A stretch of DNA of 44,050 nucleotides from an uncultured Clostridia bacterium (GTDB lineage: Bacteria; Bacillota; Clostridia; Oscillospirales; UBA644). A model generated the notes under the pieces. That model saw nothing but the letters and a program-made list of their open reading frames with translations. It ran no database searches and had not been told where the DNA came from. Position 1 is the first letter of the stretch. Every line of letters begins with the position of its first letter. The translations under genes were made by a program, and so were the position numbers. Positions 1 through 44,050 of this stretch are shown here, in pieces. Location: assembly GCA_944386305.1 (NCBI GenBank), contig CALXAN010000118.1:1-44050 (forward strand). Direction: 5' to 3'.

Positions 1-1
1 A

Positions 2-670
2 ACGCAGATAAGCAGCAGCCTTACAATAAATATAGGCACGCTCAACGCCTCCACGATACCATCAATGCTCGCTTCGGGCAAAAGGGCAAATGAAAAAGGC
101 ATTCCGGCCGTGCTCGACCCTGTGGGCGCGGGCGCGTCGCCGCTGAGGACACAGACGGCGGAGCGGCTGATGAGGGAGATCAAATTCAGCGTCATACGCG
201 CCAATATCTCCGAAATCAAGGCCCTGGCACTGTCCGCAGGCGGAGCCAGGGGCGTGGACGCAGACAAGGCCGACGCGGTAACGGAACAGAATCTTCAGGA
301 AAGCGTAGCGTTCGCCAAGGATTTCGCCAAGCGCTGCGGCTGCGTAGCGGCTGTAACCGGACGCATCGATATCGTAGCGGATGCAAAAACCGCTTTCGTC
401 ATACGCAACGGCCACGAGATGATGAGCCGCATAACAGGTTCGGGCTGCCAGCTGTCGGCGCTGACGGCGGCTTTTGCGGCGGCCAATCCGCAAGAACCGC
501 TCCGGGCAGCCGCGGCCGCGGTCTGTGCCATGGGCCTGTGCGGACAAAAGGCCTTCGAACGCATGGGCGCCGCGGACGGAAACGCCTCATACAGAACATA
601 TCTCATAGACGCTGTATTTAACCTGACCCCGCAGCAGCTGCAGCAAGGAGCCGATTATGAAATCAGATAG
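2..670 (+). CDS. thiM: hydroxyethylthiazole kinase; N-terminus lies upstream of the window
   Basis: The frame is open from nt 2 (SLTINIGTLNAS...) into the 65..670 ORF. It has ThiM-like INIGTL and VLDPVGAGAS motifs and overlaps thiE by 14 nt. Confidence 0.85.
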   Translation, partial: TQISSSLTINIGTLNASTIPSMLASGKRANEKGIPAVLDPVGAGASPLRTQTAERLMREIKFSVIRANISEIKALALSAGGARGVDADKADAVTEQNLQESVAFAKDFAKRCGCVAAVTGRIDIVADAKTAFVIRNGHEMMSRITGSGCQLSALTAAFAAANPQEPLRAAAAAVCAMGLCGQKAFERMGAADGNASYRTYLIDAVFNLTPQQLQQGADYEIR

Positions 671-1289
671 CAAATTCCTGACCCTGTACGCAGTGACAGA
701 CAGCGCAAATATCCCGACGACGGAGCTGTGCAGACAGGTCAAAGCCGCGCTTGAGGGCGGCATAACCTGCCTGCAGCTACGAGACAAGGGCTTGAGCGGA
801 GAGCGGCTGCTGCACAGGGCCGAAAAGATACGCGGACTGTGCCGAGAGTACGGAGTGCCGTTTATCGTCAACGACGATGTGGAAACCGCGGTGCGCAGCT
901 GTGCCGACGGCGTACATGTAGGGCAGACGGACCTGGCTGCCGCTGCGGCCAGGAAACTCATAGGACCCGATATGATACTCGGCGTTTCCGCCAATACGGT
1001 GGCAGACGCGCTGAAAGCGCAGGCCGCCGGGGCGGACTATATAGGGGTCGGCGCGGTGTTTGCCACTGATACCAAAAAGGACGCCGACGCCGTGAGCATA
1101 CAGACGCTGACCGACATATGCGCGGCGGTAGATATCCCCGTAGTGGCCATAGGCGGCATAAAAGAAAGCAATATCGGCGCTCTGAGGGGCAGCGGCGCGG
1201 CAGGAGTGGCAGTGGTTTCGGCCATATTTTCGGCGCCTGATATAACAGAGGCATGCCGCAGGCTCAAAGCCCTGGCCCGGCAGATATAG
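657..1289 (+). CDS. thiE: thiamine-phosphate synthase
   Basis: 210 aa. Carries YAVTD, LQLRDK, VNDD, GVHVGQTD, GADYIGVGAVF and PVVAIGGI, the pattern typical of ThiE. Confidence 0.9.
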   Translation: MKSDSKFLTLYAVTDSANIPTTELCRQVKAALEGGITCLQLRDKGLSGERLLHRAEKIRGLCREYGVPFIVNDDVETAVRSCADGVHVGQTDLAAAAARKLIGPDMILGVSANTVADALKAQAAGADYIGVGAVFATDTKKDADAVSIQTLTDICAAVDIPVVAIGGIKESNIGALRGSGAAGVAVVSAIFSAPDITEACRRLKALARQI

Positions 1290-1305
1290 ACCTCGGAGGT
1301 AAACG

Positions 1306-1956
1306 ATGAACATCGACGGAGTAATATTCGACCTTGACGGCACGCTTATAGACTCGACCACGGCCTGGAAAACCCTGCCGTCCGACTACCTGCGCTCAAG
1401 GGGGCTGACGCCTTTGACCGATGTGGACGAGGAGCTGAAAGACCTGAGCATGAAGCAGGCGGCCGAAATAATAAGAGACAGATACGAGCCGCAGCGCACC
1501 GCCGACGAAATAACCGCCGACATTATAGACATGATGAGCGGATTTTACCGCGACCGCGTACAGCTCAAGCCCGGAGCCGAACGTCTGCTGCAAATGCTGA
1601 AAGAGCGCGCCATACCCATGTGCGTGGCCACGGCAAGCGACATCACAATGGCCGAAAACGCCATGCGCCGCAACGGCATACTCGAATATTTCGACGGGGT
1701 GTTTACCACCGCGCAGGCGGGCTGCGGCAAGGACAGGCCCGACGTGTACGATATGGCAAGGGCACATATGGGAACTCGCGCAGAACGCACTGCGGTGTTT
1801 GAAGACGCGCTTTATGCAATAAATACGGCAAAAGCCGCGGGCTATACGGTCATAGCGGTATACGACCCGTATGAGAGCGCCTCAAAACAACAGGTGGCTC
1901 GGGCCGCCGACATATATCTTGACTCACTTAAAGACACGGAGGTCGTGTTTAAATGA
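1306..1956 (+). CDS. HAD-superfamily hydrolase (phosphatase-like), embedded in the thi operon
   Basis: HAD motif I, FDLDGTLIDS, sits at the N-terminus. The 3' end overlaps the thiD start. Confidence 0.75.
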   Translation: MNIDGVIFDLDGTLIDSTTAWKTLPSDYLRSRGLTPLTDVDEELKDLSMKQAAEIIRDRYEPQRTADEITADIIDMMSGFYRDRVQLKPGAERLLQMLKERAIPMCVATASDITMAENAMRRNGILEYFDGVFTTAQAGCGKDRPDVYDMARAHMGTRAERTAVFEDALYAINTAKAAGYTVIAVYDPYESASKQQVARAADIYLDSLKDTEVVFK

Positions 1957-2744
1957 AAAAAGTGCTGACAGTAGCAGGCTCGGACTGCAGCGGAGGGGCG
2001 GGCATACAGGCCGACATAAAGACAATAACCGCCCACAAAATGTACGCCATGAGCGCCGTTACGGCTCTCACCGCGCAGAATACGACCGGGGTATACGGCA
2101 TATCCGAGACCGAACCGGAATTTGTGGCGCAGCAGCTCGACTGCATTTTTACGGATATAGTGCCCGACGCAGTCAAGATAGGCATGGTGTCGAACAAGCA
2201 GATAATAGAAGCTATAGCCGACAGGCTCAGCTTTTACCAAGCGCGGCGCATAGTGGTCGACCCGGTAATGGTCTCCACCAGCGGCTGCAGACTGCTGAGC
2301 GACGAAGCGGCGGGCGCGCTGACCGAAAAGCTGCTGCCCCTCGCTGCCGTAGCCACGCCCAATATACCTGAAGCCGAAGCGCTCAGCGGTATGAAAATAT
2401 CGGACAAAGACGGAATGGAAGCCGCCGCGGAACGTATTTATTCAAAATTCGGCTGTGCGGTGCTCGTAAAGGGAGGGCATATGGTAAACGAGGCATCCGA
2501 CTGCCTGTACGCAGACGGAGAGTGTAAATGGTTCGTCTCCGAAAGGATAGACAACCCAAACACGCACGGCACGGGCTGCACGCTGTCCTCGGCCATAGCC
2601 TGCGGCCTCGCGGACGGCAAAAGTCTTGACCAAAGCATAGCCGCCGCTAAAAATTATCTGACCGGCGCGCTCAAAGCCATGCTCGACCTCGGCAAGGGCT
2701 CGGGTCCGCTGGACCATACCCATGCTATGAGGCATATACTTTAA
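1953..2744 (+). CDS. thiD: hydroxymethylpyrimidine/phosphomethylpyrimidine kinase
   Basis: 263 aa with the ThiD hallmarks GSDCSGGAGIQADIKT, VDPVMV and HGTGCTLSSAIA. Confidence 0.9.
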   Translation: MKKVLTVAGSDCSGGAGIQADIKTITAHKMYAMSAVTALTAQNTTGVYGISETEPEFVAQQLDCIFTDIVPDAVKIGMVSNKQIIEAIADRLSFYQARRIVVDPVMVSTSGCRLLSDEAAGALTEKLLPLAAVATPNIPEAEALSGMKISDKDGMEAAAERIYSKFGCAVLVKGGHMVNEASDCLYADGECKWFVSERIDNPNTHGTGCTLSSAIACGLADGKSLDQSIAAAKNYLTGALKAMLDLGKGSGPLDHTHAMRHIL

Positions 2745-2791
2745 CAGGGCACGCGCTTATTTTTTTATACTCCAAAGCAAATACTTACAAA

Positions 2792-2825
2792 GGGCCCGGG
2801 CAGTCTTGACTGCCCGGGCCCTTTT
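2792..2825 (+). terminator. rho-independent terminator after thiD
   Basis: Perfect 12-bp GC-rich stem GGGCCCGGGCAG/CTGCCCGGGCCC with a 6-nt loop, followed by TTTT. Confidence 0.85.
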
Positions 2826-3065
2826 ATATCCAAACACGCATATATATCATTTATTCATTTATAATTTATAGTCATAGCTATTATAATTCAATAAATAATT
2901 TTGGCTTATATTATCAACGAAATGCAAGCTGCAATTTATTACATATAAAATAAAGTCATAGCTCTGATATTACACATGATTAATCATATAATATAATATC
3001 ACCAAGAAACACCTACGCGACCCATGACTGGTATAGCTCAGCACATGGCATAAACAAAACCGGAT

Positions 3066-3989
3066 TTATTCCACGGCGCGCACATGGCCTATACGGCTGA
3101 GCATGCCGTATATCCCGCTTCTGTCGGCCAGCCCCTCGCGGGCAGCCGTAGCGCCGCCCGCCGCAGAGCCGAGCCTGAGCGCGTAGCCGAGGTCGGAGGT
3201 CAGCAGATAACCTGCGATAAAGCCCGCGACCATAGAATCACCCGACCCCACGGTATCCACGGGCGTTATCTGCGCCGCCTGGGCAAAGCTGCGGCCGCCC
3301 TCAGCATCGACGAGCACCGCGCCCTGACCGCCCATGGACACAAGCACGTTCTGCGCGCCCATCGCCCTGAGCCGGTCGGCATATTCGGCAGCCTGCGCCG
3401 CGGACGAAACAGAAACCGAAAAAATCTGACCTAATTCCTCTGCGTTGGGCTTTATAAGAAACGGACGGTACTCAAGCGTATCCGTCAGAGCCTGCCCTGC
3501 CGCGTCAACTATAAACTTCGCTCCTGTATCCGAAAGCCCGTGCATGAGCCGCGCATATATATCCTGAGGCAGCGAACCGGGCACACTGCCCGAAAATACG
3601 ACCACATCACCCGCCCGTACCTGCCCCAGCTTTTCTTTAAGCAGTTCGACGTCGGACGCGCCTATATCAGGGCCGTCGCAGTTGAAGTCCGTCTCCTCGC
3701 CCGCCCTGACCTTGACGTTTATCCTGGTCAGGCCCGAGCGCAGATGCACGAAGTCCGCCTGCACGCCCTCGTCCTGGACGCCTCTGTACAGCGCCTGACC
3801 CGTAAAGCCGGCCGTAAACCCGGTAGCAACCGAATCCACGCCCAAGCGCTTGAGCACGACGGAGACATTGACGCCCTTGCCCGCCGCATAAACGCCGCCG
3901 ACGCTGCAGCGGTTTATATGCCCTAACTGCAAAGCGGGAACTCTGAGAACATAATCTATAGACGGGTTGACAGTGACAGTATATACCAT
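3066..3989 (-). CDS. PfkB-family sugar-phosphate kinase (1-phosphofructokinase / tagatose-6-P kinase type)
   Basis: 307 aa with N-terminal TVTVNPSIDY, AGKGVNVS and C-terminal DTVGSGDSMVAGF. No fruA or fruR is adjacent. Confidence 0.8.
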   Translation of the reverse strand: MVYTVTVNPSIDYVLRVPALQLGHINRCSVGGVYAAGKGVNVSVVLKRLGVDSVATGFTAGFTGQALYRGVQDEGVQADFVHLRSGLTRINVKVRAGEETDFNCDGPDIGASDVELLKEKLGQVRAGDVVVFSGSVPGSLPQDIYARLMHGLSDTGAKFIVDAAGQALTDTLEYRPFLIKPNAEELGQIFSVSVSSAAQAAEYADRLRAMGAQNVLVSMGGQGAVLVDAEGGRSFAQAAQITPVDTVGSGDSMVAGFIAGYLLTSDLGYALRLGSAAGGATAAREGLADRSGIYGMLSRIGHVRAVE

Positions 3990-4285
3990 AAGCTCGCCCC
4001 CTATATACTAACTCACAGGCGGTCTGTGGCCCCTGCTCTTACAATTTGATTATACATGCAAATAAAACGTGAGTCAATAGCAAATCACCATACTTAAAAA
4101 TAAAATAAGCAAAAAAAACGGCCGCCCCCCTAAATGGTACGGCCTGAACCGAAAACAACATAAAAACCGCACGGCACACAAACACGCGGATATTTTGAAC
4201 AAAATATTGAAACGTCGGTACGCGCAGGTTCTTTTTTAAGCGGATTAACGAGTATTTTAACGCAATACGCGCGAAAAGCAGCCAA

Positions 4286-4325
4286 GCATATTGCGTCCGA
4301 CTGCCGGCAGTCGGACGCAATATGC
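4286..4325. repeat. perfect 40-bp palindrome in a long intergenic region
   Basis: GCATATTGCGTCCGACTGCC|GGCAGTCGGACGCAATATGC, read directly from the sequence. Confidence 0.9.
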
Positions 4326-4730
4326 CGAAAAAATGTGCTTCGGTATCTTTAACGTACATCACGCCGTTCTGCAAAGGAGAGTATCACCGTAAGCCTATCG
4401 GGACAAAAGAATCCGTCCGCACCGTTGCTGCGTCTTTGACGTATATCCTCAAGTCGGTAAAGGAAAAAAATTCTGTTTCTCTGCTGTACGTTTTTTTTGA
4501 TTACTGCCGTTTTTCGTACGTTTTAAGCGAGCGGATTTTTGTGCGGACAAGGCATAGAACGCATTTAATCCTTTCGGATTAACGAGTTAACGCAGCACCG
4601 CGCCATTTTTCGACTCCCGGCAGCTTATGCAAAAATAATCCGATAATGTATAATCAAACCCGAAAAATTACCGACTGACCGAAAGGCGTAAACAGAAAGG
4701 GAATGCCCGAATGCTGCGCCTGAAGAAAAT

Positions 4731-6746
4731 TCAAAGATTTTTGACAAAAAGCGCGCGGACTGCGTTGAGCACGGCCAGTATCATTACGCCCACGTCTGCA
4801 AATATGGCCAGCCACATGCTTGCGATACCGGCAGCGCCCAAGATGAGGCAAAGCAGCTTTACGCCTATGGCGAAAACTATATTTTGATAAACTATGGACA
4901 GGCACTTGCGGGATATCTTGACGGCTTTGGATATCTTCATCGGGTCGTCGTCCATGAGCACGACGTCGGCGGCCTCTATGGCGGCGTCGGAACCCATGGC
5001 TCCCATGGCTATACCGATATCGGCGCGGCGCAGCACCGGCGCGTCGTTTATGCCGTCTCCGACAAAGGCCAGCTTGGCGCCCGCGGGCTTGGAGTCTAAA
5101 AGCTGTTCTACCCTGTCGACTTTATCCTCGGGCAGCAGGCGGCTGTAGACCCTGTCCACGCCCACCTGAGCGGCGACCTTTTCGGCCGCCTTTTCGGAAT
5201 CGCCGGTCAGCATTACCGTCAGCTGCACGCCGGCAGACTTAAGAGCCTTTATCGCGGCTTCGGACGTCGGCTTGACCACGTCGGATATCACTATATGGCC
5301 CGCGTATTTTCCGCCTATGGCCATATGAATTATCGTACCCACGCTGCGGCATGGGATAAACGGAATCTGAAGCCTGTTCATCAGCTTGTCGTTGCCTGCG
5401 GCGACCTCCACGCCGTCCACCTTGGCCATGACTCCGTTGCCGCTTATCTCACGGATATCGGACACCCGGCTGCGGTCTATCTGCCGGCCGTAGGCGCGCT
5501 GCAGGCTTTTGCTTATGGGGTGGGACGACGAGCTTTCTACAAGCGCGGCGTACTCTATGAGCTTGGAATTTTCAAGCTCGTTGTGGTGTATGCCGTTGAC
5601 CTCAAAGACGCCCTGCGTCAGGGTGCCTGTCTTGTCAAACACCACTATTTTGGTCTTCGACAGAGTTTCAAGATAATTTGAGCCCTTGACCAGTATCCCG
5701 GCGTTGCTCGCGCCGCCGATCCCTGCGAAGAATGACAGCGGTATGCTTATAACCAATGCACAGGGACAGGATATGACCAAAAAGGTCAGCGCGCGGTATA
5801 TCCACACGCCCCATTCCGCAGCCAGTCCCAGGCCAAACATACGCACCACGGGCGGCAGAACAGCGAGAGCAAGGGCGCAAAGGCATACGGCGGGAGTGTA
5901 TATCCTGGCAAATTTGGAGATAAAATCCTCGGACTTGGATTTACGCGAGCCGGCGTTCTCTACCAGGTCGAGTATCCTGGACACCGTAGACTCGCCGAAC
6001 TCCTTAGAAGTGCGTATCCTGAGTACGCCGTTGATATTGATGCAGCCGCTTATTATCTCGTCGCCCGGGCCTACGTCCCGGGGCAGGCTCTCGCCCGTGA
6101 GCGCCACGGTGTTCAGGCTGCAGGAGCCCTGGACGACCACGCCGTCTATAGGCACTTTTTCGCCGGGCTGCACTACTATCACGCTGCCTACGGCTACCTC
6201 GTCGGGGTCGACCCTGAGCAGTTCTCCGTCGCGCTCGATATTGGCATAATCGGGCCTGATGTCCATGAGCCGGCTGATATTGCGGCGGCTTTTGCCCACT
6301 GCATAGCTCTGGAACCACTCGCCTATCTGATAGAACAGCATCACGGCTATGGCCTCTGTATAATCGCCGCTGCGCGAATACAGGGCCAAAGCTATCGCGC
6401 CGACCGTCGCGACTGTCATCAAAAAGCTTTCGTCGAATATTTTGCGGTTTTTTATGCCCCTGAGAGCTTTGAAAAGTATATCGTATCCTATAATAAGATA
6501 GTCTGCTGTATACAGGGCGAACCGCGTCCAGTACCCGGCTCCGTCAACGACGGAATCGGCCCACGCAAACGCGTCCCGGCCGAGAAGCTGCAAAATCAGC
6601 AGCAGCGCGTCGCTGACGAATATCCGTATGAGAACATTCCGCTGCTTTTTGGTCATGCCGTTCTTTTTGGCGCCGAAAATCAGCAGCATTGCCAAAGACG
6701 CGGCCGCCACGACCGCAAGCAGACTGTTTATGATAATCTGCTGCAT
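4731..6746 (-). CDS. heavy-metal (Cd/Zn/Co-type) P1B-type ATPase without an N-terminal metal-binding domain
   Basis: Motifs TGES, SCPCALV (CPC), FDKTGTLT and GDGINDAP. I place the start at ATG 6746 because a GGGGAG Shine-Dalgarno precedes it. The ORF-track start at 6869 only adds an Arg-rich 41-aa extension. Confidence 0.85.
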   Translation of the reverse strand: MQQIIINSLLAVVAAASLAMLLIFGAKKNGMTKKQRNVLIRIFVSDALLLILQLLGRDAFAWADSVVDGAGYWTRFALYTADYLIIGYDILFKALRGIKNRKIFDESFLMTVATVGAIALALYSRSGDYTEAIAVMLFYQIGEWFQSYAVGKSRRNISRLMDIRPDYANIERDGELLRVDPDEVAVGSVIVVQPGEKVPIDGVVVQGSCSLNTVALTGESLPRDVGPGDEIISGCININGVLRIRTSKEFGESTVSRILDLVENAGSRKSKSEDFISKFARIYTPAVCLCALALAVLPPVVRMFGLGLAAEWGVWIYRALTFLVISCPCALVISIPLSFFAGIGGASNAGILVKGSNYLETLSKTKIVVFDKTGTLTQGVFEVNGIHHNELENSKLIEYAALVESSSSHPISKSLQRAYGRQIDRSRVSDIREISGNGVMAKVDGVEVAAGNDKLMNRLQIPFIPCRSVGTIIHMAIGGKYAGHIVISDVVKPTSEAAIKALKSAGVQLTVMLTGDSEKAAEKVAAQVGVDRVYSRLLPEDKVDRVEQLLDSKPAGAKLAFVGDGINDAPVLRRADIGIAMGAMGSDAAIEAADVVLMDDDPMKISKAVKISRKCLSIVYQNIVFAIGVKLLCLILGAAGIASMWLAIFADVGVMILAVLNAVRALFVKNL

Positions 6747-6896
6747 ACCAATCACTCCCCAATGCACAGATATGCGCGGCAATCGACGCGCCCCGAAAGG
6801 GGCTGTATAATCTCGTCCGGGCAAAAGCCGAATGCAAAAAGACGAGCTACCGCGCCAAATAGCGCTCATTTATTCCGAAAAACAGCCAGGAGCTCT

Positions 6897-7115
6897 TTAC
6901 AGATATATCTCGCAGTCGCCGTCCACTTTTTTGCACCTTTCACGGACCAGGCGCATGACCTGCTGCGGGTCGCTGCCCTCTTCAAACTCCACGTTCATCT
7001 TCAGCGCCATAAAGTTGACTACGGCGTCCTTCACTCCGGGCGTCTTCTGCGCGGCCTGCTCCATCTTATCGGCGCAGTTGGCGCAGTCTACTTCGATTTT
7101 ATATGTCTTTTTCAT
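6897..7115 (-). CDS. small heavy-metal-associated (HMA) domain protein, probable partner of the downstream ATPase
   Basis: 72 aa with a DCANCA metal-binding motif near the N-terminus. It lies directly upstream of the ATPase and is co-oriented with it. Confidence 0.7.
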   Translation of the reverse strand: MKKTYKIEVDCANCADKMEQAAQKTPGVKDAVVNFMALKMNVEFEEGSDPQQVMRLVRERCKKVDGDCEIYL

Positions 7116-7356
7116 ATTATATATCCCCCCGTGTTAGAATTAAACGATTGTTTAATTGTTTATTTGTATTATATATTATTTTACCCGTTTTGTCAATAGG
7201 CTTGACAAAAAAAATTTTCCGCCAACCCCCTACAATATTATATTATACGAATATGACAGCGGCCGACTGCGAATAATCTACATTATAATGCAGCAAACAA
7301 ATGCTGAACGGAGAAAGATCGCGGACCGATTCAACAAAAAAAATTTATTACCGGTC

Positions 7357-7385
7357 TTTACAAAATCAAGGAAGTGTGCTATACT
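7357..7385 (+). promoter_or_regulatory. candidate sigma-A promoter of copA
   Basis: TTTACA (7357-7362), a 17-nt spacer, then TATACT (7380-7385). Confidence 0.5.
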
Positions 7386-7394
7386 TAAAGCATG

Positions 7395-7418
7395 ATACCC
7401 CCACCCGGTATAGGGTAT
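7395..7418. promoter_or_regulatory. candidate CsoR operator
   Basis: GC-rich pseudo-palindrome ATACCCCCACCCGGTATAGGGTAT just downstream of the -10 element. It has the ATACCC...GGGTAT arms known from CsoR boxes. Confidence 0.5.
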
Positions 7419-7541
7419 TATGCGACGCAAACGCCTGTCGGCTCTCGGGCGTTGCTTTAAGAAAATTCGCAGGAGCGTCTATAATTCGCTCCTATACGAT
7501 GTATTTCAGCGGGACAGGGCTTTTCATGTGAGGTGAGATGT

Positions 7542-10112
7542 ATGGAAGAGAAATATGACGTCACAGGCATGACATGCGCGGCCTGCTCGGCAAGGGTAGA
7601 GAAATGCGTGGCCGAGCTGAAGGGCGTGGATTCGGTATCGGTAAACCTGCTCAAAAACAGCATGGTCGTCAAATATGACGACAAGCAGCTGAACAGCAGC
7701 CAAATATCCGAAGCTGTGGCAAAGGCAGGCTACGGGGCCAAACCTCGGAACACCAAGGTCAAATCCCCGTCTGACAAATACGACGCAGGCAAAGAATACA
7801 GGTCGATGCGCAGCAGGGTCATATGGTCGTTTGTGTTCACCGTGCCGCTGTTCTATATTTCAATGGGTCACATGCTCGGCTGGCCGCTTCCCGGTTTCCT
7901 TTTGGGCGACGGCAACTCGATGGTATTCGCGCTGACGCAGCTGGTGCTGCTGGCGCCCGTGCTTTTTATTAACTTTAAATACTTCCGAAACGGCTTTAAA
8001 ACCCTGCTGCACGGCTCGCCCAATATGGACTCGCTGATAGCGCTCGGCTCGGGGGCGTCTACAGTCTACGGGCTGTATGTACTGTATAAAATGGCTTTCA
8101 GCCTCGGGCGCGGCGACATCCAGGCAGCGGCGGAGCTGTCGCACGAGCTGTACTTTGAGGGCGCGGCCACCATACTGACACTGATAACGCTGGGCAAATT
8201 TATGGAAGCGCGGGCAAAGGGCAAGACCTCAGACGCGATAAACAAACTGCTCGACCTTGCGCCCAAGACCGCTACCGTGGTACGGGACGGAAAGGAATAC
8301 GTAATACCGGCCGAAGAAGTGGTAAAGGGCGATATTCTCATAGTCAAGGCCGGCGAATCCATACCCGTGGACGGCGAAGTGACCGAAGGCCGCGCCTCCG
8401 TAGACGAATCGGCCATAACAGGCGAAAGCATACCGGTAGACAAGGGGCCGAAAGACAAGGTTATAGGCGCTACCATAAGCAAAAGCGGCCACATAAAAAT
8501 GCGCGCCACGGAAGTGGGCGACCAAACCGCGCTGGCGCAAATCATACGCCTGGTAGACGAGGCGACGAGTTCCAAGGCGCCCATAGCCAAGCTGGCGGAC
8601 AAAGTGGCGGGAGTGTTCGTACCGATAGTCATTGTGATAGCCGTTGTTTCGGCCGCGGTATGGCTGATAAGCGGCGCGACCTTTGAGTTTGCGCTCACTA
8701 TTGCGGTATCCGTATTGGTAGTTTCATGCCCATGCGCGCTGGGGCTGGCCACGCCCACGGCCATAATGGTAGGCACGGGCAGGGGCGCCGCCAACGGCAT
8801 ACTCATCAAATCCGCCGAGGCGCTGCAGACTGCGCATTCGGTAACTGCAGTCGTACTGGACAAGACGGGCACGGTCACGACCGGCAAGCCCGTGGTGACC
8901 GATATAAGCTGCGCAGACGGCACGAACGCACAGCGCCTGCTGCAGGTCGCCGCTTCGCTGGAAAAAATGTCGGAGCATCCGCTGGCCAGTGCAATAACCG
9001 CCAAGGCCGAAGCGGAGGGGATAGAGGCCCTGGACGTAAGCGATTTCAGGCAGGTTGAAGGCAGAGGCATTATAGGGCGCATAGACGGCGAAGAATGCGC
9101 CGCCGGCAACAAGAAGCTCATGGACGAGCTGGGCATAGACGCGTCCGTATCCGAACGCATGCAGGACAAAGCCGCGGACGAGGGCAAGACCCCATTGTTC
9201 TTTGCGCAGGACGGCAGGCTGCTGGGACTGATAGCCGTGGCGGACGTCGTCAAGCCCTCGAGCAGGCAAGCGGTCCAGCAGCTCAAGAAAATGGGAATCA
9301 AAGTAACCATGCTCACGGGCGACAACGCGCGCACGGCCGCGGCCATCGGCAAACAGGTCGGAGTCGACGACGTAATAGCCGAGGTTCTGCCGCAGGACAA
9401 GGACAGACAGATATACAAGCTGCAGCAAGCCGGAGAAAAAGTCGCCATGGTCGGCGACGGCATCAACGACGCGCCCGCGCTGGCAAGGGCGGACGTGGGC
9501 ATCGCCATAGGGGCGGGCACGGACGTGGCCATGGAGTCTGCGGACATCGTGCTGATGAAAAACGACCTGCTCGACGTAGCTGCAGCCATAGACCTGAGCA
9601 GAGCCACTATAAGGAATATAAAAGAGAACCTGTTTTGGGCCTTTATATACAATATCATAGGCATACCCATAGCAGCCGGGTGCTTCTATACGGCGTTCGG
9701 GCTCAGGATGAACCCCATGATAGCCGCGCTGGCAATGAGCTTCAGCTCGGTATTCGTGGTATCCAACGCGCTGCGGCTCAGATTCTTTAAGCCCAAGCGA
9801 CCGGTTCAAAACAGCTCGGAACCGGCACAGACATTATCGAATAACGTTCCTGAAACAGAAGAAAATGAGGATATAAAAGGAGGAGCTACAATGAAAAAAG
9901 AATTAGCTATCGAGGGCATGATGTGCCAGAACTGCGTCAGACACGTAACCGAGGCGCTGCGCGCGGTCAAGGGAGTATCGGACGTGGACGTAAGCCTGGA
10001 GGACAAGAACGCTGTCGTGACGACCGACGGCACGGTAAGCGATGAGACTCTCGCCGCCGCTGTAAAGGACGAGGGCTACAATGTGACGGGGATACAGAGC
10101 CATGAAAGCTGA
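7542..10112 (+). CDS. copA: copper-translocating P1B-type ATPase with an N-terminal HMA and an extra C-terminal HMA (CopZ-like) domain
   Basis: Motifs [23 protein letters not shown] (CPC), DKTGTVT and GDGINDAP, plus a C-terminal [12 protein letters not shown] place the start at ATG 7542, which follows AGGTGAG. Confidence 0.9.
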
Positions 10113-10365
10113 CAAGGACAAGGTGACGCGCGCGGTCAAAATCGCGCGCGGCCAGCTAGACGGCGTGCTGAAAATGATAGAGCAGGACAGATACTGTATA
10201 GACGTCTCCAATCAGATACTCGCGGCTCAGGCCATACTTAAAAATGTAAATCGGGAGATCCTGCACGCGCACATACGCCACTGCGTCAGCGAGGGGCTGC
10301 ATACGGACGAGCCTAATCCAAAGATCGAAGAGGCGCTGCAGATCCTCGATAAGCTTATCTCATGA
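10102..10365 (+). CDS. csoR: CsoR-family copper-sensing repressor
   Basis: 87 aa with the DUF156-type pattern RYCIDV...H...HC. It overlaps the copA end by 11 nt. Confidence 0.85.
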
Positions 10366-10371
10366 GCCGCA

Positions 10372-10402
10372 GCGCCCCTAAGGGCGCCGCAAAGTTTTTT
10401 TT
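10372..10402 (+). terminator. terminator after csoR
   Basis: GCGCCC-CTAA-GGGCGC hairpin followed by a T8 run. Confidence 0.7.
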
Positions 10403-10429
10403 AAAATACTACAGCAAAGGAGAAACGCC

Positions 10430-10792
10430 ATGGCTGACAATATTTTACCTCACGATCACGGGCAAAGCATAGAGCATGAATTGGAGCACATGCCGCGCAC
10501 GGAAGACTTCCATGTCGTCTCTGACATATTCAAGCAGCTGTGCGATTCGAGCCGTATACGCATATTTTGGATACTGTGCCACTGCGAAGAATGCGTGATA
10601 AACCTTTCCTCCATGGTACAGATGAGCAGCCCTGCGGTATCGCACCACCTGCGGCAGCTCAAATCAAGCGGCCTGATAGTGAGCCGCAGAGACGGCAAGG
10701 AGGTATACTACAAGGCCTCGGACAACGCTCAGGCTCAGCTGCTGCATGTAATGATAGAAAAGTTAGTCGAAATATCATGTCCCTCGCTGTGA
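10430..10792 (+). CDS. ArsR/SmtB-family (CadC-like) metalloregulator
   Basis: 120 aa with LCHCEECV, a cysteine-containing helix, and the HTH SSPAVSHHLRQLKSSGLI. Confidence 0.85.
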   Translation: MADNILPHDHGQSIEHELEHMPRTEDFHVVSDIFKQLCDSSRIRIFWILCHCEECVINLSSMVQMSSPAVSHHLRQLKSSGLIVSRRDGKEVYYKASDNAQAQLLHVMIEKLVEISCPSL

Positions 10793-10847
10793 CGCATGCT
10801 TTCGGCAGGCTCCGAGAGGAAGCGCATTTTTTACGAACAAAACATAA

Positions 10848-10975
10848 ACTCTGCACAGAAAAACTCAGAAGACCTTAAAATATTATTGCAACGAGGGTTT
10901 GATCCCCAATGTCAAAAGAGACTCAAACAACCGCCGAGTCTTTGACGAGAAGGACGTAAAGTGGATAAGAGCTCT
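10848..10975 (+). pseudogene. remnant of a MerR-family regulator (HTH part only)
   Basis: The frame reads ...TLKYYCNEGLIPNVKRDSNNRRVFDEKDVKWIRAL, a MerR HTH/wing signature. There is no start codon, an in-frame TAA lies at 10845-10847, and all MerR similarity is lost after about 10975. Confidence 0.45.
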
Positions 10976-10979
10976 CACC

Positions 10980-11010
10980 TCGGACGGAGCTTTACAAAAG
11001 CTCCGTCCGA
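10980..11010. repeat. perfect 14-bp stem hairpin at the point where the MerR remnant breaks off
   Basis: TCGGACGGAGCTTT-ACA-AAAGCTCCGTCCGA. Confidence 0.85.
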
Positions 11011-11169
11011 CATATTTATCATGCCGCACGCACAAAAAAACGGCTCGAACAAAAGGCTGCCGCGGAAGAGGTAAGCGAAAAAAATCATATCCGCAGCGAG
11101 GACCTGACGCCGAATACGATATGCCTTGTATAACCGCGCCTCCCCTGTCTTAATCGCAGACAAATATGC

Positions 11170-11197
11170 GCAGCAGTTAGCACATGCTAACTGCTGC
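11170..11197. repeat. perfect 12-bp stem hairpin
   Basis: GCAGCAGTTAGC-ACAT-GCTAACTGCTGC. No T-run follows. Confidence 0.8.
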
Positions 11198-11207
11198 CTT
11201 ACTTAAA

Positions 11208-11237
11208 AGCCCTGAAAACATTCTCAGGGCTTTTTTT
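11208..11237 (+). terminator. rho-independent terminator
   Basis: AGCCCTGA-8 nt-TCAGGGCT followed by T7. Confidence 0.75.
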
Positions 11238-11355
11238 ACATCATCAAATGTCAAATCGAAAAAGCTGATCCCGCAAAAAAACACTCTTGACATGCCGTTG
11301 CTTCGGTTATCAGTGATTTATTCTCGTCTTTGTGGTTGTTTTATTTAAAATATAC

Positions 11356-11384
11356 TTGAAATATACAAAATAATGTGTTATAAT
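11356..11384 (+). promoter_or_regulatory. strong sigma-A-type promoter with extended -10
   Basis: TTGAAA, a 17-nt spacer, then TGT-TATAAT. Confidence 0.6.
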
Positions 11385-11456
11385 TACACTAAATACAGGT
11401 TTTGCTTTCACGGCATATTCTGCTGCAGAAGATCAACAGGTCATAAGGTGATTGAA

Positions 11457-11870
11457 ATGAAAAAAGGGAATGTTTCCAACTCCGCATTAATCGGACAATA
11501 TAAAGTCATCTATATGGGCGGGATACCCGGGTATTACGGGATATTGGGCAAGGCGCTGCTCAGTTTGTCGCTTGAGGGATTTTATATATCTTCGGCAAAT
11601 TTGGGGCAGCACTATATTCCCTACACCAAAGTAAAAAACTGGAATATTATTAAAGAAAGAAGCGCATATGCCTCTGCAAATTCAAACGCAACTTTCGGCC
11701 CAAGGCATATCAGAATAGAATATACGGACAACAGCGGCGCTACAAATGTAATTCTTTTGGAAATGATTCAATCATTCCTTCTTCCTTTAAGCGCAAAATA
11801 TTGTCGGGACATGATTGATTTAATGAGGGCTTACGGTATTTTTGAAAAATTTAATCACCCTGCTGATTGA
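11457..11870 (+). CDS. small hypothetical protein, paralog of 12672..13061 (possibly a bacterial PH/GRAM-like fold)
   Basis: The start at ATG 11457 follows AGGTGA. It shares GQYKVIYMGG, IPY..V and a C-terminal YGIF..FN block with the paralog. Confidence 0.6.
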   Translation: MKKGNVSNSALIGQYKVIYMGGIPGYYGILGKALLSLSLEGFYISSANLGQHYIPYTKVKNWNIIKERSAYASANSNATFGPRHIRIEYTDNSGATNVILLEMIQSFLLPLSAKYCRDMIDLMRAYGIFEKFNHPAD

Positions 11871-12027
11871 ACGAGATTAAAAAATACAGCAAATTTTTTC
11901 ACCGCGTTTATCCACCTATTATTTGCGTTCCTTTCATTATGACGACAGATACACTAACAGATGATGTCCCGAGAACTGATAATAGCGGAGGCCTTACTGA
12001 AAATATTTTTGACGGAGGTATAATGCT

Positions 12028-12570
12028 ATGAAAAAAATTGTGTTGCTTTTACTCGTTTTTATCATGCTTCCTCTCAGCGGCTGCAAAAATTCCGACCGCG
12101 TTTCCGCAGCCGTGGGCAGTTCACCAAAAAATCCCGTGCCGCTGGGCGAATATGCCGACATTTGTCCCGGCAATCAGGACGTACAGCTCTGCATTACGGA
12201 AGTTATCAGCGGAGAAGAAGCAAACCGGCTCTTCGGCATAGATAAAGAATATACAATCGTTAAATTCAACATAAAAGTCGTATTGCTGAAAGAAGAGGAA
12301 TTTACGCCGTCGGACAATATATATATGGTTTTAGGCAACGGCACAATCGAGCAGGACAACAGCTCATCATATGAAGAAGAGATTATAGGGCTCCCATACA
12401 TTGGTGACGATACTTTCGTGACAGAGGGTGAAATTGATTGCGTCGCACTGTTTAAGCTTGATATTGATGATTGCAGATGCTTAAGATATGAAGATTACAA
12501 TTTTTACCCTTGGAGTAATTATATATATTTTGATATCGGCTCTGCCGAAACGGGCGAGACATTAACTTAA
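12028..12570 (+). CDS. lipoprotein, function unknown
   Basis: Signal peptide with the lipobox LPLSGC. 180 aa. Confidence 0.7.
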   Translation: MKKIVLLLLVFIMLPLSGCKNSDRVSAAVGSSPKNPVPLGEYADICPGNQDVQLCITEVISGEEANRLFGIDKEYTIVKFNIKVVLLKEEEFTPSDNIYMVLGNGTIEQDNSSSYEEEIIGLPYIGDDTFVTEGEIDCVALFKLDIDDCRCLRYEDYNFYPWSNYIYFDIGSAETGETLT

Positions 12571-12671
12571 CAGCTAATATCGACTTTTTTTAGTGCTAAA
12601 GGCAGGATAAAATAAAAGCGTTTAAATAGGTTTATTTTTAAAGGCTATTTATATTGGAGGGTTTTAGACAT

Positions 12672-13061
12672 ATGGGACCTTTACTCAGGCAATATAAAGT
12701 GAATTATATTTCGGGGCTGCAAAATTTCCCAAAACCCAGGCGTCATATTATTATGCAACTTTATACTTCCGGTTTTGTATTTTATGGAAAGTCATTCCCC
12801 CTGATCCAAATTCCATACAGATCAGTTGTTAAATTTGACTTAAATGTCGGATATGGTTCGATATGGGACTACAGGCCGTCCGACATGGCCGTCGCAAAGG
12901 TTATAGACATGGCATATATTAATGACAAAAGACAGACTGTTATCTTAAAGTTCGAGTTATCCGCTACTTTAAACGTTTTTAGGGATCATCAAACAAGATT
13001 GGAGTTCATTCCTTTTCTTAAACAAACCGGTATTTACGGGCAATTTAATCTCCGAGATTGA
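12672..13061 (+). CDS. small hypothetical protein, paralog of 11457..11870
   Basis: ATG 12672 lies 10 nt after GGAGGG. Carries RQYKVNYISG, IPYRSV and GIYGQFN blocks colinear with the paralog. Confidence 0.6.
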   Translation: MGPLLRQYKVNYISGLQNFPKPRRHIIMQLYTSGFVFYGKSFPLIQIPYRSVVKFDLNVGYGSIWDYRPSDMAVAKVIDMAYINDKRQTVILKFELSATLNVFRDHQTRLEFIPFLKQTGIYGQFNLRD

Positions 13062-13167
13062 GCATTTTTGTTTTATATATTTGGCAGAAAATATGTTTCT
13101 TTTATTTCAGCCTGCAGAGCAATAATTTCTGTTTAATTTTTGACTGTATACTTGAAAGTAGATGACC

Positions 13168-13338
13168 ATGTACAATGAATTTTTTGACGGAAGAGGTATT
13201 CTGAGAAAACCGGGCGAGAAATTCTGTGACGGGAGAGGATACCTGAGAAGGCCCGGCGAAGAATTTTTCGACGGCAGAGGGATATTGAGAAAACCCGGCG
13301 AGGAATTTTTCGACGGCAGAGGAATATTAAGAAAATAG
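13168..13338 (+). CDS. 56-aa micro-ORF consisting of four tandem 14-aa repeats (consensus EEFFDGRGILRKPG)
   Basis: My own translation: MY-NEFFDGRGILRKPG-EKFCDGRGYLRRPG-EEFFDGRGILRKPG-EEFFDGRGILRK-stop. It is too short for the ORF track. The Shine-Dalgarno (GAAAG) is weak. A terminator lies 53 nt downstream. An alternative ATG is at 13162. Confidence 0.4.
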   Translation: MYNEFFDGRGILRKPGEKFCDGRGYLRRPGEEFFDGRGILRKPGEEFFDGRGILRK

Positions 13339-13390
13339 GTTATTTTTATATGTCTATAGTATTTCTCCGCACCAATGCGACTTTTAAGAA

Positions 13391-13415
13391 GCGGCGGAGC
13401 AAACGCCGCATTTTT
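13391..13415 (+). terminator. terminator downstream of the repeat micro-ORF
   Basis: GCGGCG-7 nt-CGCCGC, then A and T5. Confidence 0.6.
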
Positions 13416-13626
13416 GCACATTTATTCTGCGAGCTAAAATGACTCGCAGATGTTGACAGAACGAGATACGGCAAGGAACCGGCGGTCTGCGAGCAGCAAC
13501 GCCGTAACAATATGAAGTTTAGCTTAAAAAACAACATTTCGTACAACACGTTTCCCGCGGCGCAGAAGAATAGGGCATAAAAAACAGTAACCAATGATAT
13601 TTAAATAAACAAAAATTATTCTAATA

Positions 13627-13663
13627 AGTAAGCGGACGCATAAGATTTATGCGTCCGCTTACT
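13627..13663. repeat. perfect 17-bp stem hairpin
   Basis: AGTAAGCGGACGCATAA-GAT-TTATGCGTCCGCTTACT. Confidence 0.85.
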
Positions 13664-13730
13664 ATGAAAATTACACTATAATTTCTATCACAAAAATAAT
13701 GCTTTTTTTGCCCTAAAAATAACGCTGCAA

Positions 13731-13813
13731 TAATGCAGCAAAAAGACGCCGAAGTCCGGTTTTGCCGTAAGTAAAAAAATGACGCTGAACCCGAATGTAT
13801 GGGTCCAGCGTCA
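13731..13813 (+). repeat. copy A of a three-copy imperfect direct repeat of about 85 nt
   Basis: Aligns by eye with 26657-26729 and 26787-26876, sharing ...GCAAAAAGA.GCCGAAGTCCGGTTTTGCCGTAAGTAAAAAAATGACGCTGAACCCGAATG... Confidence 0.8.
13773..13813 (-). terminator. terminator of the tail/holin operon (inside repeat A)
   Basis: On the minus strand: TGACGCTGGACCC-8 nt-GGGTTCAGCGTCA followed by T7. Confidence 0.8.
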
Positions 13814-13882
13814 ATGATAGGTTATGACCGCTCAGGTATCTTCAATTCCTGAGACCGCTGCAAAACACACGTTGAGCATCCG

Positions 13883-14146
13883 TTATTCAGTTTTTTTAAG
13901 TTGTTTCGGTATTCCTCGATGCCCCATAACTGCCATTCCTGCGACCATAATGCTCTGCACCACAGCTTCAGCGCTGAAATCTGTCTCAATCCAAAGTGAA
14001 AAAACTATTCTCAAGAACAGCAGAATAAGCGGGATAAATCTATCAGGAATTACCTCGGTATCTTTTACAAAGAACCCTATGATTAACACAGGAATAAGAA
14101 TAATACGATTCTCTAAAATAAACTCCCAATATCTATTGATCGCCAC
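13883..14146 (-). CDS. phage holin-family membrane protein (Hol44-like layout)
   Basis: 87 aa with two or three hydrophobic segments (LIPVLIIGFFVK...IPLILLFLRIVF...IMVAGMAVMG) and a basic C-terminus. It is the last gene of the operon. Confidence 0.6.
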   Translation of the reverse strand: MAINRYWEFILENRIILIPVLIIGFFVKDTEVIPDRFIPLILLFLRIVFSLWIETDFSAEAVVQSIMVAGMAVMGHRGIPKQLKKTE

Positions 14147-14437
14147 TTACTTTCTTATTAAAAAGTCCTGAATTTTTGATCTGACAGATTTTAGATTTTC
14201 AACGCTGTTTCCAGTAATGGTGTTTTCAAGAATGCTGAGAATGCCCTCACACAGCAAACGGTTTGTATTTTTTACTTCTTCCATAGTCTCCGCATTAACT
14301 TTGCCGCTTTCTTCTAATGCCTTTACCCGTGCATGCAGCTTTACCGTAGGTGATAAAAATTTAAAAATAACAGCGACAGCGCTGCCAATGACGGCAATCC
14401 CCCCTGCAACGGAAAATATCAGTTCTATAATCGTCAT
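14147..14437 (-). CDS. membrane-anchored coiled-coil protein (holin-associated, XhlA/BhlA-like role guessed)
   Basis: 96 aa with an N-terminal TM segment (IIELIFSVAGGIAVIGSAVAVIF) followed by a charged helical region. It abuts the holin gene with no gap. Confidence 0.45.
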   Translation of the reverse strand: MTIIELIFSVAGGIAVIGSAVAVIFKFLSPTVKLHARVKALEESGKVNAETMEEVKNTNRLLCEGILSILENTITGNSVENLKSVRSKIQDFLIRK

Positions 14438-14681
14438 GCGCCCCCCCCTGCCTTTTAAACTCTAATAAAGTCCAAAGCATATGATGGCATTATTCTTAGA
14501 ATAACAAGTCTGCTATCGGGCCTGATATACAATCCAAGTATCCCTCATAACCGATGATGGAATAGATTGTCCAGTTTACCATTTTCCTCAGTTATTATCT
14601 TGGCTACGTCACTATCACAAAAAGTTCTTGTCCTTTATTATCAGACGTATTTATTCCCCGTGCAGATGCATCGCCTCAGAC

Positions 14682-14993
14682 TTATACGTCTGAGCCGTTT
14701 TTAACTCCAGTCGGATGTTTACCGCCGTTCACAATCAGAGTTATTTTTGCATTACCCTCAGTTCGAACGTCTCTGGTCGGGGCTGCGGATTCAGCATTTG
14801 AATAATGATATCTGCCTTGAAAATAAACAATATCACTGGCTTTATATTGCTCTTGCGTAATTTCCGAAAATCCCGGCGCCTCGGTTATTCCTTCAGCCTT
14901 ATTGAATTGAACATAATGCTCAGACTCGCTCGGAGCCTTAAATATCAGGAGTCGGTTTGCTCTTCTTCCGCTATGGTAGGGAAATCTCCCCAT
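14682..14993 (-). CDS. hypothetical protein downstream of the tail fibre
   Basis: 103-aa ORF. Its 5' end overlaps the upstream ORF by 49 nt in the -1 frame, so the start is uncertain. Confidence 0.35.
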   Translation of the reverse strand: MGRFPYHSGRRANRLLIFKAPSESEHYVQFNKAEGITEAPGFSEITQEQYKASDIVYFQGRYHYSNAESAAPTRDVRTEGNAKITLIVNGGKHPTGVKNGSDV

Positions 14994-15196
14994 ACAGCCA
15001 AAATTGACTCATAGAAGTTTTCCGGTACGATTGACTTTATAAATTTACGGCCTTCTACGCTGTTTTGGGCCGACGTGCGCCAATCCTGACCAACCTGCAG
15101 CTTTTCCCCGGCGTCTTCGATATATCTTCTTTTTAAAACATTGACATAGTCTTCTGCCAGGCCGTCTATAATCCATTCTGTATACATTTTTTTCAA
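14945..15196 (-). CDS. hypothetical small protein downstream of the tail fibre
   Basis: 83-aa ORF starting 10 nt after the fibre gene stop. Confidence 0.45.
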   Translation of the reverse strand: MKKMYTEWIIDGLAEDYVNVLKRRYIEDAGEKLQVGQDWRTSAQNSVEGRKFIKSIVPENFYESILAVWGDFPTIAEEEQTDS

Positions 15197-15205
15197 TCCT
15201 TTCTC

Positions 15206-17851
15206 TTAAAGACTTGTTCTGTACGTACCCCAAATATAAACTGACGAGCCTGCGGCAGTCCAGTCCTGGAAACCGGAATAAATCTGACCGTTGGAGTCAG
15301 AATAAATAATTTGCCCGTTATTCCGCACATAAGGTCCAATTTTTACGGTATTTTCCGCAGATGCCGCAGTAACTCCGCAGAACATGATATTTAAGCAATC
15401 AAATGCGCTGTAAAAAGCAAAAGGGAAGCCTTTTACGACAGCGGCGGACATTTTTGACAATAATTTAACGGTTCCGTATATGTGGCACAATTTATCTATT
15501 TTGATATAATATCCGACTCCGCCTGCATCATCTATTGAAGGGGTCCAAGTGCCACTTGTTAATTTACCACTTATATCATTGAGGCTGTTATAACTATTAT
15601 ATATACCGATTTGGGGTGCAACAGCTGCCGAATCATCTAAACCGGACGCAATAGTATCGCTTAAAAGGCTCGATGAAGCGGATGCAGAGGTCGGTATTAT
15701 TCTCCACGAGCTATATTTAACGTTGTTGCTGGAAATAACTGAGTCTTTTGAAACGTCTGTATCTGTATACCAGTATCGGGAACGCAAGCCAGAGGCAGTA
15801 CTTGACGACCCTGCATTATAAAACTGCAAATGCGTCATATATGTATTTGCAGTAATATCTTGAGCCGCATGCAGCTGACCCTCAGCGTCAATATACGCGC
15901 CCTGATACCAGTTTATATTAGGATTGGCAGCGTCCGTTGAAACTGAAAAGTTCAGAGATCCGTCCGCCTCGTCATGTGAGTCTCCTCCATATATTGAGGT
16001 AGTTCCCTTAAAAATGATATCTGCAAAATTCCCGGCAACCGCGTTGATTCCGATACCCTTTTCCCTAATCGTAAGAAGCGCGGACCACTGCGTGACCATG
16101 GCAGAGTCGGTCACTTCTTGTGAGCCGAGGATAACTTCCATTATAGAATCGGTATATGACAGATGGATATTACCGGATGAGATTTCTTGCAGTCCGGTAA
16201 ATTGTTTTGTCTCCTCGTACGTATTTATATATGGAGGCGCTGAGGTTGTGCTGCTGCCGGATACCAATCCGGAATATGTCAACGTCACGGCGCCTATCGG
16301 GTTAGAAATAGAGGTAGAAGGACGCACTGAAGACTTAACTATTACGCTGTTTTGCTGGCGTTCGGTAACAGAAGTGCTTAACGCCGGGGCATTATAATAA
16401 TGCAGCGTAATCTGCGGCCCCACAGAATCGTCGGAAGTAGTACCGTACGCCGTTTTTGCAACCACCTTGATTTGATATGTCTGAGATTTTGATATAGAGG
16501 TAATCGGAGTCGTATATGATCTCGACGTGGTCGTCGAAACCAAAGACCAGGAACTGCTCCCCATCTTAGAATACACTAAGTAAGACACGGTAGTTGCGTT
16601 CGGGTCGGTCACCGCGCCCCATGTCCAGGTAATTGCGCGTTTATTAATGATAAAAACGGGTTCGGACACGTTAGGCAAAGTGTAGTAGGACGAAGAAGAA
16701 TACGACGGAGCCGACGGAGCGGCCGGAGTATATTGCCAGTTAATATCCGTATTTGCTTGAACGGTCCCGGAAGAGCCATAGGCGTTCGAGCAAGTCATCT
16801 GCAGCCGCAATGTCCCGGTATAAGTAGACGCTGCATGGGAAGCGCAAGCCGCCTTAATATCGGATTGTTTGATGTATATTCCTGTAGGAGTTGTGCCGCT
16901 GCCGTCCCAAACTGTGATATAAAAGCGATATGACGCGACTCTGTCACTGGTTACGCCGTAAATCGACAACGGATACGCCGTCCCGTTTAGATTTACAAAC
17001 TGCGCCGTCAAACCATAGGTAAAGCTTTTGTTGCCGTCCGTATTGACGGGCACGCTGTGAGTACACGTCACAGTATACGTGCTGCCGGGCGTGATCGTCG
17101 ACGGAGAGGTAATTTTAAAAGATGAAGGAGGAGTGAATTTATTTTTGGTAACAGTCTCAGATTGTTTGCCGAAGATATAATCGTCCGAAGCTGAATCCTT
17201 ACAGTACGTTCTGAAATAATAGCTCGTCCTTTGCTCGTCATCGGCAACATTTACCGTGCCGGAAGTACTCGTAGTTCCGCCGCCTCCTACGTATGAACCT
17301 GTAAACGAGCCGTTCTTCCATATTTCTACGTTATACTGTATCTGATCGCCCTGGTTGTCTTTCGCTCCGGACCAGCTGACATTGAGCGAGCCTGTGTTTT
17401 CGGCAAAGACGCCGGACGGACTCACCGTACACGTCGGATTTACCCAATAAGCGTTCGTGTTGCCCAAAGGGATTGAAAGCGTAAAATTATTGTATTGAAA
17501 AGTCCCTGCAGCATATGCCTTATTTGAAAAGCCGACAGACAGCGCCACGGACGTGCTTGCAGCTGCCGCCGAGAGCGTTACGCTTTTCCAGTACCCGGAA
17601 CGGACGTTGCCCTGCGAAGAAGCGTACCAGTAGTATTTGCCCGTAATATGATTGGGGTTACAGCTGCGATTCTCCCCGTCCACCTGTACCCAGCATCCGT
17701 TAGACGACCATGAACCGGGATAATGCACGCCGATATCGATATCAATCGTAACGGACGACGGCGTCCGTCCAGTCACATTGTAATACACCTTCAGCTCTGC
17801 CGACACGTTGGACTGCGTTGTGCCGTAGTTGATATATCCTGTTTCAGCCAT
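15206..17851 (-). CDS. tail fibre / receptor-binding protein with several Ig/FN3-like modules
   Basis: 881 aa, Ser/Thr/Gly/Tyr-rich, with FN3-like stretches (ITWTWGAVTDPNATTVSYLVY...YQIKVVAKTAYG). It sits after the Tal gene. Confidence 0.65.
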   Translation of the reverse strand: MAETGYINYGTTQSNVSAELKVYYNVTGRTPSSVTIDIDIGVHYPGSWSSNGCWVQVDGENRSCNPNHITGKYYWYASSQGNVRSGYWKSVTLSAAAASTSVALSVGFSNKAYAAGTFQYNNFTLSIPLGNTNAYWVNPTCTVSPSGVFAENTGSLNVSWSGAKDNQGDQIQYNVEIWKNGSFTGSYVGGGGTTSTSGTVNVADDEQRTSYYFRTYCKDSASDDYIFGKQSETVTKNKFTPPSSFKITSPSTITPGSTYTVTCTHSVPVNTDGNKSFTYGLTAQFVNLNGTAYPLSIYGVTSDRVASYRFYITVWDGSGTTPTGIYIKQSDIKAACASHAASTYTGTLRLQMTCSNAYGSSGTVQANTDINWQYTPAAPSAPSYSSSSYYTLPNVSEPVFIINKRAITWTWGAVTDPNATTVSYLVYSKMGSSSWSLVSTTTSRSYTTPITSISKSQTYQIKVVAKTAYGTTSDDSVGPQITLHYYNAPALSTSVTERQQNSVIVKSSVRPSTSISNPIGAVTLTYSGLVSGSSTTSAPPYINTYEETKQFTGLQEISSGNIHLSYTDSIMEVILGSQEVTDSAMVTQWSALLTIREKGIGINAVAGNFADIIFKGTTSIYGGDSHDEADGSLNFSVSTDAANPNINWYQGAYIDAEGQLHAAQDITANTYMTHLQFYNAGSSSTASGLRSRYWYTDTDVSKDSVISSNNVKYSSWRIIPTSASASSSLLSDTIASGLDDSAAVAPQIGIYNSYNSLNDISGKLTSGTWTPSIDDAGGVGYYIKIDKLCHIYGTVKLLSKMSAAVVKGFPFAFYSAFDCLNIMFCGVTAASAENTVKIGPYVRNNGQIIYSDSNGQIYSGFQDWTAAGSSVYIWGTYRTSL

Positions 17852-17852
17852 G

Positions 17853-20312
17853 TCAATTGGCCCCCCTTGCTACATAATCGTCCCATTGCTCTAAAGTGTA
17901 TCCCTGCGCGTCATAGATATAAAAGTCGTCAAATGCGTAATTTCCAACTTGGAATACAGTAATCGACCAATTGTCCGCCAAAGCTGGAACAATCGCAGAT
18001 AAATATGTCCATTCTAAGGTTTCTATCTCAGCATCAATATAAGTATTTGTAATAAATCCTACATTTGCACTAGAACAAACCCGTATTGAATTAGTTATAT
18101 TAGATGGAATCTTTATCCAAAATCCGATATAAAAATTTTTAGAATACAACCCCATTTGGGTTATGGTATCGGAAGACAAAGACATAGTACCAAGCAATGT
18201 AGCTGAGGACTTTAGTGCGTACGAACCGGAATGCACATACTCAGCTTCATCCGTAACCGTCCATGTCCCGTTTACTCTAGTCCACGGGCTCATCGTGTTT
18301 TCCTCAAATCCCGGATTCGGCATTAGATTGATTTGCCCGTCAGGTATCGGGACAAGCGGTATGGCTTTTGGAGTTACCAGGAAATCGACGCCGGTATTGC
18401 CCTGAACGGTATTGGTCCTGCGCATGATAATGTTGTCAAACAGCAGAGCGTCATCGTAATACAGGCCGGGCGAAACATGAACCGGATCGTCGCTTTTTAT
18501 CTCAAACGGGTGAAACGACTCAATTTCGGATCCATCGGTCGCATGCACGAGGGTATGACCAATAGAGGTGTGCTTTTTGCCATCGTATGTCGCCCAAACC
18601 AGCTTTAGATCGGCGGCAATTTTATTCTCACTCGACGCCATTTCGTCGGCATCCGCCGAAATAAGCAGATAAGCCAGCGGGGGATGACCTTCGGTCTCTG
18701 CGGAAGTGATATTTTTATTCCAGTACTTAAACAATGCGCCGATACCGTCCAGCACGGTTTGGCCCCAGCCTTCCGCGGCCTGTATGATCTGCTGCCCGGA
18801 CTCCAAGTCTATCTGCAGCGTATCGTCTAATGCGGACAATACTCCTGTGCGGATCCAGTCCGCCGTGATCATGCGCGCGATAATGGATTTGTCCTTGCTG
18901 AAGCCGCTGTACGTCCCAAAGTATCCGGTATCGGATACGCCTATGCCGCCTGTTGAGTATGCCCACACGTAGCAGTCCTCGCGGGGGTCAACGTTGGAGT
19001 CGTCCGGAAGAATGATATTATCGTCGGCAAAGATAGGTTCGCTTGCCATATAATAGCCTACAAGCCGGCCCTGCTGGTCATATTTTATTCCGGCATACAG
19101 CGCCAGCGACTCGGTAAGCAGATTGGACTGGTTCAGCATTGCCTGCTGCGTCATATTCAAGCCTTCGTTTAAGTCCTTGGCGGCCTGAATCTGCACTTCC
19201 TGTATTTTTTTGGCTTCGGCAGTCAGCTGGCGGTCCTGTTCCTGAGTCTTACCCAGCGCAGAAAGCTTCCCCAAGCCTCGAAACCGGTATTCGTGAGACA
19301 TGATCAGCGATTCTATCGTATCATTCACCTGCTGCTCGTCTATGACCACATTATGTACCACCGTGTCTCCCGCCTGTACGGTAGGGTCGCCGATGAACTG
19401 GCAGTCATACGTCTTGTACCTGACGGAAGTCATCAAGGAAGACATTTCAGCCAAAACGGAAACGGCGGTTTCCTCACTCTGTATCAGCGGATTGGTATCA
19501 AGGGTAATTAAATACGACGTATCTGCATCCTCCTGAACATACTCTACCCCGTTCCAATCCTTGACTACCACGGCTGTGGGGTGAACGTCCAAATCATTGA
19601 GCGTAATGCTGATACGGGTATCCGGCGTCGTAACATATTGGGTATCGGCGTACCAAAAGGCCTCCAGCTGATTGGTGCGGGACATGCGCAGATTTTTGCC
19701 TATGATGCAGCCGAGATAAGCCAAAAAATCTCTGCATGTATATTTCGATGCGTCAAATTCGTTGAGCGTCAGCTCGGGTATCTGATCATATAAATCAGAC
19801 GAATAGCTCACACCAGCCAAAATACACGCTTTTTGAAACAGCAGCCGCAAAGGCATAGGAAAGATCGGGTCGGTATCTGACAGCGGACGATTGAACTTAC
19901 ACATGAGATCTATACATTTGATGGGGATAGTGGTATACTTCTTGCCTGCGCTCTGAACTATGAACGTGCCCAGCTTGATGTCGGCCCAGGTATCGATTTG
20001 CGGCACATACATTTTAACGGTAGGAGACACCTCGGCGTTTAAGAAGTTATACTGACGATACAGTCCGTCGGGATTCATCAGGCTGAAATCAAGGGAATTG
20101 GCAAACGTGGAACCCGCCATAATGCCGTCTGTGCAGGTTGACTGCTCCTTGAATACGAGAGAATTTGCAACTATATCATTTTCGTATAAATCCAAATGCG
20201 TTCCATCGTCCAAATCCATTGCGATTTCCAGCGCCCAGGTTCTGTCGGGCTGCGCGGCCGCTTCCTTAAATGCCAGCCACTGCTCGTCCGTAAAATTGGG
20301 TGGACGGTACAT
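17853..20312 (-). CDS. tail-associated baseplate protein (Tal / prophage-tail-endopeptidase type) with a CBM4/9-like C-terminal domain
   Basis: 819 aa, positioned after the Dit-like gene. The C-terminus has NLMPNPGFEENTMSPW, typical of a carbohydrate-binding jelly-roll. Confidence 0.6.
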   Translation of the reverse strand: MYRPPNFTDEQWLAFKEAAAQPDRTWALEIAMDLDDGTHLDLYENDIVANSLVFKEQSTCTDGIMAGSTFANSLDFSLMNPDGLYRQYNFLNAEVSPTVKMYVPQIDTWADIKLGTFIVQSAGKKYTTIPIKCIDLMCKFNRPLSDTDPIFPMPLRLLFQKACILAGVSYSSDLYDQIPELTLNEFDASKYTCRDFLAYLGCIIGKNLRMSRTNQLEAFWYADTQYVTTPDTRISITLNDLDVHPTAVVVKDWNGVEYVQEDADTSYLITLDTNPLIQSEETAVSVLAEMSSLMTSVRYKTYDCQFIGDPTVQAGDTVVHNVVIDEQQVNDTIESLIMSHEYRFRGLGKLSALGKTQEQDRQLTAEAKKIQEVQIQAAKDLNEGLNMTQQAMLNQSNLLTESLALYAGIKYDQQGRLVGYYMASEPIFADDNIILPDDSNVDPREDCYVWAYSTGGIGVSDTGYFGTYSGFSKDKSIIARMITADWIRTGVLSALDDTLQIDLESGQQIIQAAEGWGQTVLDGIGALFKYWNKNITSAETEGHPPLAYLLISADADEMASSENKIAADLKLVWATYDGKKHTSIGHTLVHATDGSEIESFHPFEIKSDDPVHVSPGLYYDDALLFDNIIMRRTNTVQGNTGVDFLVTPKAIPLVPIPDGQINLMPNPGFEENTMSPWTRVNGTWTVTDEAEYVHSGSYALKSSATLLGTMSLSSDTITQMGLYSKNFYIGFWIKIPSNITNSIRVCSSANVGFITNTYIDAEIETLEWTYLSAIVPALADNWSITVFQVGNYAFDDFYIYDAQGYTLEQWDDYVARGAN

Positions 20313-20326
20313 ATTTGACGCCTCCT

Positions 20327-20698
20327 TTAATACTCAACTAAGCTGAAGCTGATTTCCCACCAGTTTACAGCGGTTTGATCAGTTTCCGAGCTTTCGTGAA
20401 CCAATAAATTACAGGACCTGTCCTCGACATACATGTCGGCTATCCTGCGCATGCCGCTCCTCGGGTCAAGATATCCTACCTCTACCATGCCCGGCTCTAT
20501 CGCGGCCAGTATGGTAGCGGCGTCGGCGTCGCTGACCCTCCAGCCGAGCTCAAGCGTGACGATGCCCTGGCGAATACGGTTGCGTATTTTTACTCCGCTT
20601 TCCGAATACGCGGAATCAGAGGATTCCATATCCGCCATAGGCGCGCTGTAGGTTACGGGATCGGGCATTGCCGTTCCGTCGATTGTTAGCAAAGCCAT
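20327..20698 (-). CDS. small tail component in the distal-tail-protein position
   Basis: 123 aa, lying between the TMP and Tal genes. The assignment rests on gene order only. Confidence 0.4.
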   Translation of the reverse strand: MALLTIDGTAMPDPVTYSAPMADMESSDSAYSESGVKIRNRIRQGIVTLELGWRVSDADAATILAAIEPGMVEVGYLDPRSGMRRIADMYVEDRSCNLLVHESSETDQTAVNWWEISFSLVEY

Positions 20699-20776
20699 AT
20701 TATCATCCTCCTGTTATTGTCATTTTATATTTATATACTTGTATAGGAAGTAAAAACATGTTATAATTATATAAAG

Positions 20777-22036
20777 TCAGGCGTAAACGCCGTTGGTCTG
20801 CAGCATACGGCGCTGCCTGCTGCTGACGATATATTCGTCGAGCTGCTCATTGCCGATGAAGACCTGGATGACAGACTCGCTGCCGCTCTTCATCGCGGAT
20901 TTGACCGCTCTGTATACGCCGGAGGACACCGACTCGACAATTTGGTTATTATTCATTACCGCGTTGCGCCCGCCGATCGTTCCTACCAGCTCCGGCCCCG
21001 CCTCACGGGCGATGAACATCTGCCCCATGGACGGGAAGCCGCCGGCGGCAAACGATGGAATAGTAGGAATCGCAAGCTCCAGTTCAGGAATATTAACGCC
21101 CGGGATCAAATTCAAGCCTTTGATAATCAGATTAATCGGAGTTAAAACGATTTTCATGAGGAAATTTATGCCCTCGATCAGTAAGTTTACAAAGTCAATA
21201 AAGGCGTTTGCTATAAATTTAAAGAAACTTGACATGAAATTTCTAAAACCCTCGCATCTATTCCACAGAACTACAAAGGCAGCGACCAATGCTGTAATTG
21301 CAATAACAACAAGAGCGATTGGATTCATACTCAACACCGCATTCAATGCGCCTTGTGCAACGGTAATAAGAGCCGTAATCGCTTTTTGAGCGCCTTTCGC
21401 CACGGTATCCGCAGCAGTTGCAGCGGTTTCTTTGATCCAAATCACAATACTTGAATTCATAATAGCATTGAAAGCGGTTTTTACAGCATTATAGGCAGTC
21501 AGCGCAGCATGCTGCGCCCAGGTCGCTACAGTATGAGCAACCGTTAAAGAGGTTTCCTTTATCCAGTTGCCAATACTTTTTAACGTTTCTAAATTAAAAA
21601 GTTTTTTTGCGGCCGTAAGCATATTGAGCAATAATGTATATTCACCTGTTATGGTTATCAAATTTGCAAAAATGCCAGTAAAATTATTTAAAAAACCGGT
21701 TCCGTTCATTATAGTGTTAAAAAAGCCACCGAATCCTTCTTGAGTAGCTGCAATAGATTGATTCAAAATGAGCAGCTGGCCATTGATTCCCCCCAAGGTA
21801 TCTGTTAGGCCTAAGGATTCGCCAATGCCGGCGAGAGAGAGAAACTGCTCGGAAAAAGTTGTTATGCAGGCGTTAGCTGTCCCGAATAGAATTTCGAAAT
21901 TTGTCTGCGCTATCGCAGTTGTTTGGCTGAAGGATTCCGTTATTTGATCCATACTGCTTTGAACGACGATAGCCATTTGACCGACCGCTTCGTTTATAAG
22001 AGTAACAGGAGAAATAATGGCGTTTGCATCTGTCAT
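20777..22036 (-). CDS. tape measure protein (short, 419 aa)
   Basis: A long helical, Ala/Thr/Asn-rich N-terminal part, a hydrophobic segment (PIALVVIAITALVAAFVVLW), and a C-terminal AREAGPELVGTIGG...NNNQI motif typical of TMPs. The Shine-Dalgarno is AAGGAGG. Confidence 0.75.
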   Translation of the reverse strand: MTDANAIISPVTLINEAVGQMAIVVQSSMDQITESFSQTTAIAQTNFEILFGTANACITTFSEQFLSLAGIGESLGLTDTLGGINGQLLILNQSIAATQEGFGGFFNTIMNGTGFLNNFTGIFANLITITGEYTLLLNMLTAAKKLFNLETLKSIGNWIKETSLTVAHTVATWAQHAALTAYNAVKTAFNAIMNSSIVIWIKETAATAADTVAKGAQKAITALITVAQGALNAVLSMNPIALVVIAITALVAAFVVLWNRCEGFRNFMSSFFKFIANAFIDFVNLLIEGINFLMKIVLTPINLIIKGLNLIPGVNIPELELAIPTIPSFAAGGFPSMGQMFIAREAGPELVGTIGGRNAVMNNNQIVESVSSGVYRAVKSAMKSGSESVIQVFIGNEQLDEYIVSSRQRRMLQTNGVYA

Positions 22037-22086
22037 AAATATGCCTCCTTAAATTTTAATAAATATAGAAAGTGAGAAAGAATGAA

Positions 22087-22422
22087 ATGAGTACTCATGT
22101 AACCATTAAAGTGCCTGTAAATGCAAAGAGTTGTTTACAAATGGCTTATGATGTTTTGCTGTCACCGGAGAATTTACTGGCAGAAAAAATTTCAAAGAAA
22201 AGTTCTCCATACATGGATGAATTACTTCTCCATGCGTTTGTTGCTCATTCCAATAGATTTGAATATTTAGTTACGGTAAAAGAAGTGAGCCAAAATGAGT
22301 CTGAAATGACTGTAATATGCGCATTTCAAAATATCACACAACTAAATACAATTGGACCCGAATGCGAACTTATATCCCTTTTTTTGAGAATCTTAAGCCA
22401 AAAAATTCAAAATACAACTTGA
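22087..22422 (+). CDS. hypothetical protein encoded antisense to the tail operon (moron)
   Basis: ORF 22072..22422. The in-frame ATG at 22087 is preferred. I recognise no motif. Confidence 0.4.
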   Translation: MSTHVTIKVPVNAKSCLQMAYDVLLSPENLLAEKISKKSSPYMDELLLHAFVAHSNRFEYLVTVKEVSQNESEMTVICAFQNITQLNTIGPECELISLFLRILSQKIQNTT

Positions 22423-22602
22423 TCGAGTTTTCGCAAATTTCTCCACACGCTCCTTCATCACCCATCAGTCCTGCTGCCACTTTTTTGTTTATACAAGGCA
22501 GGGAATGTCTTTTCATCAACTCGCTGATCATCGTTTTGACATCAATTGCTGATGTTTGCATAGATTTAATTCCCCTTTCGGTTTTTGATAGGAGTTGAGA
22601 AA

Positions 22603-23054
22603 ATGAAAAAATGGAAGAAACTGAAGGAAATGAATCGCTGGGTTCTTATTTCAATCATTGTATATGTATTGATATTAATTTTGCTGATTATCGCTGCGTT
22701 TTTATCTTCAGACCCCAAACACAGCTTATGGTCTTTTGCTGCCGTGGTATGGGCAATTCTTGGATTTCTGCTGCCTAGTTACACACATCATTATACACTG
22801 CGTTCCTCTTTGCCTACTTTAAAAAGGCGTGCAGTAGTTTGTAAAAAAAATTTGTATCCGAAGAGACTTGGTTTGATGGGTATAAAATATACCAAATTCC
22901 TATCCTGATTTTCCAATTTGAAAATGGGAATCAATTAGCTTTCCGGGTTTCTCATAAACGGTATAAAGCTTTTCAATGCGGTGAAACTGGAACATTAGTC
23001 TATAAGGAAGGAAAGGATACCGCTTTCTTTATCGATTTCATTGTGCATGATTAA
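22603..23054 (+). pseudogene. DUF2500-like membrane protein interrupted by a frameshift in an A8 tract
   Basis: ATG 22603 follows AGGAG. After ...RRAVVCKK the frame changes at A8 (22843-22850). The shifted frame reads FVSEETWFDGYKIYQIPILIFQFENGNQLAFRVSHKRYKAFQCGETGTLVYKEGKDTAFFIDFIVHD-stop, which is a DUF2500-type C-terminus. Confidence 0.55.
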
Positions 23055-23137
23055 ACCCATATTGAAATGGGCTTAACGTAATTGCTGATGATTGCTTAAT
23101 TTATTCTCCTTTCGGTTTTCAGTTAGAGGTTGAGAAA

Positions 23138-23278
23138 ATGAAAAAGAGATTAAACAGGCTTAAATTTGCAGTTATTACAATTTCCAATAAGCTGTATGAA
23201 GCACTTCGGTGATGCCAAACTTTGATTTATAAGAGAAAGAAAAAAGACTCCTTTTTCATTGACTTTGTGCGTGATTAA
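23138..23278 (+). pseudogene. internally deleted second copy of the DUF2500-like gene
   Basis: It shares the same leader and Shine-Dalgarno of about 60 nt (23079-23140 versus 22542-22605). An ATGAAAAA start gives 24 codons then a stop. A C-terminal remnant, QTLIYKRKKKDSFFIDFVRD-stop, follows. Confidence 0.6.
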
Positions 23279-23297
23279 CCCCATACTGAATTTGCGA

Positions 23298-23959
23298 CTA
23301 GTCAAATTGCTGAGTATCCCTTTTCCTTTTCGCAAACTTCTCTACCCGCTCCTTAATCACCCACCAGTCCTGCTGCTCCTTTTTCTCGAACAGCGTCGGA
23401 AAAGCCTCTTCAAGCGAGGGAAACTTCCTGGGATCGTTTATCGCTACGCCCGAAAGGGCGGCGCAATTATATCCGATCCACGCCAACATTTGGTAGAAGT
23501 CTCTCTGCTTTTCGCTTTCCACATCGACCGCCAGCTTGATTTCATCAGGCGTGACGCTTTCCAGCATGTCGAGCGGTATACCGCACCACAGGGAAGAACG
23601 GATCAGCTGATTGGAAAAGTCTGATTTTGGGTCAGGACTTACTGCGCCTGACCTTTCCTGAAAAAACCGGAGGTTTCAAACAGGCTGTTGATTTCCTGCA
23701 TCAGTTCCTCCACCGAATGCCCATCGTCCACATAAGCGTCGAACAGCGCCATTGCTTTTTCCTGTGTAAACCCCGCGTTCAGCGGCTGCATGGCGCCCCA
23801 CAGGATCGTGGTAATGGTTTCCACCATATTGTCCTGGATGGTCTCCAGAGCCTTAAACAGCGGTTTACCCAGCTTCTTCTCAATCTGCATTATGGCGCCG
23901 GCGGTCAGGCGCAGCTTGTATTCCTCTCCGTTTACGGTCATGGTATAAAACTTGTTCAT
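23298..23959 (-). CDS. tail assembly chaperone frameshift product (gpGT-like, -1 shift at 23660-23666)
   Basis: The -1 frame is open from the slippery site through the 23298..23567 ORF; I checked this codon by codon. Confidence 0.6.
23639..23959 (-). CDS. tail assembly chaperone (gpG-like)
   Basis: 106 aa, lying directly after the major tail protein gene. It ends just past a T_TTT_TTC slippery heptamer. Confidence 0.7.
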   Translation of the reverse strand: MNKFYTMTVNGEEYKLRLTAGAIMQIEKKLGKPLFKALETIQDNMVETITTILWGAMQPLNAGFTQEKAMALFDAYVDDGHSVEELMQEINSLFETSGFFRKGQAQ

Positions 23960-24054
23960 TTTATAAACTCCCTCTCTGTTATTAAAATCGGAATAACGGC
24001 GAAAGCGGGGCCGAGTCTGCGGCCCCGCTTCCTATATGTCATCCAAACCCGTTG

Positions 24055-24471
24055 TTATGCGGGATTGGTTACGGTGATATCGCTCTGCAGCAGCATGGTC
24101 GCGCTGAAGGTCAGAGCGCCGTTGACGGTACCGGCGTCCATTTTTACGGCGGGAACGGCGTCAAACTGATGCCCCGTACCGTCCGGATATTCGATCTTAA
24201 AGGTTGCGGCCGTGTTGGCGTCAGCCAATCCTTTCAGGACGCGGTAATTGGAGGTTTCAGACGAATTGTCATAAAGGAATTTGAACACAAGGTCTCCCAA
24301 ATCCTTGATTCCGGGGACATATTTCTTTACGGAATCGGACAGGACCGTAACGTCGATTTTCTCAGGCGTGCCGCCGAATTCGGGAACCTCCATAAGATAA
24401 TCGAGCTGGGTAAATTCGGCCTCGCCGGACTTGTAGGATATTTTGGTGTTATTGGCAGAATATCTATTCAT
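24055..24471 (-). CDS. major tail protein (TP901-1/phi13-like, non-contractile)
   Basis: 138 aa. Its size, its position and the pattern LMEVPEFGGTPEKIDVTVLSD...YVPGIKDLGDLVF are typical of siphovirus major tail proteins. Confidence 0.7.
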   Translation of the reverse strand: MNRYSANNTKISYKSGEAEFTQLDYLMEVPEFGGTPEKIDVTVLSDSVKKYVPGIKDLGDLVFKFLYDNSSETSNYRVLKGLADANTAATFKIEYPDGTGHQFDAVPAVKMDAGTVNGALTFSATMLLQSDITVTNPA

Positions 24472-24485
24472 GATGATTACTCCTT

Positions 24486-24701
24486 TTATTCATTAATTTT
24501 TTCGATAAATTCTATAGGAACACTGTGCAGCGTGTTGTTATCCAGCAGAACGATTCCCACAGGGAACAGCCCGCCGGAATTATCATCGGCGCTCTGAGTC
24601 GAAATTTCAATCAGCGTGCCGGAATATTCCGTACCGCTGAATGATTTCGTCGCAGGATCCCAATACCTGTCCAGCAGGCAGGATACTCTGATTTCCGTCA
24701 T
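24486..24701 (-). CDS. hypothetical small protein upstream of the major tail protein
   Basis: 71-aa ORF whose start overlaps the preceding stop by 4 nt. Confidence 0.45.
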   Translation of the reverse strand: MTEIRVSCLLDRYWDPATKSFSGTEYSGTLIEISTQSADDNSGGLFPVGIVLLDNNTLHSVPIEFIEKINE

Positions 24702-24997
24702 ACGCTTCCTCCTCCCTTATGAGATTTGTTTGCCGAATTACCTGAAGCAGAAGCGGTCTGCTGTTCTGACTGTGAGCTTATCGGCTCCGACCGTAACGGG
24801 TCTTTCGTTTCAGCGTCCAGCTCTCGCTTCAGCGAGCACATTTCCTGGTAGAGAGTCAGGTGTACTGCGGCCATACAGCGTTTCAGGCTATTTTCATATT
24901 CCTTGGTCAGGCGTTCGCGTTCCCGGTTAAGCCGGGCTGCGACAATTTTATTAACTTCATCCTGCGTAAAGCATCTATCCGCCATATGTAACTCCAT
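24698..24997 (-). CDS. hypothetical protein with a phage scaffold-like FTQDEVNKIVAARLNRERE motif
   Basis: 99 aa and the first gene of the tail operon. The motif resembles the DUF4355/scaffold N-termini I remember. An alternative start is at MADRCF. Confidence 0.45.
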   Translation of the reverse strand: MELHMADRCFTQDEVNKIVAARLNRERERLTKEYENSLKRCMAAVHLTLYQEMCSLKRELDAETKDPLRSEPISSQSEQQTASASGNSANKSHKGGGSV

Positions 24998-25123
24998 TTA
25001 ACGTCTGTAGACGATGATTCCATGCAGCTTTTAGCGCCGTCCGCACGTTCTAGGCAGGATCAAGGGCACAATCGTATCACCTTGGCCGAAGACGAATTTT
25101 TCCTTTTATGCCCTTTCACCTAA

Positions 25124-25152
25124 TAGATAGGAAATTACAGCGATAATGTAAA
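25124..25152 (-). promoter_or_regulatory. candidate promoter of the tail operon (TTTACA -35)
   Basis: On the minus strand: TTTACA (25152-25147), a 17-nt spacer, then TATCTA (25129-25124), about 120 nt upstream of ATG 24997. Confidence 0.25.
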
Positions 25153-25265
25153 CCGCAAAAATATTTTTAATTTCCTTTTTAGCCAAATAACATATGCTAG
25201 TAAACACAGCTGAAAGTAGAATATTCTCCCTCCCGCCACAATACTGTGAATTATATTTTTGTATA

Positions 25266-25311
25266 AGCATCGGCCCCCATTTACTTGAAAACGCAAATGG
25301 GAGCCGATGCT
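25266..25311 (-). terminator. long hairpin immediately after the sigma gene
   Basis: 17-bp stem with one mismatch (AGCATCGGC.CCCATTT / AAATGGG.GCCGATGCT). No clear T-run follows, so it may attenuate rather than terminate. Confidence 0.45.
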
Positions 25312-25315
25312 TTAA

Positions 25316-25852
25316 TTATTCATTTTTCAAGAAATCTCTCAAAATGATAAGACCTCTTGTTTTTAAGCGGTTCACCGCTTGCCTGGATATATGAAGGAAT
25401 TTTGATATTTCAACGTCGCTGTAATCATAAACATATTTGTAGATGATAACTTGCCTTTGCCTTTTTGTCAAACGTGAAAAACCTTCAAATAGCGCCATGT
25501 TAGATTCAAAATCATTAGAAACGTCATTGTCAGAGGCTATTTCTTCACAGAAGCCCACAAAAAGCGCTTCGTGCATTTGCTTCGCTTTTGAATACGATAT
25601 GTATTTATTTCTTATTGAAACAGCTATATACTTTTTTAAATCGACGGAGTCGTCCGCGCAGAACTTGTCCAACGAAATATTATTAATTAATTCAATTAAA
25701 AATACATTCAACTCCTGAAGCAAATCTTCATCCTTTAACAAACGCGCATAATGATATAACAATTTCTCAAAGACGATATATATACTGTCAAATTGCTCAC
25801 GATTTCCGCTCTGAAATCCCTTTATTAACGGTATAAGCTCCATATTATTCAT
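25316..25852 (-). CDS. alternative sigma factor, TcdR/UviA/BotR-like (group 5 sigma-70)
   Basis: 178 aa. The layout is colinear with TcdR as I recall it (FLIELINNISLDKF..., KYIAVSIRNKY). The region 4.2 HTH reads LTKRQRQVIIYKYVYDYSDVEISKFLHISRQAVNRLKTRG. Confidence 0.7.
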   Translation of the reverse strand: MNNMELIPLIKGFQSGNREQFDSIYIVFEKLLYHYARLLKDEDLLQELNVFLIELINNISLDKFCADDSVDLKKYIAVSIRNKYISYSKAKQMHEALFVGFCEEIASDNDVSNDFESNMALFEGFSRLTKRQRQVIIYKYVYDYSDVEISKFLHISRQAVNRLKTRGLIILRDFLKNE

Positions 25853-26332
25853 ACCCTGTCCCCTTCTTTCTACTTAATAGAAAGAAATAATTTAATAATA
25901 TGTAAATACGGATAAAAAAGAAATTTTAAGTGGAAAAATTGTGTGTAGTGTAACATGCCTTGAATTAAGATCCTCGAAAATATTTTTTGAATTGCGTTAT
26001 AGATATTAACATGAATAAGCCCTCCTTATTTAATTTGTATAATAATACCGTCTTGAGACACACGTATCGGAACTTTTTTTTGTTCCGTTAAATAAGAAAA
26101 AGCTAATTCAATCTATAAAATTCACCCGACTTTCCATGACAATAAACATCTTTATTTTACCATATTTTTCCATTTTATTACATTACTTGATCTACTTTTG
26201 CAGGCGAGCTGCTGCACCCTATTTCAACCGTTAAATTATTAAATTTATCGTACCCACATCCAATTCGTGATGCAACAATAAAAGTACCGTGTATCAGGAC
26301 AATGAACCGACATAAGATAAACGATTTGAAAT

Positions 26333-26640
26333 AAAAAAAAAGTCGCTGCAAGCGATATGCAGCCCGCGGCGACGTAAGAAGCAAAAAGATACCTGCTATA
26401 GACGCGAACGCAAAACCGTAATAAAGAAAAAGCCCCGAAACGCGATTTGCGCGTAAGGCTCTCGACTGGCCCGCCTGCAGGGATGCCGGAACGACCGTCC
26501 CGGGACGCGCAGACTCCCCGCAAGGTGGGGCCCTGCCGCACGCTTCTTCGTTAAAAACGTATCACCGGCACGTTTTCTTAACACTCAGACCCTATTGTAG
26601 TTCGAATCCCTCCTAGATAAAAACGCAGCACACATAAAGG
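26333..26640 (-). ncRNA. candidate structured RNA of unknown class
   Basis: A GC-rich island packed with hairpins inside AT-rich non-coding DNA. On the minus strand it ends in GCTGCA-7 nt-TGCAGC followed by GAC and T9. No credible ORF is present. Confidence 0.3.
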
Positions 26641-26656
26641 TGAGTGTTGCATTTTT

Positions 26657-26729
26657 GTAATGACGTAGCAAAAAAGATGACGAAGTCCAGTTTTGCCGTA
26701 AGTAAAAAAATAACGCTGAACCCAAATGA
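26657..26729 (+). repeat. copy B1 of the three-copy direct repeat (lacks the distal hairpin arm)
   Basis: Aligns with copies A and B2 up to ...AACGCTGAACCCAAATGA. Confidence 0.8.
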
Positions 26730-26734
26730 TATGA

Positions 26735-26778
26735 GAGAACCTTGAAATCTACACGATCTCAAGGTTCTCCGTCTTTTA
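26735..26778. terminator. 11-bp stem hairpin between repeat copies B1 and B2
   Basis: GAGAACCTTGA-13 nt-TCAAGGTTCTC followed by CGTCTTTT. Confidence 0.55.
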
Positions 26779-26786
26779 AAAAGTTA

Positions 26787-26876
26787 TGTAACGATGTAGT
26801 AAAAAAGATGCCGAATTTCGATTTTGCAGTAAGAATAAAAAATAACGCTGAACCCGAATGCATGGGTCCAGCGTCA
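26787..26876 (+). repeat. copy B2 of the three-copy direct repeat (full length, includes a minus-strand terminator hairpin)
   Basis: Aligns with copy A through ...ACGCTGAACCCGAATGCATGGGTCCAGCGTCA. Confidence 0.8.
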
Positions 26877-26993
26877 CGCTGGCTGGGATAGCTATACAAT
26901 CCGAATTTTTCAATGTTTTTTCGAGCCGTTGTCACTTGTACGTCACTTATTAAAAAAAATTTAGACTGATGCAAACAAATTTAAATAAAGGTA

Positions 26994-27022
26994 TTGACAT
27001 ACTGGCAATAGTATGCTATAAT
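26994..27022 (+). promoter_or_regulatory. consensus sigma-A promoter
   Basis: TTGACA, a 17-nt spacer, then TATAAT, both exact. Confidence 0.7.
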
Positions 27023-27047
27023 ATATACAGAAAGAGAGGTGAGAAAT

Positions 27048-27149
27048 GTGAAAAGGCGAAAAAAACCTACCGCCATTGAAATTGTCGAAATAACATTAAA
27101 AGCGATAGTAGCCATATCTGCTTTAATAACGGCAATTAAATGGTGGTAG
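27048..27149 (+). CDS. 33-aa basic/hydrophobic peptide (toxin-like or holin-like small membrane peptide)
   Basis: A GTG start lies 7 nt after AGAGGTGAG. The product is MKRRKKPTAIEIVEITLKAIVAISALITAIKWW. Nested GC hairpins follow. Confidence 0.4.
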   Translation: MKRRKKPTAIEIVEITLKAIVAISALITAIKWW

Positions 27150-27223
27150 GCGCCCAAAGGGGCGAAAGCCCCTTCCCCCTTTGGGGGTAGTATTATTATA
27201 GCACACAGAAAGGAGTTTTTCAA

Positions 27224-27397
27224 GTGTCGAAACAGAATTTTTGGTTCGTTACCCTATGCGCATTATTGATTGTTTCATTTCACGTCGGGCTTATTTTACC
27301 GCTGCGAATTGCGATTGCGGCAAACGCCGTCGTGATTATTTTAGATATTATACAACAAATCAGGGGGCGGATTAATGCAGGGAAAACGGAAAACTAA
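27224..27397 (+). CDS. 57-aa small membrane protein
   Basis: A GTG start lies 8 nt after GAAAGGAG. There are two hydrophobic stretches. The 3' end overlaps the next gene. Confidence 0.45.
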   Translation: MSKQNFWFVTLCALLIVSFHVGLILPLRIAIAANAVVIILDIIQQIRGRINAGKTEN

Positions 27398-27578
27398 AAC
27401 ATCATCTGCCGTCAAGCAGAGATATAATGAAAAATCATACGGACGCATTGCAGCATATGTGCCTAAAGAATTGGCCGCAGCGTTCAAAGAAAAATGCGCA
27501 AATACAGGCATATCGCAAGCGCAGATTATAAAGCGCGCTATAGAAGAATTTTTAGAGCAGAACATGGGAGAGGATTAA
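27375..27578 (+). CDS. ribbon-helix-helix (CopG/Arc-like) DNA-binding protein
   Basis: 67 aa with a basic N-terminus, then YGRIAAYVPKELAAAFKEKCANTGISQAQIIKRAIEEFL. Confidence 0.65.
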   Translation: MQGKRKTKTSSAVKQRYNEKSYGRIAAYVPKELAAAFKEKCANTGISQAQIIKRAIEEFLEQNMGED

Positions 27579-27603
27579 TATCCCCTCCCGTCTGCCATAT
27601 ATG

Positions 27604-28638
27604 TCATATCATGTTGACAGCATTTATCAATTCTTGTATTTCTATATGAGTATATACGGCTTCGGTGATGTTCATTGCCGACTTATGACCGACGATTTTC
27701 TTAATAATCGTCTTATTTACATTACGCATAACGGCCTGTGAAATAAACGTATGTCTCGTTTCGTGAGGAGTATGTTGCATGTTAAGGCTATTCATCAAGG
27801 GTGTCCAATAGTTACGATTGTAATTAGAATAGGTCATATGCTGCCCCGAAACAGAGCAAACGGCATAAGAACAGGTAGACAGCTCGTTAAACCTGCGCCA
27901 AAACGGCAGAACCTTGTCCGCTATAGGTACAATGCGCGTACCTGAATTCGTTTTGGATTTGCGTACATAAAACCATTGCTCTTCCAGGTGAACGTCTTCT
28001 TTACGAAGATTGAGCAGATCCGATATGCGAACGCCGGAATATATCAGCATAAGCACGAGCTTTACATAGTCGTTGTCTTCAGCGTTATTCCACAGTACCT
28101 TAATTTCGGCTGTAGTAAACGCCTTGCGCGGCTTAGAGTTATCTTTCTTTTCCACCTTGACGAACGCTGCGTAATTTTTACGTATCGCATCATGTTCCAT
28201 ACACCAGCGATACAATTGATTAAACAAGATATGTATGCGTTTTTGAGTTTGGTAGCCCTTGCTGCACTTATTTATAACGGCTTGCATGTGGTGCGGACGT
28301 ATATCCGCCATGCTCATTTCGTATAAATCGGAGCAGTGCTTATACGCCATTCTGTAATTTTTTACCGTCGACCTATTTGACGTATCATCGAAATTGTCCT
28401 CAAACCACCGTTTATATATGTCTACAAACGTGACCTTAGACAATTGCAAATCATACGGATTATCGTTATATGCAGCCAATGCCGCGACCGCCTCTTGCTT
28501 CGTGCGGTAATATCCGAGATACCGAAATAATTGTCGATTACCCGAATCGTCCCAGCCTATCGTGATGCGGGCGGCGTATGGCTTACGACGTTTGCCTGAA
28601 AGCTTATATACAGACCCGTAGCCGTTTGGCAATCTCAT
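27604..28638 (-). CDS. int: tyrosine integrase
   Basis: The start, MRLPNGYGSVYKLSGKRRKP, follows AAGGTG. It has VRISDL (box I Arg), HETRHTF and VYTH (catalytic Tyr). Confidence 0.9.
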   Translation of the reverse strand: MRLPNGYGSVYKLSGKRRKPYAARITIGWDDSGNRQLFRYLGYYRTKQEAVAALAAYNDNPYDLQLSKVTFVDIYKRWFEDNFDDTSNRSTVKNYRMAYKHCSDLYEMSMADIRPHHMQAVINKCSKGYQTQKRIHILFNQLYRWCMEHDAIRKNYAAFVKVEKKDNSKPRKAFTTAEIKVLWNNAEDNDYVKLVLMLIYSGVRISDLLNLRKEDVHLEEQWFYVRKSKTNSGTRIVPIADKVLPFWRRFNELSTCSYAVCSVSGQHMTYSNYNRNYWTPLMNSLNMQHTPHETRHTFISQAVMRNVNKTIIKKIVGHKSAMNITEAVYTHIEIQELINAVNMI

Positions 28639-28763
28639 TTTTTTCACCTTGACAACATCAAGGCAAAATGATATACTATAATATACCAAGTCGCCTTGAA
28701 TTTATTCACTGTTTTCCTGTCGGCTTGCGTCCAACGCTCCGTGTTGCAGCACGGGGCGTTTTT

Positions 28764-29402
28764 TTATATTACATCTGCCTGAAACGCAATAGCTTTGCCT
28801 AATATTTTGACCTGTTCCAATTCGTTTCCCGTATATATGATATCTTCAAATTTTGGGTTTTCCGGCTTTAAGATGAGCAATTCTTTATCTGTATAATAAT
28901 ACACGCGCTTAAGCGTCGCCTCGTCCCCTATTATGACAACGGCGATTTCTCCGTTATTTACCGCATTTTGACTGCGCACGAATACTATGTCCCCGTCATA
29001 TATTCGAGCATTAATCATACTGTCCCCTTTTGCCCTCAAGCAAAAATCCGCATGTATGTCCGTTCCTACCTCGACATATGACGACCTGTCCTCATCCGCA
29101 TATCGAGGTTCACCGCATGCGATTTCTCCCAACAGGGGGATTTTTTTAGTTTCCACGCGACGGAAACCATACTTCGTCATTTCGTCGACAGAAATAAGTC
29201 CGCTATCCCATCCCATTAGCTCTGCAGGCTGAACATGGAACATATCCGCCAATATTTCAATTTTATTTAACGGAATATTCGTTACTATGCCTTGTTCGTA
29301 CTTATATACGGCTTGAGTTGATATGCCCAATCTTTTTGCGACGGCTTCTTGAGTTAAACCGTTTGCAATTCTCAGATTTTTTATATTTTCTCCTAAGCTC
29401 AA
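28764..29402 (-). CDS. CI-like repressor (XRE HTH + S24 LexA-type peptidase)
   Basis: HTH LTQEAVAKRLGISTQAVYKYEQG; S24 motifs ACGEP, GDSM and TLKRV. Confidence 0.9.
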   Translation of the reverse strand: MSLGENIKNLRIANGLTQEAVAKRLGISTQAVYKYEQGIVTNIPLNKIEILADMFHVQPAELMGWDSGLISVDEMTKYGFRRVETKKIPLLGEIACGEPRYADEDRSSYVEVGTDIHADFCLRAKGDSMINARIYDGDIVFVRSQNAVNNGEIAVVIIGDEATLKRVYYYTDKELLILKPENPKFEDIIYTGNELEQVKILGKAIAFQADVI

Positions 29403-29488
29403 AATATCACCTCACTATTTAAGACATATATATTGTACTATATAACTTATTAGTGGTCAACCCCGATAAAAAATATTTCAAAAATGAC

Positions 29489-29517
29489 TTGACAAGACGT
29501 AAGCTACATGATATACT
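29489..29517 (+). promoter_or_regulatory. early rightward promoter in the immunity region
   Basis: TTGACA, a 17-nt spacer, then TATACT. TAACTT/AAGTTA inverted repeats flank it (29442-29454 and 29524-29543). Confidence 0.6.
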
Positions 29518-29558
29518 ATTAGTAACTTGATAAGTTATTTACAGAAGGGAGTTATACA

Positions 29559-29756
29559 ATGCTGAACCTGAGAATGTTACGAGCTGCTATAGCAGCTGCA
29601 GGATACACCCAAAGAAAACTTGCAAAAGAAATAGGCATGAGCGGATCGACCTTCGCGCGAAGAATAAAATCCGGAAATTTCGGGACAGATGAAGCCATGC
29701 GAATTGTTCGAACTCTAAATATACAAGACCCAGCCAAAATTTTTTTTGCGGACTGA
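29559..29756 (+). CDS. Cro-like HTH regulator
   Basis: 65 aa with YTQRKLAKEIGMSGSTFARRIK. It is divergent from the CI gene. Confidence 0.75.
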   Translation: MLNLRMLRAAIAAAGYTQRKLAKEIGMSGSTFARRIKSGNFGTDEAMRIVRTLNIQDPAKIFFAD

Positions 29757-29769
29757 TTAGCTTGTGAAG

Positions 29770-30375
29770 TTAATTTAAAGTTTCTTTGTCAGAATAATAA
29801 ATTGTAGCTACGGCTCCAAAATTTAGCTGGTTTCCGTCTTCATCCATTTGTCCACCTATTATATCGACGCGCACAGAAATAATTTTGTCTTTTAAAGCGA
29901 GTATGTTATCTATCTCATCGCGCGGAACGTTTCCGATTTGTGTATCGTCAGCGTATACGCCTATTGCAGGACGCCCCTCGAAATCATACACCTTCAAAGA
30001 AAAGAACACGAGCTCATCAAACGGCTTTTGTTCATACTTGATTTTTCTTAAAATTGTTTGACGGGATGTCCCTCCAACATTTTTAAATGTTACTCCAACC
30101 ACTTTAAATTCGTATTCTTTACTTTTTTGATAAACGGTATTTATGCCTTGATTACAGGCATTTAAAGCTTCAGACGCAACTTGCGATTGAACATTTTGTG
30201 TTTTTTTGCTTGACTTCCAAGCTAAAAATATTAGCGCGGCGCCGATTAAAATAACTACTATGCTCCCAATGGCGAGCGACGCTCTGTCTGCTGTTTCTCC
30301 TATCAGCCCAAATAAGCCTATGACGCCGATAATAATTAAAACTATCCCTGCGATCAATTTTTTATCTTTCTTCAT
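29770..30375 (-). CDS. membrane-anchored HIRAN-domain protein (moron)
   Basis: Two N-terminal TM helices, then FKVVGVTFKN...LKVYDFEGRPAIGVYADDTQIGNVPRDEI, which looks like a HIRAN domain. The gene is on the opposite strand to the early operon. Confidence 0.55.
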   Translation of the reverse strand: MKKDKKLIAGIVLIIIGVIGLFGLIGETADRASLAIGSIVVILIGAALIFLAWKSSKKTQNVQSQVASEALNACNQGINTVYQKSKEYEFKVVGVTFKNVGGTSRQTILRKIKYEQKPFDELVFFSLKVYDFEGRPAIGVYADDTQIGNVPRDEIDNILALKDKIISVRVDIIGGQMDEDGNQLNFGAVATIYYSDKETLN

Positions 30376-30462
30376 GTTTTAGCCTCCCCCTAAATATTTT
30401 CGTTTACATTATAACACACGCGCAAGTTATATTCAATATACTCACGCAAAGGAGGATTAATC

Positions 30463-30660
30463 GTGAAAAACAAAATCACCACAAAACAAGCGGCTGAACT
30501 GATGGGAGTGTCGGAACAATTCGTAAGATACGGCCTTCGCAGCGGTAAGCTTCCGTTCGGAGCAGCTGTTCAGGTCACGGGGAAAAGATATTCCTATTAT
30601 ATCAGCCCCGACAGATTCTATAATTTTATCGGAAGAGACATCACGATAGAAAGGAGATAA
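30463..30660 (+). CDS. small HTH DNA-binding protein (excisionase/MerR-like)
   Basis: 65 aa with a GTG start and TTKQAAELMGVSEQFVRYGLRSGKLPF. Confidence 0.55.
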   Translation: MKNKITTKQAAELMGVSEQFVRYGLRSGKLPFGAAVQVTGKRYSYYISPDRFYNFIGRDITIERR

Positions 30661-30662
30661 AA

Positions 30663-31385
30663 ATGGAGGAAATTGAAATTATCGGCAAAGATGCCGCAGA
30701 CATGTCGAGCAATAACGGTTCGGGACTGCTGGACAGCAGCGCGGACAATATCCTGTATTTTGCAGAAAAAGCAGACCAATATATTGCGGCAATGAATAAG
30801 ATTATGGACGCGGCCTTGAAGATTACGAACGAGCGGGACTGGTGTCTGATCGGCGGCAATCCGTACTTGCAGGAGAGCGGAGCGACGAAGATTGCTCGGT
30901 TATTCGGGATAAGCGTCCAATTAATTGGGCAACCAAAAATTGAATGCGACACGCAGGGATATAAGACGTTCACATATAAGGCGCGGTTCATGCTCAAGGA
31001 ACAATTCATAGAGTGCGAAGGGAGCCGATCCGCAAGCGAGGACTTTTTCGCAGGGAAAGGCAGAGCAAAAAAGCCCGACGAGATAGACGAGCGCGACGTA
31101 AAAATGGCGGCATACACGAATTGCCTCAATAACGGCATTAAGCGTCTGATACCCGGACTGCGCGGGCTGGACGTTGACACGTTAGAAAGAGCTGGATTTA
31201 ATATATCGAGGATCAGCGGATACACATTCAAAACAGGGAGCAGAGGCGGTAAAAGCGATAAGGCAGAGGACAGCGAGTTGATGTGCGAGAGCTGCGGAAA
31301 AGCAGTAAGCCAAAAGGTTGCCAGCTATTCTCAAGGCAAGTTTGGCAAAATCCTGTGTATGGAATGTCAAGCCCAAAATAAGTAA
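30663..31385 (+). CDS. putative single-strand annealing / recombination protein with a C-terminal zinc ribbon
   Basis: It lies upstream of the exonuclease. It has GATKIARLFGIS and AAYTNCLNNGIKRL blocks and a CESCG...CMEC zinc ribbon. Confidence 0.3.
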   Translation: MEEIEIIGKDAADMSSNNGSGLLDSSADNILYFAEKADQYIAAMNKIMDAALKITNERDWCLIGGNPYLQESGATKIARLFGISVQLIGQPKIECDTQGYKTFTYKARFMLKEQFIECEGSRSASEDFFAGKGRAKKPDEIDERDVKMAAYTNCLNNGIKRLIPGLRGLDVDTLERAGFNISRISGYTFKTGSRGGKSDKAEDSELMCESCGKAVSQKVASYSQGKFGKILCMECQAQNK

Positions 31386-31399
31386 GGCGTGGAAGACGA

Positions 31400-32314
31400 A
31401 TGAACGCTAAAACGATAAACGAGAGATTATACAAGGCCAAACAAGACAAGATAAAAGTCTATCCGTGCAATAATTTGCGCGCAAGCAACCTCGGACATCC
31501 ATGCGAAAGATACCTCTATCTGCTCATTCGCCATTGGGACGAGCAGAAGCCGTATGACGTGGGCTTGCAGTCGATATTTGACCTCGGTAACACTATCGAG
31601 GAACACACTATAAAAAATATCAAAGAAGCAGGCTATGAGGTAATAACGCCGACCGTTCGGAGCTGGAAAATCGATAATCCGCTCATAACGGGCAGAGAAG
31701 ATATCCGCATTAAGGACGAAAATGGGGAGCTTCTGCCCGTTGAAATCAAAGGGCTGTCCCCTATTGAATATGACAAGCTGAACAGCGTAGAGGACTTTTT
31801 GAAAAGCAAGCGGCATTATGTCCGCGCCTACCCTGCACAGCTATATATCTACATGTACCATTTCAACAAGGAGCGCGGTTTTTTCGCCCTGACGAACAAG
31901 CTTACAGGGCAAACGAAGTTTATTGAAATTCCATTTGATTATGAGTACGCGGAAAATCTGCTGCAAAAAGCCGAGCGAATATATATGGCATTGGAGACAA
32001 ACACGCCACCCGACAGTTGCGACGATGTAAACGTGTGCGAGAATTGCAGTTTGCAACACATATGCGGACAGGCAAAGCGCGTTCCGGCAGACATTGAGCT
32101 TGACGACGAGCTGGAAAACCTCATAACACGCAAGCAGGAGCTTTCCGCGGCAAAGCGTGAATATGAGGACGTGGACAAACAGATAAAAGCGCATGTCGGG
32201 GAGCGCGAAAAGGTTATAACAGGCAGTTATCTGATAACGCGCAACAAGATTGAACGCAAAGCGTACACGGTTGAGGCGCGGACAGAGTACCGCTTGAGCA
32301 TTAAGAAGCTGTGA
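31400..32314 (+). CDS. PD-(D/E)XK exonuclease, Cas4/RecB-like with a Cys cluster
   Basis: Motifs EDIRIKD...VEIKG, an N-terminal HPCERY and a C-terminal CDDVNVCENCSLQHIC. Confidence 0.65.
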   Translation: MNAKTINERLYKAKQDKIKVYPCNNLRASNLGHPCERYLYLLIRHWDEQKPYDVGLQSIFDLGNTIEEHTIKNIKEAGYEVITPTVRSWKIDNPLITGREDIRIKDENGELLPVEIKGLSPIEYDKLNSVEDFLKSKRHYVRAYPAQLYIYMYHFNKERGFFALTNKLTGQTKFIEIPFDYEYAENLLQKAERIYMALETNTPPDSCDDVNVCENCSLQHICGQAKRVPADIELDDELENLITRKQELSAAKREYEDVDKQIKAHVGEREKVITGSYLITRNKIERKAYTVEARTEYRLSIKKL

Positions 32315-32323
32315 GATGATTGA

Positions 32324-32857
32324 ATGAGAGACATTTTATTTCGCGGCAAGAGAACAGATAACGGGGAATGGATTGAGGGGTTTTACGCTAAAAGCGGAGA
32401 TAAGGCTTTCATTATAATAGATAACGACATAGCGATTGGGTATGTCGCAATGAAAGAGGTTGGCCCCGAAACCCTCGGACAATACACAGGTTTGACGGAC
32501 AAGAACGGCACGAAGATTTTTGAAGGCGATATATTGAAAAATATAAAAAACAAAAAAATAGTGTCTGTTGCATGGGACGGGGTGTGCGCTCAATTCGAGT
32601 TGAAGAAAAGAAAAGAAAATAACAAACATTTATTTAATTATTGTGATTTGTTCTTGGTTAATAGATATTATGAAGTCATTGGAAACATTCACGACAATCC
32701 CGAACCAATAGCTCAAGCGTCAAACAATCATATCCACATATATAAAGGCAACGAGTTTGTGTGTCATATGAGTTGTGACATTAAGCAATCTGAAAAAGAA
32801 TTAATTGAAACCCTCGATTTTTATAAAAAACATCACGAAAAGGAGGATCAAACATGA
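32324..32857 (+). CDS. YopX-family phage protein
   Basis: Motifs ILFRGKRTDNGEWIEG, QYTGLTDKNGTKIFEGDI and VIGNIHDNPE. Confidence 0.75.
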   Translation: MRDILFRGKRTDNGEWIEGFYAKSGDKAFIIIDNDIAIGYVAMKEVGPETLGQYTGLTDKNGTKIFEGDILKNIKNKKIVSVAWDGVCAQFELKKRKENNKHLFNYCDLFLVNRYYEVIGNIHDNPEPIAQASNNHIHIYKGNEFVCHMSCDIKQSEKELIETLDFYKKHHEKEDQT

Positions 32858-33402
32858 CTAACGAGTATTATTGGAATTGTATCCCCGTCGGCAAAGAAAG
32901 CGCCGTTACATACAGCGCGCTTTGCGCCATGTGGGGCAAGGACAGGCGTACCGTCCGCGAAATCCTGCACAATCTGAGCCTATACGATAACGGAGACAAC
33001 TACATACTGATCCGGAGCAGTAAGGACGGCGGCGGATTCTACAAAACAGACGATCAGGCGGAGCTTATTGCATTCAAAAAAGAGTGCTTAAACAAGGGGC
33101 GAAGCAACTTTGCACCCGTCAAGAAAATCAATCGAGTGTTAAACGCTCAATTTGAGGACTTGCAAGAAGCTTTATTCAATAATTTACGGGCGGCCCGTAT
33201 ACAATCAGGTTTGAAACAGGATGAGGTTGTAGAGCGTCTGAGGGCGTTAAACGAGCCTATTGACGCTCCTATGCTTTCAAGGTTTGAGAGCGGACAATGT
33301 TTGCCCATGCCGTCGATGTTGCGCAAAATGGCGCAGATATACCGAATGCAGCCTGAAGACTTAATCGCCGTCAATGACACTGCAAGCTTGTATGTAATCT
33401 AA
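32854..33402 (+). CDS. phage protein with a C-terminal XRE-type HTH
   Basis: 182 aa with LRAARIQSGLKQDEVVERL...LRKMAQIY. Confidence 0.5.
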   Translation: MTNEYYWNCIPVGKESAVTYSALCAMWGKDRRTVREILHNLSLYDNGDNYILIRSSKDGGGFYKTDDQAELIAFKKECLNKGRSNFAPVKKINRVLNAQFEDLQEALFNNLRAARIQSGLKQDEVVERLRALNEPIDAPMLSRFESGQCLPMPSMLRKMAQIYRMQPEDLIAVNDTASLYVI

Positions 33403-33414
33403 GGAGATATCTCT

Positions 33415-34245
33415 ATGGAAGAAGATGTTGTAACACGTGAAAGGTCGTTTTACGCCGTTATTCCGGCTGACGTAAGATACGACGCAAACATAACCGCCAA
33501 CGCTAAGCTACTGTACGGAGAAATAACCGCGTTGTGTAATGACCGAGGGTATTGCTGGGCAAGCAATAAGTACTTCGCCGAACTGTACGGGGTGTCTGAA
33601 CGCAGCATAAGAGGCTGGATATCATCGCTTGAAGAATCTAAGTACATCGAAATATCTACTCGATACAAGGAAGACGGGAAGACAATAGATTTGCGGGCGA
33701 TAACCATTGTCCCGCCCCGGAAAAAATTTTCCACATTGGAAAAAAATTTCCAAAGAGACGGAAAAAATTTTCCAATGACCCCGGAAAAATTTTTCCATAA
33801 GAATAATACAGTATATAATAATACAAAAGAATATAAAGAAAGAAAGATAAAGAAAGAAAGTCGCACGTTCGATGAACTGATTGACAGATATTGCGAAACT
33901 GTCGACCCCTCTAACGCGAGTGTAATAAAAGGACTTTTAGGGGATTGGCTGAAAGTCCGCAAAGCAAAAAGGGCGGCTATGACGGACAGAGCTATTCAGC
34001 TGAACCTTAACAAGCTTAGTGATACCGCCGCAAAAAGCAACTTGACCGTTGAGAAATATCTTGAAGAAGTTATTATGCGCGGATGGCAGGCCTTTTATCC
34101 GATTCAAACGTGGGGACAAGCCTCCCCTTCTCGTAAAAGAATAAGGCATAACAGCGAAATAGATCAAAATGAACTTGACAAGTCCGTGCAGGACAGTTGG
34201 GAACTGATTGCATCGCAAGTCAACGAAGAGGAGACGGCGCCGTGA
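33415..34245 (+). CDS. replication initiator / DnaD-like HTH protein containing the iteron array
   Basis: It has the N-terminal winged-helix block [43 protein letters not shown]. Internal iterons lie at 33719-33797. Confidence 0.65.
33719..33797. repeat. four iterons (GGAAAAAATTTTCCA) = candidate phage origin
   Basis: Copies at 33719, 33738, 33760 and 33783. Each is a near-palindrome. Confidence 0.7.
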
Positions 34246-34598
34246 AGTACGGCAACAAACGAGTAATTATCGGCGGCTTCGCCTTTGACAGCCGCAAGGA
34301 AGCAAACAGATATTGCGAATTAAGACTGCTGGAGCGGGCGGGACGTATTGAAAATCTTGAACTGCAAAAGCCGTTCGAGCTGATACCGGCACAGCGCGAA
34401 CCGTCAGCGATAAGCAAGACGGGGAAAGAGAAACTCGGCAAGGTCATTGAGTTGCCCGTGAAGTATATCGCGGATTTTGTCTACACGGAGAACGGCCAAA
34501 CCGTCGTAGAGGATACCAAAGGGTTCAAAACAAAAGACTATATCATTAAGCGAAAGCTCATGTTGTATGTATACGGCTTACGTATTAAAGAAGTATAG
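34242..34598 (+). CDS. DUF1064-family protein (putative resolvase-like nuclease)
   Basis: The GTG start overlaps the stop of the rep gene. Motifs KYGNKRV...[11 protein letters not shown] and YIADFVY...VEDTKG. Confidence 0.6.
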
Positions 34599-34614
34599 TA
34601 AGGAGGATAGAAAA

Positions 34615-34848
34615 ATGACGCAATTAACAAGACATGAAATGCGCAAGCTTATCGAAGCGGGCGCGGCGGTAGATATAACGCGCGGAGACGAGGGAACGCG
34701 CAAAGAGGTTCTGCGCCGCGAGGGCGAATATAAACAGATAGCATATACCCCGAGCGTTCGGGGCTGCGGAGGCAGATTGCTGCAGGGAGTGCGCACGGGC
34801 AGACTGTACGCCATAGCCGGGCGCACAAGGGCGCTTAATATTTTTTAA
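34615..34848 (+). CDS. hypothetical phage protein
   Basis: An ATG follows TAAGGAGG. 77 aa. Confidence 0.5.
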   Translation: MTQLTRHEMRKLIEAGAAVDITRGDEGTRKEVLRREGEYKQIAYTPSVRGCGGRLLQGVRTGRLYAIAGRTRALNIF

Positions 34849-34869
34849 AAATATGGGGTATGGGTCAAG

Positions 34870-35115
34870 ATGAATGAGAATGCATATCAAATGGCGAAGT
34901 GTCCTTTTTTTGTGTCACAGAGCGGCTCAAGCATAACCTGTGAATACATGGAAAACAGCACTATTAAGCTTACATTCCAAAAAAACAAAGATAAATCGGC
35001 AAAAGAACGCTGCGCCGATTATATGATAGACTATTGCTTTACGATTCAAATCCGCGATGATATCCCTCATTGCCCTCTTTTCAAAGCGATTTGTTTCGCC
35101 GTTGGCGAGGAGTAA
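34870..35115 (+). CDS. hypothetical Cys-rich phage protein
   Basis: 81-aa ORF co-oriented in the early operon. Confidence 0.45.
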   Translation: MNENAYQMAKCPFFVSQSGSSITCEYMENSTIKLTFQKNKDKSAKERCADYMIDYCFTIQIRDDIPHCPLFKAICFAVGEE

Positions 35116-35118
35116 ATC

Positions 35119-35907
35119 ATGAATATATTTAACCTTTCATTCGGCAAGGACAGCATGGCGACGCTGATACTCGCCGCCGAGCAAGGTATACCTATTGACC
35201 GGGTAATGTATTGCGATATACGCTTCTCTCCTGATATCAGCGGGGAACACCCGCTCATGGCGGAATGGATACCGACCGCAGAAGCGCGGCTCAAAGAATT
35301 ATTTGGAGTGACGGTTGACCATACGTATAGCGGTGTCAGCTTCATCGAACAGTTTTTCACAGCCAAAAAATCAGGTGGACATATCGGTGATATATATGGT
35401 TTCCCGCATACGATCGGAGCCTGGTGCAACGACCGCCTCAAAGTCAAAGCGATAAATAAATACACCTCCCGGTTCAGGGGGGCTGATGTAGTACATTATC
35501 TCGGCATAGCATACGACGAAAAAAAACGATGGAAAAGAACAATAAAAAAATCAACCGAACAAAAAAAATACAGAAGCCTGTTGTATGAGCAGGGATTGAC
35601 TGAACATGAGGCATTTACTATATGCGAAAAATACGGGCTTCTGTCTCCCATGTACGGCAAAGACGATATATACAGGGGCGGCTGCTGGTTCTGCCCGAAG
35701 CAGTGCTACGCGGACCTGCACTCGCTATGGAGGGATTATCCCGATTTGTACTCGGAGCTGTTAAGGCTTGAGCCTTATTCGCACACCACGTTCTCCCGCA
35801 ATATGTCTCTGACTGAGCTGACAGTTCGGTTTGAGTCCGGATATATCCCCCAACGCCGCAAACGACGCACCGAACAATTAACATTGGAATCGGCAGAAAG
35901 ATATTAG
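35119..35907 (+). CDS. PAPS-reductase-like / PP-loop ATP-pyrophosphatase family protein
   Basis: An N-terminal SFGKDS PP-loop and a C-terminal GGCWFCP. Confidence 0.7.
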   Translation: MNIFNLSFGKDSMATLILAAEQGIPIDRVMYCDIRFSPDISGEHPLMAEWIPTAEARLKELFGVTVDHTYSGVSFIEQFFTAKKSGGHIGDIYGFPHTIGAWCNDRLKVKAINKYTSRFRGADVVHYLGIAYDEKKRWKRTIKKSTEQKKYRSLLYEQGLTEHEAFTICEKYGLLSPMYGKDDIYRGGCWFCPKQCYADLHSLWRDYPDLYSELLRLEPYSHTTFSRNMSLTELTVRFESGYIPQRRKRRTEQLTLESAERY

Positions 35908-35918
35908 GAAGTGAGAAA

Positions 35919-37172
35919 ATGATAAAACTCTTGCTCGGCGGCAGCCCCTGTACATACTGGAGCATCGCTCAGACGAAGAACAGAGAGACGAAACCGAGCG
36001 GCCTCGGCTGGGAACTGTTTGAAAATTACCTGACAGCGAAAGAGAAATTCAAGCCCGACTTTTACCTTTATGAAAATAACGTATCGGCGGCGGCAGAAAT
36101 CAAAAGCGAAATAAAGAAGCGTTTCGGCGTCGGAGAAACCGACGCGCGGTACATTGAAATAAACAGCGCGCTCGTATCCGCGCAGAACAGGAGACGGTTT
36201 TACGTGCACAACTGCGGCGACGTCGGCCGGCCGGCAGACCGCGGAATTGTCTTGAGAGATGTTTTGGAATCAGGCCTTCCTATGGGAGAAAAATCGTATG
36301 CTCTTACAGCGACATACAACGGAGCCGTGGCATGGAACACGCTTAAGCGCAAGCAGCGCACTATGGTTGCGGAGCCTGTTATTATATCGGGCGCCCCTAT
36401 CCCCGGCCGAATATTAGGCAGAAGAATCAATAAAAACGGGCATCGTGCAGATTATGATAAATCCGTCAAGCTGATACAGCGGTTTGAACCAAATCACAGC
36501 ATGGACAAAACGGGAACCATAACGACAGTAACAAAAGACAACATGATTGCTTTCCCCGTCCGCATAGGGACAATAGAGAATAACGCCCAACGCTCCGAAT
36601 ACGACAGCAAGCAGTATCGCGTATATAGCTGCGACGGAAAATCTACGGCGTTATGCGGAAAAGGCGGAGGAATGGGCGCGAAGACGGAGCTGTATTCTAT
36701 ACCTGAGGACGATTCAGGCCGAACCTATCCTGTATATGAAGTAAAAGACGGATATCTCGACATTAACGGCGAGGAATATCCCGTAAAGCTGCAAGACGGA
36801 AAATATATTATCCGCAAACTGACCGTGACGGAATGCTGCAGACTTCAGACATTGCCCGACGATTATTGCCGAGCGGTATCGAAAACTCAGGCATATAAAT
36901 GCCTCGGTAACGGCTGGACGGCGGAGGTTATTATCCACATTCTTAATGGCGCGCTTAAAGACGTGCCGAGGGACGAGCATATATGCGTGCTGTCCATGTA
37001 TGACGGCATCGGTACAGGCAGGTATTGCCTTGATAAAATGGGCTTCAAAAACGTCGCATATTACGCATATGAGATAGATAAGTTCGCCATCAAAGTCGCT
37101 AAGAGCAATTACCCCGACATAACGGAAATGGGAGACGCTTTTCAGGTGCGGGAACGCCCGCTGAATATATAA
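35919..37172 (+). CDS. DNA (cytosine-5) methyltransferase with circularly permuted motif order
   Basis: Motif IV GGSPC is at residues 7-11. Then come ENN (VI), QNRRR (VIII), TVTECCRLQTLPDDY (IX) and GNGW (X). Motifs I-III (LSMYDGIGTG, YAYEID, NYPD) sit at the extreme C-terminus. Confidence 0.8.
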   Translation: MIKLLLGGSPCTYWSIAQTKNRETKPSGLGWELFENYLTAKEKFKPDFYLYENNVSAAAEIKSEIKKRFGVGETDARYIEINSALVSAQNRRRFYVHNCGDVGRPADRGIVLRDVLESGLPMGEKSYALTATYNGAVAWNTLKRKQRTMVAEPVIISGAPIPGRILGRRINKNGHRADYDKSVKLIQRFEPNHSMDKTGTITTVTKDNMIAFPVRIGTIENNAQRSEYDSKQYRVYSCDGKSTALCGKGGGMGAKTELYSIPEDDSGRTYPVYEVKDGYLDINGEEYPVKLQDGKYIIRKLTVTECCRLQTLPDDYCRAVSKTQAYKCLGNGWTAEVIIHILNGALKDVPRDEHICVLSMYDGIGTGRYCLDKMGFKNVAYYAYEIDKFAIKVAKSNYPDITEMGDAFQVRERPLNI

Positions 37173-37192
37173 AACATAAAGGAGAGAAAAAG

Positions 37193-37483
37193 ATGTCTAA
37201 AATCAACTGGAGCGTAAGGCTCCGCAACCCGATGTTTTGGCTCACGGCCATACCTGCGGTCATATCGTTTGTGTACAGCATTTTGAGCCTGTTCGACATT
37301 GTGCCGCAGATAGCGGAAAGCACCGTTGTAAGCGCGGTATCTACGATAATATCCGCGCTGACCGCGCTCGGCGTGCTCGTAGACCCCACGACCAAAGGAG
37401 TAACGGACAGCCCGAGAGCTCTCACCTACACGCAGCCCTATGAATCTACGCCGGAAGGAGAGTATACAGATGCTGACGAATAA
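37193..37483 (+). CDS. holin (phiLC3-family-like)
   Basis: INWSVRLRNPMFWLTAIPA, two TM segments, and VDPTTKGVTDSPRALTY. Confidence 0.75.
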   Translation: MSKINWSVRLRNPMFWLTAIPAVISFVYSILSLFDIVPQIAESTVVSAVSTIISALTALGVLVDPTTKGVTDSPRALTYTQPYESTPEGEYTDADE

Positions 37484-38216
37484 GGATTTAGCGGATTTCT
37501 GCCTTAACAAGGCCACCCATGTCTCCTCAAAATATATGTGGGGAGATTACGGACGCACCATTACCAACACTACCATAGACCAAAAGGCCAAGCAGTACCC
37601 TACCCGATATTCTGCCGGACGAATAGCCGAGCTTAAAAAATGCACAAACGGCTACTGGATAGGCTGCGATTGCGCCGGCCTAATAAAGTGGTTCTTGTGG
37701 ACGGACAAAGGCGCGCACGATATCAGGTATAATTCCAAGACCGACCGCAACACGGGCGGGCTGTGGAACTGCGCCACGAGCAGAGGCACGATAGATACGC
37801 TGCCCGAAGTGCCGGGCATAATACTGTACAAAACGGGACATGTCGGCGTATACATAGGCGACGGCAACGCCGTCGAATGTACGCTCGGCAGCTACGGAGA
37901 CGGCATAGTTCAGTCAAAGGTAAAAGGCCGCGGCTGGACGCATTGGCTCACCATACCCGACATACAGTACGTCTACGACAATACGGACGAGCTGCCCCAA
38001 GTCGGAGACGTCGTGACTTATACGGGCGACGTGCACTACACCAACGCAAACGCCGTTACAGGCAAAAGCTGTAAAGGCGGCACGGCCAAGCTCACGCAGA
38101 TATACAAGCTCGGACAGTCCAGGCACCCCTATCACCTGATATATGTCAAAGGCTCGGGCGCGACCGTGTACGGCTGGGTCGACGCGGATAAGGTGAAGAA
38201 AATAAAGTCACTTTAA
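37470..38216 (+). CDS. endolysin: NlpC/P60-type cysteine peptidase with an SH3-like C-terminal binding domain
   Basis: The ATG follows GGAAGGAGAG and overlaps the holin end. Motifs GCDCAGLIKW (Cys), GHVGVYIGDG (His) and C-terminal HPYHL...VYGWVD. Confidence 0.75.
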   Translation: MLTNKDLADFCLNKATHVSSKYMWGDYGRTITNTTIDQKAKQYPTRYSAGRIAELKKCTNGYWIGCDCAGLIKWFLWTDKGAHDIRYNSKTDRNTGGLWNCATSRGTIDTLPEVPGIILYKTGHVGVYIGDGNAVECTLGSYGDGIVQSKVKGRGWTHWLTIPDIQYVYDNTDELPQVGDVVTYTGDVHYTNANAVTGKSCKGGTAKLTQIYKLGQSRHPYHLIYVKGSGATVYGWVDADKVKKIKSL

Positions 38217-38223
38217 GTAAAAA

Positions 38224-38261
38224 AGGGCGCTTCGCAAAAAAATCATGCGGGGCGCTCTTTT
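38224..38261 (+). terminator. terminator after the lysis cassette
   Basis: 11-bp stem including G-U pairs (GGGCGCTTCGC / GCGGGGCGCTC) followed by T5. Confidence 0.65.
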
Positions 38262-38376
38262 TCGAGGGAGAAATATATTTGTCATTGTGCTATCCTGACA
38301 ATAGATGAGAACGCAGCTGAGGCTCGACGTTCGGGAGGCGGCGGGGATATCACAATACGACGAAAGGTTGAACGTT

Positions 38377-38841
38377 ATGCCTGCGGGACGTAAAAGCAAA
38401 TACGAACAGTACGTCAAGCCGTTCCTGCCGAAAATAAAAGAGTGGAGCGCGTCGGGAGCGACGGAAAAAGAAATCTGCACGGCGTTAGGAATTGCCGTAA
38501 GCACATTCAACGATTACAAGAACAAACACTTGGAATTAACGGACGCTTTACGCACGGGGAGACAAAATGTCGTGCTTGAAATTAAGGCGGCCTTGTTTAA
38601 AAAGGCAACAGGCTTCCAGTACGAGGAACGCAAGGGCGTTAGAAGAAACGGAGAGCTTACAAACGTAGAAGTATACCAGCGGTATTGCTTGCCTGATCCT
38701 GTGGCGGCCGCAATGCTTCTGCGGAATTATGATAAGGAATGGCGCGACAAGGACACTATAACATCCGATTTGAAACAGCAGGAAATGGAATTGCGCAAGG
38801 CGATAGCCGAGGCAAATAATTTTGACTTGGAGCTGAAATAA
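38377..38841 (+). CDS. phage HTH protein of the small-terminase-like (Terminase_5-type) family
   Basis: MPAGRKSKYEQY...GATEKEICTALGIAVSTFNDYKNKH. The start is taken at the internal ATG 38377. Confidence 0.5.
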   Translation: MPAGRKSKYEQYVKPFLPKIKEWSASGATEKEICTALGIAVSTFNDYKNKHLELTDALRTGRQNVVLEIKAALFKKATGFQYEERKGVRRNGELTNVEVYQRYCLPDPVAAAMLLRNYDKEWRDKDTITSDLKQQEMELRKAIAEANNFDLELK

Positions 38842-39558
38842 TTGGAGTTTAAAAGCCTATCACAATTCTATACGTCCGGCGAATGGCGCAAATTCCGTGA
38901 AATAGTTATAGCCGAGCGCGTTAACAAGAAAGACGGCGTACTGTACGACGAGTACAGCGGCAAGCCGCTTTTGAAAAGCTATGACATAATACTGCACCAC
39001 AAGACAGAGCTGACTATGCAGAATGTCAATGACAGAAGCATTAGCCTGAATCCTGACAACATAATGATTGTGTCAATCAAGAGCCACAACGAAATACACA
39101 ATCGTTTCGGCGGGCGCGTGAAGTCATGGCAGCGCAAGGTATATTATGTGTACGGCGCACCGTGCAGCGGTAAAAGCTCTTTCGTGCGTGATAACATGCA
39201 GGCGGGCGATTTGGTTCTTGATATAGACAGGATATGGAGCGCATTAAGCGGACAGCCCGAATACATCAAGCCTAACGGGCTTAAAGACATAGTATTCAAT
39301 GTGCGCAATGCTGTATTAGACAGTATAAAGACAAGGGCAGGCTCATGGCAGACCGCTTACGTTATAGAGGGCGGGGCTTATCTTGGCGACAGAATGCGCC
39401 GTATTGAAACGCTCGGAGCGGAAGGTATACACATTGACACACCGAAAGACGAGTGTATAAGACGGCTTGCAAGTGACGAGAGCAGGCAGGCTGTACAGGC
39501 GCAGTGGATTGATTATATCAATACATGGTTCGATAGTTATCAGCCTGATAATATATAA
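38842..39558 (+). CDS. HNH endonuclease fused to a P-loop NTPase/kinase-like domain
   Basis: The TTG start follows GGAG. HNH core LHHKTEL...N...SHNEIH, then a Walker A motif, GAPCSGKSS. Confidence 0.65.
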   Translation: MEFKSLSQFYTSGEWRKFREIVIAERVNKKDGVLYDEYSGKPLLKSYDIILHHKTELTMQNVNDRSISLNPDNIMIVSIKSHNEIHNRFGGRVKSWQRKVYYVYGAPCSGKSSFVRDNMQAGDLVLDIDRIWSALSGQPEYIKPNGLKDIVFNVRNAVLDSIKTRAGSWQTAYVIEGGAYLGDRMRRIETLGAEGIHIDTPKDECIRRLASDESRQAVQAQWIDYINTWFDSYQPDNI

Positions 39559-39823
39559 AAAATAATTGTGGTGGCTATGCAAGTGCAAGGGCACAGCAAG
39601 CGCACACAGGGCGGTCAAGGGCGCGTTACTCCTTTCGCATGGGGTGGGATACCCCCCCCCATGACATAAAAATTTTCGGAGCAGAATTTAACTGTGCGCC
39701 CCTCCTCTTTTCCGTGCGGGGCAAAAAAATGAGATTTTTGAAATCAAAATCCCGAAAAATTTGAATATCGGCGCATAATCCGAAAACGCCGGAAATAACG
39801 ACGCAAAAACAGTGAGGGGTTTT
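39559..39823. other. non-coding packaging-site (cos) candidate region
   Basis: 265 nt between the HNH and terS genes. It holds a hairpin CATGGGGTGGG-ATA-CCCCCCCCCATG containing a C9 tract, GCCCC...GGGGC followed by A7, and repeated TTTTCGG/CCGAAAA motifs. Confidence 0.35.
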
Positions 39824-40138
39824 ATGAATCGACTTAAAAAACTTCAAAAGATATTTGAGAACGTTGACGAGGACAAACGGGAAGTAATCGAGCCGTTGCT
39901 TCAAGACGTTATTTTCATAGAATCGAGGCTCGCGGAGCTTCGCAATCTTCCCACGATCCGAGTACACCCGAACAATCCGGCACGACAAGAAGTAACTCCG
40001 GCGGGCAAGCAATATAAAGAATATATGCAGTCATACCTGAATGCATTGAAAGTCTTGCAAACGACGCTTTACCGCGCGGGCGAGAACGGAGAAAGCCCGC
40101 TTGTAAAAGCATTGAGAGAGTTTGAGTTTGATGGATAA
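39824..40138 (+). CDS. terS: terminase small subunit (P27 family-like)
   Basis: 104 aa. The ATG follows GAGGGG. It lies immediately upstream of TerL and overlaps it, and an HNH gene is upstream as in HK97-like phages. Confidence 0.7.
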   Translation: MNRLKKLQKIFENVDEDKREVIEPLLQDVIFIESRLAELRNLPTIRVHPNNPARQEVTPAGKQYKEYMQSYLNALKVLQTTLYRAGENGESPLVKALREFEFDG

Positions 40139-41801
40139 AACATATCTTGAACAATACGACGAGGAAATACGGAAAGGAAATATAATCGTCGGGAATTGGA
40201 TAAGAAAAGAGCTTGACAATCTGCTTGCAGATTTAAATGACCCTCGATTTATATTTGACCCCGCTCACGCATACAAGCGTTTTAAATTCCAAGAGCGTTT
40301 TTGTTTGCAAAGCAAAGCACCCTACTATATGCAACCCATAAAATTAATGCTTTGGCAAAAAGCATTTTGGGAGGCTCTTTATTCTTTTAAAATGGCGGAC
40401 ACGGGGCTGCGTCGGTTCAATGAGGCATTGCTTGAAGTTGCCCGAAAGAACGGCAAGTCAACAATGTTTGCCGCAGACGGAAACACAGACCTTTTTATAG
40501 GCGAGGGCGGCACCGATATATGCTGCGCGTCGAACGATGACAGGCAGGCAAAATTGATTTGGCGCGAAATCGGCGGCATGAGGGCAAGGCTTGACCCGAA
40601 AAAAGAAATCACGGGCGCAAACCTTGTAGAGATACGGAACGAAGCGAAGAATATAACCGTCTTTCGCTTATCGAGCAAAACCCAAAATAAAGACGGGTTC
40701 AATATAGATAAGACATACCTTGACGAATCGCACGATATCAAAGAGGAAAACAAGCAAAGCGAAATCGCGGAGGCTTGCTGGCGCGGAATGTCCAGTAAAG
40801 ACGAGCCTCTTTTCATGAATTGTACAACACAAGGGTTTAACCGCGATTGTTACCTTGACGGGAAGATAGAAACCGCAAAGGCAGTCATAAGCGGAGAGAT
40901 AGAGGACATTCATTTCTTGCCGTTCCTCTACGAGCAGGACAGTGAATCGGAAGTATGGCAAGATGAATCGAGCTGGCAGAAGTCAAACCCGTCCATTATT
41001 TACGGCGTGAAAAAGGTTGCAAAGCTGAAACGCGATATTGGGACGGCAAAGAGAGATAACGCCACGCGCATTCACCTGTTGTGCAAGGATTTCAATATCC
41101 CGCAGAACACGGCGGCGGCATGGCTCATGCTTGAAGATTATGACTATGAGCAGGAAGTCAAAAGCCTTGAAGATTTTCGCGGCTGCTTCTGCTTGGCGGC
41201 GGTTGACCTTGCCGAGACAACGGACTTGACAAACTGCAAGCTGCTGTTCATGCGTCCGAACGATGATAAGAAGTATGTATTCTCGCATTATTGGCTTCCG
41301 GCAAGCAAGCTGGACAGCTCGGACGATAAGAACGCGGGCGCGAAATACAAAGAGTGGATAAAAGACGGATATATGACCGTATGCGACGGGAACGATAACG
41401 ATTTGACGCTCGTCGCGGATTGGATAGCGGGGCTGAAAAACAAATATAATATCCGCGTCGTTAAATGCGGGTATGACGTGCGGTTTGCGCGAGACTTCAT
41501 AAATCGTATGGACGAATACGGAATTGAAACCGAAGTCATACAACAGAACCCCGCCGTTATGTCAAATCCGATGAGGTTGGTTGAGGCAGATTTAAAAAGC
41601 CGCGTAATAAATTACGGTAACAATCCCGTTGACAAGTGGTGTTTATCTAACGGCGCAATAGAGATGAACGGCAAAGGGCAAATATTATGCGTGAAAATCG
41701 GGAAACAACCGTCGCGCAGGATTGACGGAGCTGTAACGCTTATAATCTTATACGCCACTCTGCAACGGTTCAGAAGTGAATACATGAGATACGTTAAGTA
41801 A
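40131..41801 (+). CDS. terL: terminase large subunit
   Basis: About 556 aa with the Walker A-like EVARKNGKST. It has the size and position expected of a Terminase_1-type protein. Confidence 0.85.
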   Translation: MDKTYLEQYDEEIRKGNIIVGNWIRKELDNLLADLNDPRFIFDPAHAYKRFKFQERFCLQSKAPYYMQPIKLMLWQKAFWEALYSFKMADTGLRRFNEALLEVARKNGKSTMFAADGNTDLFIGEGGTDICCASNDDRQAKLIWREIGGMRARLDPKKEITGANLVEIRNEAKNITVFRLSSKTQNKDGFNIDKTYLDESHDIKEENKQSEIAEACWRGMSSKDEPLFMNCTTQGFNRDCYLDGKIETAKAVISGEIEDIHFLPFLYEQDSESEVWQDESSWQKSNPSIIYGVKKVAKLKRDIGTAKRDNATRIHLLCKDFNIPQNTAAAWLMLEDYDYEQEVKSLEDFRGCFCLAAVDLAETTDLTNCKLLFMRPNDDKKYVFSHYWLPASKLDSSDDKNAGAKYKEWIKDGYMTVCDGNDNDLTLVADWIAGLKNKYNIRVVKCGYDVRFARDFINRMDEYGIETEVIQQNPAVMSNPMRLVEADLKSRVINYGNNPVDKWCLSNGAIEMNGKGQILCVKIGKQPSRRIDGAVTLIILYATLQRFRSEYMRYVK

Positions 41802-41812
41802 TAGGGGGAGAC

Positions 41813-43054
41813 ATGAGCTTTTGGGATTTTTTTAAACGGCAGCCGAAAAAGGCGGGGGTACGTCCCGCGCCTACGCAGTCGGGATATCTGCCCTATTTTT
41901 CAGAGTTCGGCGACAACATATATGCAAGCGACATCATAGTGCAGGCGATCCGTTGCAAGGCGAACGAATTTAAAAAGCTAAAGCCTCGTCATATCCGCAT
42001 GAGCGGAGGGAAGCAGGAAGTCGTAACGGACAGCAGTATTGCACGTTGTCTGCGTCGCCCGAACGAGTACATGACACAGAGCGATTTCTTTGAAAAGATA
42101 ACGATTTTCCTTGAATTGAACAAAAACGCCTATATATACCCGACATATTACACCACGAACGGCGGCGAGCGGTATTATACAGGGCTTTACCCCTTAAAGC
42201 CGACGTATGTCGAGTATCTGACCGACCAAAACGAGCGGCTTTATATCTATTTTCGTTTCAATAGCGGATATGATGTCACATTGCCCGCATCCGACGTGGT
42301 GCATTGGCGCAAGGACTACGGCGTAAATGATTATTTCGGCGGTAATGCATTCGGAGGCAATGATGATCGAGGGCTTTTGTCTCTGCTCAATGAATATGAC
42401 AAGCTCACGCAATCAATTGCCGTCGCGCTGAACGTTTCGTCAAAGATAAACGGCATTGTCAAATACAATTCATACCTCGACGACGAGAAAACAATCGCAG
42501 CGCAGCAGGAGTTTAACGAGAAGCTTGCAAATAATGAGAGCGGCATTATCTTTTCCGACTTGAAAACGGAATATATCAATATTCCCCGCGATGTGAAAAT
42601 CGTTGACAAGGACACAATGGAGTTTTTCTATCAGAACATCCTGCGAAATACAGGCGTGAGCCTTGCAATACTCAACGGAGATTATACAAAGACGCAGAAA
42701 GAGGCGTTTTATGAACACGCGCTCGAAGCAGATGTAAAATCTCTCGGCGAGGCGATGAGCAAAGTCGTGTTTACCGAGCGAGAAGAAAGCTACGGCAACG
42801 CGATTGTATTATATCCGAATAGTATTGTTTTCATGAGCATGGAAAACAAGTTGTCCGCATTGCAGATAGGCTTGCCCGCAGGAATCTTTGTAAAAGACGA
42901 GGCACGGGAGCTGTTGGGATATCCGCCGTTGCCGGACGGACAGGGACAAGTAATCGCGCAAGGCTATAATGCACTGCTTGATGAGAATAACAACAACACT
43001 TTACAGCAGGGAGGTACAGACAATGGCACAGGCACAAGCGAAACCGAGGCTTGA
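41813..43054 (+). CDS. portal protein (HK97 family-like)
   Basis: 413 aa, following TerL and preceding the prohead protease. Confidence 0.8.
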   Translation: MSFWDFFKRQPKKAGVRPAPTQSGYLPYFSEFGDNIYASDIIVQAIRCKANEFKKLKPRHIRMSGGKQEVVTDSSIARCLRRPNEYMTQSDFFEKITIFLELNKNAYIYPTYYTTNGGERYYTGLYPLKPTYVEYLTDQNERLYIYFRFNSGYDVTLPASDVVHWRKDYGVNDYFGGNAFGGNDDRGLLSLLNEYDKLTQSIAVALNVSSKINGIVKYNSYLDDEKTIAAQQEFNEKLANNESGIIFSDLKTEYINIPRDVKIVDKDTMEFFYQNILRNTGVSLAILNGDYTKTQKEAFYEHALEADVKSLGEAMSKVVFTEREESYGNAIVLYPNSIVFMSMENKLSALQIGLPAGIFVKDEARELLGYPPLPDGQGQVIAQGYNALLDENNNNTLQQGGTDNGTGTSETEA

Positions 43055-43670
43055 AAAAGAAACAAGGCTTGCAAATATAGCTGATTTTAAAATCGAAAAG
43101 CGCGCCGAGGACGAAAGCGAATTGATGAACGCAAGCGGTTATCCCGTAGTGTTCGACAAAGAAACTTTTATCGGCTTTGATGAGCACGGATTTTTCGAAA
43201 GCATTGATCCGCATGCCTTTGACAATGCGGATATGTCGGACGTATGCTTGAGATACAATCACAGCGATAACTTCATGATTATGGCGCGGACGAGAAATAA
43301 AAGTTTGCGCCTGACCGTCGATGATACAGGGCTACGCATGGACAGTGACCTTATACCGACGAGCTTCAATAAGGATATGTATCTCGCAACAAGAGCAGGA
43401 CTGCTCACCGAGGGCAGTTTTGCGTTCACAGTCAAAAAGGACGACAAAGAAAAACGTTCAGACGGTTATATCCACCGTCGAATACTTGAAGTCGGCAAAC
43501 TTTTTGACGTATCAATCTGTGATAACGGGGCTTATGGAGATAAGACCGCTATATATGCCCGAAGTCTTGAACAAGCGGAGGCTTGGCTGAGACAGGCGGA
43601 GGCTGAAAAGGGCAAAACAAATTATTATATTAAATCTTTAATTTCGATGTATGGAGGAACGAAAAAATGA
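43023..43670 (+). CDS. prohead serine protease (HK97 / S78 family-like)
   Basis: The start MAQAQAK follows GGGAGG. It has the blocks GYPVVFDKE..., LRYNHS and GSFAF. Confidence 0.8.
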   Translation: MAQAQAKPRLEKETRLANIADFKIEKRAEDESELMNASGYPVVFDKETFIGFDEHGFFESIDPHAFDNADMSDVCLRYNHSDNFMIMARTRNKSLRLTVDDTGLRMDSDLIPTSFNKDMYLATRAGLLTEGSFAFTVKKDDKEKRSDGYIHRRILEVGKLFDVSICDNGAYGDKTAIYARSLEQAEAWLRQAEAEKGKTNYYIKSLISMYGGTKK

Positions 43671-44050
43671 AAGAGAGACTTAAAAAGCTTTTAAAGACCA
43701 AAGAGGAACAGCGCGACGCTCTGAATGCACAGCTTATCGCAAGCGACAGCAAAGAGGAACGCGCCGCTATCGGCGAGACGCTCAAAGCCCTCATGAGTGA
43801 GATTGCAGACGTTGAGAAAATGCTTGCAGACGTGGACGCGCCCGCAGAAGAAGCGCCCGCAGAGGGCGAGGGCGACGCGCAGCGTTCTTTCAAGCCTCTT
43901 GCGGCTATGGAGACAAGGAACGGCAAGACCGAGGACAGCGAGGCTCGCGCCCGCAAGTTCGCCGAAACTAATAGAATGACCGTAAGCAACAAAGAAGCCC
44001 GCGCTTCTATTCTCGTAAGCGGAGGCTCTATTGCTCAGCCCGTAGGCGTT
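43667..44050 (+). CDS. major capsid protein, N-terminal (delta-domain) part; continues beyond the window
   Basis: The ATG overlaps the protease stop (ATGA). The frame is open to the window end. The N-terminus is coiled-coil-like and Glu/Ala/Lys-rich, as in HK97-type capsid precursors. Confidence 0.7.
   Translation, partial: MKERLKKLLKTKEEQRDALNAQLIASDSKEERAAIGETLKALMSEIADVEKMLADVDAPAEEAPAEGEGDAQRSFKPLAAMETRNGKTEDSEARARKFAETNRMTVSNKEARASILVSGGSIAQPVGV

What the first reader, a model, noticed from the sequence alone, without database searches (positions are those of the whole stretch)
13731..26729. Head-less siphovirus-type tail cluster under its own sigma factor: candidate F-type tailocin-like system
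Read on the minus strand from 25852 down to 13883, this is one co-oriented gene train:
- a TcdR/UviA-like sigma factor;
- two small ORFs;
- a 138-aa TP901-1/phi13-type major tail protein;
- a G/GT chaperone pair with an intact -1 slippery site;
- a 419-aa tape measure protein (roughly a 60-nm tail if the usual ~0.15 nm per residue holds);
- a 123-aa protein in the Dit position;
- an 819-aa Tal-type protein with a CBM-like C-terminus;
- an 881-aa FN3-rich fibre;
- two small ORFs;
- two membrane (holin-type) proteins;
- a strong terminator.

What is absent matters as much. In about 13 kb I find no terminase, portal, protease, capsid, head-tail connector, integrase, repressor, replication gene or endolysin.

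The long uninterrupted ORFs and the preserved frameshift signal argue against random prophage decay.

Non-contractile tail-only loci are already known: F-type pyocins and Listeria monocins. Control by a group-5 sigma factor together with holin-only release would be new. It would tie a tailocin to the regulatory and export logic of clostridial toxin loci and the BCN5 bacteriocin locus.
Basis: partly seen in the sequence, partly recalled or inferred. Interest (0 to 1): 0.85.

Follow-up and report, generated by a model that had tools for sequence, protein, structure and literature searches.

The report
Head-less phage-tail locus with own sigma
This is one copy of a conserved gene cluster in gut Clostridia that keeps only the tail of a phage, under a toxin-type (UviA/TcdR-like) sigma factor. 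It is most likely a phage-tail bacteriocin, although this copy has lost its cell-wall lysin.

Summary
On the minus strand, 25852 to 13883, lie a sigma factor, two small genes, a tail tube gene, a chaperone pair with a -1 frameshift, a 419-aa tape measure, a Dit-position protein, an 819-aa Tal with a CBM-like end, an 881-aa fibre and a holin. There are no head or packaging genes.

Comparison adds three supports:
- The head-less layout recurs in 15 divergent lineages (Oscillospiraceae, Ruminococcaceae, Acutalibacteraceae and Lachnospiraceae MAGs). Several are flanked by ordinary host genes and none has head genes.
- dN/dS is 0.02-0.24 with saturated synonymous sites.
- The slippery site U_UUU_UUC and the open -1 frame are kept in all ten loci checked.

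The sigma factor carries the SRQ motif of the TcdR/UviA family. A TTTACA-N13-TTYCTWTCT promoter occurs exactly twice in the window, before the sigma gene and before the tail operon. The same arrangement is seen in eight related lineages.

- "Holin-only release" is an accident of this copy. Most relatives whose lysis region is visible carry a lysin, and here only fragments of the M23 lysin remain.
- The chaperone-to-tape-measure gap holds opposite-strand cargo genes and a relic tape-measure start.
- A separate prophage begins 1.7 kb away.

No particle or killing has been shown. I rate it a new variant of a known kind, the F-type tailocin.

The parts
25875..25906 (-). Promoter-like motif TTTACA-N13-TTTCTTTCTATTA upstream of the sigma gene; inferred autoregulatory promoter
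   Evidence: One of only 2 matches in the window, with 0 expected by chance. The same motif lies upstream of sigma in L001, L009, L012, L014, L016, L018, L036, L038, L040 and L044.
25316..25852 (-). UviA/TcdR-like sigma-70 family factor, 178 aa, with HISRQAVNRLK in region 4.2
   Evidence: Pfam Sigma70_r4 and TIGR02937. SRQ is present in 85 of 104 homologues. tblastn gives about 30% identity to uviA-type genes on clostridial plasmids. dN/dS 0.085 against L001.
25121..25152 (-). Second copy of the TTTACA-N13-TTCCTATCTATTA motif; inferred sigma-dependent promoter of the tail operon
   Evidence: A motif is conserved between sigma and the first operon gene in L001, L009, L016, L018, L036, L038, L040 and L044.
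24983..25055 (-). Conserved leader of about 75 nt directly upstream of the first operon gene (GCCYAGAACGTGCGGA..AAAAGCTGCATGGAA..CGTCTACAGACGTTAAATGGAG)
   Evidence: Nearly invariant in 10 loci, whatever regulator lies upstream. RNAalifold pairs GCCCA with the Shine-Dalgarno UGGAG. Only one compensatory pair was seen, so the structure is not proven.
24698..24985 (-). g99: 95-aa conserved protein (real start probably the second ATG, MADR...); its N-terminus resembles phage scaffold proteins
   Evidence: Weak DUF4355 (E 0.006) and phrog_2303 (E 8e-4) hits. Present in almost all head-less loci at 56-79% identity. Absent from complete phage relatives. dN/dS 0.23.
24486..24701 (-). g71: 71-aa conserved protein specific to the head-less loci; predicted SH3/Tudor-like beta-barrel; function unknown
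   Evidence: Alignment A5. No Pfam or PHROG hit. No relation to tail terminators. AF2 pLDDT 87.6. Foldseek was uninformative. 46 representative clusters found in 1.84 billion proteins.
24055..24471 (-). Major tail (tube) protein, 138 aa
   Evidence: Phage_tail_3 and phrog_158. 79-87% identical across most head-less loci, 70% in L022 and L023.
23298..23959 (-). Tail assembly chaperone G (23639-23959) and G-T fusion made by a -1 frameshift at T_TTT_TTC (23666-23660), reading into the T ORF (23298-23567)
   Evidence: DUF6096, phrog_183 and phrog_2066. Slippery site and open -1 frame are conserved in 10 loci. dN/dS 0.018.
22585..22908 (+). Opposite-strand cargo gene: 107-aa membrane protein, a truncated relative of DUF2500-like proteins
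   Evidence: 39% identity to the L001 opposite-strand 157-aa protein. An intact 150-aa version occurs in the near-identical strain L028. DUF2500-type genes occupy the same position in L009, L019 and L040.
22370..22561 (-). Relic of an earlier tape-measure start (MQTSAIDV...), in the same frame as the 419-aa ORF but followed by stop codons
   Evidence: Matches the start of the 498-aa tape measure of L001.
22072..22422 (+). Opposite-strand cargo ORF, 116 aa, function unknown
   Evidence: 94% nt identity to the 111-aa gene in L028. No family hit.
20777..22036 (-). Tape measure protein, 419 aa, with its own AAGGAGG ribosome-binding site
   Evidence: Many tape-measure PHROG hits. The C-terminal 100-160 aa are homologous to the TMPs of L001, L007 and L003. 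Complete phage relatives have TMPs of 852-1186 aa.
20327..20698 (-). Dit-position protein, 123 aa (DUF6711)
   Evidence: Same position in complete phage relatives. dN/dS 0.057.
17853..20312 (-). Tal / baseplate hub protein, 819 aa, with a CBM-like C-terminal domain
   Evidence: phrog_6616, E 8e-46. The AF2 model matches the monocin tip 9j1k_L, the MuSo2 hub and the R2 pyocin hub, and CBM16/22/61 at the C-terminus. dN/dS 0.07.
15206..17851 (-). Fibre / receptor-binding candidate, 881 aa
   Evidence: Position and homology to the post-Tal protein of relatives and of complete phages. Only weak Ig/FN3-like hits. dN/dS 0.08.
14522..14993 (-). Remnant of an M23-peptidase lysin (pseudogene): the 103-aa ORF 14682-14993 plus a downstream fragment
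   Evidence: Only residues 163-225 and 264-284 of the 315-aa L007 lysin are recognisable. The catalytic domain (1-160) is absent.
14147..14437 (-). 96-aa protein with an N-terminal membrane segment and a coiled coil; lysis accessory candidate
   Evidence: 55% identical to the 98-aa protein that precedes the holin in L007. No family hit.
13883..14146 (-). Holin, 87 aa
   Evidence: Phage_holin_5_2, E 3e-11; phrog_1129, E 1e-15.
13726..13813 (-). Terminator hairpin (13813-13780) inside copy A of an approximately 75-nt repeat. Copies B (26656-26733) and C (26784-26877) lie upstream of the sigma gene.
   Evidence: Contigs from other samples break at copy B.
11373..13061 (+). Three opposite-strand cargo genes downstream of the holin: 165 aa, a 180-aa lipoprotein and 135 aa
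   Evidence: Paralogues of the lipoprotein sit between T and the TMP in L024 and L028. No family or defence hit.

Best explanation
The region is one copy of an old, domesticated, head-less siphovirus tail locus that is widespread in Oscillospirales-type gut Clostridia. It most likely builds a short non-contractile phage-tail particle, an F-type tailocin-like weapon.

Proposed mechanism:
1. A locus-encoded UviA/TcdR-family sigma factor is made from its own transcription unit. It has a TTTACA-type promoter, which implies positive feedback, and a hairpin follows its stop codon.
2. The sigma factor directs RNA polymerase to a second TTTACA-N13-TTCCTATCT promoter.
3. That promoter drives one operon with a conserved leader. 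The operon encodes g99, g71, the tube protein, chaperones G and G-T (by a -1 frameshift), a 419-aa tape measure (about 15 tube rings, about 60 nm), a Dit-position protein, a Tal hub with a carbohydrate-binding end, an 881-aa fibre, and then lysis genes.
4. Small membrane proteins and lipoproteins encoded on the opposite strand are candidate self-protection factors.

In this copy the M23 lysin is a pseudogene and one cargo gene is truncated. Release would therefore need another lysin, for example that of the neighbouring prophage, or this copy is partly disabled.

Shown: gene identities, conserved head-less synteny, purifying selection, the conserved frameshift, and the paired promoter motifs.
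Inferred: sigma dependence, particle formation, killing, and immunity.
For: - Tail roles are confirmed by profiles and by structure.
- The head-less layout g99-g71-tube-G/GT-TMP-Dit-Tal-fibre occurs in 15 lineages, and none has head or packaging genes. Host genes flank the cluster in several: an ABC transporter in L001; aldose epimerase and a HAD hydrolase on the two sides in L019; biotin genes in L020; the fructose PTS in L021.
- Complete phage relatives (Tal 37-39% or tube protein 56-64% identical) carry terminase, portal, scaffold, capsid and four connector genes in place of g99 and g71.
- Against L001, dN/dS is 0.018-0.24 with dS above 0.5 to above 2.5.
- The slippery site and the -1 frame are kept in 10 loci.
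- The promoter motif occurs exactly twice in the window with 0 expected. It occurs in the same two positions in eight related lineages, and there are only 2 hits in 220 kb of control phage DNA.
- The SRQ motif and the TTTACA -35 element are the published marks of TcdR-family sigma factors (PMC4031146).
- uviA-type genes are the closest annotated homologues. One example is pSM101A, arranged as amidase | sigma - UviB - bacteriocin.
- The F-pyocin cluster also lacks a terminator gene, and its cap is dispensable for killing (10.64898/2026.02.24.707460).
Against: - No expression, particle or killing data exist.
- This copy has a truncated lysin, a relic tape-measure start and a truncated cargo gene.
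- One relative, L008, has a destroyed tape measure, so members of the family do decay.
- No tail terminator was found.
- The functions of g99 and g71 are unknown.
- The BotR equivalog profile is far below its cut-off (36.9 against 138 bits).
- Six of the 15 lineages have no adjacent sigma gene and use other promoters.
- The island's GC content (0.35-0.50) differs from the host flank (0.55-0.60), which suggests recent acquisition in this genome.
Confidence: 0.55

Rival explanations
1. It is an inert prophage remnant. Deletion left a tail-and-lysis fragment that is slowly decaying, and its conservation reflects recent spread or recombination with active phages rather than selection for a function of its own.
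For: - The lysin is a pseudogene, a relic tape-measure start remains, and one cargo gene is truncated.
- The L008 tape measure is destroyed.
- Tape measures are shorter (419-580 aa) than in phage relatives (852-1186 aa).
- g99 looks like the N-terminal stub of a scaffold gene.
- att-like repeats and a prophage lie next door.
- dS is uneven between genes, which suggests a mosaic history.
Against: - The same deletion junction (g99-g71-tube) is shared by 15 lineages whose sigma and Tal proteins are only 44-72% identical.
- Synonymous sites are saturated while dN/dS is 0.02-0.24.
- The programmed frameshift and its -1 peptide are conserved everywhere checked.
- The promoters and the leader are conserved.
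- g71 occurs only as a stand-alone gene of about 70 aa and is absent from complete phage relatives.
Confidence: 0.15
2. It is a functional tail module whose product is not a bacteriocin. It could supply tails to a capsid-forming element or prophage in the same cell, or act as an adhesion or other delivery device.
For: - In the window it lies 1.7 kb from a prophage whose structural module runs off the contig.
- Repeats A, B and C suggest shared integration sites.
- The CBM-like Tal end and the large fibre show only that the particle binds carbohydrate.
Against: - No terminator, completion or connector genes are present that would allow joining to a head.
- L001, L019, L020 and L021 have no visible prophage or capsid genes within the flanks recovered (3-10 kb).
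- The neighbouring prophage has an HK97-type portal and protease, whereas phage relatives of this tail use an SPP1-type portal and a scaffold.
Confidence: 0.15
3. The selected unit is the sigma-lysis cassette, a programmed-lysis or release module like uviAB or tcdR-tcdE. The tail genes are a dispensable passenger.
For: - Sigma homologues (44-47% identical) sit directly before an M23/CW_7 lysin and a holin, with no tail genes. In L014 and L015 that cassette lies in core chromosomal neighbourhoods next to GerA, CotF and DpaA genes; in L012 it lies among core genes such as spoIVA and prfC.
- The same promoter motif precedes those sigma genes.
- L047 has a sigma gene with a lipoprotein and lysin/holin genes.
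Against: - The tail genes are the best conserved genes of the locus: tube protein 79-87% and chaperone 73-96% identity in most loci.
- In this copy it is the lysin, not the tail, that has decayed.
- Six lineages keep the tail cluster without an adjacent sigma gene.
Confidence: 0.1

Closest known systems
[quoted passage not shown]
   Same: - A Gram-positive, chromosomal, head-less siphovirus-type tail cluster.
- The gene order is regulators, then tube, two chaperones, tape measure, Dit, hub and fibres, then a lysis cassette (PMC11830787).
- The Tal model here matches the monocin tip hub 9j1k_L (E 6e-10).
   Different: - There is no sequence-level homology.
- Monocin encodes a terminator cap (FtbF), and its TMP of 622 aa gives 22 tube rings. 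Here no terminator was found and the TMP is 419 aa.
- Monocin is reported to be controlled through phage-type repressor and anti-repressor regulators (abstract of PMC9043618), not by a sigma factor.
- Here there are opposite-strand cargo genes inside the structural operon.
- The lysin is degraded in this copy.
F-type pyocin of Pseudomonas aeruginosa (PA0633-PA0648)
   Same: - A head-less, non-contractile tail cluster.
- No terminator gene lies inside the cluster, and the cap is dispensable for killing (10.64898/2026.02.24.707460).
   Different: - It is lambda-like, Gram-negative, and shows no homology to this cluster.
- The published abstract ties its assembly to the DNA-damage-activated alp lysis operon. 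By my own recollection it is regulated by PrtN/PrtR.
- Lysis genes are shared with the R-pyocin, also by my own recollection.
uviAB-bcn locus of Clostridium perfringens plasmids (BCN5) and the TcdR/BotR/TetR toxin regulators
   Same: - The sigma factor has the SRQ motif and TTTACA -35 promoters.
- It is the closest annotated homologue (about 30% identity, nearly full length).
- On pSM101A the layout is amidase on the opposite strand | sigma - holin-like UviB - bacteriocin. L040 and L044 show amidase | sigma - tail operon.
   Different: - The payload is a multi-gene phage tail rather than a single toxin or bacteriocin.
- Identity is low, and the BotR equivalog model is far below its cut-off.
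- The -10 element (TTYCTWTCT) differs from the GTTATA of botulinum promoters.
Complete temperate siphophages of gut Clostridia (L003, L004, L006, L025, L026)
   Same: Homologous tube protein, chaperones with frameshift, C-terminus of the TMP, DUF6711 protein, Tal, fibre and Hol44-type holin, all in the same order.
   Different: - They carry terminase, portal, scaffold, capsid, four connector or terminator genes, a TMP of 852-1186 aa and an intact endolysin.
- They lack the sigma factor, g99 and g71.
Efagins of Enterococcus faecalis
   Same: A recently described chromosomal, phage-related antibacterial particle of a Gram-positive gut bacterium that recognises cell-wall carbohydrate (PMC12713668).
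   Different: It is restricted to one species. No homology was tested here. No sigma factor is mentioned in the abstract; the body of the paper was not read.

Membership tests
[quoted passage not shown] | A complete non-contractile tail gene set (tube, G/GT chaperones, tape measure, Dit, hub/Tal, fibre) with no sheath | tested here: met
   No sheath or contractile baseplate genes appear among the ORFs.
[quoted passage not shown] | No capsid, packaging or replication genes in the element, and this state is conserved in relatives rather than private to one decayed copy | tested here: met
   None of the 15 lineages has head genes. Host genes flank the cluster in L001, L019, L020 and L021. Complete phage relatives differ exactly at this point.
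[quoted passage not shown] | Maintained by selection | tested here: met
   dN/dS is 0.018-0.24 with saturated dS. The frameshift is conserved.
[quoted passage not shown] | A lysis cassette (holin plus lysin) for release | tested here: inconclusive
   The holin is present. The lysin is reduced to fragments in this copy. Relatives have M23, GH25 or amidase lysins. L019 shows none.
[quoted passage not shown] | A tube terminator (cap) protein | tested here: not met
   No terminator family hit was found, and g71 is unrelated to terminators. This is not strictly defining: the F-pyocin cap is encoded elsewhere and is dispensable for killing.
[quoted passage not shown] | Particles are produced and kill related bacteria | not testable with these tools
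   This needs induction, EM and killing assays.
TcdR/UviA/BotR/TetR ('group 5') sigma factors | SRQ motif in region 4.2 | tested here: met
   HISRQAVNRLK is in the window protein. SRQ is present in 85 of 104 homologues. The criterion comes from PMC4031146.
TcdR/UviA/BotR/TetR ('group 5') sigma factors | Cognate promoters with a TTTACA -35 element, including one upstream of the regulated adjacent genes | tested here: met
   There are two motif copies in the window against 0 expected. They are conserved in the same positions in relatives. Promoter activity itself was not tested.
TcdR/UviA/BotR/TetR ('group 5') sigma factors | Sequence similarity to characterised members | tested here: inconclusive
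   The BotR equivalog TIGR03209 covers the full length but scores 36.9 bits against a cut-off of 138. tblastn gives about 30% identity to uviA-type genes next to BhlA/UviB on clostridial plasmids; 62 of 75 records are Clostridium. No phylogeny was made.
Intact temperate siphophage (prophage) | Terminase, portal, capsid, connectors, integrase and repressor belonging to the same element | tested here: not met
   None lies within 13726-26733. The neighbouring integrase, repressor, TerL and portal belong to a divergently organised prophage of a different head type.

The most novel reading that the evidence does not exclude
A whole family of head-less siphovirus tails in Oscillospirales gut commensals works as tailocins. 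They have been wired into the clostridial bacteriocin and toxin expression module: a UviA/TcdR-type autoregulated sigma factor plus a holin/lysin cassette. Self-immunity genes are carried on the opposite strand inside the operon. On this reading the TcdR-family regulatory and release logic is a general clostridial 'payload launcher', and its payload can be a toxin, a bacteriocin or an entire phage tail.
Probability: 0.35. Interest if true: 0.8.

Novelty: new variant of a known kind. Interest (0 to 1): 0.66.

Why it matters
- Few non-contractile tailocins of Gram-positive bacteria have been characterised; those found in the literature searched here are monocins and the recently described efagins. 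I found none described for the strictly anaerobic Oscillospiraceae and Ruminococcaceae that dominate the human gut.
- A conserved family there would be a new source of strain-specific antibacterial particles, and a new factor in strain competition in the gut.
- The link to a UviA/TcdR-type sigma factor is also new. The shared promoter grammar is TTTACA at -35, with a motif before both the regulator and the payload. This gives a concrete, testable bridge between phage-derived weapons and the regulatory and release modules of clostridial toxin and bacteriocin loci.
- The opposite-strand membrane and lipoprotein genes inside the operon are testable candidates for tailocin immunity. Immunity is poorly understood for F-type particles.

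Tried and rejected
- Megablast of the 13-kb region against 50,697 phage records found no match.
- The exact-product look-up of Tal by window reference failed but worked through P0001.
- Scans of genome contigs and viral contigs with the Tal alignment found nothing; the search patterns were too narrow. The tube-protein and g71 alignments did work.
- I first read L009 as having lost its tape measure. That was a gene-caller artefact: an intact 580-aa TMP lies on the plus strand.
- g71 as a shrunken tail terminator is rejected: hhalign probability 0.2%, no PHROG hit, and only generic SH3/Tudor-like fold matches.
- g99 as a true scaffold is unresolved. It gives only weak N-terminal motif hits and no blast relation to the scaffolds of phage relatives.
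- The cargo genes have no credible match to known defence systems in PADLOC; the only hit was one weak match (PDLC03819, E 0.0027, 15.5 bits) for the 107-aa protein.
- Rfam found no family in the window.
- Sequence search of the PDB with Tal and the fibre gave no hits.
- I rejected the idea that the tail cluster belongs to the right-hand prophage. The cluster lies beyond that prophage's integrase end. The head types differ. The cluster occurs without such a prophage elsewhere.
- I looked for this sigma family in complete phages. Only three unverified faecal fragments matched. The one examined (L047) is a sigma, lipoprotein and lysin/holin locus, not a phage.
- The host species could not be named.

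Full report
**1. What is in the window**

On the minus strand, from 25852 down to 13883, lies a co-oriented gene train. Profile searches confirm most of the roles:
- Sigma-70 family factor (25316-25852): Sigma70_r4 and the TIGR02937 superfamily.
- Two small genes (24698-24997 and 24486-24701), here called g99 and g71.
- Tail tube protein (24055-24471): Phage_tail_3; phrog_158, E 1.5e-25.
- Tail assembly chaperone (23639-23959): DUF6096 and phrog_183.
- Its T extension (23298-23567): phrog_2066.
- Tape measure, 419 aa (20777-22036).
- DUF6711 protein in the Dit position (20327-20698).
- Tal protein, 819 aa (17853-20312): phrog_6616, E 8e-46.
- An 881-aa protein in the fibre position (15206-17851).
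- Four small ORFs, the last of which is a Hol44-type holin (13883-14146).
- A strong terminator at 13813-13780.

An AlphaFold model of Tal has a well-predicted N-terminal 350 residues. It matches the monocin tip hub 9j1k_L (E 6e-10), the MuSo2 gp44-like hub and the R2 pyocin hub. Its C-terminal part matches CBM16/22/61 modules. "FN3-rich" for the fibre rests only on faint hits.

The slippery heptamer T_TTT_TTC lies at 23666-23660, and the -1 frame is open for 120 codons into the T ORF. No head, packaging, replication or integration gene lies between 13726 and 26733.

**2.

(a) The 1.26-kb, low-GC gap between T and the tape measure is not empty. It carries two opposite-strand ORFs: a 107-aa membrane protein at 22585-22908 and a 116-aa protein at 22072-22422. 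Between them is a relic of an older tape-measure start (MQTSAIDV..., 22370-22561). The relic is in the same frame as the present 419-aa ORF but is followed by stop codons. The present ORF has its own AAGGAGG ribosome-binding site.

(b) One of the "small ORFs" after the fibre is a lysin remnant. In the relatives L001 and L007, the fibre is followed by an acidic protein of about 50 aa and a 315-aa Peptidase_M23 protein. In the window only residues 163-225 and 264-284 of that protein are recognisable, and the catalytic domain is gone. A 98% identical copy from another sample (L002) shares this state.

(c) Immediately to the right lies a separate prophage:
- integrase 27604-28689;
- LexA-like repressor 28764-29402;
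- plus-strand early genes;
- TerL 40122-41801;
- Phage_portal-type portal 41813-43054;
- S78 protease 42969-43670.

Its layout puts its left end next to the integrase, so the tail train lies outside it. Its head type also differs from that of the phages related to the tail train, which have an SPP1-type portal and a scaffold.

(d) The region is bracketed by copies of an approximately 75-nt repeat that contains the terminator hairpin: A at 13726-13813, B at 26656-26733 and C at 26784-26877. Contigs from other samples break at copy B.

**3. Comparative evidence**

Homologues of Tal, of the sigma factor, of the tube protein and of g71 led to loci from metagenomes and from GTDB MAGs. The MAGs are labelled Acutalibacteraceae, Oscillospiraceae, Ruminococcaceae, Clostridia and Lachnospiraceae.

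The region upstream of the tube gene can be seen in fifteen lineages: the window, L001, L009/10, L016, L017, L018, L019, L020, L021, L022, L024, L036, L038, L040 and L044. In all of them the cluster begins with g99 and/or g71, directly followed by the tube gene. None has head or packaging genes.

Ordinary host genes flank the cluster in several loci:
- L001: an ABC transporter.
- L019: aldose epimerase on one side and a HAD hydrolase on the other.
- L020: biotin genes and an epimerase.
- L021: the fructose PTS and PtsI.

More distant relatives are complete siphophages (Tal 37-39% identical: L003, L004, L006; tube protein 56-64% identical: L025, L026). They have terminase, portal, scaffold, capsid and four connector or terminator genes where the head-less loci have g99 and g71. 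Their tape measures are 852-1186 aa, and they carry a holin plus an endolysin.

The head-less junction is thus a shared, derived state. A profile of g71 finds only 46 representative clusters among 1.84 billion proteins, almost all stand-alone proteins of about 70 aa.

**4. Selection**

| Gene (window vs L001) | dN/dS |
|---|---|
| sigma | 0.085 |
| g99 | 0.23 |
| g71 | 0.24 |
| chaperone | 0.018 |
| Dit-position protein | 0.057 |
| Tal | 0.070 |
| fibre | 0.082 |

- Synonymous sites are saturated, or nearly so, in most genes.
- The tube protein and the chaperone are the best conserved proteins of the locus. They are 79-87% and 73-96% identical across most loci.
- The slippery site GGTTTTTTC and an open, conserved -1 reading frame are present in all ten loci examined.

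This is the pattern of a working tail-assembly system, not of drift.

Decay does occur in individual copies:
- L008 has only frameshifted scraps of its tape measure.
- The window has lost its lysin and has a truncated DUF2500-like cargo gene. The near-identical strain L028 keeps that gene intact at 150 aa.

**5. Regulation**

The motif TTTACA-N13-TTYCTWTCTATTA occurs exactly twice in the 44-kb window, with none expected from shuffles. One copy lies 22 nt before the sigma start codon (25906-25875). The other (25152-25121) lies about 135 nt before the probable start (24985) of the first operon gene.

The same arrangement is found in L001, L009, L016, L018, L036, L038, L040 and L044. The motif also precedes sigma homologues that sit in front of bare lysis cassettes (L012, L014). 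By contrast, 220 kb of control phage sequence gave two hits.

A hairpin follows the sigma stop codon, so sigma and the tail operon look like separate transcription units.

According to PMC4031146, TcdR-related sigma factors recognise a TTTACA -35 element and carry a distinctive SRQ motif in region 4.2.
- The window protein has HISRQAVNRLK, and 85 of 104 homologues have SRQ.
- tblastn against plasmids finds 75 records, 62 of them Clostridium.
- These include the classical C. perfringens layout of amidase | sigma - BhlA/UviB - SH3-domain protein in the position of the BCN5 bacteriocin (pSM101A), at 30% identity over 96% of the length. A C. tetani sigma-UviB pair also appears.
- The BotR equivalog model aligns end to end but scores far below its cut-off.

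I therefore call the protein UviA/TcdR-like on motif and promoter grounds, without a phylogeny.

Sigma control is not universal in the family:
- L019 has a consensus sigma-A promoter flanked by palindromes.
- L017 and L024 share another promoter. L024 also has an XRE regulator, an ImmA-type peptidase and a 120-aa protein upstream.

What all loci share is a nearly invariant 75-nt leader just before g99. Its 5' GCCCA can pair with the Shine-Dalgarno sequence. Covariation support is minimal.

**6. Lysis and cargo**

Most relatives whose lysis region is visible have a lysin, but its type and position vary:
- M23 after the fibre (L001, L007);
- GH25 after the holin or fibre (L020, L024);
- an amidase with a holin, divergent from the sigma gene (L040, L044), which mirrors the pSM101A arrangement.

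"Holin-only release" is therefore not a design feature. In the window it results from pseudogenisation.

Most loci carry one to five opposite-strand genes between T and the tape measure. These are DUF2500-like membrane proteins and lipoproteins. In the window, related cargo also lies downstream of the holin (11373-13061), and paralogues swap between the two positions in near-identical strains.

These genes have no credible match in defence databases; the only PADLOC hit was one weak match (E 0.0027) for the 107-aa protein. They sit beside the tape-measure gene and would be expressed independently of the late operon. That makes them reasonable candidates for self-protection, but this is inference only.

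**7. Interpretation**

The best-supported reading is a domesticated, head-less siphovirus tail locus that works like an F-type tailocin.
- In this and eight other lineages it is placed under a UviA/TcdR-type sigma factor with positive feedback.
- With a 419-aa tape measure, the tube would have about 15 rings (about 60 nm). This scales from monocin, where 622 aa give 22 rings.
- The absence of a terminator gene is not disqualifying. The F-pyocin cap is encoded elsewhere and is dispensable for killing.

I give this reading 0.55, because no expression, particle or killing data exist and this copy is damaged. The rivals are:
- an inert remnant (0.15);
- a tail module with a non-killing role, such as supplying tails to another element (0.15);
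- a sigma-lysis module with passenger tail genes (0.10).

**8. Novelty**

Full-text searches found no paper that links tailocins with TcdR or UviA, and none that describes tailocins in Oscillospiraceae or Ruminococcaceae. The Gram-positive F-type systems found in those searches are monocins and efagins.

I rate the finding a new variant of a known kind: the F-type tailocin concept, with a new lineage, new hosts, a new regulatory front end and embedded cargo genes. Interest is 0.66. The conservation and the promoter logic are solid and directly testable. Function remains inferred, and this particular copy is partly degraded.

Noticed in passing
window 13726-13813, 26656-26733, 26784-26877: Three copies of an approximately 75-nt repeat that contains a terminator hairpin. 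They are 86-91% alike, and copy B lacks half of the hairpin. They bracket the tail cluster and lie just left of the neighbouring prophage's integrase. Contigs from other samples break at copy B, and L031 has 396 extra nt between C and B. They could be old att sites from tandem integration, or a dispersed repeat.
   Followed up: partly
window 24983-25055 (minus strand); same position in L001, L009, L016-L021, L024: A 75-nt leader before the first operon gene is nearly invariant across loci whose proteins are only 44-80% identical, whatever regulator lies upstream. RNAalifold pairs its 5' GCCCA with the Shine-Dalgarno sequence. It has no Rfam match and only one compensatory pair.
   Followed up: partly
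window 27604-44050: A separate prophage runs off the right end of the contig. It has an integrase, a LexA-like S24 repressor, a Cas4-like nuclease (31400-32314), a C5 DNA methylase (35919-37172), TerL, a Phage_portal-type portal and an S78 prohead protease. Whether it has its own tail and lysin cannot be seen.
   Followed up: partly
L012 10001-11635; L014 10001-11540; L015 2193-3731: Sigma homologues (44-47% identical) with the same TTTACA promoter stand directly before an M23/CW_7 lysin and an r1t-type holin, with no tail genes. In L014 and L015 that cassette lies between core and sporulation-related genes (GerA, CotF, DpaA, cmk, ispH). L012 lies among other core genes (spoIVA, feoAB, prfC, PFOR), and it has a second inverted lysin-holin pair and a serine recombinase. 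This is a possible programmed-lysis cassette.
   Followed up: no
window 11373-13061 and 22072-22908; L028 3685-5129; L024 11348-11905: Families of small opposite-strand genes (DUF2500-like membrane proteins, lipoproteins with an SSPxNPVPLGEY motif, and bPH/SHOCT-like proteins) occupy two alternative positions: between T and the TMP, or after the holin. They differ between strains that are 98-99% identical elsewhere.
   Followed up: partly
window 13177-13335: A 42-nt tandem repeat of 3.8 copies (79% matches) lies in the intergenic region between the cargo genes and the terminator. Its function is unknown.
   Followed up: no
L022 5500-15914: A Lachnospiraceae MAG locus carries two successive chaperone-T-tape-measure sets, with three opposite-strand cargo genes between them. 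This suggests tandem duplication or fusion of two clusters.
   Followed up: no
L009 5806-7548: The stored gene calls put a 322-aa gene on the wrong strand across an intact 580-aa tape measure. Low-complexity TMP genes can mislead gene callers and mimic gene loss.
   Followed up: yes
window 1-10900 versus 11000-44050: GC content is 0.55-0.60 in the left flank (thiamine kinases, HAD hydrolase, two P-type metal ATPases, CsoR-like and ArsR-like regulators). It is 0.35-0.50 from about 11 kb onward. The tail cluster and the prophage therefore sit in a compositionally foreign island.
   Followed up: no
L017 about 2400-2500; L024 about 9300-9400; L019 about 9250-9400: Loci without an adjacent sigma gene use other front ends. 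L017 and L024 share the element AAGTTTGCGTCCCAGAGCCATT, and L024 also has an XRE regulator, an ImmA/IrrE peptidase and a 120-aa protein. L019 has a TTGACA-N17-TAAAAT promoter flanked by palindromes.
   Followed up: no
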